Shown here: positions 1 through 46,563 of the stretch, one piece after another
How positions within the stretch are numbered: position 1 is the first letter of the stretch
Layout: each line of letters starts with the position of its first letter
Virus record (IMG/VR): IMGVR_UViG_2721755658_000005
Location: 1 to 46,563 of that record
Length of the DNA: 46,563 bases
Strand: one strand, 5' to 3'
DNA from: a virus
Taxonomy: Duplodnaviria > Heunggongvirae > Uroviricota > Caudoviricetes
The notes under the pieces: model-generated
What the model saw: the letters and a program-made list of their open reading frames with translations, nothing else
Told to the model about the DNA's origin: nothing
Databases searched by the model: none
Position numbers and translations under genes: made by a program

Positions 1-443
1 TGAAACGTAAAACACTGCCTCTGCTGGCACTGGTTGCCACCACTCTGTTTCTGAGCGCCTGCGATGACAGAAGTGATGAACTGAAGGCCATCAGCAAATT
101 CAAGGACCTCACTCCGCCGCGCTTCAGCGATGTGGTCAGCCGCCAGGATGATGTCAGCGAAGAATGGTCACAGGTTGGCTTCTCATCTGGTCTCACCCTG
201 CAGGTCTTACGTACCCGTGAGTCGCCCGATGGCTGCGAGGGCGGTAGTTACTACTACCTCGCGGATATGCAGGAAAAAACCGTCCAGCCGCTGATGAATG
301 CGCTTTGTATTGCCGATAACATCAAACTGGAATACCAGGAGGTGACGGACCCGTATACCAAAGAAAGATACTTTGAGTACGCCCATGACGGCAAACTGAT
401 GGGGCGACTGCTGATACCCTCAAACCCTGAGAACCACGAATAA
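1..443 (+). CDS. Putative lipoprotein of CP4-type cryptic element, 5' end cut by window edge
   Basis: Frame continuous with ORF 132..443; upstream in-frame translation reads KRKTLPLLALVATTLFLSACDD, a signal peptide with lipobox LSAC; the start codon's A lies just outside the window. Confidence 0.5.
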   Translation, partial: KRKTLPLLALVATTLFLSACDDRSDELKAISKFKDLTPPRFSDVVSRQDDVSEEWSQVGFSSGLTLQVLRTRESPDGCEGGSYYYLADMQEKTVQPLMNALCIADNIKLEYQEVTDPYTKERYFEYAHDGKLMGRLLIPSNPENHE

Positions 444-466
444 AAACAACGATAAAGGAGACAGAA

Positions 467-934
467 ATGACAATAGATTCACTAAGCCGGTTTGTACTGG
501 CATGTTCACTGTTTACCAGCTTTACAGCCTCTGCGGTTCCCGGATTCTGGCAGCAGGGCTATGGCCAGGGCAATACGGAATACAGCGTGACCGATACCAG
601 TGGGAAGATGTTTACCATCAACTGTACTGGAAATCCTGACCAGAATGGTTTCTACCAGCATTCAGTTTTTCTGACCCTGACGGATAACAGAATGGTCAGT
701 TCGCACGATGATGGCACCACAGTCACCGTGGTGATGGACCATAAGCAATATGCCATTCCCTCAACCCTTGGCTGGCGTAACGGCGATAACGCCTGGTATG
801 ACTTCATTATGGATATCCGTAAGACCGGGCAGTTTGACGTTTACGTCAATGACCGTAAAGCGGGGACTTTCACTGTGGACCTGAAGAACGCAGAGAAAGT
901 TCTGCCCACTCCCGGAGACTGCGGTAACGACTGA
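467..934 (+). CDS. Exported hypothetical protein (N-terminal signal peptide)
   Basis: 155-aa ORF with hydrophobic N-terminus [15 protein letters not shown]; followed by a hairpin plus T-run. Confidence 0.5.
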
Positions 935-958
935 AAGCCGTTCCTCCTTACGCAAACC

Positions 959-995
959 AACCCCGACAGCCATCAGGCTGCCGGGGTTTTCTTTT
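959..995 (+). terminator. Rho-independent terminator candidate
   Basis: GC-rich hairpin ccccgacagcc...ggctgccgggg followed by ttttctttt. Confidence 0.45.
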
Positions 996-1010
996 ATCAG
1001 GAGCCCGAAA

Positions 1011-1250
1011 ATGTCCCAATCCGTGTTACTGCCACCGGGGCCTTTCACCCGGAGACAAGCGCAAGCGGTCACTACCACGTACAGCAATATCACCCTCGAA
1101 GACGACCAAGGCAGTCACTTCCGCCTTGTGGTTCGAGACACTGAAGGCCGGATGGTCTGGCGGGCATGGAACTTTGAACCCGATGCCGCTGAAAGTCTTA
1201 ACCGCTACATCCGCACCTCTGGCATCCGTACAGGCACCTCCACCCGCTGA
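1011..1250 (+). CDS. DUF905-like small protein (YkfF/YfjW-type, CP4 cryptic prophage family)
   Basis: 79-aa ORF at the position conserved upstream of the antirestriction gene in CP4-type elements; family assignment from memory. Confidence 0.4.
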
Positions 1251-1345
1251 CCGCGAAGCATTTACCCGCACATTTCACCTCCCCGAACACGCTTTATTCC
1301 CCCATTTGCCAGCCATCGCCGCTGGCGTTTTTTATTAACGGAGAC

Positions 1346-1810
1346 ATGCCCATGACAACACAGACGCAGTACGGCCTCGCACCCGCTAACCAATCAGAAT
1401 TTGAACTGACCGTCACGCAGGTACCCGACGAACAGCGTATCGATTTCTGGCCGCAACACTTTGGCACTATCCCGCAGTGGACAACCCTGGAACCGCGTAT
1501 TTTTGCCTGGATGGACCGCTTCTGTTCGACCTACAGCGGTGGTATCTGGTCCTTTTACACCCTCAGCAATGGCGGGGCGTTTATGGCTCCCGAGTCTGAC
1601 AATGATGAGACATGGCGTCTGTTTAATTGCCTGAACGGCAACGATGCCCAAATGAGTGCAGAAGCCGCAGGTATTGCTGTCTGCCTGATTGCGTACAGCC
1701 ATCACGCCTGTCGCACCCAATGCGATGCCATGACTGAACACTATTACCGCCTGCGGGACTACGCCCTGCAGCATCCAGAGGCCCACGCCATTCTGCGTAT
1801 TATCGACTGA
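1346..1810 (+). CDS. Antirestriction protein (ArdB/KlcA family, YafX/YfjX-like)
   Basis: 154-aa product with the conserved gene order antirestriction - RadC - DUF987 - antitoxin - toxin. Confidence 0.7.
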   Translation: MPMTTQTQYGLAPANQSEFELTVTQVPDEQRIDFWPQHFGTIPQWTTLEPRIFAWMDRFCSTYSGGIWSFYTLSNGGAFMAPESDNDETWRLFNCLNGNDAQMSAEAAGIAVCLIAYSHHACRTQCDAMTEHYYRLRDYALQHPEAHAILRIID

Positions 1811-1825
1811 CCGAAGGAGCAACAG

Positions 1826-2302
1826 ATGAAACAGCTTTCCTTTTTACCCGGCGAGATGACGCCACAGGACCGGTGTCTCATTCAGCGGGCGCTCAGGGCT
1901 CTGGACCGCCACCTGCATGAGCCCGGCGTAGCCTTCACCTCTACCCACGCCGTACGTGAATGGCTGCGACTGCATATGGCCGCGCTTGAGCGGGAAGAGT
2001 TCCGGGTGTTGTATCTGGACAACCAGAATCAGTTGATTGCCCATGAAACGCTCTTCATCGGCACGATTAACCGCACCGAGGTGCATCCCCGGGAGGTGGT
2101 CAAACGTGCTCTGCACTTCAACGCGGCGGCGGTGATACTCGCGTACAACCATCCTTCTGGCGAGACAACACCCAGCCAGGCAGACAAAGCCCTCACGCAG
2201 CGACTGGTACAGGTGCTTCAGTTGGTGGATATCCGCGTCCCTGACCATCTGATTGTCGGCGGCAGGCAAATCTATTCGTTCGCAGAACACGGTTTGCTGT
2301 GA
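1826..2302 (+). CDS. RadC-like JAB-domain protein (YeeS/YkfG/YfjY family)
   Basis: 158-aa product with HxH-containing JAB/MPN-like core (AYNHPSGE) typical of RadC-like proteins. Confidence 0.7.
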   Translation: MKQLSFLPGEMTPQDRCLIQRALRALDRHLHEPGVAFTSTHAVREWLRLHMAALEREEFRVLYLDNQNQLIAHETLFIGTINRTEVHPREVVKRALHFNAAAVILAYNHPSGETTPSQADKALTQRLVQVLQLVDIRVPDHLIVGGRQIYSFAEHGLL

Positions 2303-2532
2303 GGTATGATATGAAAATTATCAGTAAACGCCGGGCAATGACGATATACCGCCAGCATCCTGAGTCCCGAATCTTTCGCTACTGCAGTGGAAAATATCAG
2401 TGGCACGGTAGCATCTGCCATTACACCGGCAGGGACGTTCCGGATATCGCAGGTGTCCTCGCGGTATACGCCGAACGCCGCCAGGACCGCAACGGGCCTT
2501 ATGCCTGCCTGATGAGCATCACTCTGAACTGA
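2299..2532 (+). CDS. DUF987 protein (YeeT/YkfH/YfjZ-like)
   Basis: 77-aa ORF overlapping the radC-like stop, in the conserved position before the CbeA antitoxin. Confidence 0.6.
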   Translation: MRYDMKIISKRRAMTIYRQHPESRIFRYCSGKYQWHGSICHYTGRDVPDIAGVLAVYAERRQDRNGPYACLMSITLN

Positions 2533-2552
2533 CAATACAAAGGAGAGTCGTT

Positions 2553-2870
2553 ATGACTCACATCACATGGGGCCTGCAGCGGAATATCACGCCGCGCCTG
2601 GGAGCCCGTCTGGTGCAGGAGGGGAACCGGTTGCATTATCTGGCTGACCGGGCCAGCATCACCGGCAAGTTCAGTGACACCGAATGCCGGAAGCTGGATG
2701 AAACATTCCCGCACTTTATCCGCCAGATGGAATCGATGCTGACCACCGGTGAAGTCAGCCCCCAACATGCCCACTGCGTCATCATGTACCACAACGGTTT
2801 CACCTGTGAAGCCGACACCCTTGGCAGTTGCGGTTACGTGTACATCGCCATTTATCCCACCCAGCGCTAA
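2553..2870 (+). CDS. CbeA-family type IV antitoxin (YeeU/YafW-like)
   Basis: 105-aa product with C-terminal [16 protein letters not shown], characteristic of YeeU/CbeA antitoxins. Confidence 0.8.
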
Positions 2871-2890
2871 TAACTTTCACGAGAGCAAAC

Positions 2891-3232
2891 ATGAAAACTT
2901 TGCCTGCAACAACTCAGCGGGCGGTGAAGCCCTGCCTGTCACCCGTGGCTGTCTGGCAAATGCTACTGACACGCCTGCTGGAACAGCACTATGGTCTCAC
3001 CCTCAACGACACACCGTTCAGTGAGGAACGTGTTATACAGGAACATATCGATGCCGGGATCTCGCTGGCTGATGCCGTGAATTTTCTGGTGGAAAAATAC
3101 GAACTGGTGCGTATCGACAGGAAGGGATTTAACTGGCAGGAACAATCGCCTTATCTTCAGGCTGTCGATATTCTGCGAGCGCGGCAGGCAACTGGCTTGT
3201 TGCAGCAAAGCCGTAGCAACGTAGTACGATGA
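2891..3232 (+). CDS. CbtA-family type IV toxin (YeeV/YkfI/YpjF-like)
   Basis: Starts [43 protein letters not shown], the canonical CbtA-family N-terminus; ATG at 2891 lies inside the longer tracked ORF 2828..3232. Confidence 0.8.
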
Positions 3233-3619
3233 ACATTGCGTACAACCTTCCCGATTTACATTTCTGAACTTCCTCCCTTGTTTACCTATTGCGTAATGCG
3301 CCTGCTGCTACCCGGCTGGCGCGTTATCTTTTTACGGACAAACCATCATGCAACCAGAAGGTGAAGTATTAACCGATCATAATGAGCTAATTTGTTCAAG
3401 CTTTATTGAACACATTGCCAACACATTGAATTTAGGAGTGGTGTAGACATGGACAACTAAACCTGCAGCCACGGAGGTATAGCGAGTGAAGCCCTATCCG
3501 ACCTTTTTGGTCAGTAGATAAGATTGATCTTCGTTGATAGAATTTACTTACATCAGCAGTTACATGAAAATAATTTTTGGTGGGAAAAAGATAAGACACT
3601 ACGTAACTATTTGATTTCT

Positions 3620-3665
3620 TGGTGCCGATAATAGGAGTCGAACCTACGACCTTCGCATTACGAAT
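3620..3665. repeat. attL: 46-bp direct repeat identical to the 3' end of tRNA-Thr (prophage boundary)
   Basis: tggtgccgataataggagtcgaacctacgaccttcgcattacgaat is identical to 45120..45165. Confidence 0.85.
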
Positions 3666-4080
3666 TATAAGAATCCGCTTCTAATTCAAAGCATTACCCC
3701 ATCAACACTGCGCTCACACGTCCCACCACATCAAAACATGTAAAGCCTTGCAAGTCATTGCGAGGCCTTATGTGTCTCAGTTTTGTCCCACCTTGTATTA
3801 CGACTTGCATAGCCAATGAAGATAAATGTGACGACAAACGGCGCAGCAGTCTTCTTTTCCTTCATACTTTCCCCACCCAGCATGCATACCTTCTACCATA
3901 ACTGTAGTTAATGTCTGTTATGAGCGAAAAGCGGTCCTTAAATACAATTTTCATTGATAACGCCGTCTTGTTGCTATTGAAGACATTATCAACATCATTG
4001 TGTTTTTACTTATATTTGAAGGAGGGCTATTCAAGGGATTGCCCCCTTTTAACAAAAATTCCACCAGAACAGTAGGTCTG

Positions 4081-5793
4081 CTAATTGGTCTCTATAATTG
4101 AGCTTAATTCGTTAATGAGCAGGTGAGGGCTCATTTGAGTTAAGTCATACTGCCGCCCCAATTTCTCTTGCATTCCTCCTCGTATTTTCTTTAATAAATA
4201 TTTGCCTTTAATGTTATTAACTGATGTCGGAACTTGGTTTCCAAATAATGTTAGGTGTCGAGGGCATGCTTCCAGTCTCCCCTTATATAAATTATATTTA
4301 ATCACCTCTCTTTTGGATTGAAAATCAGACTGGATGACAACATGATTTTGTGCGGCTATATCAGTAATCCATGTTTGTATATCTTGCACAGAAGAGCCTG
4401 TAACATGAGATAAATGCTCTATTCTGGTAAAATAACTCTCAATATCACTACCTTCAGTAATGAATGGAATGGCGCCACCTCTTTGAATTTCTGCTTTTAC
4501 TATATCTACTTCTTCATCAGTCATAAAATCGCGGTCACGATGAATTATAACCTTGCAATTAGGGGACATTTCCTTAAGAAGGTCAGCAGATACAATTGCT
4601 CCTTGCACATTTGTGCATGTTTTGTAGCTATAGACTGCAGTTCTCTCCATATCAAAACCATTATATTGTAAAAGGGCCTTGAAATATTTTTTATCTCTAT
4701 CTTCAGTGAGAAATATATTCTCCACAACTCCTTCAGTTACTCTATCCAAGTCATTTAAAGCTCCTAAATCTAAGAACATTGATATTTTGTCCAAATCCAT
4801 GCCTTGATTCTGAACATTACCATCTTTCATCCAAATAAAATTTGCCTCTCCATACAATGAATCAATTATATGTTTGCTATGAGTGGAAAGTATAACTTGA
4901 GTTTCTGATTTGTTATTTTCTGATATTAAACTCAATGAGTCAGTGAGAATATATTGATTATCAGGGTGAAGATGAGAATCCGGTTCATCTAAGAGTAATA
5001 ATTTAGGTTTGAAATATACTATATATGCAAATATCTGTAATGTTTGAAGTAATCCAGTTCCCGCCAACTCGATAGGGTAATTTTTCCCACTTGCATTTTC
5101 TTTAAAATTAACGGTTAGATAAGTATCTTTATCCTCTTTGAAATCCACTTCGATTTCTATATCTGGAAATACAACTTGCAGCATGCTATTGAGATTTACC
5201 AAGTGGTTATCTTTGTTCAGATAGTATATGACATTCCTTAAGTATAAATTTGCATCACCACTTGCCACTCCTCTTCTAACTATTGCTGGCGATTTTAATT
5301 CTTCCTTCTGTGAGATACCAGCCAGACCAGGGACATATATACTAAAGAGATTTTTTTCATCGGTGATTACTGAACCGAAGCCGGTATAATCACCGGTTCT
5401 TTCACATGACATATTTCCATGATTTCGTCCCTTAGATATAATTATATTGTATTCTAATTGTCGACCAGCAAGATCATCATATCCAAAAAGACTCAACACA
5501 CTTTGATTGCCAGGCGACCTCGAATTCTTATAAGGTTCGCCGTTCTTTAAAACAGTGAAGTCTGGGGTGATATTATACATTAAAAGTTCAGTAGAGAATG
5601 TTTGTTGACTTTGTTGCCGAGCGGCAATAGCTGCGCATACTGAAAAATGTATAGCTTGCAGAATACTGCTCTTACCTGAACTATTTGCCCCTACTAATAC
5701 ATTTATATCACTAAGGGTGATTTCTGCTGTGTCAATTTTTTTGAATTTACTAACAGACAAAGACTTAATGAACATTTTCTTTTCCTTTTTCAA
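4081..5793 (-). CDS. OLD-family-like ABC-type ATPase with C-terminal TOPRIM-like region; candidate phage-exclusion protein
   Basis: Walker A GANSSGKSS, Walker B LLLLDEPDSHLHP, H-loop-like LSTHS; C-terminal acidic motifs FLTEDRD and IIHRDRD; gene visibly AT-rich compared with flanking DNA. Confidence 0.6.
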   Translation of the reverse strand: MKKEKKMFIKSLSVSKFKKIDTAEITLSDINVLVGANSSGKSSILQAIHFSVCAAIAARQQSQQTFSTELLMYNITPDFTVLKNGEPYKNSRSPGNQSVLSLFGYDDLAGRQLEYNIIISKGRNHGNMSCERTGDYTGFGSVITDEKNLFSIYVPGLAGISQKEELKSPAIVRRGVASGDANLYLRNVIYYLNKDNHLVNLNSMLQVVFPDIEIEVDFKEDKDTYLTVNFKENASGKNYPIELAGTGLLQTLQIFAYIVYFKPKLLLLDEPDSHLHPDNQYILTDSLSLISENNKSETQVILSTHSKHIIDSLYGEANFIWMKDGNVQNQGMDLDKISMFLDLGALNDLDRVTEGVVENIFLTEDRDKKYFKALLQYNGFDMERTAVYSYKTCTNVQGAIVSADLLKEMSPNCKVIIHRDRDFMTDEEVDIVKAEIQRGGAIPFITEGSDIESYFTRIEHLSHVTGSSVQDIQTWITDIAAQNHVVIQSDFQSKREVIKYNLYKGRLEACPRHLTLFGNQVPTSVNNIKGKYLLKKIRGGMQEKLGRQYDLTQMSPHLLINELSSIIETN

Positions 5794-5822
5794 TGAAAGG
5801 TGTAAAACTTTAACTCATCATT

Positions 5823-6107
5823 TTAGTTGTTAACATTCAAAATCATAAACTGATTCTCTATTTTACCAATGAATAGCAGTCCTATCAGAGTAAAAATAGT
5901 GTTAGATATTTTTCTTACATCTGAATCTGAGAAATATTCGGATTCTTTATAGCAATTATTCCATATGTCGAGTTCTCTAAAATCATAAGCTAAATGAGCA
6001 ATTTTTCCCCAATCTTCATTTACTATATGTTCAGCCATTGTAAAAAAATCACTCTTAGTCGGAATGTCTATTCTCATTGTTACTTGGCCTATTTTTTCAT
6101 TGCTCAC
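5823..6107 (-). CDS. Small hypothetical protein, upstream partner of the ATPase (likely co-transcribed)
   Basis: 94-aa AT-rich ORF ending 30 bp upstream of the ATPase start; hydrophobic stretch TIFTLIGLLFIGKI. Confidence 0.4.
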   Translation of the reverse strand: MSNEKIGQVTMRIDIPTKSDFFTMAEHIVNEDWGKIAHLAYDFRELDIWNNCYKESEYFSDSDVRKISNTIFTLIGLLFIGKIENQFMILNVNN

Positions 6108-6306
6108 ATATATAACTATATGATATTTATATTAAAACTCCAACATTAAGTTTCGGCTTTCTTCAAGTAAACTACATAGCACGATGTAAGCAACTTCCGC
6201 TTTTGGCACATAGCAGTCCTAGAGATACTGGCGTAAAGCCATGGAGGATCGGTGGGAGGAGGTAAAAATCCTCTCATGCAAAAAATACGCAAAATCGATA
6301 ACAGTT

Positions 6307-6386
6307 GGAAATCATTCAATACTCGCACTATCGGAAGTTCACCAGCCAACCGCAGCACGTTCTTGCATACGACATGCCTGCGGTTT
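6307..6386. repeat. Copy A of a ~80-bp repeat family with hairpin-forming 3' part
   Basis: About 88% identical to 8982..9061; its 3' half recurs at 10044..10087. Confidence 0.7.
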
Positions 6387-6535
6387 CAACTCCCGCCAGC
6401 TCCACCAATCATGATTGGACGGTTAAGGACAACACCAATAAAAACAGGAAGTTAGCAGTCTCAGCAGGACACCGACCAGACGGTGAGGAGACAAAAAAGG
6501 ATACGCAAAGGAGCCGCGGCTCCCGAGTGACAAAA

Positions 6536-6560
6536 AAGCCCGCTTATGCGGGCTTTTTTG
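6536..6560. terminator. Bidirectional rho-independent terminator candidate
   Basis: aagcccgc-ttat-gcgggctt hairpin flanked by an A-run on one side and a T-run on the other; lies just downstream of the Bro-N gene stop. Confidence 0.6.
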
Positions 6561-6576
6561 TTTTTTTCCCTCAAGC

Positions 6577-7338
6577 TCACTGACGTGTTCTTGCCTCAAC
6601 TACTTTCTGGTATATAGCGATAGCTTCATCAACCAAAGCTAATGGATAGCAAGAATTTATATTCAATCCGGAGGGGCACTTAATTCTTTCTGCTCCACGT
6701 TCACTACGCAATTTTTCACACCATTGCCAAAGTTCCTCAACTGAATAGGTATCCAAACCTAACTCCATCAATCGTTGAGGAACACTTCTGAACTGAGACA
6801 AATCTCTTAAACTTTCTAACGAGTTAACTTTTAGTTCAACTTGGTTTACTCTACTTTCTAACTCTTCACGTTTTTCTATTTCCATTACCAATGCTTGAAC
6901 CGTCTGCTGCAGACTGTTAGCAAAAGCACTCAGTTCTGAACGTTCTTGTTTAGGTGGCGGAGGATATACACCAAATTCACGAATAGACGGAAGGACCTGA
7001 TGAAAAAGCCAGCGTTGGAATTTTTTCCCCGCAGCAGTAGTATCCTGAGCAAGTACTCTATATAGACCTGGTTCAGTAAGAAATACCTCAGAGATAGTTT
7101 CACCATCCACGACAAGAGAAACATTCCTAAACTCATCTGGATCTAAAGTTTTTATTACCGCTTTTATTACAGTGAGCAAGCTTTGAGAAGTCTTTCCATC
7201 CAGTTTTCTGTTCTCAGCAGAAAGCGTTCTTAGCACATCTGAAAGTGAAACAAAAATCTGCCCTTTTTCATTCATGCTACGGATATAATTTTCTCCACAC
7301 TCTCCTTCGTAGCATAATTGTAACAAATTCTTTTGCAC
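6577..7338 (-). CDS. Bro-N domain protein (phage antirepressor-like)
   Basis: N-terminal region ends in the Bro-N signature EPGLYRVLAQ...FQRWLFHQVLPSIREFGVY; coiled-coil C-terminus. Confidence 0.65.
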   Translation of the reverse strand: MQKNLLQLCYEGECGENYIRSMNEKGQIFVSLSDVLRTLSAENRKLDGKTSQSLLTVIKAVIKTLDPDEFRNVSLVVDGETISEVFLTEPGLYRVLAQDTTAAGKKFQRWLFHQVLPSIREFGVYPPPPKQERSELSAFANSLQQTVQALVMEIEKREELESRVNQVELKVNSLESLRDLSQFRSVPQRLMELGLDTYSVEELWQWCEKLRSERGAERIKCPSGLNINSCYPLALVDEAIAIYQKVVEARTRQ

Positions 7339-7671
7339 GCCATCCCCTCCTTTTTTTATGGATTATACATCCTATAAACATGTTGTCACCGAAAGGGAAA
7401 AGCATAAACCCAATTTATGTTCCACAAGATGTTCAAAAATCAAACAACCATATAGCTGAGGAGCACAAAAGAGCAAAAGTTTACCAACCCCATATATCCA
7501 TACAGCACATAAAATTGACACTACATGTGGTATTTTTTAAGTTACGCCTTGCACCATTTCATGGTTTTATGTAGATTGTCATCACACGCTGAGATTAAAA
7601 AATTCTACAATTTTTGTTGATCTTGAGTTTGGTTTTTAGTATAAGTGAGCATGGATTGTAGGAGGCGCAAC

Positions 7672-8022
7672 ATGGTAACTAGCTTTGGTAAGACTCTCAG
7701 AAAAATGAGAATAGACCGGGGTATGGTGCTCAAAAATATGGCTGATCTGTTAGGCGTTAGTTCGGCTTACTTATCCGCCATTGAATTAGGCAAAAGAGCT
7801 ATACCGGACTCATTAGTAAATACGATTGCAACAACTTTTGAGCTTAGCGGACAAGACATCATCAATCTCAAGAAACAGGCAGAGATTTCTCAACCGTCCA
7901 TTAAGGTTGATATGTCGGATGCAAATGAGCAGAACAAAGAACTAATGCTTGTTTTTGCTCGTAAATTTAAGGACCTGAGTCCAGAGCAACTCGATAAGCT
8001 TAATAAAATGTTAAAGGACTGA
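7672..8022 (+). CDS. XRE-family helix-turn-helix transcriptional regulator
   Basis: HTH region MADLLGVSSAYLSAIELGKR; aggagg RBS 6 nt upstream of the ATG at 7672 (tracked ORF starts at GTG 7645). Confidence 0.7.
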   Translation: MVTSFGKTLRKMRIDRGMVLKNMADLLGVSSAYLSAIELGKRAIPDSLVNTIATTFELSGQDIINLKKQAEISQPSIKVDMSDANEQNKELMLVFARKFKDLSPEQLDKLNKMLKD

Positions 8023-8025
8023 ATA

Positions 8026-8559
8026 ATGATTGCGAAACGAGAACTTGGCCATCGCGTTTCACCTCTCAGCACCAGCATGATTAAATCATACGCTCATCGT
8101 CTGAGAGACGTTCTTCAGATATCAAATCACACATATCTGAGACTGGATGTATTACTAGAAGGTCTTATGGCCTCAGAAAGCATTGAGCTAGAAATTGTTG
8201 AAGATCATGAACTGCCCAAACGCTATGCAGTGACTTATCCAGATAAGAACAAAATTGTTTTACAGCGATCTGTTTACGATGCAGTGTGCAATGGTGAGAA
8301 CCATGCGAGATTCACTGTTGCGCATGAACTTGGTCATTTAGTCATGCATCGCAATCAAAGTATCTATGCACGTAATAAGACTAGTGGAGGGCATAAAATC
8401 TATGAAGACAGCGAATGGCAAGCAGATGTTTTTGCAAGCCACTTCTTAATTGACTCAAGACTAGTTTTGCCCACAATGACTGTTGAAGATATAAGCAAAA
8501 CATTTGGTGTCAGTCAACAAGCGGCTGAAACCTGGATGAGAAAAAATGCAAAAAGATAA
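8026..8559 (+). CDS. ImmA/IrrE-family zinc metallopeptidase
   Basis: HEXXH motif in TVAHELGHLVMH; starts 3 nt after the HTH gene stop, the classic HTH-ImmA pair. Confidence 0.7.
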   Translation: MIAKRELGHRVSPLSTSMIKSYAHRLRDVLQISNHTYLRLDVLLEGLMASESIELEIVEDHELPKRYAVTYPDKNKIVLQRSVYDAVCNGENHARFTVAHELGHLVMHRNQSIYARNKTSGGHKIYEDSEWQADVFASHFLIDSRLVLPTMTVEDISKTFGVSQQAAETWMRKNAKR

Positions 8560-8684
8560 CGAAAAAGCCAGCGAACCGCTGTCGCTGGCTTCTCCTATCG
8601 TAAGCAAATACGAAAAACTTGGCGGTTGTGAGTATACGCTTACCTTAGGTTTTGTCAACAGCGAAACTTTACAGGTAACACGAT

Positions 8685-8828
8685 ATGACCATTGAAAAAG
8701 CTGTATCTGAGGAATACATCACAATTTACCGTCCTTTTATTACGGTCAAAGGTAAACGGATCTTTGCTCGTCAAAAAGGCTTGGCAGCCTTTCCTATCAA
8801 AATTCCTGCCTCTAAGTATCGAGGATAA
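8685..8828 (+). CDS. Small ORF (47 aa), hypothetical or gene remnant
   Basis: ATG-initiated frame MTIEKAVSEEYITIYRPFITVKGKRIFARQKG; below the ORF-track length cut-off; weak RBS. Confidence 0.25.
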   Translation: MTIEKAVSEEYITIYRPFITVKGKRIFARQKGLAAFPIKIPASKYRG

Positions 8829-8981
8829 TCTTTGCTAATCTTAGGCCCTTTTCTAGGGCCTTTTATTACACTTCTGTTACGCGCACCACAGATAGAGTTT
8901 CAGCTAAAACTTTTGTTCATACCTAGGAGTCTGCTGACGAGTGGTTTGTTCACTAATAAACACGTAAAAACGGTAACGGCT

Positions 8982-9061
8982 GGACATCATTCAATATTCG
9001 CACTATTGGAAGTTCACCAGCCAGCCACAGCACGTTCTTGCATACAACGTGCCTGCGGTTT
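8982..9061. repeat. Copy B of the ~80-bp repeat family
   Basis: Aligns to 6307..6386; hairpin gcacgtt-cttgcatac-aacgtgc followed by a T-run. Confidence 0.7.
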
Positions 9062-9153
9062 TTGAGACCGGTCCGATCATCAAACGAAACATAAAATTAG
9101 CTCACACTATGAGGAAAAGTATCTTTTTTTACTATGTAAATTCAAAGAATTAG

Positions 9154-10023
<870 letters not shown>

Positions 10024-10043
10024 GTCTTTAAGTGATAAGCATA

Positions 10044-10087
10044 AACCGCAGCACGATCTTCTTCCATACGACGTGCTACGGTTTCAT
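10044..10087. repeat. Copy C (partial, diverged) of the repeat family; likely bidirectional terminator between convergent genes
   Basis: aaccgcagcacg...cgtgctacggtttcat matches the 3' hairpin half of copies A and B. Confidence 0.55.
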
Positions 10088-10638
10088 TTATCTCCGACCG
10101 GAAACTTCTTATACAGTGTCGATATACCAACATCATAGATGATCGCCACCTTCTGGCGAGGGACGCCTGATGCAATTAATCGCCCGGCCTGCGCCCATTG
10201 TTCTGGTGTAAGTTTGGGACGACGTCCACCAATTCGTCCCTGTGCGCGAGCAGCGTCCAGTCCAGCTTTTGTTCGTTCAACAATCAGTTCTCGTTCCATT
10301 TCAGCCAGGGCACCCATCATATGAAAGAAAAAACGCCCCATCGGTGTGCTGGTATCAATAGCATCCGTCAGGCTGCGAAAATTAACGCCACGTTCGCGCA
10401 ACTCCTCAACCAGAATGACCAGATGCCGCATACTACGCCCCAGCCGATCCAGCTTCCAGACAACCAGAGTGTCACCTGCCGATAATGTCCTGAGCAGTTT
10501 TTTCAGTCCCGGCCTTTCGGACTTTGTACCGCTTATCTTGTCTTCAAAAATCAGCTCGCATCCTGCACAGTTCAGCGCATTACGTTGTAGATCTGTGTTC
10601 TGGTCATTTGTTGACACACGTACATAGCCAATAAGCAT
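10084..10638 (-). CDS. Serine DNA invertase (Pin/Gin/Hin family)
   Basis: N-terminus MLIGYVRVSTNDQNTDLQ with catalytic-serine context; C-terminal HTH; adjacent to the invertible tail-fibre segment. Confidence 0.85.
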   Translation of the reverse strand: MLIGYVRVSTNDQNTDLQRNALNCAGCELIFEDKISGTKSERPGLKKLLRTLSAGDTLVVWKLDRLGRSMRHLVILVEELRERGVNFRSLTDAIDTSTPMGRFFFHMMGALAEMERELIVERTKAGLDAARAQGRIGGRRPKLTPEQWAQAGRLIASGVPRQKVAIIYDVGISTLYKKFPVGDK

Positions 10639-10664
10639 GGTAGATCTCCCTGACAAAAGCAGGA

Positions 10665-11159
10665 ATGATGCCATTTGCTCGTTATTTCTGCATTTTCATA
10701 AACGTTGGTTTGGGAGAATCGGCAAAACGGAATGTGGGCAACGGGGAAAACCAAATCCCTGATATGTCTTTCTGGACGGTTACTGGTGGCAATGGAAATT
10801 TTGTGATTCGTCAACCTGACGGGCTAATCATTCAGATGGTTACTGTAAGTATAAGCGGCCCGGTGGCGATGAATGGAATGACTGATAATGCTTATGCCAT
10901 TACAGGTTCTAATAAGTCTTATATTGCCACAGCCACATTGCCCTTTGTATTTCCTAATAAGGTGCTGGGCGTTATCCCTCTGGTATCAACAACAGCTTAT
11001 GGTGGTGTATCCAGTAATATTACAGGTTCATACGCGACTGCGGTTTGTTCTTTTGCCGCTGTCAGGGGGAATAATACGATTGTGTTCAAAGTCGACAAAC
11101 CACTGAATGCAGCCTTTCCTTCAGATACCAGCGTCTCAGCGTTAATCATTGGACGGTAA
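10665..11159 (+). CDS. Alternative tail-fibre C-terminal variable segment (expressed after inversion)
   Basis: The crossover site falls at a GLGE junction motif shared with the active fibre gene; no independent N-terminal constant region. Confidence 0.55.
   Translation: MMPFARYFCIFINVGLGESAKRNVGNGENQIPDMSFWTVTGGNGNFVIRQPDGLIIQMVTVSISGPVAMNGMTDNAYAITGSNKSYIATATLPFVFPNKVLGVIPLVSTTAYGGVSSNITGSYATAVCSFAAVRGNNTIVFKVDKPLNAAFPSDTSVSALIIGR
10683..10708. repeat. Invertase crossover site (left inverted repeat of invertible segment)
   Basis: ttttcataaacgttggtttgggagaa; its right half is the reverse complement of the right half of 12677..12702; resembles gix/hix-type sites. Confidence 0.6.
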
Positions 11160-11161
11160 GA

Positions 11162-11605
11162 ATGAACTCAGTATTCTTTTCACCCGGAAGTAAAAGTTTT
11201 TATCTGCAAGAATTGTTTCCAGAATATGAGGATGCGGGAACGCTTCCTGATGATGTTATTGAAATTACCAGAGAAACATATGAGCAATTTCTTGGGCTGC
11301 ATCCAGAAGGGAAAGAAATTGGCGCTGACAGTTCAGGACGGCCAGTATGGATTAATTCCCCACCCCCTTCAAAAGAGGATGAGGTGTTGACGGCTGAAAT
11401 GAAAAAAATATCTTTGGTTTCTGAAGTCAATACCTACATCAATACTCATCAGTGGCCTGGCAAAGCGGCGATTGGTCGTCTGAAAAGTGAGGAACTGGCG
11501 CAATATAATTTGTGGCTGGATTATCTGGACGCACTGGAACTGGTTGATACCTCCAGTGCTCCAGATATTGAATGGCCTACGCCTCCGGCAGTTCAGGCCA
11601 GATGA
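11162..11605 (+). CDS. Tail fibre assembly protein (alternative orientation)
   Basis: 147-aa ORF directly after the alternative fibre segment, inside the invertible region. Confidence 0.6.
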   Translation: MNSVFFSPGSKSFYLQELFPEYEDAGTLPDDVIEITRETYEQFLGLHPEGKEIGADSSGRPVWINSPPPSKEDEVLTAEMKKISLVSEVNTYINTHQWPGKAAIGRLKSEELAQYNLWLDYLDALELVDTSSAPDIEWPTPPAVQAR

Positions 11606-12179
11606 CATCCGGCGCGGTGCTGGTATCTGTTGCCGTCACCGTGTCAATGTAATCCAGCACAGCGTTAAGGCGAGTGATTTCTGCTTGCGTCAGCTGCCGC
11701 CCGGCCTGCAATTTCAGCTGAATCAGACTGATGGAAGCCATAGCAGCATCAATCAGCGACTGGCGCTGTGCTTCTGCCACGTCTACTGCGGCGCTATGCT
11801 GTGCCTCAGTATCGGTCACCCATTTCTCACCATCCCATTTATCGAATGGCGTTAACGGGGCGATAGTAGTTGTATTTTCAGAGTAATCACCCGGAGCTGT
11901 GATTTCTTTTGATTCTCCTGTTTCAGTGCTATATACCGTTTCACCGCGATGGTCTGGCACATATTCCCATGAGTTAAAATCTGCAGAACGGCAGATTGCA
12001 TAACCAGCTTTATGTGTGCCGGGCGCATCGGTACAGGAATTGGCAGGAATACCCACCCCCACAGGCAGATACTCAACCGATGAGGATATGTATTCGCGGG
12101 TGTCGCCCCGGTAGTTGTACACAGTGATTTCACCTGCCACGGTGGCAATAAACGCACTGTTTAATTTTGCTTTCGCCAT
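11577..12179 (-). CDS. Tail fibre assembly protein
   Basis: 200-aa ORF directly after the tail fibre gene, inside the invertible region. Confidence 0.6.
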   Translation of the reverse strand: MAKAKLNSAFIATVAGEITVYNYRGDTREYISSSVEYLPVGVGIPANSCTDAPGTHKAGYAICRSADFNSWEYVPDHRGETVYSTETGESKEITAPGDYSENTTTIAPLTPFDKWDGEKWVTDTEAQHSAAVDVAEAQRQSLIDAAMASISLIQLKLQAGRQLTQAEITRLNAVLDYIDTVTATDTSTAPDVIWPELPEA

Positions 12180-12979
12180 TATGCAGCCCTCACGATATAC
12201 GCAAATGCTAGGTTCCGTGGTCTGGTTTCTTTAATTAAAGAGGAGGCATCAGGTGAACTCACTGATTCAGCACCATTTCTTCCACCAGAGGTATAAGTAA
12301 AAACTCTTTCACTGTTAGACCAGTAATCCACACCAACTGTTTTTGCTGATGAAAAAATGGTTTCATCAGATATAACCTGTTCTATTCCATACGGGATATT
12401 AGTAACTGACCCCACTTTTGTAGGTATTCCATGATTATGAGAAATTACTGCATGCTCTTGATTCGTTAATAAAGTACGACCGCTATCCACTCCACGCCCG
12501 TCATCCCAGCCACGAATAAACTCACCACGTAAATCAGGTAATTTATTTGTCGGATAAGCCTTTGCCAGTTCCGGGTATTCTTCAGCAGAAAAAGCGGCAC
12601 CGTTGCATTTCAGCCAGCCTGTCGGCGGTGTGGCTGAAGGCCACGGAACAGGTACGCCAACGGGTAATGCTGAGCCTTCTCCCAAACCAAGGTTTTCAAG
12701 AGCCGTTTTCACCGTGCCATCCGATTTGATATCGCCAAACGGATTATTGCGGCTTAACAGCAGCGCACGAAGCGCGGTAAGCAGCTGGTCGTGCCGAGTC
12801 TTCTCAAGACTGGCACCGGATGCCTCCACCACGCTGCAAAGCTCCTCCTGCAACATGTCAAAGTAGTCATCATCCAGATCGGTGGCAGGTGTGCCGGTCT
12901 GGGGGTTACCACGGGTAAAACCGTTCTTACCCGCGCCGAACTTATCCTTCTGCGCGGTTTTAGTGTCTATGCGATGCAT
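12179..12979 (-). CDS. Tail fibre protein (constant N-terminus, invertible variable C-terminus)
   Basis: 266-aa product; crossover site 12677..12702 lies inside the gene at the GLGE motif. Confidence 0.7.
12677..12702. repeat. Invertase crossover site (right inverted repeat), inside the tail fibre gene
   Basis: ttctcccaaaccaaggttttcaagag; inverted relative to 10683..10708. Confidence 0.6.
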
Positions 12980-12982
12980 GGA

Positions 12983-13567
12983 TTACTCCGGATATTTAAA
13001 AATTACGTAGGTATGCGACGGGCAGAGTTTGTTAAGCACACACTCGACAACGGTGTCGCCCCATATACGCAGCGCGGAATCACAGGGATCGCCACATGTC
13101 ATCCAGGTGGTGTTGGTGGTGGCTGGCATGTTGACCTGCCAGTAATACCGCCATTCAGGCGCATTCACCGCGTCAGTACAGGCCGATGAGCAGGTGAACG
13201 TGCTTTTGTCGTATCGCGTGATGGTGGCATCTGGTCTGCCCAGGGCAGCAAGCTGTGCAAGATAAAAATCCTCGTTGATGCCGCCCGCCAGGTTAACCTT
13301 CGCATCCAGCCGTTGCTGACGCTGGCGAAGGGTCTGCGTTCCCGCCGGAATACATTCATCCGGCAGACCGCACAGACGCTCCCAGCGGTTTATCAGTTCG
13401 GTGGTGGTGCGCGGATCCAGCTCCCGCATCAGGGCATCCGCACGCTGATGAACACGGGTTAATGACGGTGCCGCACCGGCAATCGCCGGCTCGCTGGCTG
13501 ACCACGCCGGACCGGGCGGCAACAGTGCCGATAACAGGCGGATGTAATCATCGTTTGTCACGTCCAT
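12983..13567 (-). CDS. Baseplate/tail protein (Mu gp48-like, DUF2313-type)
   Basis: Position after the baseplate J gene in a Mu-like tail module. Confidence 0.55.
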
Positions 13568-14616
13568 GAAATCGTCCCCAGAACCGCCAGTTCATTTTTT
13601 GCAATGGAGATATTGTCCGCCGGTGCAAGCAACTGATGGCTGTATTCCCCGTTCGCACCGGAAATCGCTTCACTGATACGCGACACCTTCAGTTCTCCCT
13701 GCGGATAACCATCACGCAGCAGGAACGAACGCAACTCCGCAGTAATGGCGGCTCGTATTTCTGGTGTGTCCGGCGTCACGCGGATATGAAAATCCACCGT
13801 ATGTGCCACCGGCCTGAATACATACAAATCAGAGCCTGCCACCGGGGCCAGTGGCCCGATATGTTGTCTTGCTGCCGTTTCCGTTGATTCTTCCGGAATG
13901 GGATTAATCAGGTCACTGCTGGCAATCATCACACCGACAGTTCCCGTTCCCATCCAGTGACGGTATGTCCATGCGCGGGTAATGCCGGGCACTTCTTTAG
14001 CCCAGACGACATAGTCCCCGTCAGCCCCGCCCTGAGGTGTCCAGTAATACCGCTCAATGACGCGGGCGCGCCACGTTTCCAGCTCTTCAGTATCAAATCC
14101 ACCTGTCAGGGTATCTGCCACGCCGGAAGACGGCAGACCATTCACCGGCGTGACCAGGATTAATGACGTACCGTCGTCAGCGTTACCGACCGCGCCTGCA
14201 CTTGAGCAGGCGATCGGCACGCGCAGGACACCACCGGAGCTGGTTGCATCGGCAGTTGCCGTGTACTGAACCAGGTCATCGCGCTGAATAACACTCCCGG
14301 CAGTCACCTTCAGGCCATCACTGACACCTTCCCAGCGCATATACCCGCTGGCAGCCGTGGCCCCCTTGCGCGGACACCGTTTCATCGCAGCATGTCGCGC
14401 CAGCCAGGACTCATCGCACAGGTCAGGCAGCATGTTCATTGCCAGATAATCGATGTACCCGTAAACCGTATGCAGCGCCGCCGCATACACCTTTGCCCGC
14501 ACGTCTTCATCCATGCGCCGGAGCGTGTCGCTGACGTCCAGCCTGGCGAATAAATCGTTACGGAGCATACTGATATTTTCTGCCAGCGTCGGGCGCTGAA
14601 ATTCACTGTCCGCCAT
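13558..14616 (-). CDS. Baseplate J-like protein (Mu gp47-like)
   Basis: 352-aa product in the canonical position of the Mu-like baseplate cluster. Confidence 0.65.
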
Positions 14617-15031
14617 GCGTTATCGCACTCCACAGATCATCAAAAGAAATCATTACCGGTCCGTCACGACGCCAGAGGGTGATACTGTTACCAAGTTCAT
14701 TAATCCCGGTGCGGCGGATATCCAGATCAATACGGGACACCACGCCGTCATCAATCATCCATTGCAGGCATTCACGGATATACCCCTTTACCGTCTGCAC
14801 CAGCTGATTGGTCAGTTTGCTGCGCTGAAGCAGCCACAGTCGGGAGCCGTAACGGTCATTCTGTACCGCAGGCCAGGTATCCCCCCACCATCCCATCGGG
14901 ACGTCGGCGTTGTCATCAGGCTCCGCCCGCCGCCAGGTAAACAGGGAAATCACCACGGCGCGGGTCAGCGGATCCAGCGGTGCGCTGGCGCAGGTGCGTT
15001 TACCGTTCACCGTCAGCCACAGTTCCATCAT
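14603..15031 (-). CDS. Baseplate wedge protein (GPW/gp25 family, Mu gp46-like)
   Basis: 142-aa product between the V-like and J-like baseplate genes. Confidence 0.6.
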   Translation of the reverse strand: MMELWLTVNGKRTCASAPLDPLTRAVVISLFTWRRAEPDDNADVPMGWWGDTWPAVQNDRYGSRLWLLQRSKLTNQLVQTVKGYIRECLQWMIDDGVVSRIDLDIRRTGINELGNSITLWRRDGPVMISFDDLWSAITHGGQ

Positions 15032-15576
15032 GCCTCCATCGCTTTATCAGGTTTGTCGGTGTTACTGCCCTGACCGTTCTCTCTGTGACAATGACCGTTA
15101 TAGGCAAGCCGCATCGCTGACATGGTGGTGCCGCCGGAGTCGCACAGGTCTTTCACCTGTCCGGTCACTTCAAGGTCCATTTCAAAACGTGCTTCAGGTG
15201 CATTGCGAAACGTGATCGTTTTACCTGCACCGTCCACCACGATCCCCTCCCGGGTCAGCGTCACGGACTGCCCCTGATCGTCATAGACAGCCACCTCACC
15301 CGTCTGCAGCCCTTTCAGGCGGTAGCGCCGGTCCGACACCGTAACAACCACCGCATGAGAACGGTCGCCATCCGGAAACAACACCACCGCTTCCGCACCG
15401 CTGTTTGCCCTTGCGGTAAAACCGTAGGGTTCAAGATGTTCAACCCCGGCTTTGGGTTCACCGGCAATCAGGGACACATCCACGGTCTGACATTTCGTGG
15501 CGGCACTGATGCTTTTCACCACGGCCCGCCCAATCAGGCCGAGGAGTTGTCGCTGCATGGCTTCAATCGTCCTCAT
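15028..15576 (-). CDS. Baseplate assembly protein V / spike (Mu gp45-like)
   Basis: 182-aa product in synteny with the Mu tail module. Confidence 0.6.
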   Translation of the reverse strand: MRTIEAMQRQLLGLIGRAVVKSISAATKCQTVDVSLIAGEPKAGVEHLEPYGFTARANSGAEAVVLFPDGDRSHAVVVTVSDRRYRLKGLQTGEVAVYDDQGQSVTLTREGIVVDGAGKTITFRNAPEARFEMDLEVTGQVKDLCDSGGTTMSAMRLAYNGHCHRENGQGSNTDKPDKAMEA

Positions 15577-16655
15577 CAGAACGGGTCCTCCTGTACTCTG
15601 GCTTTTTTCTTTTTCCGCGCGCCGGGGGCTTCTGGTTCAGGCAGATAAGCATCAGGTGGGCCGACACGGATTTCCGTCAGGGTGCCGTTCTGGTCCTGAG
15701 TAAACGTGACTTCCGAGACAAGCAGTTCGGTATTGTCGAAACCACAGACCGGATCGAAGACAATCACCCGCTGGTTGGGCTGCCACAGCGTACCGTTACC
15801 CTGTCGCCAGCCCTGCACCACATAGGTGGTTTCATCCGTCCGCGCCGCCCGTTGTCGGGCTTCAAAGTCAGCACGCGCAATACAGCCTGCCCCCGTGGCC
15901 TGCCCTGTCTGCCTGATATACATCGGACGGTAACGGGCAATAAATGCGTCCTCTGTGCGGGCCCGCAGCGCGGTGGTGGTGGCCTCACCGAAATCATCGT
16001 CGTTTCCGGCACGCTGCCCCGCCACCTGGTAAACTGAAAACCGCTCCCGGATACTCTTCTCCGTATCACAGGAAAGGATGTTTTCCCCAAGTACCAGCGC
16101 GGTATGTGCCCGCGTTGAGCCAATACCGCCAATCACCAGCCTGCCGTGCGGGTCGTCATAAGCCAGCGCCTGCTGCTGACCGAGTATTTTGTTGATCACC
16201 TCGATCACCGTTTCACCGTGATCAGGCTGGACATCAGGAATAACACCCGACGGCGCATCGCTGTTCACCACCTCAATGCCGAAAGGCGCAGCAAGCGCCT
16301 GCGCAATCTGTACCAGCGATCGTCCGTTAAACTGTGTCGGTTCGGCTGCACAGTCAATCAGGTCAGCAGTCAGACTACGTCCGGCAATACCGGTGCTGAC
16401 CGAACGGGCATCGTAACGAACGGGGGTCGCCTCCACCCAGCCGGTGATCACCAGCTCATCACCAATTAGCACTTCCACTTTTGAACCATTTTTAATGCGC
16501 GGCTGAAGCGTGGTGATACCCTCATCTCCCGGCCACTGGCGGGTGATCTCCACGTTGAAATCCCGCGCCAGCCGTTCAATACCGGCACCGATGCGCACCG
16601 ATGTCCAGCCATTCCACTCCCGGCCATTTACCCGTAGCGTGACGTTATCGTTCAT
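15576..16655 (-). CDS. Tail/baseplate hub protein (Mu gpP-like)
   Basis: 359-aa product following the DNA-circulation-like gene. Confidence 0.6.
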   Translation of the reverse strand: MNDNVTLRVNGREWNGWTSVRIGAGIERLARDFNVEITRQWPGDEGITTLQPRIKNGSKVEVLIGDELVITGWVEATPVRYDARSVSTGIAGRSLTADLIDCAAEPTQFNGRSLVQIAQALAAPFGIEVVNSDAPSGVIPDVQPDHGETVIEVINKILGQQQALAYDDPHGRLVIGGIGSTRAHTALVLGENILSCDTEKSIRERFSVYQVAGQRAGNDDDFGEATTTALRARTEDAFIARYRPMYIRQTGQATGAGCIARADFEARQRAARTDETTYVVQGWRQGNGTLWQPNQRVIVFDPVCGFDNTELLVSEVTFTQDQNGTLTEIRVGPPDAYLPEPEAPGARKKKKARVQEDPF

Positions 16656-17986
16656 TGCACTGGCACCTTCAGAGGGATCACCGGCACAAAGCCGGGATGC
16701 GTAATGGCATTACGCCGGATAATGTCCGCGTCACGCGCCGCGTTATCAAACCAGGTCGCCGCCAGCACCAGCGCGGGTAAAACCTCATCCGGTGTGCGAT
16801 GAATGATCCGTGCAGACTGTTCAAGGCGCGTGTTGATATCCGCATTCAGATCTGCTTTCACCCGGCGCAGCGCCAGAAACAGCGCATCACTGGTTGTACG
16901 GGACAACTCCTTATCAATTGCCGTATTCAGTGTGTCGCGAATGTCGGTCAGTTCTTCCCACGTTGGCAGGTCAACCGTGTTTTTCACCGCAGGTGCATTG
17001 TTCAGTGCCGGATGCGTGACGGAAGGCCAGCCAGTGCTCTGCGCGGGTGTTGTTGACTGCCCCACTGTGGCATTCTGCATCACCGCGGAAGTTGTGGGCG
17101 CAGGCAATCGTGTGACGGCATACGCCGCTTCGCTGATTGCGGTCGTACGAAGGGTGCTGGCAACCACGTTACGCTGCTGCGTAGCCGTGGCGGTGGTTTT
17201 ACTGTCCGTTTTCCAGATGCCGCGGGGTTGCAGATTACTGCCGAGACTGACCCCGGAAAACGTTTTGATCATGGTGACCAGGTCGCTGGCGTTACCATAA
17301 AGGCGTTTCCCGGTACGCCACATTTTCTGCACCTGCTCAACGAAATTTTTGCCTGACGATGGCGGCGACAGAAGTACCGAGATATCCCCCTGCAATAGCC
17401 TGGCGGCATCCGATACGGCAGAATCCACCACTTTCATCGCATCAGAAACATACCCAAGCATTGTGCTGGCATTACCGACGACGTCGTTCTGCACAAAATC
17501 TGCCACGCCATCGATACTGAAACTACTGAAACTGTCACTGATGCAGTCATCCAGTGCAGAACAGGATGACATCAGCGTCTGCGCCGTCGCCGCACCTGAT
17601 GTGGGGTAAGAGAGTTCTCCCGCTTCGACAAACTTCAGGTCAAAGCGGACAATACGCCCTTCACTCTTCGATGTGCTGACCCGAACCTCTCCGTCAACAC
17701 AGACTTTCAGCTCACCGTAAGTCGGATGGACAAGCGTGCCGGGACCGGGTTTATTCAGCGCGTCAATCAGGCGATCGCGCTGGTCAAAGCAGTCATCTCC
17801 CACCACATAAGCCGTGATGGACGGGCGGAAAGTGACTTTTCCCAGATCTTCGGTATAGGGTTTGTCGCGGTTCGGATATTCGTGTGTTTCCACACGACGG
17901 CCGGTTCCCGCACTTTCTTCTTCAACCTTAAACGGCACACCTCGAAATGACGCATCCTGAAGCCTGTCTTTCCACGTCATATACAC
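16652..17986 (-). CDS. Mu gpN-like DNA circulation protein (tail module)
   Basis: 444-aa product with N-terminus MTWKDRLQDASFRGVPFKVEEE typical of gpN-like proteins. Confidence 0.65.
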   Translation of the reverse strand: MYMTWKDRLQDASFRGVPFKVEEESAGTGRRVETHEYPNRDKPYTEDLGKVTFRPSITAYVVGDDCFDQRDRLIDALNKPGPGTLVHPTYGELKVCVDGEVRVSTSKSEGRIVRFDLKFVEAGELSYPTSGAATAQTLMSSCSALDDCISDSFSSFSIDGVADFVQNDVVGNASTMLGYVSDAMKVVDSAVSDAARLLQGDISVLLSPPSSGKNFVEQVQKMWRTGKRLYGNASDLVTMIKTFSGVSLGSNLQPRGIWKTDSKTTATATQQRNVVASTLRTTAISEAAYAVTRLPAPTTSAVMQNATVGQSTTPAQSTGWPSVTHPALNNAPAVKNTVDLPTWEELTDIRDTLNTAIDKELSRTTSDALFLALRRVKADLNADINTRLEQSARIIHRTPDEVLPALVLAATWFDNAARDADIIRRNAITHPGFVPVIPLKVPVQ

Positions 17987-17990
17987 TCCG

Positions 17991-18022
17991 AAAATAAAAA
18001 AGCCACCTATTAGAAGGTGGCC
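17991..18022 (-). terminator. Strong rho-independent terminator immediately downstream of the tail-module moron gene
   Basis: Minus-strand hairpin ggccacct-tctaat-aggtggc followed by ttttttatttt; about 15 bp upstream of the gpN start. Confidence 0.65.
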
Positions 18023-18041
18023 TTGTAATGAATTTTATTAA

Positions 18042-18572
18042 TTAGCGAGTCAGAAACAACGAATCTTTATACTTTTGCTGTTGTTCATTTAAATACTTAG
18101 CTGTTTCATCGCTGGCAAATGGAAATATTACCGTATTTTTAGGCATAGTAATTTCTTTTTTGTCCAGCGTCAGAGTAAACATAGGAACATACTGAGCAGA
18201 GTAACGCACCGCAGAAACGAGCTCTAGTTTAGACTCTTCAATAACACTTAAATTATCCAAGCTAACTTTCTCTTCATCTTTTTTCTTTGACGCATTTAAA
18301 GTTTTTATTACTTTATTTAATTTCTCCTGAAAATCCTCCTTAAAGTTTTCAGGATTGCCGTCGACAACAAGAATCTGTTCACCCTGATTATCTGGAAAAA
18401 TAATCTTTGCACTTATCAATTTATTTTCTTTATAAACATCACCAAGTTTTATGGCTCCTCCAGATAACTGAATAATATGTTCATCTTTAAAGGAGATGTT
18501 GCCAGAGATTATGAGAGATGAAAAAATAGCCGCTGCTCCAAGAATTACACTTGCTGTGATATAGCCTTTCAT
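18042..18572 (-). CDS. AT-rich exported/membrane-anchored hypothetical protein (moron in tail operon)
   Basis: N-terminal hydrophobic segment ITASVILGAAAIFSSLIISG; sits between the tape measure and gpN genes; has its own terminator. Confidence 0.55.
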   Translation of the reverse strand: MKGYITASVILGAAAIFSSLIISGNISFKDEHIIQLSGGAIKLGDVYKENKLISAKIIFPDNQGEQILVVDGNPENFKEDFQEKLNKVIKTLNASKKKDEEKVSLDNLSVIEESKLELVSAVRYSAQYVPMFTLTLDKKEITMPKNTVIFPFASDETAKYLNEQQQKYKDSLFLTR

Positions 18573-18663
18573 TTTTCGCCTATTAACATTTTTCTAAATG
18601 TGCATTAATTCTATCACTCTATTTATGACTTACAACCAGCAATACATGTGAGGGGAATCCTGG

Positions 18664-20496
18664 CTACCAAAATCGGGTATAGCCAACATCGTGATTTATA
18701 TCAATGCCACTGGAGCGTGTTTCCGTAACCCGCATACCTGGTGGCATATTTATAAATGATACCTTGATCTCACCATCAACTTTTGACGCGGTAGCTTTAT
18801 TAATCATGAAGGGATTCGAGCCTGTGGCATCGGAGGCGTTGTTTGCCTGAGCCGGATCCACCGCCGGATAAGGCGTGTATCCCCGTGCCGGTATTCCCGT
18901 CCCATAAGCATCATAAGCACCCGCGCCCCACTGCGCCGAGTTAATGGTATCGACCGTGTCACCGGAACTGTCGGTAAACCATTCAATAATCGGCTTCAGC
19001 TTATCCCACATATCCTGAAACCACTTAACAACCGGTCCCCAGTTATTGATCACCATCCCCAGCGGCGACCAGGCAAAAACTTTCTTAAGGAGTTCCCAGC
19101 CAGCCTCAAAATAAGGACCAATGGTTTCCCAGAGCTTCTTGAAATAAGGTCCGACAACATCCCAGTTAGTGATAATTAATCCCGCAGCCAGGGCTATCGC
19201 CGTCGCAATCATGCCAATCGGCGTCATCGACATGATCCTGCTGACAATGCTGATGGCACTGCCCACGCCCATCAATCCCAGTTTCAGAATCGCAAGACCG
19301 GCAGCAAGCCCGACGACGCCGCGAATAACCCGGGGATTTTCATCCGCAAACTTCGTGAATTTCTCCCCCAACTCCCCCAGCCACTGCGTGATGTTCTTAG
19401 CGTCACCAGAAAATGCGCCGCCAATAGCCGCAAGGCCGTTAGTTGCGGTCCCCGTCATTGCCTCCCACAGGTTGGACAGCGTACCAAGCTGAGCCTGAAC
19501 ACGTTTATTCAGGCTGGCCTGTTTATTCATCTTCTGCTGGATCTGATCGTAGCCATCCTTTCCTTTATCGATTAGTGCATTGACCACCTGAAGGGTTTCG
19601 GCATCATCACCAAATATTGCCTTAAGTACACCGGTTCGCTTAACGTCGGTCAGTTTTCGCAGCTTTGCCAGTTGCCTGAACATGTTATCAAGACCGCCAA
19701 AACTCCCTTTGCCATCAGTAAAATCGAGCTGTACCCCGAGTTTCTGGCGGGCCATGATTTTATTGACGTCCCTGATTTTCTTAACGCTTAATCCGGACTG
19801 GATAACTTTTCGCAGGGCATTACCTGCCGACTCCCCGTTCATCCCCATCTGATCCATCATGACACTGATGGGGGCAAGACTCTGTGCAGCCTGAAGACCG
19901 TCCTTATTCACCATCTTCAGAACAGAGCTGGTTTTAGTGAAGAATGACAGCATGTTGGTGTCGTCAACGCCCAGATAAAACGCCTTCTGAATTGTGTCGA
20001 ACAGCCCCATCATGTCTTCTGAGGCCGTTCCGGTAGCATCCTGCATCTTTGCGGCAAACTCGGCAGCCGCTTCCGGTGTTTTTTTCAGTTGTACCGCAAG
20101 ATAAGCTGTCGCTTTACCCACACCACCCAGAATGTTTTCTGCCGGGATCCCCTGACGCACCAGCATCTGCATCATGTTCTGGAAATCAGCCGTTGTACCG
20201 GGTAGCTGGTTACCCAGGCCAATAGCCAGTTTATTGATGTCCTGAAAGCTCTTTCCAACCTCGCCGTTCGCATCCATCATGGCGACTTTCAGCCCGGTAG
20301 CGGCGTTTTCCTGATCGGCATAAGATTTCAGGGAAAGCGTCAGCCCCGCTGCCAGTCCGCCACCAAGAGCCAGCCCACCCTGTGACGCTTCTTCCGCCTG
20401 GCGTTTAAATCCCCGGATTTTCTTTTGCATTTTCGACAGCGCGGGAGAAAGCCTGTCGACACCGGTGATCAACGCCTTAAGCTCAAACTCAGCCAT
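18664..20496 (-). CDS. Tail tape measure protein
   Basis: 610-aa product with Ala/Gly-rich hydrophobic central region; follows the tube and chaperone genes. Confidence 0.75.
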   Translation of the reverse strand: MAEFELKALITGVDRLSPALSKMQKKIRGFKRQAEEASQGGLALGGGLAAGLTLSLKSYADQENAATGLKVAMMDANGEVGKSFQDINKLAIGLGNQLPGTTADFQNMMQMLVRQGIPAENILGGVGKATAYLAVQLKKTPEAAAEFAAKMQDATGTASEDMMGLFDTIQKAFYLGVDDTNMLSFFTKTSSVLKMVNKDGLQAAQSLAPISVMMDQMGMNGESAGNALRKVIQSGLSVKKIRDVNKIMARQKLGVQLDFTDGKGSFGGLDNMFRQLAKLRKLTDVKRTGVLKAIFGDDAETLQVVNALIDKGKDGYDQIQQKMNKQASLNKRVQAQLGTLSNLWEAMTGTATNGLAAIGGAFSGDAKNITQWLGELGEKFTKFADENPRVIRGVVGLAAGLAILKLGLMGVGSAISIVSRIMSMTPIGMIATAIALAAGLIITNWDVVGPYFKKLWETIGPYFEAGWELLKKVFAWSPLGMVINNWGPVVKWFQDMWDKLKPIIEWFTDSSGDTVDTINSAQWGAGAYDAYGTGIPARGYTPYPAVDPAQANNASDATGSNPFMINKATASKVDGEIKVSFINMPPGMRVTETRSSGIDINHDVGYTRFW

Positions 20497-20637
20497 GTGT
20501 GCGTTTCTCCTGCTCTATCCTGTTTGCCTGACTGACCAGCAAGGGAATTTCACTGATCGGCATATTCAGCAATTCGAAGGGATTAATGCGCCAGTAGCTG
20601 GCGCAGTCAAAGAAGCGATCAGTGAGGTATTCAGCCG

Positions 20638-20907
20638 TCAGGCCTGGAGGAAAAAACCAGCCACAAGCCACGCCGCTGCATTCAGGTCTGCCGGAGACAT
20701 CTGGTCGACAGAGCTTTGCGGCACTTTCGCCAGCCGCACAATGTATTTCGACACCACATGCGCCAGAAGTCTGACGGACTCATCCTGATTCATCTGGTAG
20801 GGATACCCCAGCTCGCGGACATCCTTCCCGGTGGGTTCATCAAACTCCAGTACGGAGAGTGTCTCACCATGAGCGATAATCGGTTTCTTTAACTCAAGCT
20901 CTTTCAT
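20638..20907 (-). CDS. Tail assembly chaperone
   Basis: 89-aa ORF between tail tube and tape measure; overlapping ORF 20489..20671 may be a frameshift extension. Confidence 0.5.
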   Translation of the reverse strand: MKELELKKPIIAHGETLSVLEFDEPTGKDVRELGYPYQMNQDESVRLLAHVVSKYIVRLAKVPQSSVDQMSPADLNAAAWLVAGFFLQA

Positions 20908-21263
20908 TACTGGTAATCCCCTTCTTCACCGTGGAACTCAAGATCAACCGTGCCTTCTTCGGCATTATGGTTCGCTTCTCCGTGCAGCCAGGCGGACGAC
21001 AATACATAGACCTGACCGTTCGCCAGCTCGGCAGTGATGGTCATCTCATCAGACGAGGTGATTTTGCTCACCGGAAAATTCTTCGGCACCTTGAAGGTCC
21101 CTTTGACATAAGGCGCACGGTGAGTTTCCTTGCGGTCCACTGAACCGTCCAGGCCGATGATGTCATCATTGACCGTCCTGTTCATGGGCACCTCAATGCC
21201 GCCGGTCAGCGATAGCTGCTGACCGTCAATTTTGAAATAACAGGTTCCCCCGATACGGGCCAT
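20907..21263 (-). CDS. Tail tube protein
   Basis: 118-aa ORF directly after the sheath gene. Confidence 0.7.
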   Translation of the reverse strand: MARIGGTCYFKIDGQQLSLTGGIEVPMNRTVNDDIIGLDGSVDRKETHRAPYVKGTFKVPKNFPVSKITSSDEMTITAELANGQVYVLSSAWLHGEANHNAEEGTVDLEFHGEEGDYQ

Positions 21264-22759
21264 TATGCAGACTCCTCTGAATACTGAAGACGGAACTGGT
21301 TAACCACGGCAAAAACACGCAACTGGTTAACATAGTCAGGCGGGAACAGCGTGTTCAGGCGGTTCGGATCGCTGGCATCACGCTCCACAACCAGATACTG
21401 CTTAAACAGTTCGTAGTTTTCCACGATCCCCGCACGCTCAAGCTGACGGTAGGTTGCCAGCAGTTCCCCTTTGATTACCGCCGGGGTGACAATCGCCTGA
21501 CCGGGACCAAAGCGGGTACCGTCGCTGGCAAGCTTGTGACGCCCGTACTTACTGGTAATGACGGATTTCAGTTTGCGCAGTACATACGCACTGGTATGCA
21601 GCGTCTCGCTGTCGAGGTAGCTGTTATCCGCAACCCCGTAAGCATTTTTCCTGTACGTGGTGACATCACGCTGAATGCGCAGCACCCCGCTTTCGACATA
21701 CGCCGTTGCCACGCCATGAGACAGCAGGGTCTGCTGCTCGGTCATCGTGAACCGTTTCCCCTTCGGCGCAGGCAGCATACCCACCAGCTCACCGGTCTGC
21801 GTGGGACGTGCCGGATCGTTGCGGATAAACACCGCTGCGCGGGCGGTACGGCTTGCCGCCAGCTCGTCGGCAGGCGTCTGGGTGTCTTTTTCGTACCCCG
21901 CCAGGGTAATGTGCTGCTGGTTAAACTGGTCACCTGCGGTCACCAGTTCTGACAGCGTGCCGATCTTTGCCGTATACACATGACCATACAGCTGACGCGC
22001 ATAGCTCCAGCGACCGCTGGTATCGTTCATCTCGGTCACCAGCGTGTTAACGGAGGCCGTGTCGTTGAACGGCAGGCCGATATAATCAAACGGCTCATCC
22101 GCCATTGCAGCCACCGCGCCGGTGAGAACAGGAGCGCCCGTTCCGGCGTTCCCCGTCGCCACGGCAATCTGTACGCCCGCTGGCAGCACTTCGCCCCCAC
22201 CGAAGCCGTAGTAATTGAGGCTGACAGGAATTTCATTCCCGCAAAGCCCCTTATGACGCGCGGTCAGTGTGACCACGCCAGCCGAAGATGAAGCTGTAAA
22301 CGGCAGAGTCGGAACGGCATTGATGGCATCTTTGATACTGCTGGCAATCGTCGTGACGTTATCGCCGTTGGTCACCGGAGCCTGCACGCGGGTACGTCCC
22401 ACATAGACATTCATCGTGCCGCTTTCGGTTGCTTCCCCGGTCACCGTCAGCGTAACCGTTGCCGCCGCGCCTGTGGCTTCCGGAACGGCAATCACATACA
22501 GCTCACCAAACGGGTCGGTCTGGCGATAAGCCTCGACCATACGCGCCAGCTGACTTCCCGCACCACAAATCTGGCGTGCATAGTCTGCCGACGGCATCAG
22601 CACCAGACTGTTGGCAACAATCTCTGCACCGTTATTGGCATGACCAATCAGCAGCGATGCTCCGCTGTCCTGTGCAGTATTCGCAGCCTGGTTATCCATT
22701 TCCGCATAAAACAGCGGAACCAGCGTATTCGACGGAATGGTGTTAAAGCTTATCGTCAT
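21263..22759 (-). CDS. Contractile tail sheath protein
   Basis: 498-aa product; size and position before the tube gene. Confidence 0.8.
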   Translation of the reverse strand: MTISFNTIPSNTLVPLFYAEMDNQAANTAQDSGASLLIGHANNGAEIVANSLVLMPSADYARQICGAGSQLARMVEAYRQTDPFGELYVIAVPEATGAAATVTLTVTGEATESGTMNVYVGRTRVQAPVTNGDNVTTIASSIKDAINAVPTLPFTASSSAGVVTLTARHKGLCGNEIPVSLNYYGFGGGEVLPAGVQIAVATGNAGTGAPVLTGAVAAMADEPFDYIGLPFNDTASVNTLVTEMNDTSGRWSYARQLYGHVYTAKIGTLSELVTAGDQFNQQHITLAGYEKDTQTPADELAASRTARAAVFIRNDPARPTQTGELVGMLPAPKGKRFTMTEQQTLLSHGVATAYVESGVLRIQRDVTTYRKNAYGVADNSYLDSETLHTSAYVLRKLKSVITSKYGRHKLASDGTRFGPGQAIVTPAVIKGELLATYRQLERAGIVENYELFKQYLVVERDASDPNRLNTLFPPDYVNQLRVFAVVNQFRLQYSEESA

Positions 22760-22921
22760 CGGTGTTCACCTTTTTATTCACGCGCCGGATATCACCCGCT
22801 GCTTCACGGCGCAGCCAGTAGTTGTTCTCATCAACATTTCGCCCTTCGGCGGGCAAAAGGTCGCCGTGGGCAGGGTCAGGCACTGACCGCCCTTTAACAG
22901 GTTTCACAAACATGATGATCC

Positions 22922-23482
22922 TCAGGAAGGAAGGGGTATTTCGGTGTGATGTTCGATATCGCCGTCAGGCCCGTTACCGGGATCGAGATAATCAACATCA
23001 ATCGCCAGCGTTCGCAGTTCATCCAGACTGTTCAGGTCATCCTGCTGGCGGGTATCGTCTTCGGTCAGCTCGCTGATGACCGAAAAATCGAACTGATAAA
23101 TCAGCTCATGACGATTCAGATCCAGCAGCGTGCCGCCGTCATAGGTAATCGGGTTACCACACGCTTCCGGGTTCCAGCCCAGCAGAGCCTTAAAGAGCAT
23201 CTGCCGGACATCGTCCACCACATCATACGAGGCAAACTGACCGCGCTCATCACGCCCGTTACTCAGTATGACAACCACGGAGAAGCCCTCTTTCAGCTCC
23301 TGCCAGTAGTCGGTCTGGCTTTTGTTTTCTCCCGGAGAGTCATCACCCGGTACCACATATGCCGCCGGGAGCTTCAGCTTTCCGACCTCCGGCAGATTTT
23401 TGAACTGGGCCGCGCCTGCCACCCGGTTTTCAAAATACGGACAGCGGGCACGCAGCGCAGCAATAACAGGAGTCAGTTTCAT
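22922..23482 (-). CDS. Tail completion/terminator-type protein (Gp37-like, DUF1834-type)
   Basis: 186-aa product between the head-completion genes and the sheath. Confidence 0.5.
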   Translation of the reverse strand: MKLTPVIAALRARCPYFENRVAGAAQFKNLPEVGKLKLPAAYVVPGDDSPGENKSQTDYWQELKEGFSVVVILSNGRDERGQFASYDVVDDVRQMLFKALLGWNPEACGNPITYDGGTLLDLNRHELIYQFDFSVISELTEDDTRQQDDLNSLDELRTLAIDVDYLDPGNGPDGDIEHHTEIPLPS

Positions 23483-23985
23483 CTGTGTCGTCGCTCCGGC
23501 TTCAGTGATTTACGCAATTCCCGCGCCAGAAAATAGCGTGTCCAGCTGCGGTTCTTTTCAAGCGTTTCCACCATGAAGTTATTACGTGGAGCCAGTCGCC
23601 AGCCGCTGCCACCGGATGCACCACGATGATGGCTGCGACGACGCTTTGCCCCTCGCCTCACGCCATAGAACAAAAAAGCCGGATAAAAATCACCGGTGAT
23701 ACGACGGTTTCCCTCTCCATTACGCTGGTTAGGGGCTATACGTGCCATAAAACCAGGGCGATGTTTACTGGCTCTGGGTACCATGTAACCAATCGAACGA
23801 GCCAGGCGTCCGGTCTGATAACCGGGGTTTTCACCCGGTGCCGACCGCGCACGGCGCATCACCAGCCGACGGGCATCACGCATATGACGCTGACCAATCG
23901 TGACAAACGCCCGCCGGACACGGGCGCGGTTAAAGCGCATCTCCGCAGGCTGCTGAAAATCAACGTGCAAAAAGGAAGTCGTCAT
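23479..23985 (-). CDS. HK97 gp10-family head-tail joining protein
   Basis: 168-aa basic protein in the head-completion cluster. Confidence 0.5.
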   Translation of the reverse strand: MTTSFLHVDFQQPAEMRFNRARVRRAFVTIGQRHMRDARRLVMRRARSAPGENPGYQTGRLARSIGYMVPRASKHRPGFMARIAPNQRNGEGNRRITGDFYPAFLFYGVRRGAKRRRSHHRGASGGSGWRLAPRNNFMVETLEKNRSWTRYFLARELRKSLKPERRHR

Positions 23986-24370
23986 TGTTGCCTCCGTGAC
24001 TCTGCCTACATTCGCCCAGCTCCGTACACTCCAGCAGCAGAAAGCGCCGCGCCCCGTTCAGATCGCGCTGACGTTTCACCCGGTACACACTGTCACCGCA
24101 GACCACCTCATAATCAGCGGTGATCCCCCGGCGGTAACGAATGGTGATGTAATGGGTGATGGCGTCCCCGGTCTGCGCGGTTTCCTGCCAGGTGGTGGCA
24201 CTGGTCTGGATAACCTTCGCCCATGTCCGGAACGTAACCGGGTATTGAGGCTCCACGCCAAAGTTATCCGCGGGCATATCCACCCGCTGGCGGATCAGGA
24301 CGCGTTTATTCAGTTCACCGGGGTCCGGCAGAATGTAGGTTGCGCTGGTCTGCGCCTGACGAATTTTCAT
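23960..24370 (-). CDS. Head closure / head-tail adaptor protein
   Basis: 136-aa product following the gp6-like connector gene. Confidence 0.55.
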   Translation of the reverse strand: MKIRQAQTSATYILPDPGELNKRVLIRQRVDMPADNFGVEPQYPVTFRTWAKVIQTSATTWQETAQTGDAITHYITIRYRRGITADYEVVCGDSVYRVKRQRDLNGARRFLLLECTELGECRQSHGGNNDDFLFAR

Positions 24371-24690
24371 TGCGGAAAGTACCTGTACGGGCCGACAAGC
24401 CAGCCAAAACTCTGCGGCATGTCGAGTTTCTCCACTTCCGTAACCGACGAGCGGTTTTCGTAAAAATGGCTGATAAGCATCAGCATCCCCAGACGAATAT
24501 CATCCGGCAGGTGCAGCCCGTCCGGATCGCTGTCCGGAATGGTTTCATCCGGTGCATAGAGCTTCCGGTTCAGATACGTTTCCGTCCGCTTTTGTGCCGC
24601 ACAGGCCAGCAGTTGCAGATGGCGGTCATCAGCATCGAAATCCTCATCCAGCCGGAGTTGGGCTTTAATCTCTTCCATTGTCAGAAGCAT
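24367..24690 (-). CDS. Head-tail connector protein (gp6-like)
   Basis: 107-aa product MLLTMEEIKAQLRLDEDFDADD downstream of the capsid gene. Confidence 0.6.
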   Translation of the reverse strand: MLLTMEEIKAQLRLDEDFDADDRHLQLLACAAQKRTETYLNRKLYAPDETIPDSDPDGLHLPDDIRLGMLMLISHFYENRSSVTEVEKLDMPQSFGWLVGPYRYFPQ

Positions 24691-24692
24691 AC

Positions 24693-24893
24693 TCAGCCCT
24701 CTTTACTGGTCGTGGCTTTTTTCTCTTTTGTCGCTTTACTGCTTTTTGCACTGGTTCCGCGCTCTGCTAACCCGGCCTGAAGTGCAATCTCCTGCACCCG
24801 GGCAGGAAGCGCCCCGTCGTCATACTCACCGGCCCGAATGACCTCAACACGCATACCGTCCGGTGACCATTTCAGATCTTGTTTCAGGATCAT
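24693..24893 (-). CDS. Small hypothetical head-module protein
   Basis: 66-aa ORF between capsid and connector genes with lysine-rich C-terminus. Confidence 0.35.
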   Translation of the reverse strand: MILKQDLKWSPDGMRVEVIRAGEYDDGALPARVQEIALQAGLAERGTSAKSSKATKEKKATTSKEG

Positions 24894-24941
24894 GATTCTT
24901 CACCCGTCAGAACAGGGGCGCGGTTCCGCGCCCCTGAGTGA

Positions 24942-26147
24942 TTACGCCACTGCAATCTTCAGCAGTTTGATGGCCTGCGAATCGACCAGCATGCCGCCGG
25001 TGCGTTTGGTGGTATAAAAACCGACAAACGGTTTATTGGTGTACGGGTCACGCAGAATGCGGGTGCCGATACGGTCAACGATGGTGTAACCCCGTTTGAA
25101 GTTACCAAATGCAATGGCTTTCGCATCAGCGGCGATATCCGGCATCTGTTCGTTTTCAGCGATACCGTAACCCGCCAGAGAGGACGGCTGCCCCAGCTCC
25201 AGCCCCGGACGCCACAGATAGTTACCCTCGCTGTCTTTCAGCAGACGGATGGCAAACAGGCTGTTGTTGTTCATCATGAACTTCGCGCCTGTGCGGTGTG
25301 CCTTACGCAGCGTGTAAATCAGTTTGATAATGGCGTCTGCGGTCACCGCCGTCGCGTCGCCGGATACAATATGCTGAAGTTTGCCGAACGCCCGGACCTT
25401 ATCGGTTTCATCCGTGGATTCATACGCCAGGAACCCTTTCGGCTTCTTGGTACCATCGCCGGTGGTAAAGGCAATTTCTTCCTGTTCGGCAAATTCGGTT
25501 GCCAGCTCGCTGTTGATCCATGCTTCCACGTTGAAAAAGGCATCATCCAGCATTTTCTGGGTGGCCTGCGGGTTACCGTAGATTTCCCCCATGAAAGGTT
25601 CAATCAGGCCCAGTTTTGAGGTGGCAGTCTGGGAGCGCGCGTCAGTCTCGCCAACCCATCCGGAAGCCGTGCCGCCCAGATTCACCAGTTTTTTGTAGTC
25701 GGAACCACCAACGGTGATCACCGTGGCTTCCTGGCGCATCACCACTTCATCTTTCAGCAGGGTGAGAATGTTGCGATCCAGTGCTTCCGGCACGGCATAG
25801 CCGCCGTCTTCATCGGTGCCCACCTGTAATGCCTTGCGCTCCAGATCGCGCAGACCATCTTCACGGCCTTTACGCAGGAAGCCCACAAACGCTTCTTTAT
25901 GCTCGGTGGCCAGTTTATTTTGCGCACCACCTGCCGGACGTTTCAGCTCAAGCAGCTCTTTTTCAAGGTCGCTTTTGAGATTTTCCAGCTCGCTGAGTTT
26001 CCCGTTCAGGGTTTCCACCTGCCCGGCAAGCTTGCCTTTTTCCTGCTCAATCGCATCCACGCGCTTGTCGTTCTTTGCTTTGAAGTCGTCAAACTTCTGC
26101 TGCAGCTCCTGCGCGACCTGTTCGACATCTTTAATATCAACCGCCAT
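24942..26147 (-). CDS. Major capsid protein (HK97 fold)
   Basis: 401-aa product with N-terminal coiled-coil delta-domain-like region; follows the prohead protease gene. Confidence 0.8.
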   Translation of the reverse strand: MAVDIKDVEQVAQELQQKFDDFKAKNDKRVDAIEQEKGKLAGQVETLNGKLSELENLKSDLEKELLELKRPAGGAQNKLATEHKEAFVGFLRKGREDGLRDLERKALQVGTDEDGGYAVPEALDRNILTLLKDEVVMRQEATVITVGGSDYKKLVNLGGTASGWVGETDARSQTATSKLGLIEPFMGEIYGNPQATQKMLDDAFFNVEAWINSELATEFAEQEEIAFTTGDGTKKPKGFLAYESTDETDKVRAFGKLQHIVSGDATAVTADAIIKLIYTLRKAHRTGAKFMMNNNSLFAIRLLKDSEGNYLWRPGLELGQPSSLAGYGIAENEQMPDIAADAKAIAFGNFKRGYTIVDRIGTRILRDPYTNKPFVGFYTTKRTGGMLVDSQAIKLLKIAVA

Positions 26148-26161
26148 CGTATTTCTCCTGA

Positions 26162-26848
26162 TTAGAAGTTCAGATTTTTCAGTGCATTCAGTGCAGAGCC
26201 CACATCCTCAGCGTCGCGCAGGGACAGTGCGCCATAGCCCCCGGCCATGAATGCTTTGGCCTGGGTACGGGAGAGTCCGACATCACGCAGGACTCTTTCG
26301 ATTTTTTTCTGTTCGGGGATTTCCCCGCGGGCCAGTGCGTTCTTGACGTCGCTGATCCGCGCCTCGTCGTTAGACGGGAACGTCACCAGGCTGACTTCCC
26401 AGAGGTCGATTTCTTTCAGCAGAAAGGCTTCTTTGCTCCGGTCGTATTCCCAGTCTTTCAGGACGTACCCAATAGAAAGGCCGGTTAACGAACCGGCCTT
26501 CATGTGTGCATGTGCGCGTTTTGCGAGGGGATCATCATCAATAAGCAACCGTCCCCTGACGTAAAGCCCGACATCGTCTTCCTTCATTTCGGTGTAAACA
26601 CCGATGGGTTCATCCATGCGGTGCTGCCAGAGCAGCGCAGGTAACGCTTTTCTGTCACTCCACGCCCGCAGGGAAGCAGCAAATGCCCCGGACATCACCA
26701 CATCATCGTGGCTGTCCTTTACACCAAAGACGGAGCCATACCCTTCAAACTCACCGGAGTCACTGACAGATTTCAGACTCAGCGGTACATCAAGACGTTG
26801 TTTCGTCTGCATTGGCGTTATCCTTCTGCTTACCGGCTTTACTGCCAT
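26162..26848 (-). CDS. Prohead protease (HK97 family)
   Basis: 228-aa product between portal and capsid genes; start may be at an internal Met. Confidence 0.7.
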   Translation of the reverse strand: MAVKPVSRRITPMQTKQRLDVPLSLKSVSDSGEFEGYGSVFGVKDSHDDVVMSGAFAASLRAWSDRKALPALLWQHRMDEPIGVYTEMKEDDVGLYVRGRLLIDDDPLAKRAHAHMKAGSLTGLSIGYVLKDWEYDRSKEAFLLKEIDLWEVSLVTFPSNDEARISDVKNALARGEIPEQKKIERVLRDVGLSRTQAKAFMAGGYGALSLRDAEDVGSALNALKNLNF

Positions 26849-28031
26849 CGGAGGGTTTCGTGGTCATGTTCATCGGTGTGAGATAGACATCACCACCGGG
26901 ACGCGGATTCATATCTTCCAGGTCGCGGCAGTCATTGGGAGAGTAAATTCCCCAGTTAATCCCGGTGGCGTAGGCTTCAAAACGGGACTTCATATCCCCG
27001 CGCAGTAACGCCCCGGCGTTAAATTTGGCGTAATAAACGCCCTGCTTACTTTTTCGTACCAGTCCGGTGTTGATCCGCTGTTCGATGCGGGTCAGATACG
27101 GCACCAGTGAATAGTTGATAAATCCGAGCCCCAGTTCTTCGATATTGTTGAAGGTGGCGCGATCGGTGTTCTGCACCATGTGCAACGGTACCCGGAACAG
27201 ACGACAGATTTCTTCAAGCTGAAACTTGCGGGTTTCCAGGAACTGGCTGTCCTCGGCGTTCAGCGCCATCGACTTCCAGTCCAGCCCCATCTCAAGGATC
27301 ATCGGGCGGTGAGCATTGCCAAGCCCGGTGTGACGCTCCTCAAAATCTTTCTTCAGGCGCTCGTAAGCCTGATCTGACAGCGTCTGCTCTGTACGCAACA
27401 CACCCGACGTCACCGCGCCATTGCTGAACAGTCTGGCCCCGTGCTCTTCGGTCGCTGCCGCCAGCGATATTGCCTCGCGGGCATAGGCGATGGGATTCAG
27501 CCCCACCAGTCCGTCCAGCGTCAGCGTGCGCACATGCCAGATATCCTCCTGGCTCAGTACATCCGTGGAGCCATCCGGGAATGTGACCTGATAGACCGGC
27601 TCCCAGCTACTGTTAAGCTTCGGTACCACACAGCCGGGATCGACGGGCAGCAGTTCAGCCACTTCGCCAAATGCTTTCACTTTGTAGGCATAAAAGTTTC
27701 CCCGCAGGCACAGACAGGTGACCACCAGCTCCCAGAACTCCTGCGGCGTCATATAGCCATTGGGATGCGTGGAGATCAGCTTATGCAGACGTTCGCCAGT
27801 GGCTCTCTGCTTCAGGCTGCCGTTCAGGCGATACAGGTTGCATGGCAACATCCCGACCGACTCCGCCAGCACCCTGACGCAGGAAAAAACCGCCGTCAGT
27901 CGCATGGCCCTCTGGCTGCTGATCTGCTTTCCGGTATAGGTGTCGTATGACAGCCCGATAGCATCCACCAGCTCTGCTGGCGTGGTCACCGGTGCGTCAC
28001 TTTTTCGTTGAAATAATCCCGAAAAGAACAC
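26790..28031 (-). CDS. Portal protein (HK97 family)
   Basis: 413-aa product directly after the large terminase gene. Confidence 0.8.
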   Translation of the reverse strand: MFFSGLFQRKSDAPVTTPAELVDAIGLSYDTYTGKQISSQRAMRLTAVFSCVRVLAESVGMLPCNLYRLNGSLKQRATGERLHKLISTHPNGYMTPQEFWELVVTCLCLRGNFYAYKVKAFGEVAELLPVDPGCVVPKLNSSWEPVYQVTFPDGSTDVLSQEDIWHVRTLTLDGLVGLNPIAYAREAISLAAATEEHGARLFSNGAVTSGVLRTEQTLSDQAYERLKKDFEERHTGLGNAHRPMILEMGLDWKSMALNAEDSQFLETRKFQLEEICRLFRVPLHMVQNTDRATFNNIEELGLGFINYSLVPYLTRIEQRINTGLVRKSKQGVYYAKFNAGALLRGDMKSRFEAYATGINWGIYSPNDCRDLEDMNPRPGGDVYLTPMNMTTKPSDGSKAGKQKDNANADETTS

Positions 28032-28213
28032 TATTTACCTCCACCAACAGACATCTGTGTACGGTCGAGATATCGCGCCACCAGCCACGACCAGAACAGG
28101 CACAACGCCCCGGCAACAACAAACCCCGCCGGGGGATAAATCAGCCAGGCACCATACGCCAGCAAAAGCACCCCCAGCACGCCCACCAGAGGCGCGAGAA
28201 TCAGCATGATCAT
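28031..28213 (-). CDS. Small membrane protein
   Basis: 60-aa ORF with two hydrophobic helices between terminase and portal genes. Confidence 0.4.
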
Positions 28214-28224
28214 AATTACCTCAG

Positions 28225-29958
28225 TTAAAGCGAGCGGATCCCGTAGGACTCAATGTGGTCGGACAGCGTGTCTTCTTTCTCATACAGCATGGCTCTGCCA
28301 ACCGCCATAATCAGCGCAACTGCACCATCGATTTTGTTTTCCGCCTGCTCTTTGACGGGCTTCACCACATCATCGTTACCCGGAATGGTTTTGCCGACCA
28401 CGTTGCCGATACACCAGGTCATGATGGGATTGCCATCATGATGAAAGCGCCCCGATTCAATTGCCGCTTCCAGCTCTTTCATCGGGTCGGACATGTTGGT
28501 GTAGTTCTGAATGATAGTGATGGGGTTCAGGTCTTCATCAGCAAGGTCATGTGACAACCCGGTCGCCCCGAAGGGGTCAATGGGTGACTCACTGACCGGG
28601 CTGATTTTGTTCGCCGCTTTGGCCTCCTCGAGGATGTAGCGATAATCCACCTCCGCACCATCGGTAACGGTCAGAACGCCCATTTCCACCCATTTCTGAA
28701 AGCGTTCGGCTGTCCGTCGATCTTCATTTTTCTCGACGCTGTACACCGTGTCATACGGTACCCAGAAACGCGGGGCCACACTGTAGTAATGCGTTTTACC
28801 GTCAATCTCGCGGGTATAAAGTCGCGCCATGCTGTTCATATCCAGCTTACGCGCCAGGTCAAAGGCCAGAATGCACGGTTGCCCCTCGAACTGCTCAAGG
28901 GTCAGTGATTTATCCTCGCAGCTCTGCCAGCTCACCAGGTTGAAATACGCCGAACGCGCCGACACCCAGATATTGAGGTGTTTTGTTTTAAAGACGTTTG
29001 CCAGACGGGCGTTATTTTTCGCACGCTGCTGCTGACTTAACAAAAATTCGCGATAAACCGACACGCCAATATTCGGGTTAGCTTTTTCCAGCACCTGCGG
29101 GTCGGTCCAGTCATCGCCTTCGTCAACGGTATAGATGATCCCGAACAATTCATCGTTGGGTACCGAACCGTTGAGCATCTCGATAACTTCCCGCCGCTTG
29201 TCGTAGCACGGCCCCTCAATGTTGTACCCGGCGGTGGTGATGGCCCACATCAGTGGCTGACGTCGCGCGCCCATCCCGGTAAGCATCGTGGTATAAAGCG
29301 CATCGGTGGCGTGCTCGTGATATTCATCCACCACGGCACAGTGGGGTGATGAACCATCACCGGGGTTACCGATCAGCGGTTCAAACCGCGCGCCATCCTC
29401 CGGACGGTTCATGTTTGAGGCGTTAACCTCAATCCCGAACGCTTCCGTCAGCATGGGTGTGCGTTTACACATCAGTCGCGCCGGGCGAAAGACTTCCCAC
29501 GCCTGTTTCTCTGTCGTGGCACCGGAATACACTTCCGCGCCAAACTCGTTATCACAGGCAAAACAATACAGGGCAACACCGGCAGAGATTGCCGATTTGC
29601 CGTTCTTACGGGGGATTTCGGTATACACCTCCCTGAAGCGGCGCAGCCGGGAGCCTTTATTGACCCAGCCAAACGCACAGCAGATCACAAAGAGCTGCCA
29701 CGGTTCCAGCGTGATGGGCATCCTCTTGAATGCCCACTCCCCCTTGGTGTGTGGCAACAGCTGAATAAATTTCGCGGCCCGTTCAGCCAGGTCCTTGTCG
29801 AAGCGGTAACGAAACGACTTACTTTTTTCCGCCATCAGGTCATCAAGATGGCGCTGGCAGGCCTGAATCACAAACTGGCAGGCCACAATCTTTCCGCGCA
29901 CGACATCACGGGCATACTGATTGGCAGCATTTACGTTGGGGTAAGATTTCCGGCTCAT
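28225..29958 (-). CDS. Terminase large subunit
   Basis: 577-aa product; ATPase motif context [10 protein letters not shown]; C-terminal nuclease region. Confidence 0.85.
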
Positions 29959-30458
29959 GATTCGATGATTTTCAGAAACGGGTTAGTGGCTTTCTTCTGC
30001 CCCGCCAGGCCAATCAGACGCTGGCGGCTGCTGGGGTCGAGTCCGAGCATTGCCCCCGTGCTGCTCATCTCGGACTCCTGTTCTTTCTTGGCGGTCAGCT
30101 CCGGATTTTTGACCATACCGCCCATTGCACCGGTGATGGTGTTGCCCTGTCTGGCAATATTTTTCACGGCACGTCGCCAGAACTCATAGGCCACGCACCA
30201 CCGCTCAAGTACCGCTAGGTCAGTCACGCACAGCAGGCCCTGACCGCAGAGTTCTTTGGTTGTCAGTTGCCACATGATCGTGGCGAGAGGGAGATCCTCT
30301 TCAGCGAACCACTCCGGTGGCTCAACACCTTTGATGGGCGTAAAAACAGGTTCATCTTTGTTCAGGGCTCGCTTGCCGGGGTTTCCGGACAGCGCCTTGC
30401 GCGCCGTTGGCTTGGGGCGACGCCCGGAACGCCCCGCCGTTCCAGCCATATGCGGCAC
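29955..30458 (-). CDS. Terminase small subunit (P27 family)
   Basis: 167-aa product with basic N-terminus, immediately upstream of TerL. Confidence 0.75.
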
Positions 30459-30574
30459 TCCTGGTTAAATTTCATTTTTCGCGGGTATAAAAAAACGATG
30501 GGGCGGGCAGTCCGGAAGACGTCAGGCCGCAGGGATTTGACCCGCCCCTCCCCTCAGGCAGTTGAGAATCATTA

Positions 30575-30925
30575 TCACTTCAACCGTTCACGGGCCGTCT
30601 TCGCCTTATGACACGGCCAGCACAGACTCTGCAGATTACAGTCGGCATCAGTGCCGCCATGCGCTTTAGGGATGATGTGGTCAACAGTTTTCGCCTCACG
30701 CACCACACCAGCACGCAGACATAGCTGACACAGGCCTTTGTCACGCTTCAGGACACGCACGCGGATAACATCCCACTTCGAACCATAACCGCGCTGATGA
30801 CGAGATTGTCCTGGCTTGTATTGCTTCCAGCCTTCGCTTTTATGGCTTTCACAATAGCCTGACGGGTCAGTAGTGGTATTGCGGCAACCGCGAACGCGGC
30901 AGGCTTTTGGTGTTCGTGGCGGCAT
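30575..30925 (-). CDS. HNH endonuclease (packaging-associated)
   Basis: Cys-rich 116-aa product with HNH context DHIIPKAHGGTD...CWPCH; sits upstream of the terminase genes. Confidence 0.8.
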   Translation of the reverse strand: MPPRTPKACRVRGCRNTTTDPSGYCESHKSEGWKQYKPGQSRHQRGYGSKWDVIRVRVLKRDKGLCQLCLRAGVVREAKTVDHIIPKAHGGTDADCNLQSLCWPCHKAKTARERLK

Positions 30926-30977
30926 ATCTACTCCAATGAAAAAGCCACCGGTTGATAACCGATGGCTTTGATTGTTC

Positions 30978-31349
30978 TTACCTGTTTTGAAGAATCTCCC
31001 GCTTTCTTACAATACATTCCGTCGTTTCTCTATAGCTGCACACGTGCTCCCGTGAACATTGGTATGTGTGCAATTCGCCGATGGCATCACCGATACCAGT
31101 CAGCACATCTTTTTCATGCAGAATGGTCACCTGCAGACGGTTGGTTGGGCAGATAATGTTTGAATAGTTCATTTTGGTGTCTCCTTTGCTTTCGAGACAC
31201 CAAAATCCCATCACGACACGTTTACCGCCACAAACATTATTGCAGGCACCCATTGAATACCTGCGGGACTGATAAACACAGCCTCCTCCATACGTAGTGA
31301 AACCATTTTCATATCTCCAGTAATGAATTCTTTGAAGAGTCGCAATCAA
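30978..31349 (-). CDS. Hypothetical Cys-rich protein (uncertain; non-ATG start)
   Basis: Tracked ORF begins at a TTG; internal Met alternatives exist; no recognisable family. Confidence 0.25.
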   Translation of the reverse strand: MIATLQRIHYWRYENGFTTYGGGCVYQSRRYSMGACNNVCGGKRVVMGFWCLESKGDTKMNYSNIICPTNRLQVTILHEKDVLTGIGDAIGELHTYQCSREHVCSYRETTECIVRKREILQNR

Positions 31350-31370
31350 TACGACTCACTAATGGGGAGG
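31348..31370 (+). promoter_or_regulatory. T7-type phage RNA polymerase promoter-like motif
   Basis: aatacgactcactaatggggagg against T7 consensus taatacgactcactatagggaga; 14 contiguous matches across -16 to -3, GGG at +1 to +3. Confidence 0.5.
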
Positions 31371-31403
31371 CATGTCCAACGCGTTGGACGAGTTGCCTAC
31401 TTG

Positions 31404-31425
31404 ATTTAGGTGACACTTTAGAAGG
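31404..31425 (+). promoter_or_regulatory. SP6-type phage RNA polymerase promoter-like motif
   Basis: atttaggtgacactttagaagg against SP6 consensus atttaggtgacactatagaag; one mismatch. Confidence 0.5.
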
Positions 31426-31472
31426 ACAGAATGCCTTCCTCACTCAAATAACATCAATTAAGGAGGTTCAAC

Positions 31473-31595
31473 ATGCTTCGTTCCAAAAATCAGTTGACTG
31501 TAATTATTACTACGTCACCTTATGCCGAAGACCTTTTCCGCTTCACTTTGAGCCTGATTCACTTCTACCTGACCGGCTCGCCTCTATCCTTCTGA
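31473..31595 (+). CDS. 40-codon ORF with strong RBS downstream of the tandem phage-type promoter motifs
   Basis: aaggagg 6 nt upstream of ATG; translation MLRSKNQLTVIITTSPYAEDLFRFTLSLIHFYLTGSPLSF; antisense to the Rz1 3' end. Confidence 0.3.
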   Translation: MLRSKNQLTVIITTSPYAEDLFRFTLSLIHFYLTGSPLSF

Positions 31596-31818
31596 TCCCC
31601 GCTTTATCCAGATTGCACTGCCCTAGCGCCGACAACAGACTGACATTCAAATCTAGGCTACCCGCATAAGTCAGCGGTTCAGAAATGGCTGGTTGCGGGG
31701 TTTCAGCGGTCAGACTCGCCGGTAACGGTATAGCCGGAACTGGCACGTAAACTGTCCGCGTACTTCCGCAACCGGTCAGCAGCGGCGGCAGGCACAGGAC
31801 GTGAAGCACAATCATCAT
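31543..31818 (-). CDS. Rz1-like o-spanin lipoprotein (overlapping Rz in another frame)
   Basis: Internal start gives MMIVLHVLCLPPLLTGC with lipobox LTGC; Pro-rich; overlaps the Rz 3' region. Confidence 0.6.
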   Translation of the reverse strand: MMIVLHVLCLPPLLTGCGSTRTVYVPVPAIPLPASLTAETPQPAISEPLTYAGSLDLNVSLLSALGQCNLDKAGIRRIEASRSGRSESGSK

Positions 31819-32095
31819 CCGCAACAGCCACTTTGATATCTTCCTGGGTTCTCTGTGACTCCAGTGCGATCTGCTGTTTTGCATGCTGGTTAACCTCTAT
31901 AACTGTATTGACGATTTGCAGTGATTGCAGGACGTTACGGGTAATGGCTGTTGCAGATTCAACATTTTGTACAGCCTCATCAGCACGTTTCTTTTCGTGC
32001 TGATATTTGCTGTAGTAGTGGTTGGCAGACCAGATGAAAGAACCGATGACAGTAAAGAAGAATGCAGCGATAACCAGCTTATAGCTCAACTTCAT
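31703..32095 (-). CDS. Rz-like i-spanin
   Basis: 130-aa product with N-terminal TM helix then coiled-coil; directly after the endolysin gene. Confidence 0.7.
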   Translation of the reverse strand: MKLSYKLVIAAFFFTVIGSFIWSANHYYSKYQHEKKRADEAVQNVESATAITRNVLQSLQIVNTVIEVNQHAKQQIALESQRTQEDIKVAVADDDCASRPVPAAAADRLRKYADSLRASSGYTVTGESDR

Positions 32096-32555
32096 TTACC
32101 ACCCCACCAGCCTCTTTAAACCGGGAAATCAGGTCACCGATTTTATGTTCATACTGACCGTAACCTGCACCAGGTAACGACGCCCAGATATTGCTGCAAC
32201 GATCGATAGCCTGACGGATATCACCGCGATCAATCATCGGTAAAGCGCCACGCTCTTTAATCTGCTGCAATGCCACTGCGTCCTGGCTTTTGGGGGAGAA
32301 GTCTTTCAAACCAAGCTGTTTACGGTAAGCATCCCACCAGCGTGAAAGAAGCTGATAACGTCCGGCGGCTGTTGATTTGAGTTTGGGGTTTAACGTGACA
32401 AGTTTGCGAGGGTGATCAGAGTAATCAGTAAACAGTTCGCCGCCAACAATAACATCATAACCGTGATTACGTGTCGGTTGTCGCCCGTTATCCGTTCCTT
32501 CTGACCATGCCACCATATCGAGGAAAGCTTTACGCTGGGAATTTAGTACCTGCAT
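32079..32555 (-). CDS. R: Endolysin (lambda R-like lytic transglycosylase)
   Basis: NQRKAFLDMVAWSEGTDNGRQPTRNHGYDVIVGGELFTDYSDHP closely matches lambda R as recalled. Confidence 0.9.
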   Translation of the reverse strand: MQVLNSQRKAFLDMVAWSEGTDNGRQPTRNHGYDVIVGGELFTDYSDHPRKLVTLNPKLKSTAAGRYQLLSRWWDAYRKQLGLKDFSPKSQDAVALQQIKERGALPMIDRGDIRQAIDRCSNIWASLPGAGYGQYEHKIGDLISRFKEAGGVVNEVEL

Positions 32556-32558
32556 AAA

Positions 32559-32885
32559 TTACTCCTTAGAGCCACCAAACTTATTACCGATTACTCTCAT
32601 TGCAGCCCCACGAATAGCATCAACACCGATCAGCCCCACCCCACCACCAATGGCAACAGATAGTGATTTAGGCCATCCGACATACTCAAGAGCGGATGCA
32701 AAAGTCAGCGTCAGAGCGCCACAGAGTAGAATTTCGAGTGTTTTTCGCTTCCAGCCGCCACCACCGCCAAAATAGGCAATACGTAAACCAGCCATAACAA
32801 TCGACATAATCACTGCGCCCAGCGGTGTGTCTCCACGCCACCAGCTCTGGACCAACTCCAGCCAGGTATTTGGGTTATGAGGCAT
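32559..32885 (-). CDS. Holin
   Basis: 108-aa product with two or three TM segments, immediately upstream of the endolysin gene. Confidence 0.7.
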   Translation of the reverse strand: MPHNPNTWLELVQSWWRGDTPLGAVIMSIVMAGLRIAYFGGGGGWKRKTLEILLCGALTLTFASALEYVGWPKSLSVAIGGGVGLIGVDAIRGAAMRVIGNKFGGSKE

Positions 32886-33036
32886 TTGTAGTTATCTCTC
32901 ACCTCGCTGATACAGCAGGTGCAAATTGAGGGAACATCATGTACAGCAAATTAGAAGCGGAAACGTCAAAGAAGCCGAACCAATGGATAACTGCGGAATA
33001 GACCAGGACCAACGAATCCCCATCCCCAGAAACGAC

Positions 33037-33059
33037 AAAACCCGCTCGACGGCGGGTTT
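33037..33059 (-). terminator. Candidate late-operon terminator (tR'-like) upstream of the lysis cassette
   Basis: Minus-strand hairpin aacccgc...gcgggtt followed by uuuugucguuucug; lies between Q and the holin gene. Confidence 0.45.
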
Positions 33060-33231
33060 AAGCTGTGTGGCGAAGTAACCACTCTTAACACAGTAATCTA
33101 GAAAATGCGGACCGCGTTAGTGATTTTTATCTGTTTTTCCATTATTTTTTTGCCACACAGCTTAAAACGAAAAATAAAGCAGGCGTTGCCAAACCTCACG
33201 GTGACAGTTGGCTTAGAATGAGGACATATTT

Positions 33232-34251
33232 TTGGATAAGTTTGATGAGATTCATGTAGACATTGAATCTGAGCAGCAAGCCTTCGATTTGCTTGAAAGC
33301 TATCTTGATGGTTATGGTTTACCTGACAGTTTAAGTTTCAACGGATGGCCAAACCTTACCATCAGATTAACCGGTGAAAAATTCAACAGATCGCTAACAC
33401 CTTCAGTTATGAAGGGATTTGTTGAAATGCAAGCTCAAATCAACAAATCATATGCCCTTGCCAAGTACGGTGTCCCTGACGTCCGCAAACTGACCAAAGA
33501 AGAACTTGATGCCCTAGAAATAGAAGTTACGGTAGAACAGGGTTCTTCAATAGTAGAAATCAACATTGATGGCTTTTTAACCAAACTCACACAGGAACTT
33601 GTTGGTAAAATGAACGCAACTGAGATCATGTTTACTGTTCTCGGCGCAGCAGTCATCTGGGGCGGAGTAACAGTATTTAAACGGTTCTTGGACAACCGTA
33701 AAGATATTCGCCTTGCAGAAATTGCTAAGGATGGAGAGAAAGAACATCTCCGGACTATGCAGATCATGAGCGAGCAAGAAACTAAACGCCTGCGGGTTAT
33801 TTCAGAAATGATTGCGGAAAAACCACTTCTCGATAACATGGACCGTATGTCGTATGACGCTAAAACCCAAATGGTCAAATCCTTTGTGCGTTCAGATAAC
33901 GCTCAAATTGATGGCGTTACTATTGATTCTGAAATGGCGAAAGAGTTGGTTACGAATGCTCGTAGACGTTCATCAGAAATGAGGATTGATGGTATTTACC
34001 GAATTGAAGAAGTCAATAATACTGACCCAGAGAGTTTCAAAGTTAAGGTCCGACGCGTAGATACCGACCAACGTCTAACCTGCGTAGTTCAGGATGTTTT
34101 CCTTGATGAATCCGGAAACAAAGAAGCATTGCAGCGAGCTGAGTGGGAAAGAAAGCCTGTACATTTGAGCATTAACGCAAAACACGTCGATGGTGACATT
34201 AAGTCAGCAGTAATTCTCTATGTTCGAGATGTGGAACAAAAGCCCGAGTAA
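33232..34251 (+). CDS. Hypothetical single-pass membrane protein (moron between Q and lysis genes)
   Basis: 339-aa ORF with TTG start; central TM helix IMFTVLGAAVIWGGVTVF; opposite strand to the late operon; no recognised family. Confidence 0.5.
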   Translation: MDKFDEIHVDIESEQQAFDLLESYLDGYGLPDSLSFNGWPNLTIRLTGEKFNRSLTPSVMKGFVEMQAQINKSYALAKYGVPDVRKLTKEELDALEIEVTVEQGSSIVEINIDGFLTKLTQELVGKMNATEIMFTVLGAAVIWGGVTVFKRFLDNRKDIRLAEIAKDGEKEHLRTMQIMSEQETKRLRVISEMIAEKPLLDNMDRMSYDAKTQMVKSFVRSDNAQIDGVTIDSEMAKELVTNARRRSSEMRIDGIYRIEEVNNTDPESFKVKVRRVDTDQRLTCVVQDVFLDESGNKEALQRAEWERKPVHLSINAKHVDGDIKSAVILYVRDVEQKPE

Positions 34252-34265
34252 TCGGGCTTCAATAA

Positions 34266-34658
34266 TCAATCTTTAATTTCGGGGTCCATCTCTAGACTAA
34301 TTTCCAGCATCGATAGGCAGCCATCAATAAACCCCTCAGCCATCTGTATCTCAATGCGTATTAGTTTCTCATCCTTTTTACGAGCCTTGGCGAGCTTTCT
34401 TTTAGAGATACCGTATAGGTAATGGGCAACAAGAAGCGAATGTTCGTCCGGCCTTTTTTGCCTTAGACGAGCAAGACAACCTTCAATAATTAATGCATCA
34501 CTATCTGAACATGCCTGACGTGTTTTGCTTGTATAGGGAAGAAGCCCTTTAAACCCAGCAGCTATAGGAGAATAGTCTACTCCTGAACTATCACTCGCCG
34601 CCCATGCTCCCCAACGATCCAGAACCATTTGAATATCACGCATCAACTTTCTCCACAA
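34266..34658 (-). CDS. Late antiterminator Q-like protein
   Basis: 130-aa product containing YLYGISKRKLA; position immediately before the late/lysis region. Confidence 0.6.
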   Translation of the reverse strand: MWRKLMRDIQMVLDRWGAWAASDSSGVDYSPIAAGFKGLLPYTSKTRQACSDSDALIIEGCLARLRQKRPDEHSLLVAHYLYGISKRKLAKARKKDEKLIRIEIQMAEGFIDGCLSMLEISLEMDPEIKD

Positions 34659-34660
34659 AA

Positions 34661-35656
34661 TCAGGCCAGCACGCCAATTGCCAGCGCACGATCGATAAAA
34701 CGAAATATCAGCTCCAACTGAGAGCCATACTTTTCTTCAAATACCACGGTATCCGCATGCAGCTCGTCGTGATGCTTTCTGCACAAAGGCAGCACGAAGA
34801 GGTCATGCGCTTTTGTACCCATTCCACCCTGACCGTGGCCTATCAGGTGGTGGGGATCATCTGCAGGCTTTCCACAACATGCACACGGCTGCGTCTTAAC
34901 CCAGCGCGTGTACTTTTCGTTAACCCAGCGGCGACGTTTGGGACGTAACATAAAAGACTCCGGCGACTCCGGATCCACTTTCAGCGCCAGCACCTTTTTC
35001 GCTTTATCCTGGATGATGCTGGTGGCAGGAACCGAAGGCACAAGGTCACTTTCCCGGGTGACAGACGGCACAACAGGCTTCGGTAATCTCAGTGCCTTAC
35101 GGGCTGCGCTTTCCGGTAAGGCATCCGCCAGGTCATTACGAACCAGCCACCAGCACAGTTCCGGCATTGTCACAACGTGACTGTCATCAAAACCGAGATC
35201 CCGACGCACGAGAGACAACACCCAGCGGGCACAGTTATCCGTTGCCATTGATTCCAGCCGTTCCGTGAATTGATCGCGCAGCTGGTTATCGCAGTGCCAG
35301 CACAGACGGATTGCGCCCGGCGCGTGTCGCATTGTTGTCATGTTCTCGCTGTGCCAGTCGGAATGAGGCCACTGGCAGCCTTTTTCACGAAGTAACCAGC
35401 TTTCAAGACATTCCACGCCACCAGCACGACGGATCACTGCCTCATTGCGGAACACGGCCCGAACGGCAGGATCATCCGCCAGCGGTTGTGATGCCGCCGG
35501 AACGGCACCACTGGCAAAAGATGAATAACGTTCCGGCTCAGGCTCCAGCAGGACACGCCCCTGCATAAACAGGGGCATCAGCTCTGAACCTGGTCTGAAC
35601 AATACGATCCCCATACGCGGGGCAATTTCAGGGGTCAGTAGTGCTCTCACGGTCAC
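34661..35656 (-). CDS. DUF968-type phage protein with C-terminal HNH-like Cys/His motif
   Basis: C-terminal CACCGKPADDPHHL...CRKHHDELH; common in lambdoid nin regions. Confidence 0.55.
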   Translation of the reverse strand: MTVRALLTPEIAPRMGIVLFRPGSELMPLFMQGRVLLEPEPERYSSFASGAVPAASQPLADDPAVRAVFRNEAVIRRAGGVECLESWLLREKGCQWPHSDWHSENMTTMRHAPGAIRLCWHCDNQLRDQFTERLESMATDNCARWVLSLVRRDLGFDDSHVVTMPELCWWLVRNDLADALPESAARKALRLPKPVVPSVTRESDLVPSVPATSIIQDKAKKVLALKVDPESPESFMLRPKRRRWVNEKYTRWVKTQPCACCGKPADDPHHLIGHGQGGMGTKAHDLFVLPLCRKHHDELHADTVVFEEKYGSQLELIFRFIDRALAIGVLA

Positions 35657-35657
35657 C

Positions 35658-36467
35658 TCAATGAACGGTATCGAGCAGCTTTAACAGCTCAGGGAATCGG
35701 GATTCGAAAAAGTGCGGCTGCGTCTCGCGCGGATTTGCGGGACTGGTGATGTTCTTGCCGAACATGCAGCCTTTCGCTGTCAGCGACCAGAATTTTTTGA
35801 TGTTGTTAATCGCGGTACGGCTGTATCGTTCGCGCTGCTCGACGATCCCCAGCTTCACCATCTGGTGATATGCCTGATTAGCCGTCAGGCGGATACCATA
35901 CTGCTTCAGCAGTGCACTCAGTGACAGTGTCGGGCGACTTGAGCCATCGTGTGCATCAGCAGGGGCATCAATGGCATAGCGCGGTGCCAGATTCGGTAAG
36001 CCAACAGCCTCCTGGAGTTTCTGACAGGCACCAAGCACTGATGAGTTAGACAGGTTTAATTCCCGGCGCATAAAGTCCAGCAGGATCACGCCAGCCTGCA
36101 TCTTGTCAGCAGCCTGCCCGGATAATTTTTCGGGTGCGCTGGTTACCATATCGAAAGTACGGATCACCTTCAGATGGAATGCCGGGCTGATCCACATTGC
36201 ATAGGCATACACCAGTTCTTTGCAGACATACGTCCCCTGGTTATTTCCGCCATTAATAACGCTAACTGGTTGATTCTTTTCCAGAGGCGGAATTCCACCC
36301 TCGGTGAAAAGTTGTTCAATCAGTTCACAGGTTTGCTTATTGGAGAGCCAGTATTTCGGGCGGTTTTTTTGTTCTCCCCCGGCAGCCCGATGCAGATCGT
36401 TCAGGCTGTAACGACCATAAGCATCACGACGAACTTCAATACCATCAATGACCATCAGATTATTCAT
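35658..36467 (-). CDS. KilA-N domain protein / antirepressor-like
   Basis: N-terminal IDGIEVRRDAYGRYSLNDLHRAAGG...KYWLSNKQT fits the KilA-N pattern. Confidence 0.6.
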   Translation of the reverse strand: MNNLMVIDGIEVRRDAYGRYSLNDLHRAAGGEQKNRPKYWLSNKQTCELIEQLFTEGGIPPLEKNQPVSVINGGNNQGTYVCKELVYAYAMWISPAFHLKVIRTFDMVTSAPEKLSGQAADKMQAGVILLDFMRRELNLSNSSVLGACQKLQEAVGLPNLAPRYAIDAPADAHDGSSRPTLSLSALLKQYGIRLTANQAYHQMVKLGIVEQRERYSRTAINNIKKFWSLTAKGCMFGKNITSPANPRETQPHFFESRFPELLKLLDTVH

Positions 36468-36486
36468 ACTTCGTTTCTCCTCTTAA

Positions 36487-36876
36487 TCAGGCGGCTGCAC
36501 CCGCCGTTTTCTCGTACTTACTGATAGTGATCTCGACCTTCCCTCCCGGGATAACCGGTCCCCACTCAACCAGCATTCTTTTCACCTGACTGTCGTCTTC
36601 CCACACACCCGCGTGGGTCAGGGCGTCAAACAGCGCCTTGTTATAGTTGTCCAGATCGCGGATCCGGTTATCCGGAGGAAACAACACGATCTCCACTGAA
36701 GCAGGTGCCGACGTTGGTTTCGGCAGACGACGTAACTGCTCAACTATTGCTGCGCACGCCGCGCTCTGGAATTTTCGCCCCGCCGTGCTTATCAGGCTCT
36801 TACCAGCAAACGCCCCTTTGTTGGGGTGTCGCCAGTACGTGTTCACACTGGGCGGGAAAGGCAGGATCAGCTTCAT
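36487..36876 (-). CDS. rusA: Holliday junction resolvase RusA
   Basis: 129-aa product MKLILPFPPSVNTYW...DLDNYNKALFDAL, the RusA signature. Confidence 0.8.
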   Translation of the reverse strand: MKLILPFPPSVNTYWRHPNKGAFAGKSLISTAGRKFQSAACAAIVEQLRRLPKPTSAPASVEIVLFPPDNRIRDLDNYNKALFDALTHAGVWEDDSQVKRMLVEWGPVIPGGKVEITISKYEKTAGAAA

Positions 36877-37199
36877 ACTTTCAGGCCCCTCTCATGTAAC
36901 CAGTGGGCTGCACGCAGCCTGCCGTTTTCCTCACCGGCAAGCAGTGCGCGGATAATCCCGACCGCCTCGCTGTCGTCGGCCTTCACCGCGGTATGAAGCG
37001 TTATCCCCCGGGCCACGCCACGCTTTATCGTGATGACGCCTTTTTTCTCCAGTGCGCGAAGATGCTCCACTGCTGCATTCACTGAACGGTATCCCAGCAT
37101 GGTTGCCACCTCCTGATTGGTTGGCGGAAAGCCACGTTCTTTCTGGTAAGAAATCAGCATATCCAGCACCTGCTGCTGGCATTGAGTTAACGTCGTCAT
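36873..37199 (-). CDS. LexA-like winged-helix DNA-binding protein
   Basis: 108-aa product resembling the LexA N-terminal DNA-binding domain. Confidence 0.5.
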   Translation of the reverse strand: MTTLTQCQQQVLDMLISYQKERGFPPTNQEVATMLGYRSVNAAVEHLRALEKKGVITIKRGVARGITLHTAVKADDSEAVGIIRALLAGEENGRLRAAHWLHERGLKV

Positions 37200-37882
37200 G
37201 CCGCCATCCCCCTGACCAGTTTTTCCGCCTGCTGGCGAACCTGCGCCAGAAACGCCTCACCACATGCCTCAAGTTCATCGCGCCCGATGTAGCTGATTGC
37301 CGGTCCCTTCCAGGTCTTGTCGAAAACAGCAATAGCACCAGCGAAGAAAGCGCCTGTCGGCACCTGCTTCTCATCCTTCGGGATAAACCAGGCAGGCAGT
37401 TCAAAACCAATACGCCCGCGAATAAAAGCAATATGATCTGCATCTTCCGGCCACCACACTTCGCTGGTGGCAGCTTTGATCAGGAAAACATAGCGCCCGC
37501 CTTTATCACGCATGGCACTGGCATGCTTCATGATGTAACGCATGCCGGTGATGTATTGCCCCTCATGCTGACTGGCGCGGCTGTATGGGGGATTACCAAA
37601 GGCAGCACCTTTAAGCTCCGCAAGACGTTCTGACCAGTCATGCGCCAACGCGTTGTCTTCCGCCGTGTAATACGCGGCACATTTGGCGTTATCACCGTCA
37701 GTGAACAGATCCAGAACAAACGGACCAAACAGGGTGTTAATTCCCCAGAAAATGTTATCTGGCGTGCGCCACTGATCGCCCACTTCCTTCAGTTCATGGG
37801 CTGGTTTGTTCCGCAGTTCCACCAGTGCCTGACAATATTTATTACTCATTAAGCCCCCACGTAATTCCCTGACAGATACCAC
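37196..37882 (-). CDS. Phage N6-adenine DNA methyltransferase (orphan, Dam-like)
   Basis: NPPY catalytic motif in FGNPPYSRA; no adjacent restriction endonuclease gene. Confidence 0.7.
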   Translation of the reverse strand: MVSVRELRGGLMSNKYCQALVELRNKPAHELKEVGDQWRTPDNIFWGINTLFGPFVLDLFTDGDNAKCAAYYTAEDNALAHDWSERLAELKGAAFGNPPYSRASQHEGQYITGMRYIMKHASAMRDKGGRYVFLIKAATSEVWWPEDADHIAFIRGRIGFELPAWFIPKDEKQVPTGAFFAGAIAVFDKTWKGPAISYIGRDELEACGEAFLAQVRQQAEKLVRGMAA

Positions 37883-38337
37883 TCTTCACCCGATGCAGCG
37901 CGCTTGCTGCTTTTCCGTAAGCACCGCTCACGACGCGCCAGAAAATTGTTTCGTTCTGGCTGGGAGTGGCTTTCACGGAATGCCGCCATCCACACCGTTG
38001 CAGCTCGACGGAATAAGCCCCTGGACTCCAGTTCTTCAGCCTGGCGGGTCAGGCACAAAATCACCCGGGGGTCGTTAGTGCCGACATAGAAATTGCGCAC
38101 AGGTCTGGTTTCACAAACTGGTTCCGGCTCCTGCGATATCTCAGCCTGGCGCGGGAAATGTCTGCGTGTATCCTCTTCACAACGGTGAGCCACACGCCCA
38201 CTCTGACGTAACTTGCTTGCTGACTGCAGAACGCGCTGCCGTGAGTAACCTGCAAAAGCATCCGCAATGTCTCCGGAAGTACACCCCGGATGGGCTTCAA
38301 TGAATTTCTGAACGTCATTTAACAGACTCATGATCAC
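37849..38337 (-). CDS. Hypothetical phage protein (possible PerC-like regulator)
   Basis: 162-aa basic protein; family assignment uncertain. Confidence 0.35.
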   Translation of the reverse strand: MIMSLLNDVQKFIEAHPGCTSGDIADAFAGYSRQRVLQSASKLRQSGRVAHRCEEDTRRHFPRQAEISQEPEPVCETRPVRNFYVGTNDPRVILCLTRQAEELESRGLFRRAATVWMAAFRESHSQPERNNFLARRERCLRKSSKRAASGEEWYLSGNYVGA

Positions 38338-39275
38338 CCTCTGAATCCTGCCGGGATCTGGCTGTAGTCCACGTTGTCGTAACTGGCTTTGAAGTACGGG
38401 TCCTCGCGTTTTTCGGTGTACGTGCTGACGGACGGCGATAAGCGCAGGGAAAGCTCATCCCATTTTTCCCGCAGCTTCGACGGGCTGAGCACGTTACGGC
38501 ACCAGAACGGATCGCGGCTGACGCGGCTGTACATCTCGCAGATTTGTTTGTGAGTACGCCCATCCTGTACACACATCAGGCGAATTTCGTTTGCCCAGGC
38601 TGTCCAGTTCGGTTCTTTGGGACGAACCACCTCGCCGTCACATTCGGCGGCTTGCTCGTACAGGGCGATGATTTTTTTCCAGAGCCACTGTGCGCAGGTC
38701 AAATCATCCTGCGTTCCCCACTGGCGCTTTTTAGGGCTGAATACAACCGCATCAGGATGGCGAGTTAAAAAATCCTGTTCATCCGTCTGCGTGTCCGGTT
38801 GCGAAGCGTCCGGACGAGAAGGTTTTTTATCTGACGGATCATGTTTTGATTTTACTGACGGATCCCCGCCAGATTCTGACGGGTGAAAACCCGCTTTTTT
38901 GCCAGATTTCGACGCATCAAATTTTGACGGGTCAGATTTTGATGCGTCAGATTTTGACGGGTCAGAATCTGACAGTTGAGAAAATGCCGCTGCCTGAAGC
39001 TTCGCAACGTTAAGCTGATAAACATTCGACGCATTGCGGTTACCCTGGCGACGCGCCTTACGCGTTAACCAGCCTTCTGCTTCCAGCCGTGCGATAGCCG
39101 TCCTGACGGTACTCATCCCCGCGCCAATCTGACGGGCAATAGTTTCAATTGATGGCCAGCACACACCTTCGTCATTACTGAAATCAGCCAGGCGGGCCAT
39201 AATTGCCACGCTGGATAATTTCATGCCTGATGCAGCGCAACCATCCCATACATAGCCGGTTAATTTAGTGCTCAT
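38334..39275 (-). CDS. Replication initiation protein (lambda O-like, N-terminal HTH) containing origin iterons
   Basis: N-terminal HTH region; internal SDPSKSDASKSDPSKFDASKS repeat encoded by DNA iterons. Confidence 0.65.
   Translation of the reverse strand: MSTKLTGYVWDGCAASGMKLSSVAIMARLADFSNDEGVCWPSIETIARQIGAGMSTVRTAIARLEAEGWLTRKARRQGNRNASNVYQLNVAKLQAAAFSQLSDSDPSKSDASKSDPSKFDASKSGKKAGFHPSESGGDPSVKSKHDPSDKKPSRPDASQPDTQTDEQDFLTRHPDAVVFSPKKRQWGTQDDLTCAQWLWKKIIALYEQAAECDGEVVRPKEPNWTAWANEIRLMCVQDGRTHKQICEMYSRVSRDPFWCRNVLSPSKLREKWDELSLRLSPSVSTYTEKREDPYFKASYDNVDYSQIPAGFRG
38828..38975. repeat. Iteron array (about 8 copies of a tcagattttgacgg-like unit); candidate replication origin
   Basis: Tandem degenerate direct repeats visible in sequence inside the initiator gene, as for lambda ori within O. 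Confidence 0.6.
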
Positions 39276-39623
39276 GACCGACCTCTATTTCCCTGAATTT
39301 ACGACGAAACTGTTCGAGCGGGCTGAAGCACTCATGCTCATAGCCTTCGCGGAGGTAGATAACTCGTTGTGTTTCCGGCTCCCAACGAATGACTCTGACG
39401 GGCACTCCGTAGTGATCTTTGAACCAGCGGTTAACTTGTCGCAAAGGACTGTCTCCTTCTGCCGGTTGAAATCACCCACAGCCCACTCAGCAAAGCTGTG
39501 GGTTACAATTTCCCTGTCACCTGGTACATTAACTGCATAGCAATACTCCACCTTCGCTTTTCCACCCGGTACAGGAAGCGCAATCAGTTGCGAGCGACGG
39601 TAGTGTGTTGTTAAACTGTTCAT
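39272..39623 (-). pseudogene. Frameshifted phage gene (two protein-like frames joined near 39450..39475)
   Basis: N-terminal frame reads [21 protein letters not shown]...AEWAVGDF; a second frame reads ...[56 protein letters not shown] and ends overlapping the next gene start. Confidence 0.45.
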
Positions 39624-40228
39624 GCGTTAGTTTCTCCACAGTCACGACACGCCACGGCGCCCGGAGCTGCACACTCGCGGGCGTCATTACTTTCTGAAAT
39701 GCAAAAGATTTTGTAGACCAGTGCTGCATGCTCCTGCAGCTTCGAAATTGAGAGATACAGCTCGTCGTTAATTGCTGTCTTCTCATGCGGTTCCACTACA
39801 CCGTCTTCGATTGCTGAACGAATCTGTTTTGAATAACTGCCGATCTGTTCAATGACTTCCAGCAGACGCTGGTTAATATCGGCGTTGTCCACATCCTCGA
39901 CGTCAGGAAGAGACACAAAGACGCCATTGGCAGACTGCGCCACAGCGTCAGCAATGAAGTGAGTTCCACCAGCACGTTGCAAAATCATTGCCCATCCCAG
40001 CGGGAAAATCTGATCGCCATCGGCACGAAGGCGGTTAAATAATGCGTTTTCTGTTACATCCAGCCAGTCAGCTGCTTCAGCGTAACCACCCGGCAACGCT
40101 GCGATAGTTTTTCTGACAGCTTTCACGTACCACTCAGGCTGTTTTTCTACTTTCCAGTGATGCTTACCCACGGTTAGCCTCATCGTTCTGTGGTTTCTGT
40201 TAATCGATTTATCCATTAGATTTTTCAT
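39620..40228 (-). CDS. CII-like phage regulatory protein (YdaT-like)
   Basis: Position directly after the Cro-like gene; start taken at internal Met MKNLMDKS of tracked ORF 39620..40285. Confidence 0.45.
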
Positions 40229-40409
40229 AAAGCTCAGGTTTAAATGGCAACCGTCCGCAAGTTCTATATGCAGCTTCTGCTGCACGTCCTTTTGGAATTA
40301 ACTGGCCCGGACGGTTTCGCCACTGATAAACGGCTTCAGTTGTTATGCCGAAAAAAGCAGCAACTTTCTCAATACTGCCGAAGTAGCTTTCGATATCGTC
40401 AGTTGTCAT
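40209..40409 (-). CDS. Cro-like HTH repressor (YdaS family)
   Basis: 66-aa product with HTH FGITTEAVYQWRNR; divergent from the CI-like gene. Confidence 0.7.
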   Translation of the reverse strand: MTTDDIESYFGSIEKVAAFFGITTEAVYQWRNRPGQLIPKGRAAEAAYRTCGRLPFKPELYEKSNG

Positions 40410-40506
40410 ACGCCCTCCAAACTAAGTTTTATTAGATGCTAATTACAAATCTATCTTTGGTCAATAAAAACTAAGATTACTTAGCAATTCAAGAAATGGT
40501 GCTCCT

Positions 40507-41133
40507 ATGGAAACGGTTGGTCAGCGTATAAAAGCTCTGAGAAGAGTTACCGGAACGTCCCAGAAAGAATTGGGTAAATTTTGTGGAGTAAGCGACGTTG
40601 CTGTGGGGTACTGGGAGAAAGACATCAATACCCCTGGTGGGGAGGCACTTTCGAAATTAGCGAAGTTCTTCAATACGTCAATAGATTACATTCTTTATGG
40701 TGCTGAGTTTGAAGGCAAACTCGTCACAAACATGCGCAGAGTTCCTGTAATATCGTGGGTTCAGGCTGGGCAGTTTACTGAGTGCAGGGCAGCAGAAGTG
40801 TTTAGTGAAGTGGACAAGTGGGTAGATACATCATTAAAGATTGGTGATAACTCATTTGCATTAGAGGTTAAAGGTGACTCCATGACTAACCCTAATGGCC
40901 TCCCAACAATACCAGAAGGCGCAACAGTGATTGTAGATCCAGATGCAGAACCTCGTCATGGAAAAATAGTCATCGCTCGACTTGATGGAACAAACGAAGC
41001 TACAGTAAAAAAATTAGTCATCGATGGCCCTCAAAAGTTTTTAGTGCCATTAAATCCTCGGTATCCCAACATCCCTATCAATGGTAATTGCCTTATCATT
41101 GGTGTAGTCAAAGGAGTTCAATACGAACTCTAA
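40507..41133 (+). CDS. CI-like repressor with S24 LexA-type autopeptidase domain
   Basis: N-terminal HTH; C-terminal catalytic serine context GDSM and lysine in ATVKKL. Confidence 0.85.
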   Translation: METVGQRIKALRRVTGTSQKELGKFCGVSDVAVGYWEKDINTPGGEALSKLAKFFNTSIDYILYGAEFEGKLVTNMRRVPVISWVQAGQFTECRAAEVFSEVDKWVDTSLKIGDNSFALEVKGDSMTNPNGLPTIPEGATVIVDPDAEPRHGKIVIARLDGTNEATVKKLVIDGPQKFLVPLNPRYPNIPINGNCLIIGVVKGVQYEL

Positions 41134-41380
41134 GACCTCTCTTCTCTAACTAAGGCACCGAACTAAGAAAAGTTTGGTGTTTTCTCTTGCCATGATAACT
41201 AAGTTAAGTTAGATTTTATATCAAAGATAACGAACAGGCAGGACGCCCACGAAGTAGCCGCCTGGGGCATATGAAGTCCAGGATGATTCGTTAGCAACAA
41301 AAAAGCGCCCTACAGGACGCTTAGCTCTTTAACAATCTGGTCCCCATCAACAAGTAACTGATAACTTGAGGAGATGTGAA

Positions 41381-41587
41381 ATGCACAAAACAGAACCCAA
41401 AATCGTCGCGCCTGGCTACACAGATGAGGAAATTTATGAGTGGATGACAAAGAAGCTGGCAGCTATAAACCAGCTTCGTGAAGTGCTGTCTTATCGACAG
41501 GAAACAATAGACTCCTTAAAAAAACTGGATCAGGAAATCACGGTTTTATCACAGGATGTTACTTTAGATATTGTGCAGACAAATTAG
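41381..41587 (+). CDS. Small hypothetical protein downstream of cI
   Basis: gaggag RBS upstream of the ATG at 41381 (tracked ORF 41366..41587). Confidence 0.4.
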   Translation: MHKTEPKIVAPGYTDEEIYEWMTKKLAAINQLREVLSYRQETIDSLKKLDQEITVLSQDVTLDIVQTN

Positions 41588-41993
41588 GATCCCATTCATT
41601 TTCGTCAAAATCATCAAAGTGATGAATTTGTGATCTCCAGTCTCGATAATCTAAAAATTTCTGGGCGGTTACGCTTATTTTATCAAGTGTGAGTTCATCC
41701 TGAATTGAAAGAAGAAGTTCATCAAATTTCATCTCATTAATCTGTTTTGGCATCCAGTGATGCTTCATCAGAATAAGGTGAACCAGAGCCTTTTTCCCAT
41801 TCAATTGATTATAGGGAGTGCCGAATTTCTTCCGGTGCTCATGTAAGACAAGGTCCAAAAGAGTAAGTAATGTTGCCCTTGATTCAACTTTGCTTATTTC
41901 GACTGATGACACTACCCCACTGATTTCAATGCCCCGATACTTTCCAACATTTTCACAGTGGGATTTGTACAGCGTATAGATATTACCGGACAT
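41559..41993 (-). CDS. AT-rich hypothetical protein in the immunity region (rex/sie-position moron)
   Basis: 144-aa ORF, AT-rich, convergent with the cI transcription unit; no recognised family. Confidence 0.45.
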   Translation of the reverse strand: MSGNIYTLYKSHCENVGKYRGIEISGVVSSVEISKVESRATLLTLLDLVLHEHRKKFGTPYNQLNGKKALVHLILMKHHWMPKQINEMKFDELLLSIQDELTLDKISVTAQKFLDYRDWRSQIHHFDDFDENEWDPNLSAQYLK

Positions 41994-42520
41994 TTCTTTT
42001 CCTTTTGCGTTGTTGGGGATAACCAGATTAACCGAATCCTTGTTGTTGGGGAATAACTAGGTCCACCTCGCCTGATGTGGCTAAAAGCAGGCACATAACA
42101 GCTAAGTATTTTCAACCAGAGAGAATCCTTAGCGTTGTGGTGAATGCGGCTCAGCGCACGCGGGTTAAGGTTGAGGCTGACAGTCGACCTTCTGTGGATA
42201 CCCACCCGCCTGGTGTGCAACCTTCACCCGGCACCACAACTTTATGCTGTGTGTAGTCCTGGCGGTACCAGTTTGTACCCTTGCTTCCGGCTGGTACCGT
42301 CCTTTTTACAAAACAGAGAAGAGCATCACCGGACGACGGGCTCATAACCCAATCCATCCGGGCGGCTGCCACCGCAGGTGTTCTTCTCTGTTTTGTGGAG
42401 AAACTAACCGCCCCTACGGGGGCATTTATGGAAATGTAATTGACTCAATAATCGCCGGACGGTGAGGGCTTCCTTTTACCCGAATTCAGCGCGGTGCAGC
42501 GCATATACGTGGAGAACAAA

Positions 42521-43057
42521 ATGTCATTTATTAAAACTTTTTCCGGGAAGCATTTTTATTATGACAGGATAAATAAAGACGACATCGTTATTAACGATAT
42601 CGCGGTTTCCCTTTCAAATATCTGTCGCTTTGCAGGACATCTTTCACACTTCTACAGTGTCGCCCAACATGCGGTGCTTTGCAGCCAGCTGGTGCCGCAG
42701 GAATTTGCTTTTGAAGCTTTAATGCATGATGCAACAGAAGCATATTGCCAGGACATCCCCGCACCACTGAAACGACTTCTTCCTGACTATAAACGGATGG
42801 AAGAAAAAATAGACGCCGTAATCCGTGAGAAATACGGGTTACCTCCTGTTATGAGCACGCCAGTGAAATATGCCGATCTCATTATGCTGGCAACCGAACG
42901 CCGCGATCTCGGGCTTGATGATGGCTCTTTCTGGCCTGTGCTGGAAGGTATCCCGGCAACAGAGATGTTCAACGTGATTCCACTGGCTCCAGGCCATGCC
43001 TACGGGATGTTTATGGAACGCTTTAACGAATTATCGGAGTTACGCAAATGCGCATGA
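42521..43057 (+). CDS. HD-domain phosphohydrolase (5'-deoxynucleotidase-like)
   Basis: H...HD motif in VAQHAVL...LMHDATEAY; ggaga RBS before the ATG at 42521. Confidence 0.65.
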   Translation: MSFIKTFSGKHFYYDRINKDDIVINDIAVSLSNICRFAGHLSHFYSVAQHAVLCSQLVPQEFAFEALMHDATEAYCQDIPAPLKRLLPDYKRMEEKIDAVIREKYGLPPVMSTPVKYADLIMLATERRDLGLDDGSFWPVLEGIPATEMFNVIPLAPGHAYGMFMERFNELSELRKCA

Positions 43058-43410
43058 ATGTTTTCGAAATGGAAGGGTTTCTTCGTGGGAGATGTGTACC
43101 GCGAGATCTGAAAGTGAATGAAACGGATGCTGAATACCTGGTGCGTAAATTCGATGCGCTTGAAGCTAAATGTGCAGCACAGGAAAACAAAGTAATACCA
43201 GTGTCAACTGAACTGCCACCAGCAAATGAAAGTGTTTTGTTATTCGATGCTAACGGAGAAGGCTGGCTAATTGGCTGGCGTTCTCTCTGGTACACCTGGG
43301 GACAAAAAGAAACCGGAGAATGGCAGTGGACATTTCAGGTCGGGGACCTTGAAAACGTCAATATCACTCACTGGGCAGTAATGCCAAAAGCACCGGAGGC
43401 TGGAGCATAA
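43048..43410 (+). CDS. DUF551-type phage protein
   Basis: C-terminal Trp-rich region GEGWLIGWRSLWYTWGQ typical of DUF551. Confidence 0.5.
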   Translation: MRMNVFEMEGFLRGRCVPRDLKVNETDAEYLVRKFDALEAKCAAQENKVIPVSTELPPANESVLLFDANGEGWLIGWRSLWYTWGQKETGEWQWTFQVGDLENVNITHWAVMPKAPEAGA

Positions 43411-43715
43411 TGACCACTTTTACCGACAAAGAACTGATTAAAGAAATTAAAGAGCGTATCAGCAGCCTTGACGTGCGAGACGATATTGAGCGCCGTGCTT
43501 ATGAAATCGCACTCCTATCTCTGGAAGTAGAACCAGATGAACGCGAAGCTTATGAATTATTCATGGAAAAGCGTTTTGGTGACTTAGTAGATCGTCGGAG
43601 AGCAAAAAACGGCGATAACGAATACATGGCATGGGATATGACTCTCGGTTGGATCGTCTGGCAGCAACGAGCTGGTATCCATTTCTCAACAATGTCACAG
43701 CAAGAGGTGAAATAA
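43410..43715 (+). CDS. Hypothetical early protein
   Basis: 101-aa ORF translationally coupled to flanking genes. Confidence 0.4.
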   Translation: MTTFTDKELIKEIKERISSLDVRDDIERRAYEIALLSLEVEPDEREAYELFMEKRFGDLVDRRRAKNGDNEYMAWDMTLGWIVWQQRAGIHFSTMSQQEVK

Positions 43716-44065
43716 TGGAGCCATACAGCCTCACACTCGATGAGGCCTGTCATTTTCTCAAGATATCCAGACCGACTGCCATTAACTGGATACGCACAGG
43801 GCGTCTTCAGGCAACACGCAAAGATCCCACTAAGAATAAATCTCCTTACCTCACAACACGACAAGCCTGCATTGCGGCTCTTCAGTCTCCGCTGCATACT
43901 GTCCAGGTGAGCGCGGGTGATGGCATAACAGAGGAAAGAAAATGTCACTCTTCCGCAGAGGTGAAATATGGTACGCCAGTTTCACATTGCCGAACGGTAA
44001 AAGATTTAAACAGTCTCTTGGAACAAAGGACAAAAGGCAGGCGACAGAACTCCATGACAAGCTAA
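43715..44065 (+). CDS. Excisionase-like DNA-binding protein (AlpA/Xis-type HTH)
   Basis: [33 protein letters not shown] is a typical Xis/AlpA HTH; the frame runs on past the integrase start, so the true stop is uncertain. Confidence 0.5.
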
Positions 44066-45105
44066 AGGCTGAAGCATGGCGGGTCAGCAAACTTGGTGAA
44101 ATACCTGATATAACGTTCGAGGAAGCGTGTGTCAGGTGGCTTGAAGAGAAAGCACATAAAAAATCACTGGACGATGACAAAAGCCGGATCGGATTCTGGC
44201 TTCAACATTTCGCAGGAATGCAACTAAGAGACATTACTGAATCAAAAATTTATTCAGCAATGCAGAAAATGACGAACCGGCGTCATGAGGAAAACTGGAA
44301 ACTCAGGGCAGAAGCATGCAGAAAAAAAGGGAAACCTGTTCCAGAATACACGCCAAAACCAGCGTCCGTTGCAACGAAGGCTACGCATCTTTCATTTATA
44401 AAGGCCCTACTAAGAGCCGCAGAGCGTGAATGGAAAATGCTGGATAAGGCACCAATTATTAAAGTGCCTCAACCAAAGAATAAACGGATCCGCTGGCTGG
44501 AGCCCCATGAAGCACAAAGGCTGATTGATGAATGTCCGGAGCCATTAAAGTCTGTTGTTGAATTTGCACTGGCAACAGGCTTAAGACGCTCGAACATCAT
44601 CAACCTTGAATGGCAACAAATAGATATGCAGCGCCGGGTGGCATGGATAAACCCGGAAGAGAGTAAATCAAACCGCGCAATTGGCGTTGCGCTGAATGAT
44701 ACTGCATGTCGCGTATTGAAAAAACAAATCGGGAATCATCACCGTTGGGTATTTGTGTACAAGGAAAGCTGTACCAAACCAGACGGAACGAAAGCGCCAA
44801 CAGTAAGGAAGATGCGGTATGACGCAAACACAGCCTGGAAAGCGGCGCTGAGACGGGCTGGTATTGATGATTTCAGATTTCACGACTTGAGACACACCTG
44901 GGCAAGTTGGCTGGTTCAAGCCGGAGTCCCGTTGTCAGTGTTACAGGAAATGGGAGGCTGGGAGTCTATCGAAATGGTTCGTCGATATGCTCACCTTGCA
45001 CCTAATCACCTTACCGAACACGCACGGCAAATAGACTCGATCCTGAACCCATCGGTCCCAAATTTGTCCCAGTCAAAAAATAAGGAAGGTACTAATGATG
45101 TGTAA
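43942..45105 (+). CDS. int: Tyrosine integrase (phage integrase family)
   Basis: N-terminus [28 protein letters not shown]; C-terminal R...H..R...Y context (HDLRHTWAS...RYAHL); ends 15 bp from tRNA-Thr. Confidence 0.9.
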
Positions 45106-45119
45106 CTTATTGATTTACA

Positions 45120-45195
45120 TGGTGCCGATAATAGGAGTCGAACCTACGACCTTCGCATTACGAATGCGCTGCTCTACCAACTGAGCTATATCGGC
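45120..45195 (-). tRNA. thrW: tRNA-Thr (anticodon CGU)
   Basis: Reverse complement reads GCCGATATAGCTCAGTTGGTAGAGCAGCGCATTCGTAATGCGAAGGTCGTAGGTTCGACTCCTATTATCGGCACCA with anticodon loop TTCGTAA. Confidence 0.9.
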
Positions 45196-45309
45196 CCTGA
45201 AAGGACATGTTCACGAACGTGAATCACGGTGGACAAGGTTAAAACTAACCGGGCGATGCGTCAATGGCCTTGTGAATCAAATGGCTACTTTTGCATCACC
45301 CGGTTTTAT

Positions 45310-46563
45310 TTACGCACGAATGGTGTAATCACCAATGCCGATCCACTTGTAAGTGGTCAGTGCTTCCAGCCCCATTGGGCCACGCGCGTGGAGTTTTTGT
45401 GTGCTTACCGCCACTTCCGCACCCAGACCAAACTGGCCGCCGTCGGTAAAACGCGTAGAGGCGTTAACGTAAACAGCGGACGAATCCACTTCGTTAACAA
45501 AACGCTGGGCGTTGCGCATATCGCGGGTCAGGATCGCATCGGAGTGTTGTGTGCCGTGTTCACGAATATGGGCGATGGCATCGTCAAGATCGCTGACGAT
45601 TTTGACGTTCAAATCTAATGACAGAAACTCATCGTCATACTCTTCGGCTTTAACAGCAACCACCTTCGCAGGGCCTGCCTGCAACTGCGCCAGTGCAGCT
45701 GCATCTGCGTGTAATGTCACGCCGCTTTCCGCCATTTGTTTGCTTAATGCAGGCAGGAAGCTATCGGCGATGTTTTTATTCACCAGCAACGTTTCAACCG
45801 TATTACATGTGCTCGGACGCTGAGTTTTCGCGTTGACGATCACTTTTAATGCTTCAGCGATCTCTACACTTTCATCAACGTAAATATGGCATACGCCTAT
45901 ACCACCTGTGATCACCGGGATTGTCGACTGTTCACGGCACAGTTTATGCAAACCAGCGCCACCACGCGGGATCAGCATGTCGATGTATTTATCCATACGC
46001 AGCATTTCACTGACCAGCGCACGGTCAGGATTATCAATCGCCTGCACGGCACCCGCCGGTAAGCCGCAGGATTTCAGGGCGTCCTGAATCACCGCCACCG
46101 TTGCAGCGTTAGTGCGACACGTTTCTTTGCCACCGCGCAGGATCACCGCATTACCGGTTTTCAGGCACAGCGAAGCGACATCAACCGTCACGTTCGGGCG
46201 CGCTTCATAAATCACGCCAATAACCCCCAGCGGTACGCGACGACGCTCAAGACGCAGGCCGCTGTCCAGTACGCCGCCATCGATTACCTGCCCCACCGGA
46301 TCGGCGAGGTTGCACACCTGACGTACATCGTCGGCAATGCCTTTCAGCCGTGCGGGCGTCAGTGCCAGACGGTCAAGCATCGCTTCGCTAAGGCCATTGG
46401 CTCGCGCGTCAGCAACATCCTGGGCGTTAGCGTTGAGGATGATTTCGCTTTGTGCTTCCAGTTCATCGGCGATTTTTTCCAGCACGCGATTTTTTTCGCG
46501 GCTGGAGAGTTGCGCTAATTTATACGAGGCTTGCTTCGCGGCAATGCCCATTTGTTCCAGCAT
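45310..46563 (-). CDS. proA: Gamma-glutamyl phosphate reductase
   Basis: 417-aa product [38 protein letters not shown] matches E. coli ProA as recalled; start codon at the window edge. Confidence 0.95.

Follow-up and report, generated by a model that had tools for sequence, protein, structure and literature searches.

The 46,563-nucleotide stretch of DNA analyzed here (the window) very probably holds a CP4-6-type island followed by a temperate phage of the SfV family, independent mobile elements that lie in tandem at the thrW tRNA gene of Escherichia coli. The two are separated by a partial copy of the tRNA gene, and each is found at the same locus in other genomes without the other.

Organization of the thrW locus

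A single tRNA was identified in the window by ARAGORN and Rfam, a tRNA-Thr(CGT) at 45120..45195 on the minus strand that is identical to K-12 thrW at 76 of 76 positions. The 3′ 46 nt of this intact gene (45120..45165) recur exactly (46/46) at 3620..3665, also on the minus strand, as the island-side att site; by our own estimate, an identical 46-mer would be expected to recur by chance within 46.5 kb at ~1e-19. Both copies are the reverse complement of ATTCGTAATGCGAAGGTCGTAGGTTCGACTCCTATTATCGGCACCA, the att core published for the Shigella phages SfI, SfII, SfV and SfX (PMC3636060). The insert measures 41,500 bp from core to core, and the prophage body between the copies (3666..45119) is entirely phage in content, comprising structural, lysis, regulatory, replication and int/xis genes. 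The tyrosine integrase gene (43942..45105, plus strand) stops 14 bp short of the 3′ end of the tRNA, and proA follows just past thrW as chromosomal flank (45310..46563, minus strand). An earlier note made from the sequence had placed a tRNA-derived 46-bp repeat at 3620..3665 and the intact tRNA and integrase at the far end, and both placements are correct.

The distal end of the CP4-6-type island lies to the left of the repeat (1..3232, plus strand) and was assigned from Pfam matches and the annotation of strain TW01221. It comprises yafY (1..443; Pfam YfjS/YafY), truncated by the window edge, ykfB (467..934), ykfF (1011..1250; DUF905), the antirestriction gene yafX (1352..1810; Antirestriction), the RadC gene ykfG (1826..2302), ykfH (2311..2532; DUF987), a CbeA-type antitoxin gene (2553..2870) and the CbtA-type toxin gene ykfI (2891..3232), the last two also matched by their Pfam families. 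The repeat accordingly parts the CbtA/CbeA, RadC-like and antirestriction module from the prophage as the earlier note had described. Positions 1..3665 are identical to TW01221 at 3665 of 3665 bases, and the island genes are annotated in that genome. The description of this element as an older CP4-type remnant holds for its type, but "remnant" says too little: the TW01221 island is ~45 kb long, CP4-6-type and endowed with a full-length intF. The window covers just the terminal 3.6 kb of such an island, and any intF and distal thrW-derived repeat would lie beyond its position 1. The island end is 90% identical in nucleotide sequence to CP4-6 of K-12, which shares the gene order yafY-ykfB-ykfF-yafX-ykfG-ykfH-yafW-ykfI adjoining the 3′ end of thrW, and which is bordered by thrW on one side and by a 49-bp thrW copy beside intF on the other. 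Unlike the island of TW01221, the closest relative, K-12 CP4-6 is without a heat-resistance locus. The module from YafY and YkfB through DUF905, antirestriction, RadC and DUF987 to CbeA and CbtA is joined straight to thrW in TW01221, K-12 and 365 further genomes.

An SfV-family prophage

The phage is lambdoid in organization; its head is of the HK97 type, its contractile tail is Mu-like, and its packaging is of the cos type. Its integrase is 98.45% identical to SfV Int over 387 aa and its Xis 98% identical to SfV Xis over 147 aa, the two genes together occupying 43622..45105 on the plus strand (xis to 44065). Homology to SfV attP covers both of its sides, at positions 42410..45165 and 3603..3790, with the arms 98.4% and 93.7% identical to SfV 20467..23347; the lower value belongs to the cargo (gtrA) side, where the arm at 3666..3790 is aligned together with the core to SfV 20467..20655. 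The tail and baseplate genes share 96–97% nucleotide identity with those of SfV, and the attP arms, tails and terminase region taken together share 94–98%; the best phage matches include SfII, SfI and SfIV. The ends of the SfV genome map to the cos region at 30500..30509 (minus strand), where GGGGCGGGCA corresponds, in reverse complement, to the cohesive end of SfI (10 nt, TGCCCGCCCC; PMC3636060). Thus, the att core, Int/Xis, attP arms, tail, terminase region and cos decamer are common to the phage and to SfV, SfI, SfII and SfIV, which are thrW-integrating lambdoid myoviruses that convert the serotype of Shigella flexneri, as are the gene order and a cargo slot between the tail fiber genes and attP. 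The SfV-like thrW phage architecture recognized in the earlier note is substantiated by these comparisons.

The phage differs from SfV in its capsid, portal, protease and lysis genes, which derive from other lambdoid lineages. The cI repressor is just 42% identical to that of SfV, and therefore the phage is probably heteroimmune. Unlike the Shigella relatives it is without gtrA, gtrB and gtrC, and tblastn searches with SfV GtrA, GtrB and GtrV (E ≤ 1e-3) found none of the three in the window; no serotype conversion is predicted for the phage because these genes are absent. Serotype-converting phages have the O-antigen-modifying gtrABC, or oac, right next to attP, a slot that other genes fill here. 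Homologues of two SfV early genes, orf31/yfdQ and orf32/yfdP, also are missing from the prophage, and FORC_081 appears to be without them too, a frameshifted hypothetical gene being annotated at the position. A further departure from the relatives is a Pin-invertible tail fiber segment of the kind found in e14. The Pin-type serine DNA invertase gene (10084..10638, minus strand) precedes the invertible segment (10700..12695), which has a 19-nt inverted repeat at either end (10700..10718 and 12677..12695) and contains alternative tail fiber C-termini with assembly genes; homology to SfV begins at 12676.

Tail fiber, Mu-like baseplate, contractile tail and head-tail joining genes, all of them full length, extend over 12179..24893 on the minus strand and enclose a low-GC moron of unassigned function (18042..18572, minus strand). 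They are followed on the same strand by the HK97-type head and terminase genes for major capsid, protease, portal, TerL and TerS (24942..30458) and, beyond cos, by genes for an HNH endonuclease, a lysis cassette (Rz/Rz1, endolysin and holin) and antiterminator Q (30575..34658), within which a 339-aa ORF of unassigned function lies on the opposite strand (33232..34251, plus strand). A Nin-like and replication region and then the immunity region complete the series (34661..41133), the latter with cro (40209..40409, minus strand) and the cI LexA-type repressor gene (40507..41133, plus strand). Among 61 genes annotated in the relatives SC476 and FORC_081, 58 have full-length, stop-free counterparts in the prophage and three have no counterpart in the window. 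With the cos site and att cores also conserved, the earlier view of an intact prophage is upheld at the level of sequence: the prophage is apparently complete and, because it is so, should be excisable through Int/Xis-mediated recombination of one 46-bp core with the other. Excision, if it occurs, would restore the island-thrW junction as in TW01221.

Order of arrival and alternative readings

A synthetic junction from which the prophage had been removed was compared as an empty-site query with complete E. coli genomes. This junction matched TW01221 at 100% and was contiguous in 367 complete genomes, K-12 included, whereas the stacked island-prophage junction was present in 40 of 5,426. Comparison with prophage-free strains had been proposed in the earlier note as a check, and TW01221 provides such a strain with the identical flank joined to thrW. 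Conversely, in SC476, FT130 and L725 the island is absent and the prophage adjoins a yagP′ fragment directly; the ATPase cassette described below is 99.7% identical to the window in the island-free FT130 and L725. The earlier claim of a later integration ahead of a pre-existing element therefore stands as to independent insertion, and the island-first order that it implies is the most parsimonious reading rather than a proven one. The outer element would be the CP4-6-type island, already joined to thrW when an SfV-family temperate phage entered the intact tRNA gene by recombination at its attP, carried out by the SfV-type tyrosine integrase. The last 46 nt of thrW are part of attP, so that integration would have rebuilt the tRNA beside int and left the displaced 46-nt copy between the cargo end of the phage and the island.

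Tandem integration of this sort is ordinary, documented biology. Where SfX is already resident, SfI inserts into the att site proximal to the tRNA, and the same SfI site was used in all 24 converted serotype X isolates (PMC3306764). As proposed for the window, two integrative elements occupy thrW in the SfI/SfX tandem lysogens, an att copy marks each junction, and the element that came later resides beside proA and the intact tRNA. However, both partners in those lysogens are active phages and the order was fixed by the experimenter (PMC3306764), whereas in the window a CP4-6-type island is taken as the older partner, an order inferred with that experimental precedent.

The junction architecture by itself also fits the reverse order, with an SfV-like phage settling first at an island-free thrW and the CP4-6-type island arriving later via IntF in the distal 46-bp copy beside yagP′. 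Island-free lysogens with the same prophage do exist (SC476, FT130 and L725), the island has a core of its own (49 bp in K-12) that overlaps the phage core of 46 bp, such that the distal copy might be a target, and we infer that the sequences predicted for the three junctions are the same as those observed. This sequence of events nevertheless is improbable. The junction of island and thrW is widespread (367 genomes) and has diverged, the K-12 and 0H26 sequences having 90–95% identity to the window, and IS elements riddle the island in K-12 and TW01221, which suggests long residence of the island at the locus, whereas the prophage is 98–99.5% identical across unrelated backgrounds. Moreover, IntF would have had to use a 46-bp partial copy without the remainder of the tRNA that it normally meets. 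TW01221 at the level of the locus already looks like an island-bearing, prophage-free relative, although it could be a cured derivative instead of the ancestral state.

The alternatives that the locus is a single composite element or an assembly artefact, with an incidental 46-bp repeat, have physical adjacency and nothing else in their favor and are vanishingly improbable: the repeat is the published att core, 40 independent complete genomes share the stacked junction, and the two halves also occur apart, the breaks falling precisely at the 46-bp core. This separate occurrence of each half refutes both. A separate possibility, unlikely but more credible than the reverse order, is that the prophage is ORF-complete yet fixed and non-inducible, and that the 46-bp copies are merely historical scars. 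Many E. coli prophages with intact ORFs induce poorly, and the yfdP and yfdQ homologues are absent in comparison with SfV. Set against a cryptic state are the full-length condition of the comparable morphogenesis, lysis, regulatory, replication and int/xis genes, the perfect cos site and att cores, the existence of precise empty-site alleles, and the size of the 41.5-kb insert, which is that of SfII (41,475 bp), a phage that has been induced and purified (PMC3636060).

The cargo slot beside attP

The region from 3.8 to 12.7 kb contains an ATPase cassette, a BRO-N/HTH/ImmA module, a PD-T4-3 homologue and the Pin-invertible tail fiber segment, and has a GC content of 34–43% compared to 55–59% for the structural genes. 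In the earlier note an OLD-like cassette was considered to take the place of gtr genes; the absence of gtr was confirmed by tblastn, but several further cargo modules are present besides the cassette.

The product of the att-proximal cargo gene (4081..5793, minus strand) is an ABC ATPase whose C-terminal domain is probably Toprim-like. From a TTG start the ORF specifies 570 aa, and RefSeq relatives start at Met7 to give 564 aa (4081..5775). The N-terminus matches AAA_15 (2.2e-28) and AAA_21 (1.2e-23), an ABC-type ATPase domain like those of OLD-family proteins, AbiL, PARIS (AriA/AriB) and MADS (mad3/mad4). The predicted fold matched OLD (6p74) in Foldseek with E = 2.6e-11 and also resembles PtuA and GajA. 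The PADLOC Old model aligns to nothing but the N-terminus, every PADLOC or NCBIfam match is confined to portions of the ATPase domain, with NCBIfam scores far under the curated cut-offs, and there was no full-length match to OLD, Gabija GajA, PARIS AriAB or any other PADLOC model. Thus, "OLD-like" is apt for the architecture, but not as membership of the OLD, Gabija or PARIS families.

The C-terminal domain is predicted to be a four-stranded alpha/beta fold in which E364/D365, D420xD422 and D450/E452 are invariant and located at the ends of strands 1, 3 and 4, respectively; the invariant glutamate ending strand 1 and the DxD ending strand 3 recall the E ... DxD motif of Toprim catalytic domains. 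Neither Pfam nor PDB sequence searches matched this domain, nor was there a significant PDB fold match. Weak matches were to AriB (E = 0.0056) and, in 4 of 19 family members, mad4, and in BFVD to an RloB-like protein (E = 0.013, probability 0.96) and the DnaG Toprim domain (probability 0.98–0.99, E ~0.1). The motifs and these weak matches make a Toprim-like identity probable. Unlike OLD, AbiL, PARIS and MADS, the window protein fuses the ATPase and nuclease-like parts in one 564-aa polypeptide and is preceded by a conserved gene. The latter is a 94-aa ORF on the same strand (5823..6107) that matched no family, also accompanies the ATPase gene in a prophage of Klebsiella, where it is conserved (84% aa identity), and is annotated in FT130 and L725. 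The cassette is a candidate for a defense function.

A pair of 107-nt direct repeats that are 87% identical (6280..6386 and 8955..9061, plus strand) flanks a module of a BRO-N domain protein resembling the anti-repressor Ant (6577..7338, minus strand), an HTH regulator (7672..8022, plus strand) and an ImmA/IrrE metallopeptidase (8026..8559, plus strand). The regulator and metallopeptidase pair (7672..8559) resembles CapH/CapP. Beyond the right repeat, the gene at 9250..10023 (plus strand) encodes a LEM-3-like GIY-YIG nuclease (Pfam PF22945, LEM-3_GIY-YIG) that matches the PADLOC model PDLC04031 for PD-T4-3 (Vassallo et al., 2022) over its full length (E = 2.7e-140, profile positions 1–255 of 256), and by homology it is a predicted anti-phage gene.

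The same slot is occupied by gtrABV in SfV, by a type IV retron (RT_IV and 2TM_IV) in SC476 and by unassigned genes in 0H26. The attP-adjacent position, which is the gtrABC site in Shigella relatives, holds exchangeable low-GC cargo that includes candidate anti-phage genes. The prophage defense hotspots of P2 and P4 (Vassallo et al., 2022; PMC9519451) similarly carry interchangeable defense genes at a fixed position, but the slot in the window is not among the hotspots described there, being the attP-adjacent moron slot of SfV-like phages, classically occupied by gtr genes. Defense-type examples in this slot are a retron of the Ec48 type, PD-T4-3 and further candidates.

The thrW site and its SfV-family prophage

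The sole tRNA gene in the window, tRNA-Thr(CGT) or thrW (45120..45195, minus strand), is identical to K-12 thrW at 76 of 76 positions, and an Rfam scan of the window revealed no RNA family except this tRNA. The proA gene (45310..46563) occupies the chromosomal side beyond the tRNA. The 3′ part of thrW (45120..45165) recurs as an exact 46-nt copy at 3620..3665, and ~12 extra bases alongside each copy are likewise similar (repeat family D3). Judged by its sequence, this repeat is far beyond chance. Comparison with the published sequence established that the 46-mer, read on the opposite strand, is the att core described for SfI, SfII, SfV, and SfX (PMC3636060). The earlier note had proposed that a 46-bp tRNA-derived repeat parts a CbtA/CbeA, RadC and antirestriction module from a prophage whose far end bears the intact tRNA and integrase. 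Both features were recovered: Pfam matches left of 3620 comprised YfjS/YafY, DUF905, antirestriction, RadC, DUF987, CbeA antitoxin and CbtA toxin, and a gap of 14 bp separates the end of the tyrosine integrase gene (43942..45105) from the tRNA.

The integrase is 98.45% identical to SfV Int across its full 387 residues; the identity for Xis is 98%. Window 42410..45165 matches SfV 23347..20592 at 98.4% and window 3603..3790 matches SfV 20655..20467 at 93.7%; thus, both sides of the SfV attP are covered. The tail and baseplate genes (12676..24691) share 96–97% identity with SfV and the terminase region also is conserved. The SfV genome ends map beside the decamer GGGGCGGGCA at 30500..30509, whose reverse complement is the SfI cohesive end (sequence from PMC3636060). 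The best matches in the phage collection include SfII, SfV, SfI, and SfIV. The shared att core, Int and Xis, attP arms and tail genes bear out the assignment to SfV-like thrW phages. The capsid, portal, protease and lysis genes and the repressor derive from other lambdoid lineages, which is normal mosaicism. As cI (40507..41133) is just 42% identical to SfV cI, the prophage is probably heteroimmune. Homologues of SfV orf31/orf32 (yfdQ/yfdP) are missing at window positions of about 41993..42494, and apparently also from strain FORC_081.

The annotations of the close relatives SC476 and FORC_081, 61 genes in all, served as the reference for gene completeness. Full-length, stop-free counterparts were present for 58 of these genes and the remaining three were absent. 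The insert measures 41,500 bp compared to 41,475 bp for SfII. The description of the prophage as intact is therefore supported at the sequence level. Overall the element is an SfV-family phage that is not itself a serotype converter and that has integrated in tandem beside an island of the CP4-6 type. The phage family is documented, as is the repeated occupation of thrW, and public genomes contain further instances of this arrangement.

Independence of prophage and island and their order of arrival

A prophage-free site was simulated by fusing window 2301..3619 in silico to 45120..46400. The simulated junction was found as a single piece with 100% identity in TW01221, a strain that possesses the island but not the prophage, and runs uninterrupted in 367 complete E. 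coli genomes that include K-12 MG1655 at 95%. Therefore, the empty-site allele that the earlier note had proposed to seek in prophage-free strains exists. Window 1..3665 is identical to TW01221 at 3665 of 3665 positions, with two differences in 1444 positions on the proA side. Excision of the prophage is predicted to restore the CP4-6-thrW junction. Conversely, in SC476 the prophage, which is 99.45% identical over 6196..18004, directly abuts the chromosomal yagP′ fragment with no CP4-6 module. The prophages of FT130 and L725 likewise abut yagP′ with no CP4-6 module and have the ATPase cassette at 99.7%. Among 5,426 complete genomes, 40 have the stacked junction itself (window 3100..3930) in one piece. 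The exact strain is absent from this E. coli set, in which no genome covers more than 75% of the first 25 kb.

The neighboring element extends over only 3.6 kb within the window. In TW01221, which is identical in the window flank, the neighbor is a ~45-kb CP4-6-type island with a full-length intF beside yagP′. The CP4-type designation thus stands, but the term "remnant" in the earlier note may understate the element. The K-12 CP4-6 is bounded by thrW and by a 49-bp thrW-derived copy that adjoins intF at the yagP′ end (7049..7097 in K-12 MG1655 locus L007). As CP4-6 is bounded in this way, the full structure in the strain presumably is yagP′ - att - island - att (3620..3665) - prophage - thrW - proA. 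In CP4-6, intF is at the island end away from the intact tRNA, whereas SfV-like phages have the opposite layout. For annotation, the region comprises two elements and three att copies instead of a single large island.

The TW01221 island has an inserted heat-resistance locus (clpK, sHSP20-GI, yfdX, kefB-GI and others). The locus is located in the thrW islands of TW01221 (L004 1..12000; L012 1..2400) and 0H26 (L001 1..7100), just left of the window, and its genes in relatives are clpK, sHSP20-GI, yfdX1/2, hdeD-GI, trx-GI, kefB-GI, and psiE-GI. As this locus is carried by the closest relatives, at a position outside the window, the strain may be heat resistant.

It was proposed in the earlier note that the prophage inserted after a pre-existing cryptic element. 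The stacking of separate elements is upheld; the junction sequences do not discriminate between the two orders of arrival, both of which predict identical junctions, and so the order was inferred. Arrival of the island first is very likely. The junction of island and thrW occurs widely and has diverged (90–95% identity), and the island has been decayed by IS elements; the prophage is near-identical across unrelated backgrounds. The same order is favored by the one tandem lysogeny experiment at thrW, in which SfI entered the tRNA-proximal att of a resident SfX prophage, with the same integration site in 24 converted serotype X isolates (PMC3306764). A tRNA gene that regenerates its own 3′ end is a reusable attachment site, and stacking at thrW is textbook biology.

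Cargo in the gtr slot

The gtrV-gtrB-gtrA genes of SfV are located between the tail-fiber assembly gene and attP, and no gtr homologue was found in the window. The interval 3791..12675 instead is modular with a GC content of 34–47% compared to 55–59% in the structural genes. The attP-adjacent position is occupied by a cassette (about 3940..6190) of a 94-aa ORF and a 570-aa ATPase ORF (564 aa if the start codon annotated in relatives is used). In SC476 the cassette is replaced by a type IV (Ec48-type) retron, RT_IV and 2TM_IV, and in 0H26 by two genes without assigned function. Of 5,426 complete E. coli genomes, only two have the ATPase cassette, which occupies this slot in both. A prophage of the Klebsiella pneumoniae complex has at its end, next to umuDC and an invertase, a segment with 95% nucleotide identity to the 2.3-kb cassette (window 3922..6214 with 5562..7852 of Klebsiella locus L008), which indicates recent exchange between genera.

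A 2.6-kb module (6387..8954) that encodes a BRO-N protein resembling Ant and a CapH/CapP-like HTH and ImmA pair is flanked by 107-nt direct repeats that are 87% identical (6280..6386, 8955..9061). Strain 0H26 has a single repeat copy and lacks the module, and so the repeats are a module boundary or recombination scar. A DGR, in which the repeats would be a template/variable pair that acts with the "reverse transcriptase" of a relative, was rejected: the RT occurs in SC476 only, within the type IV retron, and the repeats merely bound the module that is missing from 0H26. The HTH regulator and ImmA/IrrE metallopeptidase (7672..8559) are like the CBASS regulators CapH and CapP (PADLOC, 6e-11 and 5e-15, respectively) and are transcribed divergently from the BRO-N gene (6577..7338), whose product resembles the anti-repressor Ant.

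A full-length homologue of the GIY-YIG anti-phage gene PD-T4-3 (9250..10023; PADLOC, E=2.7e-140) has the cargo modules on one side and the Pin invertase on the other. The gene is conserved among SC476, 0H26, and L725; in FT130 its place is taken by a 1.5-kb gene without assigned function. The 2-kb Pin-invertible tail-fiber segment, of the e14 P-region type, is bounded by 19-nt inverted repeats (10700..10718, 12677..12695), and nucleotide homology with SfV begins at 12676, where the right arm has its inner edge. The attP-adjacent moron slot of SfV-like phages has long been known for O-antigen glucosylation genes. Its cargo in E. coli comprises a type IV (Ec48-type) retron and an ATPase with a Toprim-like domain, with PD-T4-3 nearby, and by its gene content the slot is evidently a swap site for defense-type genes in E. 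coli. The cargo is the sole less-charted aspect of the locus: the occupants of the slot include an ATPase, unstudied but widely distributed, that probably has a Toprim-like domain.

The cassette ATPase and other morons

The N-terminal 330 residues of the ATPase constitute an AAA_15/AAA_21 ABC ATPase in Pfam, and the PADLOC and NCBIfam matches (NsnB, AriA, Old, GajA, PtuA, MAD3) were restricted to this part. The family, which occurs in Firmicutes and Proteobacteria, has >1,700 members with a length of about 560 aa and with invariant residues in the C-terminal domain (E364/D365, H418/D420/D422, D450/E452). AlphaFold models were confident (pLDDT of 91 for the whole protein, and of 90 when the C-terminal domain was modeled separately), and the whole-protein model resembles PtuA, retron ATPases, SMC heads, OLD (6p74), and GajA. 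The C-terminal domain was modeled as a four-stranded parallel α/β unit followed by a helical bundle; its invariant acidic residues lie where strands 1, 3, and 4 end, which is the Toprim arrangement. Searches of BFVD with this domain retrieved an RloB-like protein with E=0.013 and a probability of 0.96, as well as DnaG Toprim domains with E about 0.1 and a probability of 0.98–0.99. A weak PADLOC match to AriB (E=0.0056) covered the core strands, mad4 was matched by four among 19 members of the family (E=1.5e-5 at best), and nothing significant was found for the domain in Pfam or PDB. The C-terminal domain is probably Toprim-like, for which the direct support is weak but consistent. Therefore, of the claim that an OLD-like cassette replaces gtr, the absence of gtr and the OLD-like architecture were accepted, but membership of the OLD family was not as the profile matches concern the ATPase part only. 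PADLOC, Pfam and PHROGs assigned no function to the 94-aa ORF. The chances are roughly even that the cassette (3940..6190), comprising the 94-aa gene and the 564-aa ABC ATPase/Toprim-like fusion, is an uncharacterized anti-phage system and the SfV-like slot a general defense hotspot. The ATPase is rare and unstudied, and the cassette offers a concrete, cheap candidate for testing as a defense system.

Two further ORFs were given no function by PADLOC, Pfam or PHROGs. The 176-aa ORF at 18042..18572 (GC 40%) lies between the tape-measure and DNA-circularization genes, an unusual moron position; it matches phrog_5485, has no Pfam or PADLOC match, and is shared with 0H26, while SfV, SC476, and vB_EcoM-689R6 lack it. 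The 339-aa ORF at 33232..34251 (phrog_6191) is on the opposite strand between antiterminator Q and the lysis genes, a classical lambdoid moron site at which SfV has a DNA methyltransferase.

Follow-up and report, generated by a model that had tools for sequence, protein, structure and literature searches.

We identified, near one end of an integrated SfII-like prophage of E. coli, what is probably a stand-alone anti-phage gene belonging to a family that no database names. The gene occupies positions 4081 to 5775 on the minus strand, stop codon included, of a 46,563-nucleotide stretch of DNA that we refer to as the window; coordinates throughout are those of the window, its first letter being position 1. 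The open reading frame, the RefSeq call, homologues and dN/dS analysis all support this assignment. The 564-amino-acid product carries an ABC ATPase and a TOPRIM-like domain with invariant motifs; it is under purifying selection, its DNA is mobile, and its context is of a defence type. We regard it as likely that the protein belongs to the OLD/PARIS superfamily and works alone, that it combines the ATPase, as sensor and regulator, with a two-metal TOPRIM-type nuclease ending in a helical tail, and that it serves as prophage cargo protecting the lysogen from other phages or mobile DNA. Hence, we describe it as probably a single-gene OLD-like defence nuclease, with its function in phage exclusion inferred from genomic context.

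The initial annotation gave the protein 570 amino acids. The minus-strand reading frame is real, but that length requires an upstream TTG start. We prefer the ATG at position 5775, which has a Shine-Dalgarno-like sequence (AAGGA), agrees with the N-termini of all homologues and is the RefSeq start, giving 564 amino acids. The RefSeq entry, WP_073477030.1, is labelled 'AAA family ATPase', and a literature search by accession returned no mention of the protein accessions. Full-length homologues sharing 43-95% identity are spread over many phyla. Near-identical full-length copies (n = 43) occur in Escherichia, Salmonella, Klebsiella, Serratia and Pectobacterium, and comparison with the Klebsiella copy yielded a dN/dS of 0.18 (p = 5e-12). 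The protein is thus under strong purifying selection.

The N-terminal domain (residues 1-327; 4795..5775, minus strand) was assigned from Pfam, PADLOC, homology to P2 Old, and Foldseek. Pfam AAA_15 (2e-28) and AAA_21 (1e-23), the profiles against which a search had been proposed, both matched this part of the protein. The ABC/AAA-type Walker A, Walker B and H-loop motifs described from the first reading were confirmed by translation. Walker A (GANSSGKS, 5668-5691), a signature-like motif (ELAGTGLLQ, 5044-5070), Walker B (LLLLDEPD, 4978-5001) and the H-loop (STHS, 4876-4887), all on the minus strand, are invariant in 40 homologues. The ATPase aligned to residues 2-359 of P2 Old by BLASTP (1e-9) and hhalign (96%), and the homology spans residues 1-323; the insert that separates Walker A from the signature motif is part of it. 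Matches to the PADLOC models NsnB, AriA, Old and GajA were confined to the ATPase part, and ATPase heads dominated the Foldseek search with the full-length model, which matched those of PtuA, SMC, Rad50 and GajA. Judged from sequence, residues 1-327 are an intact OLD-type ABC ATPase.

The remainder of the protein (residues 328-564; 4084..4794, minus strand) comprises the TOPRIM-like domain and a helical tail. Acidic E and DxD-like motifs had been noted here at the outset; their presence was confirmed, and they do not vary even among homologues with only 22-28% identity. The residues constant at that distance are E358-D359 (4699-4704), R413-D414-x-D416 (within H-R-D414-R-D416-F, 4525-4542), D444-x-E446 (D444-I-E446, 4438-4446) and G524-K525 (4201-4206), all encoded on the minus strand and all putative metal-binding or catalytic positions. 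G524-K525, which is nearly invariant, is located in the helical tail at residues 445-562. The model of the C-terminal domain is confident and contains four beta-alpha units, with a glutamate predicted directly after strand 1, the DxD after strand 3 and the DxE after strand 4. A TOPRIM domain is defined by a four-stranded parallel sheet in which strand 1 is followed by a glutamate and strand 3 by a DxD (PMC6755086, PMC12065111). The spacing of 56 residues from E to DxD and 28-30 from DxD to DxE fits the active-site segments of AriB (19-43, 80-87 and 109-115). The arrangement also parallels that in Burkholderia BpOLD, where the residues are E400/E404, D455/D457, T506/E508 and K562 (PMC6755086); D444-x-E446 and G524-K525 parallel T506/E508 and K562 by position only. 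Classical TOPRIMs have an 'invariant glycine after strand 2', which is missing here. The structure prediction that had been suggested for this domain places the motifs after strands 1, 3 and 4. Foldseek comparison of the domain with the PDB was not significant, with nothing below E 0.035. AriB ranked third (probability 0.8), and the best structural matches were AriB and OLD TOPRIM domains, at these non-significant scores.

Sequence searches with the same region were largely negative. Residues 328-564 have no sequence match in Pfam, NCBIfam or the PDB; for PDB sequences, this holds for phmmer and for two profiles of the domain, one of them built from the broader alignment at 22-28% identity. 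Pfam OLD-like_TOPRIM (PF20469) and DUF4435, which the initial annotation had named as the profiles to try, did not detect the domain, with no match at E ≤ 10 for the window protein or at E ≤ 1 for 26 family members. The RloB Pfam model did not match the protein, and the PADLOC Old model covers the ATPase only, its C-terminal part being unmatched. Single-sequence hhalign to the C-terminus of P2 Old was not significant (probability 0.25%) and aligned only a short GSDIE/GDIE stretch. A homologue search with the P2 Old C-terminus recovered three fragments only, and tblastn with it gave no plasmid match and, among phages, no match other than P2. The sole defence HMM to touch the window protein's own C-terminal domain was PADLOC AriB (E 0.0056). 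Among the C-terminal domains of the 26 members, AriB was marginal in two and mad4 matched six, at best with 6e-5; a few family members gave weak matches to PIN_10 and NYN. The likeness to OLD-family nucleases that was originally claimed is carried by the OLD-type ATPase and the geometry of the E/DxD/DxE/K motifs; OLD-like_TOPRIM, DUF4435, PDB sequence searches and Foldseek did not detect a TOPRIM. Fold and motif geometry suggest that this is probably a very divergent TOPRIM-like nuclease domain. We also considered a split architecture represented by 'stand-alone' C-terminal domain proteins of about 270 amino acids. Many of these begin inside the ATPase H-loop region (THSRH...) and are hence probably truncated calls, and we dropped the idea.

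We compared the protein with characterised systems built on related ATPases. PARIS, referred to as 'Class 4 OLD', consists of the AriA ABC ATPase, which forms a hexameric scaffold, and AriB, a DUF4435/TOPRIM tRNase. The window protein resembles PARIS in having an AAA_15/AAA_21-type ATPase (PADLOC AriA, 5e-29), in a C-terminal motif spacing that fits the AriB active site, with AriB as the best meaningful, if non-significant, Foldseek match, and in carriage by mobile elements in hotspots. Unlike PARIS, it is one polypeptide and not the product of two genes; a fused AriAB model (694 positions) covers residues 7-72 only, and Pfam DUF4435 is silent. Class 1 OLD proteins (P2 Old, Thermus scotoductus OLD and Vibrio cholerae Old) are, like it, encoded by single genes and have an N-terminal ABC ATPase followed by a domain with a putative metal site and a helical tail; by gene neighbourhood too, the absence of a conserved partner in 80 loci is like Class 1. 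P2 Old is similar in length (586 amino acids versus 564), is likewise prophage-borne lysogenic-conversion cargo, and is homologous over the whole length of the ATPase. However, identity to P2 Old is 22% and restricted to the ATPase, and the C-terminal domain escapes both PF20469 and the C-terminal part of PADLOC Old. Gabija, whose GajA is Class 2 OLD, differs in that no GajB UvrD-like helicase gene is adjacent here and GajA models match the ATPase part only. Retron-Eco8-type effectors (Class 3 OLD) differ in that no reverse transcriptase ORF adjoins the gene; Rfam gives only tRNA in the window and hence no msr-msd ncRNA, and the NCBIfam model retron_eff_Eco8 reaches 44 bits, far short of its cut-off of 250.

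Similar partial likenesses extend to systems linked with restriction-modification (R-M). MAD3 of MADS is the ATPase's best NCBIfam match (2e-14), alongside the mad4 matches among family members, but MAD3 reaches 53 bits against a cut-off of 420 and the other genes of the mad1-8 operon are absent at the window locus. AbiLi, of the AbiLi/AbiLii pair, matched at 1e-16; as for MAD3, none of these scores comes near the family cut-off. As with 'R-linked' genes, some family members are part of a type I R-M operon, and others carry a fused HsdR-type helicase. Unlike the MAD3/MAD4, RloA/RloB and AbiLi/AbiLii pairs, the window protein is fused and not split, and no R-M or MADS genes flank it. For Menshen, the NsnB model matches residues 197-313 only, and the other genes of the nsnA-C operon are absent.

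The gene is part of a mobile cargo block of about 2.3 kb (3922..6214, minus strand). The slot that holds it is variable in content, whereas the flanks on either side (3603-3934 and 6174-6578) are conserved in other E. coli genomes. A 46-bp att repeat, 256 bp from the block (3620..3665, minus strand), copies the 3' half of the thrW tRNA-Thr(CGT) gene and exactly matches positions 45120-45165; it marks the end of the integrated prophage. The intact thrW gene, the integration target, was identified by ARAGORN and Rfam at 45120..45195 (minus strand), and an integrase gene from the ORF list (43942-45105) adjoins it. The prophage-end moron position proposed from the first reading thus holds, with the thrW repeat at both ends and the block in the lysogenic-conversion slot. 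So does the reported AT-richness relative to the surrounding phage DNA: GC content is 34.3% in the block versus 51.9% in the phage core and 50.1% in the window. The block is the window's most AT-rich stretch; a GC content this low is reached by just 0.2% of 2.3-kb windows. A 2295-bp version in Klebsiella, 95% identical, is situated between yedK and umuDC. In other E. coli genomes, the same slot is occupied either by a gene for a SMEK protein or by unannotated DNA of about 0.9 kb, and one such genome has a type II R-M system just past the right flank. PADLOC also identified PD-T4-3 at 3 kb from the gene. Hence, the slot is positioned among defence genes, with PD-T4-3 nearby and SMEK or R-M cargo in sister prophages.

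The family as a whole is compact, with about 590 clusters at 50% identity, yet extends across many bacterial phyla, and is nearly always found as a solo gene on mobile elements or within type I R-M operons; some members are located between housekeeping genes. Carriers of homologues include ICEs, a P2/186-like prophage and 12 plasmids, and one homologue is beside an integrase. Type I R-M operons contain homologues in 4 of 80 loci, and homologues also adjoin a canonical OLD and an RloB. Family members may be fused to an HsdR-type helicase, a UDG or an NgoFVII B3 DNA-binding domain. No homologues were found among 50,697 deposited phage genomes. We clustered ORFs within 2.5 kb of homologues in the 80 loci, and no cluster was common to more than five; since there is no conserved neighbour, we consider the gene to act solo.

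This bears on the small ORF upstream of the ATPase gene (5823..6107, minus strand), which the initial annotation had paired with it as a two-gene cassette. If the product, a short protein whose hydrophobic stretch is C-terminal, were to work with the ATPase-nuclease, whether as antitoxin or inhibitor, as an effector acting on membranes or as a sensor, the locus would be a two-component module, as is common for OLD-like ATPases (GajB, AriB, PtuB and NsnC are such partners). The ORF lies only 47 bp upstream on the same strand within the same mobile block, it has kept its reading frame in the Klebsiella copy although 9% of the nucleotides differ, and conservation is higher over its last 30 residues than in its middle. 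However, its coding status is doubtful: it encodes 94 amino acids from a GTG with no clear ribosome-binding site or, as several sources call it, 84 from an internal ATG at 6077. In a set of 5.8 billion proteins it forms just five clusters, with identities of 81% or higher; its dN/dS of 0.73 is not distinguishable from neutrality (Fisher p = 0.59), and it is missing beside homologues of 83%, 65% and 64% identity. It has no family match in four libraries, and the hydrophobic segment ascribed to it is marginal, the best 19-residue Kyte-Doolittle mean (1.49) falling under the usual transmembrane threshold. We therefore give the two-component module only a slim chance; most likely, the small ORF is a passenger confined to this lineage, or a leader region, and not a system component.

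An unlikely alternative, though one with some precedent, is that the C-terminal domain is not a nuclease but a Rossmann-like regulatory or nucleic-acid-binding module, or a PIN/NYN-like acidic pocket, so that the protein acts as an ATPase in mobile-element maintenance, R-M modulation or chromosome functions. Chromosome-related functions that depend on the ATPase and not on the Toprim domain are reported for the archaeal OLD-like protein Cran1 and for E. coli YbjD, and two reports describe OLD proteins with phenotypes that require the ATPase but not the nuclease (PMC13261556, PMC12796447). The lack of any sequence profile tying the domain to TOPRIM, the non-significant Foldseek result and the weak PIN_10 and NYN matches fit such a reading. 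Against it, what remains unchanged down to 22-28% identity is precisely the E/DxD/DxE/K set, with E, DxD and DxE predicted where strands 1, 3 and 4 end; the other half of the protein is an OLD-type ATPase, and the weak AriB and mad4 matches agree with a TOPRIM. It is very improbable that the gene is a decaying or functionless passenger, that is, AT-rich, horizontally acquired DNA silenced at the prophage end. The block is indeed very AT-rich, only 3 of 5426 complete E. coli genomes have it, and a promoter scan of it was no better than shuffled sequence, but the 564-codon frame is intact and under strong purifying selection, all catalytic motifs are intact, and near-identical copies are found across five genera.

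For the preferred reading of a solo OLD-like defence nuclease, we propose a mechanism by analogy with P2 Old, PARIS and Gabija. The protein would assemble through its ATPase heads into an autoinhibited homo-oligomer. A phage-derived cue, which could be a protein or else nucleic acid whose structure is aberrant or replicating, would shift the ATP-dependent oligomeric state and expose the TOPRIM site, for which E358/D359, D414/D416, D444/E446 and K525 are candidate residues. The nuclease might then cut tRNA, as do AriB and P2 Old, or nick DNA, as do GajA and Vibrio Old, and phage growth would be halted, probably via abortive infection. The nuclease activity, substrate, trigger and anti-phage phenotype are all inferred in this way. 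A bolder interpretation, which we put forward tentatively and consider doubtful, is that the protein founds an unrecognised class of OLD-like immunity proteins that unite an Old-type ATPase and an AriB-type TOPRIM, perhaps with tRNase activity, in one chain. The nuclease domain would have diverged too far for any current profile, and the unit would work either solo on mobile elements or as part of type I R-M operons, in some cases with an HsdR helicase, UDG or B3 DNA reader fused to it. This would suggest that R-M-style DNA surveillance might be usable as a trigger.

Tools that look for defence systems with PADLOC 2.0, Pfam or NCBIfam models currently miss the gene because its putative nuclease domain has no profile. 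If the gene does defend, the ATPase-TOPRIM immune proteins gain a member that consists of one gene and is easily transferred, and the general picture of OLD-like immunity would stay unchanged. The links to type I R-M operons and the DNA-reading fusions could reveal how these sensors are wired. SfII itself holds oac and gtr genes in the variable slot occupied here by the cargo block, and the gtr/oac conversion slot of SfII-like phages thus doubles as a slot for defence cargo.

Both open reading frames (ORFs) of the cassette at the prophage end were confirmed on the minus strand. The longer ORF had been read as a protein of 570 amino acids; it exists, but the ATG at 5775 gives a product of 564 amino acids (4081-5775, minus strand). 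We adopted this start since AAGGA lies ahead of it, RefSeq uses it and the N-terminus of every homologue aligns there. Residues 1-327 match AAA_15 (E = 2e-28) and AAA_21 (E = 1e-23), the two ATPase profiles that the initial annotation had named as a check. PADLOC and NCBIfam models NsnB, AriA, HEC-01A, Old, GajA, PtuA, mad3/MAD3 and AbiLi also match, all within residues 1-327 and all with scores far below the family cut-offs. The predicted Walker A (GANSSGKS), Walker B (LLLLDEPD) and H-loop (STHS) motifs are present and, like a signature-like ELAGTGLLQ, do not vary among 40 homologues (43-95% identity). P2 Old (from AF063097) aligns with residues 1-323, long insert between Walker A and signature included (BLASTP E = 1e-9; hhalign, 96%), and an AlphaFold model of the full-length protein (pLDDT 90.4) matches the heads of PtuA, SMC, Rad50 and GajA. 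The ATPase is demonstrably of the Old type, and it looks, by prediction, catalytically competent.

For residues 328-564, a Pfam search up to E = 10 gave no family. The nuclease profiles suggested for this region, OLD-like_TOPRIM and DUF4435, matched none of 26 family members. Searches of the C-domain against NCBIfam, and of two different profiles against PDB chains, returned no match, and hhalign with the P2 Old C-terminus was not significant, with only FITEGSDIESYF and YIWKSGDIEAVYG aligning. The acidic E and DxD-like motifs described earlier are nonetheless real: in an alignment reaching down to 22-28% identity, invariance is confined to the columns of E358, D359, R413, D414, D416, D444 and E446, with H412, G524 and K525 near-invariant. 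In a separate AlphaFold model of the C-domain (pLDDT 90.4, pTM 0.86), four predicted beta-alpha units precede a helical tail, and ED follows strand 1, RDxD strand 3 and DxE strand 4; acidic residues after these strands define TOPRIM domains (PMC6755086, PMC12065111). The spacing of these motifs (56 residues from E to DxD, 28-30 from DxD to DxE) reproduces that of the active-site segments of AriB (19-43, 80-87 and 109-115; PMC12409363), and the motifs parallel E400/E404, D455/D457, T506/E508 and K562 of Burkholderia OLD. PADLOC AriB matches the domain core marginally (E = 0.0056), and PADLOC mad4 matches six of the 26 members (best 6e-5). Structure prediction, proposed at the outset as a check, thus gave a TOPRIM-like placement of the motifs along the predicted strands, but no Foldseek match was better than E = 0.035 (AriB ranked third, probability 0.8), and the glycine that classically follows strand 2 is absent. 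The fold assignment carries modest scores. With moderate confidence, the modelled C-domain can be called TOPRIM-like and closest to AriB; its membership of the TOPRIM family is unproven.

The architecture is the same as that of the single-gene Class 1 OLD proteins. The ATPase is Old-like, whereas the putative nuclease domain is recognised by none of the family profiles and is more like that of AriB (Class 4) than that of Old; the published OLD classes are 1-5 (PMC10568477, PMC12796447). Gabija is ruled out because GajB is absent, and a retron effector because there is neither a reverse transcriptase nor an ncRNA. PARIS, MADS and Menshen are ruled out since their operon partners are missing and the scores fall far below the cut-offs. 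The protein is of interest mainly because it has no name, escapes the defence finders now in use and lends itself to direct tests in E. coli. By analogy, the ATPase heads would keep the protein as an autoinhibited oligomer, a phage cue would alter the state of the oligomer, and the TOPRIM site might then cleave tRNA or DNA, arresting infection. Every step of this scheme is borrowed from related systems, our analysis contributing the parts list and its conservation. In PARIS, AriB is released by AriA and cuts tRNA-Lys (PMC11464382, PMC12409363); P2 Old, inactive as a tetramer, opens when it senses DNA structures and becomes a dimer that cleaves tRNA (bioRxiv 10.64898/2026.07.10.737580); and GajA and Vibrio Old nick DNA.

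A word-indexed search identified full-length homologues of ~560 amino acids in several phyla, Proteobacteria and Firmicutes among them; every one bears no other name than 'AAA family ATPase'. The C-domain profile detected 586 representatives after clustering at 50% identity, with E no higher than 1e-10 for 440, and in almost all 586 the domain occupies residues ~320-560 of a ~560-amino-acid protein. The exceptions carry additional N-terminal modules: HSDR_N + ResIII + Helicase_C, UDG, or an NgoFVII B3-like DNA-binding domain. Proteins P0213, P0228, P0237 and P0240 are the members with such fusions (HsdR-type helicase, UDG domain, NgoFVII B3). Relatives are encoded in 177 stretches (one genome per species), and context statistics were drawn from 80 loci, whose ORFs were called mechanically, and from roughly a dozen loci with annotation. 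When all ORFs within 2.5 kb were clustered, no neighbour was common to more than five of the 80 loci. Mobile contexts comprised two ICEs, a P2/186-like prophage, an integrase-adjacent site and 12 plasmids; one homologue lies in a Bacillus island with McrB-like and methylase genes, another near an N6/N4 methylase, and two between housekeeping genes. At four loci (L028, L037, L061, L091) the gene lies directly beside HsdR or HsdM in a type I restriction-modification (R-M) operon: either HsdR overlaps it from the upstream side, or HsdM follows after 2-121 nt; of loci L034 and L090, one places the gene beside a canonical OLD with PF20469 and one beside RloB. No homologue was found in 50,697 deposited phage genomes. 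This patchy, mobile, defence-island-like spread fits an immunity gene, as circumstantial evidence. In Vibrio fluvialis (L008-L011, positions 1-5500), a four-gene operon (408+, 581, 720 and 135 amino acids) without any Pfam match lies upstream of the homologue, and an HNH gene lies downstream; this region may be another uncharacterised defence island.

An intact tRNA-Thr(CGT) gene, thrW (45120-45195), adjoins an integrase gene (43942-45105), and its 3' 46 bases recur as an exact second copy at 3620-3665; hence, judged from the sequence, an element of ~41.5 kb is integrated in thrW, in tandem with a CP4-6-like island. The end of that island (1-3232) carries an antirestriction gene, radC, DUF987, and genes for a YeeU antitoxin (2553-2870) and a CbtA toxin (2891-3232); in this tandem arrangement (1-3665) the island leads straight into the displaced 3' fragment of thrW and then the SfII-like prophage. 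Positions 3300-6500 are 100% identical to E. coli strain H7 (NZ_CP010171.1), in which the island adjoins the heat-resistance genes kefB-GI and psiE-GI, both beyond the window. The structural genes of the prophage are 97% identical to those of Shigella phages SfII, SfI and SfIV. In SfII, the DNA reaching from the tail-fibre assembly gene to the attachment site holds the conversion genes oac, gtrII, gtrB and gtrA; the equivalent slot here (3666 to ~10080) holds the ATPase cargo, then a BRO-N gene, an HTH + ImmA/IrrE pair and PD-T4-3. The earlier view of an OLD-like moron at the prophage end is supported for an Old-type ATPase in an SfII-like conversion slot and, with moderate confidence, for a TOPRIM-like C-domain.

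Comparison with other E. coli genomes placed the conserved flanks of the cargo slot at 3603-3934 and 6174-6578. Other E. coli have a SMEK-domain gene or ~0.9 kb without annotation in this slot, and strain F2_81 has a type II R-M system just past the right flank. A 2295-bp block (3922-6214) recurs in Klebsiella at 95% identity between yedK and umuDC; hence, by sequence comparison, it is a discrete mobile cargo block. At 34.3% GC, versus 50.1% for the whole window, the block falls in the lowest 0.2% of all 2.3-kb windows, which bears out its reported AT-richness. Only three of 5426 complete E. coli genomes contain the block, and full-length copies from the same 90%-identity cluster occur in Salmonella, Klebsiella, Serratia and Pectobacterium. 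At the Klebsiella loci (L002-L007, positions 5562-7852) it fills the entire intergenic space between yedK (SRAP) and umuDC, beside resolvase genes, and neither target duplication nor terminal repeats were seen at its ends.

The small ORF in the block (5823-6107, minus strand, 94 amino acids) had been proposed as a partner of the ATPase, a role argued against by its dN/dS of 0.73 (neutrality not rejected, p = 0.59) and by its absence beside ATPase relatives at 83%, 65% and 64% identity. Its E. coli and Klebsiella copies differ by 19 non-synonymous and 6 synonymous changes; dN/dS for the ATPase gene of the same block is 0.18 in this comparison (p = 5e-12). Nucleotide similarity to the 83% relative starts just 22 bp upstream of the ATPase start codon. 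Pfam, PADLOC and NCBIfam searches gave the small ORF no family match, and only five clusters, all at least 81% identical, were found among 5.8 billion proteins. No ribosome-binding site precedes its GTG, and the Klebsiella ORF lacks the GTG, leaving an internal ATG as the sole possible beginning. The hydrophobic stretch noted earlier is present, but its Kyte-Doolittle mean is only 1.49. We assign the small ORF to the mobile block but place it outside the conserved system; it could represent a recently arisen gene, noise, or a region that serves as leader or promoter.

The neighbouring BRO-N domain gene (6577-7338, minus strand) and HTH + ImmA/IrrE metallopeptidase pair (7672-8559, plus strand; HTH CapH-like, 6e-11; ImmA/IrrE CapP-like, 5e-15) are divergently transcribed. 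CapH/CapP-type regulator pairs are known from CBASS and other defence operons; here, the pair has no obvious effector besides BRO-N. PD-T4-3, a known single-gene anti-T4 defence, is encoded 3 kb from the ATPase block in the same accessory region (9250-10023, plus strand; LEM-3-like GIY-YIG; PADLOC 2.7e-140), and in strain F2_81 its gene comes after the type II R-M system. The right flank of the ATPase block contains an ssrA attR-like junction (6381-6562, plus strand), in which the tmRNA gene contributes its final ~27 nt (GCGGTTTCAACTCCCGCCAGCTCCACCA) and the next ~150 nt show ~93% identity to chromosomal DNA 3' of ssrA in other E. coli, including the terminator hairpin (6529-6562). A prophage integrated in thrW hence harbours part of the ssrA locus, suggesting that it once captured DNA from an element that integrates at ssrA, or recombined with one. 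A 107-nt direct repeat of 87% identity occurs at 6280-6386, where it abuts the ssrA core, and at 8955-9061, with a third, partial copy at 10044-10060. Each copy lies where one of the accessory modules ends on its right side (the ATPase block, BRO-N with HTH/ImmA, and PD-T4-3), a layout that looks like serial accretion of modules with a common terminal sequence. In strain F2_81, one copy of the repeat is annotated as a 'capsid protein' pseudogene fragment.

Follow-up and report, generated by a model that had tools for sequence, protein, structure and literature searches.

A prophage-borne XRE repressor and ImmA-type peptidase pair may be the sensor half of a portable cassette gating a conserved small protein

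Introduction

Few two-gene modules are as common in phages and defence islands as pairs of an XRE repressor and an M78 peptidase. To our knowledge, their targets are known in only a few cases, namely ICEBs1, Deinococcus, CBASS and the Listeria monocin. Here we describe such a pair from a genome of the Caudoviricetes (IMG/VR record IMGVR_UViG_2721755658_000005), the whole stretch of 46,563 nucleotides analysed being referred to as the window. In most relatives the pair is followed by the signals of a predicted antisense RNA and by a conserved small protein, here called X2.

In the ImmR/ImmA system of Bacillus subtilis ICEBs1 and phage phi105, as in the present locus, an XRE repressor is followed by a small (~170 aa) M78/COG2856 peptidase without a GAF domain. 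Both pairs reside in a mobile element, with co-transcription from an autoregulated promoter (predicted here), and in both the short C-terminal tail of the repressor is the expected cleavage target (by analogy here). Unlike ImmR/ImmA, the present module lies off the lysis-lysogeny switch of its element, whose excision or lytic promoters showed no operator. ICEBs1 has int downstream, whereas this cassette has the conserved small protein and the putative antisense RNA gene in that place. Its host is Gram-negative, unlike that of ImmR/ImmA, and sequence similarity is confined to the domains.

CapH and CapP give the best PADLOC profile matches and are likewise associated with prophages and defence islands. 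They share a logic, presumed here, in which a metallopeptidase cuts an HTH repressor close to a Phe-Arg of the repressor's C-terminal domain. CapP consists of a peptidase, an HTH-like linker and a GAF domain, binds single-stranded DNA in the groove between domains, and has a peptidase activity that is switched on by this ligand. The architecture differs, as CapP (7t5t) has 278-291 residues and the protein described here has 177 and ends after the linker. Moreover, capH/capP lies upstream of the operon that it controls, in divergent orientation and with a shared promoter region, whereas here X2, the conserved partner, is the downstream member of the operon itself; the operator search gave nothing near the promoter-like site of the divergent Bro-N gene. 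IrrE(PprI)/DdrO shares the peptidase fold, and there too an XRE repressor loses its activity when cut within the C-terminal dimerisation region, as would be the case here; however, IrrE has a GAF domain and a chromosomal regulon and forms no operon with a small effector.

Makarova et al. (2009) predicted a protease cleaving an Xre repressor that controls a third, effector component. The third components that they predicted were RelE or PIN toxins, whereas the candidate here, a protein of 47 aa, lacks annotation and comes with a predicted antisense RNA. RosmerTA also differs: RmrA is a single HTH-M78 fusion of ~360-400 aa beside the RmrT toxin, whereas HTH and peptidase are separate proteins here. 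Only partial matches to the RmrA profile were found, split over the two proteins, and there was no match to RmrT.

Results

Location and gene content

The module is carried by a prophage integrated at thrW and occupies a moron position at the prophage end (Table 1). The HTH gene is read from the ATG at 7672, the listed open reading frame beginning at a GTG at 7645, and is preceded by a Shine-Dalgarno sequence (AGGAGG, 7660-7665). The peptidase gene is adjacent on the same strand, starting 4 nt past the HTH gene, with the repressor first. The prophage encodes its own CI (40507-41133, HTH_3 plus Peptidase_S24) and a Cro-like protein (40209-40409, minus strand), both ~32 kb from the pair. The sequence-only reading had proposed a second repressor-like module, separate from CI/Cro and divergent from a Bro-N gene, and both points were borne out by the Pfam domains and gene positions. 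X2 and the predicted antisense RNA, the likelier regulated output, had been overlooked in that reading. Further downstream on the strand of the HTH, ImmA and X2 genes, past a terminator, lies a GIY-YIG gene (9247-10023) which is the known defence gene PD-T4-3/CMoRE.

Table 1. Features of the cassette and its divergent neighbour; coordinates refer to the window.
Feature	Position	Strand	Basis or remark
Bro-N / Ant-like gene, divergent neighbour	6577..7338	-	Pfam Bro-N, PHROG anti-repressor families
Upstream conserved box, ACACTACATGTGGTAT (ACAACATATAGT in relatives)	7517..7532	+	seven-taxon alignment
Operator-like 17-bp dyad, TCTACA-N5-TGTTGA	7604..7620	+	right half-site overlaps -35
Predicted sigma-70 operon promoter	7617..7645	+	TTGAnn-N17-TATAAn kept in 6 of 7 aligned taxa
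XRE-family HTH repressor, 116 aa	7672..8022	+	Pfam, PADLOC, pN/pS, homologue conservation
ImmA/IrrE-type M78 zinc metallopeptidase, 177 aa	8026..8559	+	Pfam, motif, AlphaFold2, Foldseek
Intrinsic terminator hairpin of predicted antisense RNA, GCCAGCGA-N7-TCGCTGGC + U-run	8561..8595	-	terminator scan
Predicted ~70-nt cis-antisense sRNA	~8624 to 8553	-	between minus-strand promoter and terminator; ends predicted
Promoter of predicted antisense RNA	8631..8658	-	-35 TTGACA 8658-8653, 16-nt spacer, -10 TATACT 8636-8631
X2, 47-aa basic small protein (MTIEKAVSEEYITIYRPFITVKGKRIFARQKGLAAFPIKIPASKYRG)	8685..8828	+	profile matches, pN/pS, AlphaFold2
Terminator-like hairpin closing operon after X2	8843..8861	+	terminator scan

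The repressor and the peptidase

The HTH protein matched Pfam HTH_19, HTH_31 and HTH_3 above the gathering score (E 3e-9 to 6e-7) and PADLOC capH over its full length (1.2e-10); DdrO was also returned by sequence search. An N-terminal HTH domain (~residues 5-67) is followed by a C-terminal tail, in which F95-A96-R97 are near-invariant among 89 distinct homologues. These residues sit at a position comparable to F82|R83, the CapH cleavage site, and by analogy ImmA would cut the repressor tail near them. The gene is under purifying selection (pN 0.07-0.16 against pS 0.67-0.81).

The peptidase matched Pfam Peptidase_M78 (PF06114, E 2.8e-11, above gathering score) and carries the motifs H100-E101-L-G-H104 and E130-W-Q-A. 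H100, E101, H104 and E130 are invariant in 26 homologous sequences down to 33% identity. The sequence-only reading had named a dead enzyme, with HEXXH mutated in relatives, as what would speak against it; with the motif intact and invariant, this is not the case. The AlphaFold2 model (pLDDT 90) ends after a helical linker, and its top Foldseek matches were IrrE (3dti, the highest), CapP (7t5t) and PprI (8sln, a complex with single-stranded DNA). By sequence the closest solved relative is CapP 7t5t, although the PADLOC capP match (5e-15) spans only profile positions 31-146 of 242. The homology and these nearest solved folds are consistent with the damage-responsive repressor/protease kind that had been proposed. 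There is neither a GAF domain nor a cysteine-switch loop. Since the GAF domain forms part of the groove that binds single-stranded DNA in CapP, the activating signal may differ.

Operon promoter and operator-like dyad

The predicted operon promoter has a -35 TTGATC (7617-7622), a 17-nt spacer and a -10 TATAAG (7640-7645). It was missing from the list of a consensus scan because its -10 hexamer lacks the usual final T. The pattern is kept in 6 of the 7 aligned taxa, Providencia having TAGACA. The dyad overlapping the -35 has a single exact match in the window, and its half-sites co-vary, with TCAACA..TGTTGA in Serratia and TCTACA..TGTAGA in Providencia. Similar palindromes lie upstream of several distant homologues. 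Autoregulation by the HTH repressor, through this dyad at its own promoter, would fit the arrangement. The half-sites alone were not enriched in the window. One match with a single mismatch falls inside the cI coding region (40921-40937) and was taken as chance. With no second good dyad match in the window and CI/Cro so distant, the repressor does not appear to be the main immunity switch. The upstream box is conserved in seven aligned taxa, some of which lack Bro-N, and is possibly a second operator or another regulatory site of the cassette. A search for LexA boxes (CTGT-N8-ACAG, one mismatch) returned 19 matches against 16 expected, none near the module, so SOS/LexA control of Bro-N or of the operon is not supported.

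It had also been suggested that the pair may control the neighbouring accessory genes. In a CapH/CapP-like version of this idea, the repressor would act on Bro-N and/or PD-T4-3 and ImmA would lift repression after DNA damage. Apart from the PADLOC matches, the divergent orientation of Bro-N is that typical of operons controlled by capH/capP, and Bro-N accompanies the pair in E. coli, Salmonella and phage LLS. Among related loci, L111 has a KilA-N-like gene directly upstream on the same strand (sequence judged by eye only), the divergent neighbour of L097 is a restriction-modification operon, and one study, working with PD-T4-3 in a natural isolate, has raised the possibility that the native host represses it. 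However, the conserved dyad is found only at the pair's own -35. The promoter-like site of Bro-N (-35 GTGACA 7389-7384, -10 TATAAT 7367-7362) is ~240 bp away from it, no copy lies upstream of PD-T4-3, and a dinI fragment and a terminator separate PD-T4-3 from X2. Moreover, both genes are missing from most relatives. Bro-N is linked to the cassette only in the three cases above and is absent beside the homologues in Edwardsiella, Serratia, Providencia, Rheinheimera and Marinimicrobium, the first four of which also lack the GIY-YIG gene, yet keep X2 and the antisense signals. We therefore consider control of these neighbours unlikely and Bro-N to be probably outside the core unit.

The intercistronic spacer and a predicted antisense RNA

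The spacer between ImmA and X2 carries promoter and terminator signals on the minus strand. The promoter matches the consensus at 11 of 12 positions, and its hexamers are essentially invariant in 6 of 7 aligned taxa (TTGACG/TATATT in Providencia). Across 53 distinct spacers, the best promoter score was higher on the minus strand than on the plus strand (mean 9.02 vs 7.06, Wilcoxon p = 1.4e-9), and a terminator-like hairpin was found on the minus strand in 36 and on the plus strand in nine. Seven taxa retain the hairpin, the stem changes in Providencia being compensatory; read on the plus strand, it may act as an attenuator of read-through into X2. The RNA predicted from these signals would be complementary to the ImmA-X2 intercistronic mRNA and has a predicted fold of -26.8 kcal/mol (z = -3.85). 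Neither it nor the spacer matched Rfam at gathering or permissive thresholds.

The spacer DNA is conserved (pS 0.08) whereas the flanking genes are saturated at synonymous sites. A RefSeq-annotated frame, 'X1' (8546-8695), was considered as a gene and rejected: the frame is lost in LLS, Serratia and Edwardsiella, and pN equals pS (0.08). As this frame is non-coding, conservation of the spacer is better ascribed to the putative antisense gene.

Two described loci resemble this layout. Like immI of phage P22 (mnt, arc, sar RNA, ant), the module forms a second regulatory locus close to tail genes and well away from the main immunity region, in which a small antisense RNA, encoded between the cistrons ahead of the regulated gene, would provide a post-transcriptional lock. 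No homologues of Arc, Mnt or Ant were found, however, Pfam and PHROGs assigning the regulators to XRE and M78 and leaving X2 without a match, and immI has no protease. Whereas sar covers the ant ribosome-binding site, the predicted RNA would pair 60-130 nt upstream of X2 and leave its ribosome-binding site uncovered, which makes its mode of action uncertain. In the SOS-linked type I toxin-antitoxin locus tisB/istR-1, a stress-responsive repressor governs a small ORF, and an RNA of ~70 nt, encoded in cis between a promoter and a terminator of its own, pairs in the 5' leader well upstream of the start, all of which is predicted here. That locus is under LexA, whereas X2 would be under a protease-cleavable XRE repressor.

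The small protein X2

A profile of X2 gave 76 matches on the six-frame ORFs of 177 loci, all directly downstream of an ImmA homologue. X2 was present in 67 of the 93 loci with a full-length ImmA, together with the conserved spacer bearing the antisense signals, and was undetected in about a quarter. The gene is under purifying selection (pN 0.09-0.14 vs pS 0.73-0.89). Among 1.84 billion proteins there were 65 cluster representatives, nearly all of 37-87 aa, and no family match was found in Pfam, PHROGs or NCBIfam; RefSeq labels both X2 and the non-coding X1 frame 'hypothetical protein'. The AlphaFold2 model (pLDDT 82) has four short beta strands and a helical turn and the protein is rich in Lys and Arg, in contrast to the hydrophobic membrane helix of most type I toxin families. 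X2 homologues were also found after an unrelated protein of 249-261 aa, and X2 and its spacer could thus be an independent unit beside the switch.

Relatives and spread of the cassette

In ~85 of the 93 related loci, which come from many phyla, the gene immediately before the peptidase homologue encodes a full-length HTH homologue, so the pairing is not due to chance. The matches listed by the contig profile scan were mostly distant relatives, and the close ones came from a search for encoding contigs. Most relatives reside in prophages, among them lambdoid, P2/186-like and Mu-like ones with different repressor families, and the cassette also occurs in a defence island. Their neighbouring genes differ and integrases are frequent, in a tally that came from a crude ORF caller, is noisy and was read by eye. 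Prophages that differ in their tail modules carry the cassette with 99.9% identity, its conservation across 33 E. coli genomes is at least 98.7%, and the isolated, viable phage LLS has it too. The cassette moves between unrelated prophages, and the module is more plausibly a portable accessory unit than a component of the lysis-lysogeny circuit of its host prophage.

A fossil ssrA att core (6383-6406) borders the cassette, as do two fragments resembling dinI that make up a direct repeat of 107 nt, which shows that recombination with an ssrA-integrating phage brought the cassette in. A full ssrA gene beside Bro-N was sought with ARAGORN and Rfam and discarded, only the last ~25 nt and the terminator being present. 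Such traces would suit a decaying remnant of another element's immunity region, as had been suggested for the pair. The selection data already contradict this: no reading frame is broken, and pS greatly exceeds pN. The catalytic residues are invariant, the pair is conserved across phyla with X2 and the antisense-promoter spacer kept in most relatives, and the cassette is carried by a viable phage, LLS, and highly conserved in E. coli. We regard a remnant as very improbable.

A helper of prophage induction would also fit part of the evidence. ImmA might cleave in trans the CI-like repressors of resident or co-resident prophages, as MpaR does, or X2 or Bro-N might be an antirepressor released by the switch, as in P22 immI. 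Listeria MpaR cleaves the repressors of two different elements, the order of repressor genes, intercistronic antisense RNA (predicted here) and regulated gene is that of arc-sar-ant, and Bro-N matches PHROG anti-repressor families. In Salmonella, the cassette adjoins DinI- and UmuD-like genes at the prophage end. However, the resident CI has its own S24 self-cleavage domain and would need no helper for induction. A cassette this uniform among prophages with different tail modules also speaks against the idea, and the different repressor families of the host prophages argue against a repressor-specific partner. Such a role appears improbable, slightly more so than control of the neighbouring genes.

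Discussion

The explanation that we favour, and to which we give an even chance, is that HTH and ImmA form the sensor half of a self-contained, autoregulated accessory cassette of four parts (~7505-8861) gating X2. The order is a promoter with dyad operator, XRE repressor, ImmA-type zinc peptidase, cis-antisense sRNA (predicted) and X2. In the lysogen, a repressor dimer on the dyad over its own -35 would keep the operon low, and a constitutive antisense RNA of ~70 nt would pair with the ImmA-X2 intercistronic mRNA and block residual X2 expression. A stress signal would then activate ImmA; by analogy with ImmA, IrrE/PprI and CapP this may be DNA damage or single-stranded DNA, which would also arise on phage infection. 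ImmA would cleave the repressor tail near F95-A96-R97, the operon would be derepressed, and X2 would be made once mRNA exceeds antisense RNA. X2 is thus proposed to be the output of the switch. Our preferred guess is that it is a growth-arresting effector of the abortive-infection type or a general modulator of the host stress response, rather than a repressor-specific antirepressor.

Comparative genomics has predicted Xre-COG2856 pairs to be toxin-antitoxin-like mobile modules, which would allow a classical type II system with the peptidase as toxin and the Xre protein as antitoxin. The same study suggested regulation of an unknown third component. As the characterised ImmA/ImmR, MpaR, IrrE/DdrO and CapP/CapH are repressor-cleaving regulators and not toxins, and a conserved third gene better suits the three-component version of the prediction, which is the cassette gating X2, we give the two-component version hardly any weight.

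More tentatively, and with the balance of our judgement against it, the cassette may represent an undescribed defence or stress system of prophages from many phyla. In such a system, a cleavable XRE repressor and a type-I-like antisense RNA would jointly gate basic beta-proteins of ~45 aa, represented by X2, which would arrest growth or modulate the host on DNA damage or phage infection. If the proposed gating is true, X2 would be the long-predicted 'third component' of Xre-COG2856 modules, and it offers a concrete, testable answer to the third-component question. The locus points to a clade of XRE and M78 pairs with its own conserved putative output gene, belonging to a family of small proteins that lacks annotation, and with a predicted antisense RNA. 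It contributes two candidates that go unrecognised in routine annotation, a small-protein effector and an sRNA family.

The repressor-peptidase pair and its prophage

The window comes from an E. coli chromosome and holds a prophage of ~41.5 kb at thrW. The HTH/ImmA pair lies at the prophage end away from CI/Cro, with the left att site on one side and the invertase and tail-fibre genes on the other (see table). The pair encodes a 116-aa XRE-type protein and a 177-aa M78 (ImmA/IrrE) peptidase, both scoring above Pfam gathering thresholds. These matches, with CI/Cro at the other prophage end, bear out the sequence-only reading that such a pair exists besides CI/Cro. A HEXXH mutated in related sequences would, by that reading, have spoken against it. 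Instead, ImmA residues H100-E101-x-x-H104, E130, W131, Q132 and A133 do not vary among 26 homologues, of which the most distant has 33% identity. The AlphaFold2 model of ImmA (pLDDT 90) is closest to IrrE (3dti), CapP (7t5t), a mycobacterial XRE-COG2856 regulator and ssDNA-bound PprI. The protein stops past the helical linker, without a GAF domain, and matches the PADLOC capP profile over positions 31-146 of 242 only. Among 89 distinct homologues of the HTH protein the C-terminal tail varies, except for a near-invariant F95-A96-R97. In CapH, CapP cleaves the F82-R83 bond, which lies in the first helix of the C-terminal dimerisation domain. By analogy, F95-A96-R97 is comparable in position and chemistry to this cut site, which is suggestive, but not proof, of the repressor being the substrate of ImmA.

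Coordinates of features in the window
Feature	Position	Strand	Remarks
att direct repeat, 58 nt	3608-3665 and 45108-45165		marks prophage ends; overlaps tRNA-Thr(CGT)
570-aa ABC-type ATPase	4081-5793	-	just within left att site
94-aa orphan ORF	5823-6107	-	follows ATPase
dinI-like gene fragments	6280-6386 and 8955-9061	-	107-nt direct repeat, 87% identical
ssrA fossil	6383-6406		last ~25 nt of ssrA
ssrA terminator	6529-6562		3' of ssrA fossil
Bro-N gene	6577-7338	-	divergent neighbour of HTH gene
17-bp dyad TCTACA-N5-TGTTGA	7604-7620		putative operator; overlaps operon -35; conserved in seven-taxon alignment
HTH gene	7672-8022
ImmA gene	8026-8559
X1	8546-8695	+	rejected ORF
Predicted antisense hairpin and U-run	8595-8561	-	about 35 nt downstream of promoter
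Predicted antisense promoter TTGACA-16-TATACT	8658-8631	-	11 of 12, near-consensus
X2	8685-8828		47 aa, annotated
GIY-YIG gene (PD-T4-3)	9247-10023	+	full-length match, E 2.4e-140
Gin/Cin-type serine invertase	10084-10674	-	Resolvase + HTH_7
Opposed tail-fibre/tail-fibre-assembly ORFs	10665-12179		adjoin invertase
Replication-initiator-like gene	38334-39275
15-bp tandem repeats	38903-38977		within replication-initiator-like gene
Cro-like gene	40209-40409		opposite CI in immunity region
Prophage's own CI	40507-41133		HTH_3 + Peptidase_S24; faces Cro-like gene
Tyrosine integrase	43942-45105		adjoins att repeat/tRNA-Thr(CGT)
tRNA-Thr(CGT)	45120-45195
417-aa ORF	45310-46563	-	flanks thrW; presumably proA (length and K-12 position)

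Elsewhere in the prophage, the ATPase and the 94-aa ORF look like a candidate two-gene defence system; the ATPase matches AAA_15/AAA_21 (Pfam) and NsnB, AriA, OLD and GajA-like profiles (PADLOC). The invertase and tail-fibre ORFs resemble the invertible host-range segments of Mu, P1 and phage LLS (an isolated phage with a related block), the invertase of LLS being annotated Fin. The four to five tandem 15-bp repeats (CAGATTTTGACGGGT-like) are probably origin iterons.

Putative operator and regulatory targets

Alignment of the upstream region from seven taxa revealed a conserved putative promoter, TTGAnn-N17-TATAAn (TAGACA in Providencia). The dyad reads TCAACA..TGTTGA in Serratia and TCTACA..TGTAGA in Providencia, so that its half-sites change together. 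Similar palindromes, of the form TCAAC(A/C)-N5-7-(G/T)GTTGA, precede the HTH gene at several distant loci. The dyad pattern has one exact occurrence in the whole window, and the sole match with one mismatch is inside cI. No copy lies within the cI/cro intergenic region, by PD-T4-3 or by the promoter-like site of Bro-N (7389-7362), which is about 240 bp off, and no LexA box was found near the cassette (operator/promoter, HTH and ImmA genes, predicted antisense RNA gene and X2). Judged from sequence, the repressor has no evident target in the window besides its own operon.

X2 and a predicted antisense RNA

X2 is kept in every close relative. X1, a 49-aa 'hypothetical protein' in RefSeq, was rejected, as its frame is not kept in relatives and pN equals pS (0.074 and 0.079, against pS of at least 0.67 in the genes alongside); most probably, X1 was wrongly called on top of the predicted antisense RNA gene. 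The 125-nt ImmA-X2 spacer is conserved far above the flanking coding DNA. Six of the seven aligned taxa keep the hexamers of the predicted antisense promoter and the hairpin essentially unchanged; Providencia, the seventh, has TTGACG as -35 and TATATT as -10, with the stem rebuilt by compensatory changes. The predicted RNA, ~70 nt from about 8624 to 8553, has a folding energy of -26.8 kcal/mol (z = -3.85) and matched no Rfam family. Across 53 distinct spacers (a closely matching set of 52 has a median length of 136 nt), the best promoter-like score averaged 9.02 on the minus strand and 7.06 on the plus (Wilcoxon p = 1.4e-9), with shuffles at 7.70. Terminator-like hairpins occurred in 36 spacers on the minus strand and in 9 on the plus. 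This strand bias suggests that the predicted antisense gene is a family feature and not a local accident.

An HMM of X2, built on seven sequences and iterated over the six-frame ORFs of all collected loci, gave 76 matches, all on the same strand and just downstream of a peptidase homologue (67/93 full-length-peptidase loci, plus nine with partial matches). The shared core is roughly [YF]xx[IV][FY]Rx[FY]ITxxGKRI[YF]AxxxGLxAFx[IL]x[IV]. Exhaustive searching of 1.84 billion representative proteins with the profile returned 65 clusters at E <= 0.001, almost all stand-alone proteins of 37-87 aa; Pfam, PHROGs and NCBIfam hold no X2 model. Two X2 homologues lie behind an unrelated, uncharacterised 249-261-aa protein without a Pfam family (L178 382-1391; L180 257-1328; the two copies are 39% identical), indicating that X2 and its leader can pair with other partners. 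In L178 this arrangement adjoins an RloB-like fragment. Part of the 249-261-aa protein appears fused to X2 in a database protein, P0085.

Conservation and gene neighbourhood

Genomes, viral contigs and exact-protein look-ups yielded 177 loci with peptidase relatives. A full-length HTH homologue is directly upstream in about 85/93 loci with a near-full-length peptidase, spanning Gammaproteobacteria, Alpha- and Betaproteobacteria, Clostridia, Synergistota, Fibrobacter and spirochaetes. The pair belongs bona fide to the broad XRE + M78/COG2856 repressor-protease kind; a classical type II toxin-antitoxin system appears very improbable.

Among the collected loci, Bro-N lies beside the pair only in E. 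coli, Salmonella and LLS. The Edwardsiella neighbour is a giant polymorphic-toxin-like gene, in Serratia and Providencia the pair sits in the nin/Q region of lambdoid prophages, in a Mu-like prophage it lies between Mor, upstream, and a SocA/Panacea pair, downstream, and in Marinimicrobium a restriction-modification operon and PIN toxin genes adjoin; an integrase is often nearby. PD-T4-3 has since been characterised under the name CMoRE: it is a type IV restriction endonuclease of the stand-alone kind and cuts DNA whose cytosine is hydroxymethylated (5hmC) or glucosylated (glucosyl-5hmC), such as that of T-even phages. Control of Bro-N or PD-T4-3 in the style of CapH/CapP would accord with the capH/capP profiles matching best and with a divergent Bro-N that travels with the pair in three lineages. 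However, the operator evidence and the variable neighbours make it unlikely. The pair is divergent from Bro-N, as the sequence-only reading stated, but control of adjoining genes is disfavoured, there being no dyad near Bro-N or PD-T4-3 and neighbours that vary.

In Salmonella P2/186-like prophages (L083-L088, about 6855-7565), the cassette is succeeded by genes for a UmuD-like S24 peptidase and for DinI, so that SOS-related accessory genes cluster at the end of the prophage.

Arrival of the block

Compared with Salmonella, LLS, Serratia and Edwardsiella copies, non-synonymous divergence of the HTH gene, ImmA, Bro-N and X2 is 0.06-0.2, whereas synonymous divergence is near saturation (0.67-0.89). 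Of 5,426 complete E. coli genomes, 33 carry the cassette at no less than 98.7% identity, in each case on the chromosome. Both results contradict the suggestion that the pair is a remnant of another element's immunity, which we regard as highly improbable. There is a grain of truth in it, for the block recombined in from an ssrA-integrating phage. The ssrA fossil is the att core of such phages, and rightwards from it the window matches the ssrA-attL junction of E. coli C7 (99.9% identity over 6400-9200), where the Bro-N/HTH/ImmA/GIY-YIG block ends a prophage with lambda-type tail genes. In LLS, attP(ssrA) directly adjoins a Bro-N/HTH/ImmA block 76% identical to that of the window. Moreover, the dinI-like fragments flank the Bro-N/HTH/ImmA/X2 block on both sides, probably as scars left by the recombination event that delivered it. 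Lying inside a thrW-integrated prophage, the fossil records a swap of integrase/att modules. Overall, the earlier observation is confirmed and its interpretation partly supported.

A candidate autoregulated switch

The cassette may be a self-contained, autoregulated switch of repressor, ImmA and antisense RNA with X2 as output; this is our preferred mechanism, which as a whole we regard as evenly balanced. The repressor would hold its own promoter until a stress signal activates ImmA, which would then cleave the repressor. DNA damage or ssDNA is the signal to be expected from analogy with ImmA, IrrE/PprI and CapP, but as this ImmA lacks the GAF half of the CapP DNA groove, the signal could differ. 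The transcript surge would then outcompete the antisense RNA, which would pair 60-130 nt upstream of the X2 start, off the ribosome-binding site, and X2 would be made.

Cassette hosts include lambdoid, P2/186-like and Mu-like prophages with differing repressor families, and the cassette lies within or beside defence genes, which favours a repressor-independent role for X2 over a specific antirepressor. A trans-acting prophage-induction helper, of the MpaR or P22 immI type, is a poor prospect given that CI is self-cleaving and the phage backbones are diverse. X2 might, for instance, arrest growth as an effector of the abortive-infection type, or modulate a general host factor.

ImmR/ImmA is nearest to the pair in architecture. 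CapH/CapP differs in its GAF domain and its position relative to the regulated operon, neither of them shared here, and RosmerTA in its fused RmrA, also lacking. The antisense pairing site is nearer to leader-targeting type I systems than to P22 sar. Limited searches of open-access text turned up no description of the X2-plus-antisense arrangement, although an earlier one may exist. XRE-COG2856 pairs were predicted to regulate an unknown third component (Makarova and colleagues, 2009), for which X2 with its predicted antisense RNA is a concrete candidate.

Follow-up and report, generated by a model that had tools for sequence, protein, structure and literature searches.

A probable Pin-type inversion switch for tail-fibre cassettes in an SfV-family prophage

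Organization of the locus

The window, which is the whole stretch of 46,563 nucleotides that was analysed, contains a prophage of about 41.5 kb that belongs to the SfV family and was judged complete. The prophage is located at tRNA-Thr (thrW), with 46-bp att repeats at 3620..3665 and 45120..45165 in the tRNA-Thr sequence. It encodes an integrase and a CI-like repressor, and its structural module is full and shares 96-98% identity with those of SfV, SfII and induced E. coli phages. The inversion locus covers about 3 kb of this element. A RefSeq genome contained the same locus at 99.8% identity, and full-length matches to the 3-kb locus were found in E. coli chromosomes. In the phage collection the best phage record covered at most 46% of it. 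The YmfQ baseplate protein encoded by the flanking gene is 98.5% identical to its e14 counterpart. The gene past pin encodes a PD-T4-3 GIY-YIG protein, and the genes adjoining the locus are defence cargo.

The features of the locus are listed in Table 1. The tail-fibre gene in the expressed orientation consists of a constant N-terminal part (12691..12979) outside the invertible segment and a variable, collar-type C-terminal part (12179..12688) inside it. Residues 1-105 of the encoded fibre are 95% identical to e14 StfP, while residues 96-266 show 54% identity to e14 StfE. Its PDB matches were the T4 gp37 tip and short tail fibres. The chaperone of the same cassette is 88.5% identical to e14 TfaE. 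On the other strand of the segment lies a silent cassette, of which both the fibre part and the chaperone gene have intact reading frames. The silent fibre C-terminus matched phrog_12714 with an E-value of 7.5e-48, in addition to tail-fibre phrogs, and showed no significant similarity to the variable part of K-12 StfP (BLASTP E 0.21). The chaperone encoded next to it is 56% identical to e14 TfaP. The two chaperone genes converge and share 29 bp at their tails. An initial annotation, prepared from the DNA letters, had described minus-strand fibre and assembly genes facing a plus-strand fibre C-terminus and assembly gene, and the Pfam assignments bear this out. An ATG-initiated ORF (10665 or 10668..11159) enters the silent fibre C-terminus from outside the segment.

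Table 1. Positions of the genes, sites and other features of the inversion locus in the window
Feature	Position	Strand	Description
DNA invertase, pinE type, 184 aa	10084..10638	-	Pfam Resolvase and HTH_7; annotated pinE in the RefSeq locus
Putative recombinational enhancer	10549..10620	-	codons 7-30 of the invertase gene; homology to P1 cin enhancer
Invertase-proximal (left) crossover site, 26 bp	10693..10718	+	TTTTCATAAACG TT GGTTTGGGAGAA; central TT 10705..10706
Invertible segment	10705..12690		1,986 bp with both central dinucleotides; 1,982 bp between them
Silent alternative fibre C-terminus, gp53-like, 150 aa	10707..11159	+	Gp53-like_C, E 5e-05 (24.2 bits, just below the 24.9-bit cut-off)
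Tail-fibre assembly (chaperone) gene of the silent cassette, 147 aa	11162..11605	+	Caudo_TAP, E 2.7e-28
Tail-fibre assembly (chaperone) gene of the expressed cassette, TfaE type, 200 aa	11577..12179	-	Caudo_TAP, E 5.5e-32
Tail-fibre gene in expressed orientation, 266 aa	12179..12979	-	Pfam Collar, E 1.3e-15
Invertase-distal (right) crossover site, 26 bp, within fibre gene	12677..12702	-	CTCTTGAAAACC TT GGTTTGGGAGAA; central dinucleotide 12689..12690

Crossover sites, invertase and candidate enhancer

The segment is bounded by two crossover sites of the form 12 + TT + 12 bp, which are placed in inverted orientation. They agree at 20 of the 26 positions and include a 19-nt inverted repeat with one mismatch. 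Both sites code for G-L-G-E in the fibre frame, the codons in the left site being 10707..10718. The initial annotation had located the right site exactly but put the left one at 10683..10708, which is 10 bp too far left and misses the GLGE codons. This shift was its only error, and with the left site corrected the proposed GLGE junction is present at both ends. The left site is identical at 26/26 positions to the e14 site adjoining pinE (L002 6606..6631), and the right site at 25/26 positions to the e14 site within stfP (L002 4779..4804).

An inverted repeat in such a position might also have arisen by chance, or simply because two homologous fibre genes face one another, without any site-specific recombination, and the location of both arms within coding sequence for a common G-L-G-E motif is compatible with such an origin. 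We assign this explanation a negligible probability. A search of the whole window with the 19-nt pattern at up to three mismatches gave two places, compared to 0.02 expected by chance, and none of 100 shuffles (0/100) produced two matches. The similarity between the two fibre C-termini stops directly after the site, the sites have the gix/cix form in addition to their correspondence to the e14 sites, and the breakpoints of the natural inversions described below fall inside them. The site statistics and these inversions (contig L011 and the pairs L005/L006 and L003/L004) refute a fortuitous repeat. A third crossover site was absent from the 46.5-kb window at up to three mismatches. Multiple-inversion systems have more than two crossover sites and undergo several rearrangements, and shufflons use a tyrosine recombinase. 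Since there are only two sites here and the recombinase is of the serine type, a multiple-inversion system such as p15B Min or the Rci shufflons was rejected.

Enhancer-dependent invertases are defined as a family that acts on two inverted 26-bp sites with 12-bp half-sites and identical 2-bp cores (PMC3798978). Its members use an enhancer in cis, which has two Fis sites and lies near one of the crossover sites, and depend on Fis and DNA supercoiling. The adjacent serine invertase gene that had been proposed earlier was confirmed in ORF 10084..10674. Within this ORF the ATG at 10638 is homologous to the starts of PinE, Gin and Cin and yields a protein of 184 aa. The protein has the N-terminal resolvase catalytic domain (PF00239, E 5.5e-52) and C-terminal HTH (HTH_7, PF02796, E 5.7e-13) of a small serine recombinase. 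It is 94.0% identical to K-12 PinE, 80.4% to P1 Cin and 76.6% to Mu Gin, and residues 1-181 align with the Gin structures 3UJ3 and 4M6F (E 3e-93). The sequence starts with MLIGYVRVS, with Ser9 aligned to the S9A position of 3UJ3, and Arg7, Asp64, Arg65 and Arg68 are kept. The positions altered in the Gin variants that were crystallised, His106 and Met114, carry the wild-type residue. Compared to active PinE there are 11 differences, all conservative and none at catalytic residues, and we saw no inactivating change in the invertase. A simple scan of 9900..13100 found no sigma-70-like promoter for pin, and the counts of promoters and terminators in this region equalled those expected by chance.

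A candidate recombinational enhancer overlaps the 5' part of the invertase gene. In the P1 record the Cin enhancer is annotated at nucleotides 19-90 of cin. The stretch 10549..10620 matches the P1 cin enhancer at 55/72 positions, the corresponding Mu gin stretch at 54/72 and that of e14 pinE at 70/72, a comparison confounded by coding constraint because the same bases code for the conserved N-terminus. The assignment as an enhancer comes entirely from homology. Candidate Fis cores (15-bp G-N13-C) are found at 10603..10617 and 10554..10568, at a distance of 49 bp from centre to centre and approximately 85 bp from the left site. In Hin the Fis cores are spaced by 48 bp.

Both orientations occur in nature

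In-silico inversion of the segment replaced the 266-aa fibre and 200-aa chaperone by a 247-aa fibre, which is in frame across the junction, and the 147-aa chaperone. The 247-aa fibre gave no match to PDB sequences. Exact copies of both the 247-aa and the 266-aa fibre were present in public E. coli assemblies. When the window was inverted in silico, one public E. coli contig (L011) agreed with it at 8,743 of 8,744 bases, whereas comparison to the window in its native orientation gave 1,443 mismatches, with the differences starting at 10719. Two pairs of E. coli genomes also differed by inversion. In L005 and L006, isolates from two countries, an exact 1,956-bp inversion was the sole difference in 6,001 bp. 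In L003 and L004 the inversion and one SNP in pinE were the only differences over 5,923 bp. In the latter pair a polymorphic base of the inner half-site is carried along by the inverting segment and the outer half-sites keep their places, which locates the exchange within TTGGTTTGG, including the central TT. Because the contig represents the flipped window and the two genome pairs differ by inversion, the segment is present in nature in both orientations. Of the complete E. coli genomes in which 80% or more of the 3-kb query was matched, 35 had the native form and 17 the inverted form.

The single difference in 8.7 kb to an oppositely oriented prophage implies that the last inversion was very recent. 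That the segment has flipped very recently is shown by public assemblies alone. The initial annotation would have been contradicted by a single orientation combined with a damaged invertase; instead, both orientations occur in public E. coli assemblies and the invertase is intact.

The sites and the gene could look intact while inversion has ceased in this strain, the silent cassette then being evolutionary baggage. The window shows one orientation only, like any assembly, its enhancer function is predicted by homology, and its pin promoter was not picked up by the scan. We nevertheless judge such a frozen relic to be very improbable, since a nearly identical prophage exists in the other orientation, the frames of the silent cassette and its chaperone are intact, and the differences between the invertase and PinE are conservative. 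The opposite orientations of other assemblies could go back to rare events, and another Pin-family invertase of the host could invert the segment in trans. Such action in trans was reported for e14. As an experimental precedent for the switch, the same paper reports that PinE, PinQ and PinR invert the e14 P segment at TTGGTTTGGGAGAAGG (PMC12529663).

Proposed function and relation to known switches

The locus is very likely a switch for tail-fibre cassettes that is operated by an enhancer-dependent serine invertase of the Pin type. A minus-strand late operon runs from the baseplate genes into the fibre gene, of which the first ca. 97 codons are constant up to the right 26-bp site. Pin dimers would bind both sites and, by analogy with Hin and Gin, assemble with a Fis-bound enhancer in the 5' part of pin. 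Cleavage of both sites at the central TT and rotation of one half by 180 degrees would then invert the 1,986-bp segment. The sequenced orientation would give the collar-type fibre of 266 aa with the TfaE-type chaperone of 200 aa, and the opposite orientation the gp53-like fibre of 247 aa with the chaperone of 147 aa. A lysogen population would in this way release virions with two receptor-binding tips, which would constitute a host-range switch. The dependence on Fis and the enhancer, the chemistry of cleavage and the recognition of different receptors by the two tips would be as expected from Mu, P1, e14 and Hin.

The segment might instead, or in addition, serve the host as a phage-defence switch, with the product of the pin-side ORF blocking phage adsorption. 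The ORF would then be expressed in the lysogen as a leader, MMPFARYFCIFINVGLGE, followed by the gp53-like domain. In K-12, inversion of the P segment is reported to fuse the pin-side ORF to the gp53-like cassette, giving StfE2, which is claimed to block adsorption of T2 (PMC12529663). The window is in a state equivalent to inverted e14, with a gp53-like cassette on the pin-side ORF, and the leader differs little from the e14 leader, MPFACYFFIFINVGLGE. PGAP annotates the pin-side ORF as a gene in relatives, and the defence cargo in neighbouring genes also fits. We nevertheless consider a defence switch improbable. No sequence similarity was detected between the gp53-like domains of the window and of K-12, so T2 blocking is not transferable. 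The scan of 9900..13100 gave no promoter-like site beyond chance in front of the pin-side ORF. A comparable read-in ORF is present in Mu, where Mup52 runs 29 nt beyond the G boundary, and we know of no defence role for it. Furthermore, a complete phage needs fibres, and host-range switching suffices as an explanation.

We likewise consider improbable a further version of the defence proposal, namely that the pin-side ORF (10665..11159), reading into whichever cassette is silent, makes a lysogen decoy that blocks the adsorption of competing phages. If this were true, each flip would alter both the host range of the virion and the resistance spectrum of the lysogen, and the claim made in 2025 on StfE2 of cryptic e14 would then also apply to a live phage whose receptor-binding domain is another one.

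Returning to the tail-fibre switch, the initial annotation had compared its architecture to the Mu G and e14 P segments, and every element of that architecture was found: the enzyme, the 26-bp sites, the cassettes and both orientations. The closest system is the P segment of the cryptic K-12 prophage e14 (stfP-tfaP / tfaE-stfE' / pinE), which has the same gene order and the same 29-bp overlap of the chaperone genes. The likeness extends to the invertase (94%), the constant fibre part (95%), YmfQ (98%), the TfaE-type chaperone (88.5%) and the sites (26/26 and 25/26). The central dinucleotides are 1,982 bp apart here and 1,825 bp apart in e14, the gene past the invertase is mcrA in e14 instead of that for the PD-T4-3 GIY-YIG protein, and the sequenced orientation is opposite to that of the MG1655 reference. 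The E-type cassette is common to both but has diverged (fibre tip 54%, TfaE 88.5%), whereas the P-type fibre tip of e14 is replaced here by unrelated sequence (BLASTP E 0.21) next to a chaperone of 56% identity. The window thus carries a cassette variant of the e14 system and not the same allele. While e14 is a 15-kb remnant, the element at thrW is a complete SfV-family prophage of about 41.5 kb. With high confidence we regard the locus as the P segment of e14 where it originally belongs, in an intact myovirus prophage of the SfV family.

The switch is real and apparently active, but it is ordinary: the system is already known, and its cassette content is the only difference from e14. Beyond correct annotation its significance is small: it presents the P segment of e14 in the ancestral context of a complete phage and with another pair of fibre tips. 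The locus could be a convenient natural system for testing what the two short fibres bind, and could be used to examine whether the silent-side ORF has, in a functional prophage, the defence role that was reported in 2025.

Like the locus described here, the Mu G segment has a constant part (Sc), facing cassettes (Sv-U and U'-S'v), and an invertase gene located downstream on the strand of the fibre operon. Also in common are the AAACC-NN-GGTTT centre of the 26-bp sites, a junction that codes for L-G-L-x-E and the Mu-type baseplate genes (gp45-48) upstream, and Gin is 76.6% identical to the invertase of the window. In contrast, the Mu segment is about 3 kb long, its fibre of 504 aa has a much longer constant part, its central dinucleotide is TC instead of TT, and the variable cassettes are unrelated in sequence. 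Moreover, Mu is a transposable phage, whereas the phage described here integrates at a tRNA gene. The C segment of P1 is the same switch with a central TT, the crossover being annotated between the two T, and with an enhancer annotated in the 5' part of cin (55/72 identity to the window stretch; Cin 80.4%). It differs in the length of the segment (4.2 kb), in its fibre of approximately 1,000 aa, and in the location of cin on the other side relative to the fibre operon. Hin, which acts on the Salmonella H segment, belongs to the same enzyme subclass and likewise uses two 26-bp sites; its Fis-bound enhancer, situated about 100 bp from one of them, and its mechanism of subunit rotation (PMC3798978) would have counterparts here. 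Hin switches flagellin genes by flipping a promoter, whereas in the window the promoter and the N-terminus are fixed and the coding cassettes behind them change places.

Gene layout, crossover sites and invertase

The minus-strand fibre and assembly genes carry on from Mu-type baseplate genes. Listed ORFs and Pfam matches recovered the layout claimed in the initial annotation, in which a plus-strand pair opposes these fibre and assembly genes. Tail to tail, the two chaperone genes share 29 bp, and their homologous C-terminal parts make up a 16-nt inverted repeat (81% complementary; 11515..11530 and 11643..11658) that spans the segment centre.

A repeat finder returned one long inverted repeat at the locus, 10700..10718 versus 12677..12695, with a single mismatch over 19 nt. 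With up to 3 mismatches allowed, this 19-nt pattern had two matches in the 46.5 kb, where 0.02 would be expected; this excludes a chance repeat and leaves no third crossover site there. The left and right sites are identical at 20 of the 26 positions, and the inner halves of both encode G-L-G-E in the fibre frame. The left site is identical to the e14 site adjoining pinE (26/26) and the right one nearly so to the site within stfP (25/26). In the P1 record the annotated crossover falls between the two central T. The initial annotation is thus confirmed for the GLGE motif and for two real inverted sites, the right one placed exactly; the left had been put at 10683..10708 and lies 10 bp further right.

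The claimed adjacent serine invertase was also found. Its ORF extends to 10674, but PinE, Gin and Cin all share the start that corresponds to the ATG at 10638, from which the product measures 184 aa. This product has 94.0% identity to K-12 PinE (11 conservative differences), 80.4% to Cin and 76.6% to Gin, and aligns end to end with Gin crystal structures (E 3e-93). Its active site retains Ser9 and the Arg/Asp residues, and no inactivating change was seen in comparison with PinE, Gin, Cin and the Gin structures. DNA invertases of this family act on two 26-bp sites by catalytic-serine attack and 180-degree subunit rotation, with an enhancer of ~65 bp that carries a Fis site at each end and lies ~100 bp from one recombination site (PMC3798978). 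A 72-bp stretch within the invertase gene can be aligned with e14 pinE (70/72) and with the annotated enhancer in P1 cin (55/72), and contains two candidate Fis cores (G-N13-C) 49 bp apart. We infer that it is a recombinational enhancer, a qualified reading because the same bases code for the best-conserved region of the invertase. Inversion would then depend on Fis and this enhancer, and cleavage would presumably follow the family chemistry.

Features of the switch locus and the surrounding prophage. Sites are written as outer half, core, inner half; comparison sites were all taken from database records.
Feature	Coordinates	Strand	Sequence or basis
Right crossover site	12677..12702	-	CTCTTGAAAACC TT GGTTTGGGAGAA
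Left crossover site	10693..10718	+	TTTTCATAAACG TT GGTTTGGGAGAA
e14 site adjoining pinE			TTTTCATAAACG TT GGTTTGGGAGAA
e14 site within stfP			CTCTCGAAAACC TT GGTTTGGGAGAA
P1 cixL			CAATCCTAAACC TT GGTTTAAGAGAA
Mu gix			TTATCCAAAACC TC GGTTTACAGGAA
Baseplate_J (Mu-type baseplate)	13558..14616	-	Pfam
Mu gp48/YmfQ (Mu-type baseplate)	12983..13567	-	Pfam
Native fibre, 266 aa, phage tail collar domain	12179..12979	-	ORF, Pfam
Assembly gene, Caudo_TAP, 200 aa	11577..12179	-	ORF, Pfam
Assembly gene, Caudo_TAP, 147 aa	11162..11605	+	ORF, Pfam
Alternative fibre C-terminus, Gp53-like_C	10707..11159	+	Pfam just below cut-off; tail-fibre PHROGs
Invertase, Resolvase and HTH_7, adjoining segment		-	Pfam
Putative enhancer	10549..10620		Alignment
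Read-in leader	10665..10706		MMPFARYFCIFINVGLGE
Read-in leader, e14			MPFACYFFIFINVGLGE
Read-in ORF, outside the segment, Mu record (L007)	4526..4554		
Antirestriction protein	1346..1810		
RadC-like	1826..2302		
CbeA antitoxin	2553..2870		
CbtA toxin	2828..3232		
AAA ATPase, 570 aa	within 4081..10023		AriA/NsnB/Old-like matches
BRO-N protein	within 4081..10023		
CapH/CapP-like HTH and M78 peptidase pair	within 4081..10023		
PD-T4-3 GIY-YIG protein	within 4081..10023		PADLOC, E 2.7e-140
176-aa ORF	18042..18572	-	phrog_5485; no Pfam match
339-aa ORF	33232..34251	+	phrog_6191, E 1.6e-152; no Pfam family
CI-like repressor	40507..41133		
Integrase, adjoining tRNA-Thr(CGT)	43942..45105		
Aldehyde-dehydrogenase-family (proA-like) gene, adjoining prophage	45310..46563		

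Both orientations of the segment occur in nature

In-silico inversion of 10705..12690 preserved the reading frame: the constant 97 residues run on into SAKRNVGNGENQ... to give a fibre of 247 aa, and the 147-aa chaperone comes next. Three independent lines of evidence show that the inversion happens in nature. First, this 247-aa product and the 266-aa native fibre were both found exactly in public E. coli assemblies. Second, contig L011 (GCA_050686095.1), which codes for the 247-aa form, differs from the in-silico inverted window by 1 mismatch over 8,744 bp and from the native window by 1,443 mismatches, which start at 10719, directly after the left site; a second contig (L012) gave 12 mismatches. 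Third, complete genomes form orientation pairs. A human isolate from Viet Nam (L005) and a broiler isolate from China (L006) are identical over 6,001 bp apart from an exact 1,956-bp inversion, and L003 and L004, both isolated at a single site in Ecuador, are distinguished over 5,923 bp solely by the inversion and one pinE SNP. In the Ecuador pair an inner half-site polymorphism (GGGAGAA versus GGGGGAA) follows the segment, whereas the outer half-sites keep their positions, which confines the exchange to TTGGTTTGG, including the central TT.

The claimed invertibility is thus borne out by public assemblies holding both orientations (L011; L005/L006; L003/L004), with breakpoints in the sites. At a query coverage of at least 80%, the native 3-kb form matched 35 of 5,426 complete E. 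coli genomes, and the inverted form matched 17. The e14 P segment was inverted experimentally at the same repeats by PinE, PinQ and PinR, and is inverted in 33% of 562 deposited genomes (PMC12529663). Since a near-identical copy of the prophage exists in flipped form, it is unlikely that the switch is a frozen relic.

Probable tail-fibre switching and the read-in ORF

The best explanation for the locus is a classical Pin-type tail-fibre switch, which supports its initial interpretation as a host-range switch with Mu G and e14 P architecture. Pin would act at the central TT of both sites, and each inversion of the segment would place one or the other tip-plus-chaperone cassette behind a late promoter and a fibre N-terminus that both stay fixed. 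The two tips would recognize different receptors, and the phage population would thereby carry two adsorption specificities.

A putatively translated ORF with an ATG start occurs in this prophage, e14 and Mu alike; it begins beyond the invertase-side boundary of the segment and continues into the silent cassette. The main rival explanation, compatible with the switch, is that this ORF yields an adsorption-blocking protein, as claimed in 2025 for StfE2 (PMC12529663). The window has an equivalent ORF (10665..11159) in the equivalent state, but the domain it encodes shows no sequence relationship to the K-12 counterpart, no promoter stands out before it, and Mu has the same type of read-in ORF.

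Relation to e14 and the prophage surroundings

Compared with e14, the switch is conserved and the cassettes have been replaced, a mosaicism that is usual for fibre genes. Between the central dinucleotides the segment measures 1,982 bp, versus 1,825 bp in e14. StfE, the counterpart of the collar-type tip, is only 54% identical to it, with a near-identical collar domain and a diverged distal part; TfaE is 88.5% identical to the chaperone of that cassette. Between the other tip and the variable part of K-12 StfP, no similarity was detected (E 0.21), though both are gp53-like, and TfaP is 56% identical to the corresponding chaperone. In three phage records (H1-H3) labelled as P2-like Escherichia or Salmonella phages, pin and parts of the segment are ~89% identical; the invertase-cassette module appears to be mobile among unrelated myovirus backbones.

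A 99.8% identical copy of the 3-kb locus lies on the RefSeq chromosome NZ_LR778151.1, where its annotation already names pinE, a tail fibre protein, two tail fibre assembly proteins and a hypothetical protein. The switch system as such was known before.

The window holds a complete prophage of ~41.5 kb that sits at thrW, between two directly repeated 46-bp copies (3620..3665 and 45120..45165). The right-hand copy forms the 3' end of tRNA-Thr(CGT) (45120..45195). Across the structural and packaging region, the prophage has 96-98% identity to induced E. coli phages and to the Shigella phages SfV, SfII and SfI. Because genes typical of a CP4-type integrative island lie beyond the left prophage end (1..3300), two elements appear to be stacked at one tRNA gene. 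From the prophage end to pin runs a series of accessory genes that are probably anti-phage; the 94-aa neighbour of the AAA ATPase had no family match. Close relatives have retrons where the ATPase stands (Ec48 in NZ_LR778151.1, Ec67 in L003 and L004), so the position looks like a variable cargo slot. The tape-measure and DNA-circularisation genes flank the 176-aa ORF, a 620-bp insertion that the prophage of NZ_LR778151.1, collinear elsewhere, lacks. The 339-aa ORF, opposed to its neighbours, may be a moron.

Follow-up and report, generated by a model that had tools for sequence, protein, structure and literature searches.

The window (the whole stretch of DNA that was analysed, 46,563 nucleotides) carries an SfV-like prophage of E. 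coli, in which the late operon of Mu-type tail genes lies on the minus strand. Within this operon a 677-bp AT-rich stretch separates the tape measure gene from the gene encoding a gpN-like protein, and it contains three elements, i.e. a promoter-like site, an open reading frame of 176 codons and a hairpin. The GC content of the insert is 0.33-0.34, compared with 0.50-0.55 (approximately 0.52) in the flanks. An earlier note on this DNA had described an AT-rich insertion encoding a 176-aa protein between the tape measure and gpN-like genes, followed by a hairpin and T-run about 15 bp before gpN. The flanking matches to PF10145 and PF07157, the base composition and the spacing all agree with that description; 18 nt separate the base of the hairpin from the ATG of gpN at 17980, and the T tract ends 10 nt before this ATG. 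The features are, in the direction of transcription:

34266..34658, minus strand: gene for a Q-family antiterminator (PF06530, E 2.1e-52), upstream of the holin gene and the late operon
18664..20496, minus strand: tail tape measure gene, the upstream flank and left border of the slot (PF10145, E 1e-26; phrog_28/17727)
18608..18635, minus strand: sigma-70 promoter-like site for the cargo gene, from a consensus scan (TTGTAA, 16-nt spacer, extended -10 TGaTAGAAT)
18042..18572, minus strand: cargo gene, a 176-aa ORF encoding an N-terminal TM helix and an alpha/beta domain (phrog_5485)
17991..18024, minus strand: intrinsic-terminator-like hairpin followed by T6-A-T4 (stem 18024..17999, core GGCCACC/GGTGGCC; T tract 18001..17991)
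17986..17989, minus strand: Shine-Dalgarno sequence GGAG of gpN
16652..17980, minus strand: gene for a gpN-like DNA circulation protein (baseplate hub), the downstream flank and right border of the slot (PF07157 DNA_circ_N, E 3e-34; phrog_184)

We note that the ORF-finding tool starts gpN at a GTG at 17986. This overlaps the Shine-Dalgarno sequence of gpN itself (GGAG, 17989..17986), and the ATG at 17980 is therefore the likelier start codon. The same ATG is the start assigned to gpN by PGAP in the near-identical SEC470 prophage.

The promoter-like site lies in the 91-nt gap past the stop codon of the tape measure gene. The 20-kb late operon as a whole is depleted in such sites, with seven found where 14.7 +/- 3.5 would be expected, and only three of these are on the minus strand, that of the cargo gene among them. 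Most of the orthologues of the cargo gene have a comparable element upstream (TTGnnA-16/17-nAnAAT). Hexamers of this kind occur often in AT-rich DNA, and the Shine-Dalgarno sequence of the cargo gene is weak. We infer that 18608..18635 could act as a promoter for the cargo gene.

Presence, absence and exchange of cargo at the slot

SfV, SfI and SfII are isolated serotype-converting phages (PMC3851460, PMC3636060, PMC3772137). In all three the distance from the stop codon of the tape measure gene to the start codon of gpN is 45 bp, with no insert. The cargo gene is absent from SfV, SfI, SfII and SfIV (PMC3851460), while the flanking genes are 91-96% identical. It is dispensable for virion production, and comparison with these related tail modules indicates that its homologues are not conserved structural components of the tail.

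The distribution in E. coli was examined in a census of 5,426 complete genomes, 1,091 of which contain the flanking sequence. The cargo gene is present in 177 (i.e. 177 of the approximately 1,091 with the flank, and about 3% of all), and in 178 of 179 records the identity is 99% or more. It is essentially always found between the same flanks, with 177 genomes counted for the gene alone and 174-176 when both flanks are counted with it. The gap in E. coli accepts at least five mutually unrelated AT-rich cargos, one of which is inserted in the opposite orientation:

176-aa TM-anchored protein (the type found in the window), same strand as the tail operon: 177 genomes
170-aa signal-peptide protein (phage SKA5 type), same strand: 85 genomes
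148-aa TM-anchored OB-fold protein (PF12869), opposite strand: 72 genomes
225-aa lipoprotein (LLGGC lipobox), same strand: 55 genomes
125-aa bPH_1 protein, same strand: 28 genomes

On this comparison we regard the interval between the tape measure and gpN genes as a classical moron hotspot. Searches of the literature found no description of a cargo slot at this position. Morons were defined for phages HK97 and HK022 (Juhala et al. 2000; reviewed in PMC3594210). The cassette is absent at the same position from close relatives, it has a deviant base composition and it is followed by its own terminator-like hairpin. Together with the membrane or export segment of the product, this bears out the earlier proposal of a moron insertion. 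The slot is similar to the hotspots of P2-like prophages and P4-like satellites (Rousset et al. 2022, PMC9122126), in that alternative and unrelated accessory genes occupy a fixed intergenic position. Unlike these it is found in another phage family and at another position, and it holds single, small and mostly envelope-directed cargos with no PADLOC match rather than multi-gene defence systems.

One record of a different kind is NZ_CP081716.1 (L100), a 37.7-kb circular 'plasmid' of E. coli CX04 that is a complete SfV-like phage genome with the cassette and a fragment of dusA. This may be the excised circular form of the phage. Its many frameshifted genes probably result from noisy long-read assembly.

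Orthologues that are 53-59% identical, from Leclercia and three IMG/VR contigs, are inserted at the equivalent position between the tape measure and gpN genes. The tail modules concerned have tape measure proteins 36-77% and gpN proteins 67-71% identical to those of the window. All are AT-rich (GC 0.34-0.38), and each is followed by its own hairpin and T-run. The ratio dN/dS is 0.03-0.18 wherever synonymous sites are unsaturated, reflecting strong purifying selection on the cargo gene. We take the 176-aa ORF to be a real gene because orthologues at this level of identity give such ratios.

In Lelliottia amnigena (L009, 5809..6560) an intact orthologue with its hairpin lies beside icd. Upstream is a 31-aa remnant of the C-terminus of the tape measure protein, gpN is missing, and there are no other phage genes within 6 kb. 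The locus is a decayed prophage, of which the cargo gene alone has been left intact. More distant members of the family, in Pseudomonas and Plesiomonas, are found in islands bounded by an integrase or a resolvase, one of which adjoins a GmrSD-type gene. The Lelliottia copy and these distant island members show the phrog_5485 family to be portable cargo that is maintained independently of tail genes.

These observations bear on the possibility that the 176-aa protein is a conserved accessory of tail assembly or structure, acting for example with the tape measure protein or gpN, with the hairpin as an element of the mRNA. The constancy of the flanks in E. coli, the occupation of the slot in lineages with such divergent tape measure proteins and the shared orientation with the operon are all as expected for such a role. 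Indeed, in several lineages the gene has stayed and diverged together with the tail genes for longer than would be anticipated of a casual passenger, which counts against reading the cassette as a moron. However, the gene is absent from the isolated Sf phages, unrelated genes substitute for it (one on the opposite strand), and it survives in Lelliottia without tail genes and has distant relatives in non-phage islands. Moreover, tails are assembled in the cytoplasm, and an N-terminal TM helix is predicted for this protein. We consider a structural role to be very unlikely, and a structural tail protein was rejected as an identity on the basis of its absence from functional relatives.

The hairpin ahead of gpN and the Q antiterminator

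The hairpin of the cassette comprises ten base pairs with a loop of six nucleotides, and has a calculated free energy of -15.6 kcal/mol (z = -3.6); none of 200 shuffled sequences folds as well. Scanning the cassette against Rfam gave only sub-threshold matches to attenuator-terminator and attenuator-leader models, which reflect the terminator shape. All the same-strand cassettes have their own GC-rich hairpin followed by T6-7, placed directly ahead of the shared ribosome binding site of gpN. The sequence of the hairpin differs for each cargo, while its position and structure are conserved in orthologous and non-orthologous cassettes alike. The stems are:

window: GGCCACC/GGTGGCC
SKA5: CCCGCCA.../TGGCGGG
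bPH cargo: GCCCAC/GTGGGC
lipoprotein cargo: AACCCGC/GCGGGTT

The junction ...TTTTTTAT(A/G)nCCGGAGTnTATATG is common to all the same-strand variants, and in each the sequence ATATCCGGAGTTTATATG, containing the ribosome binding site and start codon of gpN, comes directly after the T-run.

A hairpin is also found where there is no insert. The insert-free gaps of SfV (L001, 2796..2842) and SfII (L003, 3296..3342) retain a hairpin with T6 (TCCCAC-TCCG-GTGGGA-TTTTTT), that of SfI has a hairpin and T-run too, and the depositors of the SfII sequence annotated theirs as a rho-independent terminator. A terminator unique to the insert is thus ruled out by its occurrence at empty sites. At these empty sites of SfV and SfII the hairpin may be native to the operon, or it may be a scar left when a moron was lost.

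By contrast, the antisense OB-fold cassettes have no hairpin with T-run before gpN in the direction of the operon. In the gap where the tape measure and cargo genes converge, these cassettes contain a very GC-rich hairpin (CAGGGAGGGC...GCCCTCCCTG; L092 1139..1170 and L094 997..1027). The weak T-run of this hairpin is on the cargo strand only, and there is none on the tail-operon strand. Since the same-strand cassettes and the empty gaps have a hairpin and T-run ahead of gpN while the antisense cassettes lack one, the element appears to be neither required for expression of gpN nor harmful to it.

The occurrence in insert-free SfV, SfI and SfII might suggest that the hairpin and T-run are native to the tail operon, either as an attenuator setting the ratio of baseplate to tube and sheath proteins or as a stabilizer of the 3' end of the mRNA, and that morons insert upstream of it. 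We think this unlikely. The sequence of the hairpin changes with every cargo, indicating that it travels with the cassette, and the antisense variants show that it is dispensable for the expression of gpN. In addition, polymerase modified by Q should ignore it.

The Q-family gene of the window lies upstream of the holin gene and the late operon, and the order Q-holin-late operon is identical in the near-identical SEC470 prophage. In lambdoid late regulation, Q-type antiterminators modify RNA polymerase so that it reads through intrinsic terminators. The presence of Q is the probable reason why an internal terminator does not block expression of the tail genes in lytic growth. The earlier note had treated the terminator as a peculiarity of the insert that would be expected to interrupt transcription of the tail operon. 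Its reading of an AT-rich moron with its own terminator stands, but the expectation of a block does not, given an equivalent in the empty gaps of SfV and SfII and behind every same-strand cargo, and an antiterminator encoded upstream. The comparative evidence, taken with the presence of Q, would remove the apparent paradox of a terminator inside the tail operon.

The interval between Q and the holin gene (32559..32885) itself contains a 339-aa ORF on the opposite strand (33232..34251, plus strand) with no match in Pfam or PADLOC. At the same position the SEC470 prophage has a KAP-family NTPase gene (L010, 35304..36635). This interval looks like a second variable cargo slot.

The 176-aa protein and its family

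The 176-aa protein matches phrog_5485, a family of unknown function, over its entire length (E 3.8e-108, residues 1-176 of 176). Scans of the protein against Pfam, NCBIfam and PADLOC gave no match. Among 56 aligned relatives there was again no match in any of these three, and the PHROGs matched were families of unknown function only, with phrog_5485 matched by all 56. Searches of the PDB by sequence and by fold gave no significant match, and neither the protein nor a more distant member of the family had a tblastn match in 50,697 deposited phage genomes. We found no mention of phrog_5485 or of the accessions in the literature, including the supplements of DefensePredictor.

The exact protein sequence is found on at least 1,000 contigs, with close homologues in E. 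coli 99% identical, and scanning IMG/VR returned almost exclusively identical E. coli copies. In Leclercia and Lelliottia the identity falls to 52-58%. An exhaustive profile search gave 77 clusters at 50% identity, nearly all of which have 170-180 aa and align over their full length. Residues G39, L43, G44, E49, N93, Y124 and L134 are conserved, in a structural rather than a catalytic pattern, and there is no cysteine. Two identities could be rejected from these properties. An enzyme is ruled out because the conserved Gly, Leu, Tyr, Asn and Glu residues form no catalytic pattern, and a lipoprotein because cysteine is lacking.

The earlier suggestion of an N-terminal signal or anchor segment is consistent with the sequence and the model. 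The sole strongly hydrophobic segment is residues 5-23 (mean Kyte-Doolittle value 2.11), which is modelled as helix; K2 lies on its N-terminal side and there is no lipobox. The AlphaFold2 model, made from the alignment of 56 sequences, has a pLDDT of 91.4 and a pTM of 0.76. It consists of a helix at residues 2-23, a beta-meander at 33-72, a helix at 74-93, a long beta-hairpin at 114-143 and a helix at 149-171. The product is most likely a bitopic protein of the inner membrane, with its N-terminus in the cytoplasm and an alpha/beta domain of approximately 150 aa in the periplasm. Alternatively the N-terminal segment could be a cleaved signal peptide, possibly processed after S23.

The only significant fold match was a 'Lipoprotein' of Pseudomonas phage ventosus in BFVD (A0A2H4P829; Foldseek E 2.9e-6, TM 0.55/0.65), two predicted models being compared. 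Both proteins are phage-encoded and would be tethered in the envelope. A0A2H4P829 is only 12% identical, has a lipid anchor in place of the TM helix and is itself uncharacterized. The match suggests the same domain on a different envelope tether.

Probable role of the cassette

Taking all the evidence together, the best explanation, which we hold to be highly probable, is that 17991..18663 is an autonomous moron cassette, located in a hypervariable slot where the tape measure gene is followed by gpN in a Q-regulated prophage of the SfV type. As a moron the cassette is ordinary; elements of this kind are well known, while its phrog_5485 member is uncharacterized. In the lysogen the late operon would be silent and the cassette transcribed from its own sigma-70 promoter, with the terminator stopping the transcript before gpN so that the baseplate genes stay off. 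After induction, RNA polymerase modified by Q would pass the hairpin, giving normal expression of the tail genes and co-transcription of the cargo. The product probably binds some target in the envelope, to the benefit of the lysogen.

The cargo gene has the orientation of the late operon and might just as well act in lytic growth, which counts against a role in the lysogen. The cassette might thus function mainly under Q, guarding the infected cell from secondary injection or the progeny from ejection into debris. T5 Llp and T4 Imm and Sp are examples of lytic-phase protection of the cell or the progeny. The location within the Q-antiterminated unit, the weak Shine-Dalgarno sequence and the modest evidence for a promoter are in keeping with this. 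On the other hand, purifying selection has kept the gene in a decayed prophage from which the late promoter is missing, the antisense cargo implies that the slot supports independent expression, and the promoter-like sites and terminators specific to the cassettes are what lysogenic expression needs. A mainly lytic function therefore seems to us improbable, but lytic and lysogenic roles are compatible and need not exclude one another.

The closest analogy for a moron acting in the lysogen is the archetypal moron, gene 15 of HK97. It is a neighbour of the tape measure gene, and its inner-membrane product brings about superinfection exclusion by a tail-dependent block to the entry of DNA (PMC3594210). 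In both cases an extra gene of low GC content, absent from close relatives and with a promoter-like site and a terminator, is found by the tape measure gene of a tail operon, and encodes a small inner-membrane protein (predicted here). There are also differences. The 176-aa protein has no relationship in sequence or fold to HK97 gp15 or YebO and has a sizeable predicted periplasmic alpha/beta domain, and its slot follows the tape measure gene in a contractile-tail module of the Mu type. Moreover gp15 has been shown to block DNA entry, while exclusion by the 176-aa protein is a candidate role. Like P22 SieA, T4 Imm and Sp, phi80 and N15 Cor, and T5 Llp, the protein is phage-encoded, predicted to be anchored (membrane or lipid anchors being used in this group), non-enzymatic and dispensable for virion production. 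Unlike these it showed no homology to them in the Pfam, PHROG annotation, PADLOC, or PDB sequence and fold searches.

Several other genes in the window are of interest with respect to defence. A 274-aa protein encoded at 9199..10023 (plus strand) matches PD-T4-3 (PADLOC PDLC04031, E 2.7e-140; GIY-YIG, PF22945). Its gene is at the tail-fibre end of the prophage, adjoining a Pin-type invertase gene (10084..10674, minus strand), and the prophage therefore carries at least one recognized defence gene. Outside the tail region, 4081..5793 (minus strand) encodes a 570-aa AAA_15/AAA_21 ATPase, whose best PADLOC matches are to NsnB, AriA (PARIS), Old and GajA-type models, and which is a candidate defence ATPase. 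The segment 1346..3232 (plus strand) contains genes for antirestriction (PF03230), RadC-like (PF04002) and CbtA toxin (PF06755) proteins, and belongs to a CP4-type island adjoining the prophage.

The protein might alternatively be a lysogenic conversion or fitness factor unconnected with phage defence, contributing to tolerance of envelope stress, serum resistance or adhesion. Lambda Bor and Lom are conversion factors that act at the envelope. Such a function would suit a protein with a predicted envelope location and no catalytic residues among its conserved positions, which occurs widely in E. coli isolated from a range of hosts, and the other cargos of the slot include envelope proteins as well. 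Weak hints towards defence come from the distant homologue beside a GmrSD restriction gene and from PD-T4-3 in the prophage of the window. We regard conversion apart from defence as possible, though clearly not the favoured reading.

The predicted envelope location, the lack of a catalytic motif, the retention after decay of the prophage, the envelope-type cargos of the slot and the PD-T4-3 gene of the prophage together lead us to rank an envelope role for the lysogen, above all exclusion, ahead of conversion unrelated to defence, followed by a function in lytic growth and lastly by a structural role. By analogy, a host-protective role at the level of the envelope such as superinfection exclusion is plausible, and the likeliest single candidate is that the protein blocks the entry of DNA from superinfecting phage.

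Recent work shows that defences situated in the membrane can engage tape measure proteins at the stage of injection (PMC13190303). More tentatively, and at rather long odds in our estimation, phrog_5485 could be a new class of injection blocker, in which an anchored domain facing the periplasm intercepts the DNA conduit formed by the tape measure protein and gpN of contractile Mu-type tails, making the slot an 'entry-defence' hotspot. If this were so, the other envelope cargos (i.e. the secreted protein, the lipoprotein and the membrane OB-fold protein) would be alternative exclusion devices.

The cargo of the window is thus common though uncharacterized, being present in some 3% of the complete E. 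coli genomes and on 1,000 contigs or more, and has a confidently predicted fold with no solved relative. The slot as a whole offers a compact and easily cloned panel of candidate genes for superinfection exclusion or lysogenic conversion, relevant to phages with Mu-type tails, including the serotype-converting phages of Shigella.

Follow-up and report, generated by a model that had tools for sequence, protein, structure and literature searches.

Why should a temperate prophage carry, beside its lysis genes and on the opposite strand, a pair of promoters of the kind read by the single-subunit RNA polymerases of virulent T7-like phages? The locus lies in IMG/VR record IMGVR_UViG_2721755658_000005, a caudovirus sequence of 46,563 nucleotides that was analyzed in full and is referred to here as the window. 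The original prediction, made from the sequence of the window, was that a T7-type and an SP6-type promoter motif stand in tandem ahead of a ribosome-binding site and a 40-codon ORF, and that together they form a promoter trap for infecting phages.

Tandem promoters of two polymerase specificities

Both motifs are present on the same strand where they had been placed, and both score within the range of the promoters of the phages themselves. P1 (CAATACGACTCACTAATGGGGAG, 31347–31369, + strand, spanning −17 to +6) is a Studiervirinae promoter of the Berlinvirus/T7 type with a predicted +1 at the G at 31364. P2 (ATTTAGGTGACACTTTAGAAGGA, 31404–31426, + strand, also −17 to +6) is a Molineuxvirinae promoter of the SP6/Zindervirus type with a predicted +1 at the G at 31421. 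With position weight matrices (PWMs) built from annotated phage promoters, P1 reaches 32.7 bits on the Yepe2/Berlinvirus matrix, where the promoters of Yepe2, scored leave-one-out, range from 22.1 to 36.5 with a median of 33.5, and 26.2 bits on the T7 matrix (T7's own promoters, 22.0–38.7). P2 reaches 31.4 bits on the SP6 matrix, for which the median of SP6's own promoters is 32.5. The third-ranking site anywhere in the window, on either strand, has only 16.4 bits. Because the two scores are on a par with those of the phages' own promoters and the next site falls so far below them, chance is excluded as their source: P1 and P2 score like genuine promoters of heterologous phage polymerases.

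P1 is identical to phi17 of Yepe2 at 24 of 25 positions and to phi17 of E. coli phage PhiV-1 at 27 of 28, and it has an 18-mer in common with T7 phi1.1A. The sequence of P1 should not be read as a defective T7 promoter, since TAAT in place of TATA is the normal Berlinvirus form. P2 differs from the SP6 promoter ATTTAGGTGACACTATAGAAG by a single base, T for A at −3 (31418), and T at this position is absent from every SP6 and K1-5 promoter compared. It agrees with a promoter of the Salmonella Zindervirus GRNsp51 at 31 of 32 positions, 11 flanking bases included. Beyond promoter-sized pieces, no homology between the cassette and Autographiviridae phages was found. One premise of the original prediction was wrong: the T7 and SP6 polymerases are not unrelated but are homologous enzymes of different specificity.

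The carrier is a temperate SfV/HK97-like prophage, and the cassette is a moron within it. The claim that the prophage has no T7- or SP6-like polymerase agrees with the absence of a single-subunit RNA polymerase gene from the nine prophage ORFs scanned with Pfam, a set that did not contain TerL (577 aa); the longest ORF of the prophage, of 610 aa, encodes a tail protein. The whole cassette is encoded on the + strand and runs antisense to the late/lysis operon; a + strand transcript continuing past the cassette would be antisense to Rz/Rz1, endolysin and holin. The nearest of these genes, outside the cassette, encodes the Rz1/LysC o-spanin (31543–31818, − strand; Pfam LysC, 2e-16, in agreement with the RefSeq annotation). 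The position and orientation of the cassette are those of known lysogenic-conversion and defence morons. No sigma-70-like promoter is predicted within or upstream of the cassette, and an Rfam scan of 30500–33500 at a permissive threshold matched no family.

Transcript leaders and the small ORF

Each promoter is followed by a predicted RNA hairpin. Hairpin 1 (31365–31398, + strand) is a long imperfect stem-loop that begins at +2 of the P1 transcript and has the palindrome GTCCAACGCGTTGGAC (31374–31389) as its core. Over 14 variants of the element, 97% of its cells are paired, compared with 39–55% in slid controls; compensatory double changes occur at three pairs, and many G.U pairs are valid in + strand RNA only. 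RNAalifold gives the same stem, and the single-sequence fold has an energy of −15.1 kcal/mol (z = −2.0). A minus-strand structure in the late mRNA, or a protein operator, was considered and rejected, for the G.U pairs would then become C.A mismatches. Hairpin 2 (31421–31438, + strand), a GAAGG/CCTTC stem at +1 to +18 of the P2 transcript, is the minimum-free-energy structure of that transcript; it is 100% paired in the 14 variants, where A-U pairs have changed to G.U pairs that could form only in + strand RNA. These comparisons indicate covariation of both hairpins at the level of + strand RNA.

The leader that follows (31439–31472, + strand) is predicted to be unstructured and contains the Shine-Dalgarno (SD) sequence AAGGAGG (31460–31466) and a 6-nt spacer, TTCAAC. 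It is nearly invariant among variants, a conservation that is ascertainment-biased because part of the leader served as the search pattern. Outside the leader, P1 is the least variable part of the element (pi of 0.041, against 0.10–0.18 in the flanks). RNAalifold suggested a sequestration of the SD sequence by GCCUUC, which we disfavour: single-sequence folds form hairpin 2 and leave the SD sequence free.

The ATG at 31473 opens the 40-codon ORF MLRSKNQLTVIITTSPYAEDLFRFTLSLIHFYLTGSPLSF (31473–31595, + strand), the presumed payload, so that SD sequence, spacer, start codon and ORF are all located as predicted (31460–31595). The ORF overlaps the final 53 nt of Rz1/lysC on the opposite strand. 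All 23 of its distinct nucleotide versions are intact, each with exactly 40 codons. The two halves evolve differently: codons 2–20 are hypervariable, with 26 non-synonymous and 2 synonymous alternative codons and thus no purifying selection on the N-terminal half, whereas codons 21–41 have 9 synonymous against 2 non-synonymous alternatives despite the antisense overlap with lysC. Third positions of the ORF are second positions of lysC, and therefore the constraint arises from the + strand. The codon changes argue that the ORF is a real protein-coding gene whose C-terminal half is under purifying selection.

When the 40-aa peptide was compared with known proteins, the sole homologues were unannotated E. 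coli copies. Pfam, PADLOC, PHROGs and NCBIfam gave no meaningful match of the peptide and its relatives to a toxin or defence family, one peptide having a faint holin match (E = 0.28). Neither the 40-aa peptide nor the 339-aa protein encoded further downstream matched PADLOC-DB, a weak negative given that models for such short peptides are scarce. The best 15-aa hydrophobicity window is moderate in the E. coli peptides (1.1–1.35) and higher in those of Klebsiella (1.9–2.5).

Distribution and variation of the cassette

The conservation of the motif pair had been proposed as a check, and the search bore it out. The sequence is 100% identical to the finished chromosome of E. coli H7. Of 5426 complete E. 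coli genomes, 632 (11.6%) contain the element at 83–100% identity, in isolates from wildlife, livestock, humans and wastewater, and it also occurs in Shigella phage SfIV. In the E. coli genomes and SfIV, it is always situated between the lysis and packaging genes. Two scans of one-genome-per-species contigs, by ORF pattern and by tandem-promoter pattern, gave zero matches, which shows that the representative genomes of the species lack the element. In most E. coli copies, the gene that comes next after the cassette, in the same direction, is iss/bor; in about 600 genomes, iss is approximately 170 nt downstream. In iss-linked copies, the overlapped lysC is reduced to a remnant and the cassette is intact. 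The iss gene is missing next to the cassette in the window, in SfIV and in Klebsiella, and the SD sequence and small ORF are kept there. The cassette co-travels with one spanin type, and in every case the small ORF overlaps lysC at its 3′ end.

The promoters of the E. coli copies differ in class. P2 is of the SP6 type in the window and SfIV, and of the K1-5/Vectrevirus type in most E. coli variants, where it is ATTTACTGGACACTATAGAAGGA, an exact copy of the K1-5/Vectrevirus consensus ATTTACTGGACACTATAGAAG that scores 36.8 bits on the K1-5 PWM (the maximum among K1-5's own promoters is 35.9). The four-base switch between SP6 and K1-5 types at P2 retains a high score (P = 0.0002 compared with random mutants). 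Variants of P1 correspond to phi17 or phi9 of Berlinvirus phages. Some variants have decay-like changes (CACTACAG, GACAGTATAGG), with scores no better than those of random mutants. The variants of the element are phylogenetically related, and their counts do not represent independent events. Promoter class shifts between them in step with real phages.

Klebsiella temperate phages encode a homologous cassette at the same location. Its P1 is identical to the promoter of TVB03, a T7-like phage of Klebsiella. Its P2 is identical to that of F4M1D, a Klebsiella phage of the Molineuxvirinae with eight genomic copies of this promoter, and its P3 is identical to a KP34/Drulisvirus motif located just after the polymerase gene of that phage. 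E. coli and Klebsiella cassettes agree in the order and orientation of their promoters, which come from two or three subfamilies. Among 31 representative cassettes, eight different phage promoter matrices gave 41 PWM matches of at least 15 bits; all 41 are directed at the small ORF, with none on the opposite strand. P1 is swapped among K11-, TVB03-, T7- and Berlin-like types in cassettes with a common P2. Of 30 cassette clusters from outside E. coli, 27 have a strong SD sequence with a homologous or analogous ORF of 32–41 aa; for the IMG/VR cassettes, host genus is established for the named Klebsiella phages only. This comparative genomics fits a trap that would be tuned to local phages.

A proposed function for the cassette

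On balance, we lean toward the view that the cassette is an infection-triggered expression unit, in effect a transcriptional tripwire, that produces a peptide and is probably defensive. It is presumably silent in the uninfected lysogen because it has no predicted host-type promoter. When a T7-like virulent phage of the Autographiviridae infects and makes its single-subunit RNA polymerase, that enzyme would read either P1 (Berlinvirus/T7 specificity) or P2 (SP6 specificity in the window, K1-5 in most E. coli copies). Each transcript would open with a stem-loop resembling the 5′ ends of T7-group mRNAs and bear an exposed consensus ribosome-binding site; with such a start and such a site, the 40-residue peptide would be made abundantly, and in infected cells only. 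The peptide may then harm the cycle of the invader, most plausibly through membrane damage or premature death or lysis of the cell, that is, through abortive infection. Several observations speak against this view: the peptide matches no known toxin or defence family, those of E. coli are only moderately hydrophobic, the N-terminal half of the ORF is unconstrained, P2 of the window has the non-consensus T at −3, and some variants look decayed. In addition, T7-like phages degrade host DNA (T7 genes 3 and 6), which would limit the time in which the cassette could act.

A broader proposal, to which we give slightly less than even credence, is that enterobacterial temperate phages carry a widespread, unrecognised DNA-sensor immune device. 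Its promoter array, made of T7/Berlin/K11/T3-like, SP6/K1-5/F4M1D-like and KP34-like elements, would track the phages of each host by promoter swapping and would drive an infection-aborting small membrane peptide.

Alternative explanations

The payload might not be the peptide: a foreign polymerase could instead boost downstream + strand genes, such as iss/bor or other cargo, or flood the lysis genes with antisense RNA. High processivity is a known property of T7-type polymerases, iss is close by on the same strand in many E. coli genomes, and a transcript crossing Rz/Rz1, endolysin and holin would be antisense to all of them. This explanation is nevertheless unlikely, for the cassettes without iss keep the SD sequence and the small ORF, the consensus SD sequence is placed for that ORF, which appears to be under purifying selection, and in the window the next + strand gene is preceded by a host-type terminator (33104–33118, + strand) and a T7 class-II-like signal (TATCTGTTTTT, 33128–33138, + strand). 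Those two elements also make it unlikely that transcription reads through to the gene of the 339-aa membrane protein, as had been suggested. The promoters could also act as DNA or RNA targets, a decoy that titrates the polymerase or a means of pirating replication in the manner of the T7 primary origin. That origin has the tandem promoters phi1.1A/B, and the promoters of the cassette are likewise tandem and on the same strand, with P1 of the window containing the phi1.1A 18-mer. Origin-derived phage-encoded resistance ("Per") is an established engineered strategy (PMC3530524). Yet a polymerase so abundant is beyond what one chromosomal copy could titrate, and neither the conserved consensus SD sequence with its selected ORF nor the use of promoters from three subfamilies with differing replication systems would be explained; we consider a decoy or piracy role very unlikely. 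As to a T7 origin-like function in particular, the tandem promoters are present, but the sequence after them has a GC content of about 0.40–0.43 and no marked AT-rich tract, which makes such a function less probable.

An equally slight probability attaches to the cassette being part of the prophage's own lysis module, with a peptide or antisense RNA that regulates spanin or lysis timing and with the promoter resemblance being secondary. The constant overlap with the 3′ end of lysC, the shared travel with a spanin type and the faint holin match of one peptide (E = 0.28) would suit such a role, but the cassette lies on the strand opposite the late operon, lacks any host-type promoter by prediction and is intact where the iss-linked lysC is a remnant, and the 41 uniformly oriented matches to eight phage matrices, together with the matching to phages of the same host, would be left unexplained. 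Autographiviridae DNA gained by recombination could persist as a neutral fossil of no present function. Some variants do look decayed, and the near-identity of P2 to the Zindervirus promoter, extending through 11 flanking bases, suggests direct sequence exchange. Against this, homology to those phages ends at promoter-sized pieces, the same order and orientation of promoters from two or three subfamilies is found in both E. coli and Klebsiella, the promoters vary less than their flanks, the hairpins covary, the ORF appears to be selected, and the element occurs in more than a tenth of complete E. coli genomes; a fossil is in our judgement more improbable still. Cloning-vector DNA, engineered DNA or an assembly contaminant has a negligible probability, although promoters of T7 and SP6 are standard components of vectors and the palindrome CCAACGCGTTGG is also a BstXI/MluI site in pGEM polylinkers. 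Both promoters face the same direction and are of the Berlinvirus and −3T SP6 types, unlike those of vectors; and the identity of the sequence to a finished E. coli chromosome, together with the copies in 632 genomes and SfIV, which exhibit natural divergence with compensatory changes, refutes a vector origin, an outcome that had been named as one that would overturn the trap hypothesis.

Relation to known systems

If the cassette is an infection-triggered expression unit, its parts resemble those of the phages that would trigger it. The late and middle promoters of Autographiviridae, in units of the T7 phi10 type, likewise have a stem-loop at or just after +1 and AAGGAGG 6 nt before the ATG, and the same promoter-then-stem-loop layout is seen in T3, where annotated promoters precede RNase III sites. 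In contrast to these, the cassette is in a temperate prophage without such a polymerase, mixes polymerase lineages in one array, and has nothing past its promoters that is homologous to those phages. Integrated promoters that respond to the transcription machinery of a virus arriving later have parallels in P4, whose late promoters are activated by P2 Ogr, and in the integrated mavirus virophage, whose promoters match the late promoters of the giant virus CroV, with an outcome that protects the host population. P4 and mavirus are satellites that replicate and are packaged via the invader, whereas the cassette comprises approximately 250 bp with a micro-ORF and no sign of mobilisation.

Phage-triggered suicide, in which a phage-inducible promoter drives a lethal gene, is among the Lactococcus work cited in PMC3530524. 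Its logic is like that proposed for the cassette, a resident unit that is silent until the transcription apparatus of an invader triggers a harmful product. The Lactococcus systems are reportedly man-made and based on an activator-dependent promoter of one phage; the cassette, by contrast, is natural and multiplexed, with polymerase-specific promoters and a putative payload.

An accessory unit opposite late genes is also a feature of lambda Rex, P22 Sie, e14 Lit and F PifA, the last acting against T7. To our knowledge, known abortive-infection and exclusion systems use protein or RNA sensors of phage proteins or host shut-off, expressed from their own host promoters, whereas the sensor of the cassette would be the promoter DNA itself. 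Type I toxin-antitoxin loci and exclusion morons have a small, partly hydrophobic peptide as likely effector, as proposed for the cassette, but the cassette lacks the antisense sRNA, sigma-70-like promoter, and Rfam and PADLOC matches of the former, and its hydrophobicity is modest. The closest positional counterpart is the lambda bor/iss moron, which has the same site just past Rz/Rz1 and the same orientation. That moron encodes a lipoprotein and has a promoter of its own that is active in the lysogen; the cassette of the window has no iss nearby, and most E. coli cassettes are found directly upstream of it. Literature searches on prophage-borne T7/SP6-type promoters, promoter traps and polymerase-triggered defence yielded no description of such a cassette. 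Gifsy gipd474 was considered as a precedent and set aside, as it concerns an ATPase and the SP6 tailspike, not promoters.

Implications

If this model is correct, bacteria and their prophages would detect a whole family of virulent phages via polymerase-promoter specificity, a property that is hard for a phage to change. It would constitute a new sensing principle in bacterial immunity, a DNA sensor that is read by the enzyme of the invader rather than a protein that binds one of its products, and an arms race would be expected to leave its mark on the specificities of promoters and polymerases. Such cassettes are carried by ST131, O157 and Klebsiella clinical clones, and they could account for so far unexplained resistance of lysogens to T7-like and K1-5/KP34-like therapeutic phages. 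They would also supply expression parts that are natural, mutually orthogonal and gated by infection, along with unstudied peptides of 32–41 residues.

The cassette and its promoters

Each element named in the original prediction is present at 31100-31900, always on the + strand: P1 (CAATACGACTCACTAATGGGGAG, 31347-31369) and P2 (ATTTAGGTGACACTTTAGAAGGA, 31404-31426), which are promoter-like sites for T7-like phage RNA polymerases, a palindrome between them (GTCCAACGCGTTGGAC, 31374-31389), a Shine-Dalgarno sequence (AAGGAGG, 31460-31466), and a 40-codon ORF running from an ATG at 31473 to 31595. This architecture is confirmed. An SfV/HK97-like myovirus prophage has its late operon on the minus strand, where the genes for holin (32559-32885), endolysin (32079-32555), an Rz-like DUF2570 protein (31703-32095) and Rz1/LysC (31543-31818) are followed, in order, by a 64-aa gene, an HNH endonuclease gene and the small and large terminase genes. 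Because of this gene order, the cassette lies directly beyond the lysis genes and faces back into them; its ORF shares 53 nt with the 3' end of lysC.

A remnant of an HNH endonuclease 5' end (31211-31345, minus strand) adjoins the cassette. The homologous position is the true HNH start in Shigella phage SfIV and in most E. coli copies, and in the window, insertion of the 64-aa gene (phrog_31491, 30978-31172, minus strand) separates the remnant from the intact HNH gene (30575-30925). A candidate defence gene near one prophage end (4081-5793, minus strand) has a 570-aa product carrying AAA_15/AAA_21 domains (AbiEii/OLD-like ATPase) and an SMC_N domain.

Weight matrices were built from the T7 and Yepe2 promoters annotated in their records and from SP6 and K1-5 promoters found by regular-expression search. 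P1 scores 32.7 bits with the Berlinvirus (Yepe2) matrix, whose own promoters score 22.1-36.5 (median 33.5) when left out one at a time, and 26.2 bits with the T7 matrix (own promoters 22.0-38.7, leave-one-out); P2 scores 31.4 bits with the SP6 matrix (leave-one-out median 32.5). No other site in the window, on either strand, scores above 16.4 bits. P1 and P2 score on par with genuine promoters, chance is excluded, and the proposed T7-type and SP6-type likeness is borne out. What had been regarded as a defect in P1, TAAT for TATA, is the usual Berlinvirus form, seen in phi17 of Yepe2 (CAATACGACTCACTAtTGGGGAGGC) and of E. coli phage PhiV-1 (AATCAATACGACTCACTAATGGGaAGGC, a 27/28 match to P1). P2 and a promoter of GRNsp51, a Salmonella Zindervirus, agree at 31 of 32 positions, flanking bases included.

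No RNA polymerase was found among nine prophage ORFs scanned with Pfam, a set outside which TerL (577 aa) lies, and to that extent the claim that the prophage encodes no such enzyme stands; at 610 aa, the longest ORF encodes a tail protein. In the phage T3 record (L171, 32757-32779), gene 17 is preceded by an annotated T7 promoter sequence not used by T3 polymerase, another natural promoter for the polymerase of a different lineage in a genome unable to read it.

Conservation of the hairpins and the small ORF

A stem-loop lies directly 3' of each predicted transcription start. Hairpin 1 (31365-31398, + strand) has 97% of cells paired across 14 variants, with compensatory double changes in three pairs and several changes from G.U to G-C or A-U; on the minus strand, the G.U pairs would become C.A mismatches. 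Sliding the partner columns reduces pairing to only 39-55%, and RNAalifold recovers the stem. Hairpin 2 (31421-31438, + strand) appears in the minimum-energy fold of the P2 transcript, which leaves the Shine-Dalgarno sequence free. Many annotated T3 promoters have the same layout, being directly followed by a stem-loop (RNase III sites).

The 40-codon ORF is a gene. Its length is kept exactly in all 23 distinct nucleotide versions, its stop is swapped in place from TGA to TAA, and alternative codons at positions 21-41 are synonymous in nine cases and non-synonymous in two. Since third positions of the ORF are second positions of lysC, this constraint comes from the + strand ORF and not from lysC. 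Codons 2-20 are hypervariable (26 non-synonymous and two synonymous changes) and of two main classes. The peptide, only moderately hydrophobic in E. coli, matched no family, its only relatives being unannotated E. coli copies.

Natural occurrence and variation

On the chromosome of E. coli strain H7, the stretch occurs at 100% identity. Of 5426 complete E. coli genomes, the proposed conservation search found the 271-bp element in 632, with identities mostly of 83-86%; these are isolates from humans, cattle, chickens, deer, a marsupial and wastewater. SfIV has it at 99.6% identity. Its position between the lysis genes and the HNH/terminase genes is constant. An origin in cloning-vector or engineered DNA is refuted by this natural distribution and gene neighbourhood. 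Polylinkers of the pGEM type, which T7 and SP6 promoters flank, have the hairpin core CCAACGCGTTGG (31376-31387) as their BstXI/MluI site; since CCAACACGTTGG or CTCACACGTGAG stands in its place in most natural variants, we take the likeness as a coincidence of two palindromes.

A scan of viral contigs with a leader pattern excluding both promoters, and thus unbiased for them, gave 91 loci with 38 distinct variants. P2 of the commonest E. coli variant, ATTTACTGGACACTATAGAAGGA, agrees in every base with the consensus of the K1-5/K1E-type Vectrevirus phages of E. coli and scores 36.8 bits; each genome of these phages contains about eight matching promoters. Four bases separate it from the SP6-type P2 of the window with a high score kept (P = 0.0002 against four-change random mutants), and the P1 variants have their matches in phi9 or phi17 of Berlinvirus. 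P1 is the least diverse segment (nucleotide diversity 0.041); P2 is intermediate (0.080), with its diversity concentrated at -12 to -10, and the spacers are the most diverse (0.15-0.18).

In one locus (L056, 696-1130, minus strand), the HNH 5' end and cassette are duplicated in tandem; the first copy has lost its ATG and has a degraded P2, and the second is intact. E. coli copies linked to the lipoprotein gene iss in L003, L004 and L005 (about 3270-3400) have some 120 nt homologous to the window-type lysC 3' end between the small ORF and iss, and these prophages use another Rz/Rz1 (RzpD type) further on. The lysC remnant is the record of a lysis-module swap that kept the cassette.

Related cassettes in Klebsiella and beyond

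Weak matches led to three temperate phages of Klebsiella, Kp4864-1, Lambdavirus PDP110P1 and ST13-OXA48phi12.5, with cassettes at the same position, antisense to the lysC 3' end. Their P1 (TATTAAGACTCACTATAGGAAGA) is of the promoter type seen in TVB03, a T7-like Klebsiella phage whose genome has 11 copies of (A/T)ATTA(A/C)GACTCACTATAGGGAGA, and the hairpin GTCCAACACGTTGGAC is that of the E. coli element. P2 (TAATAGTGGCGAGTATAGA) is that of F4M1D, a Klebsiella phage of the Molineuxvirinae with eight intergenic copies on the + strand. P3 (TTTAATGTTACAGGAGTAGGAA) is common to most of 170 matched Klebsiella phage records at 96-100% identity; KP34 has it directly behind the polymerase gene and in two further places. 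AAGGAGG and then a hydrophobic ORF of 37-38 aa follow. Between P3 and the Shine-Dalgarno sequence, the Klebsiella cassettes have a fourth conserved motif, AAGTTACACAATAGAA (L104, 1385-1402; L106, 1630-1650), which resembles an SP6-class core (15-17 bits); no matching phage group was found.

A scan anchored on the conserved lysC 3' region just past the ORF stop yielded 129 loci with 82 distinct sequences, which, the E. coli type aside, make up 30 clusters. When 31 representatives were scored with eight matrices (T7, Yepe2, T3, K11, TVB03, SP6, K1-5 and F4M1D), all 41 matches of at least 15 bits were on the strand toward the small ORF and none on the other. The common order is a Studiervirinae-type promoter with a Molineuxvirinae-type promoter about 45 nt on, and cassettes with identical P2 vary in P1 class (K11-like, TVB03-like, T7-like or Berlin-like). 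A strong Shine-Dalgarno sequence and an ORF of 32-41 aa ending at the common stop occur in 27 of the 30 clusters. Several peptide families are represented, none matching a known one, and the scored Klebsiella peptides have a hydrophobic helix.

Discussion

The simplest account of all the data, which are sequence comparisons, would be an expression cassette that, within the cell, is transcribed exclusively by the polymerases of invading T7-like phages. Tandem promoters from two or three polymerase lineages stand in one cassette, an arrangement that no single phage would use; the promoter classes found in named phages match the hosts of those phages; and the site is a classic moron site of prophages. 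These features make a defensive role most likely, in which the small peptide would be the effector of abortive infection. Function as a trap is probable.

Alternatively, an incoming polymerase could boost iss or other downstream genes; most E. coli copies have the iss/bor lipoprotein gene some 170 nt further on, in the orientation of the cassette. The original prediction extended read-through to the 339-aa + strand gene (phrog_6191), which is unlikely because a host-type terminator hairpin and, directly after it, TATCTGTTTTT, resembling the class-II pause/termination signal of T7 RNA polymerase (together 33104-33138, + strand), precede that gene, which begins just 3' of the terminator between the Q antiterminator and holin genes. 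The window contains 13 copies of the motif ATCTGTT, where about six are expected. Transcription from P1 and P2 could also silence the prophage lysis genes by antisense, the cassette could take part in the prophage's own lysis, or it could be a decoy or an origin. A neutral fossil is a further alternative; some variants have decay-like changes and score no better than random mutants.

For a cassette read by an invader's polymerase, the closest known relatives in kind are engineered triggered-suicide systems and elements transactivated by the transcription machinery of an invader, as in P4/P2 and mavirus/CroV. Full-text searching of the literature turned up no account of prophages that carry promoters for foreign phage polymerases, nor of a natural trap set off by a polymerase, and we rate a cassette of this kind as new for bacterial anti-phage biology.
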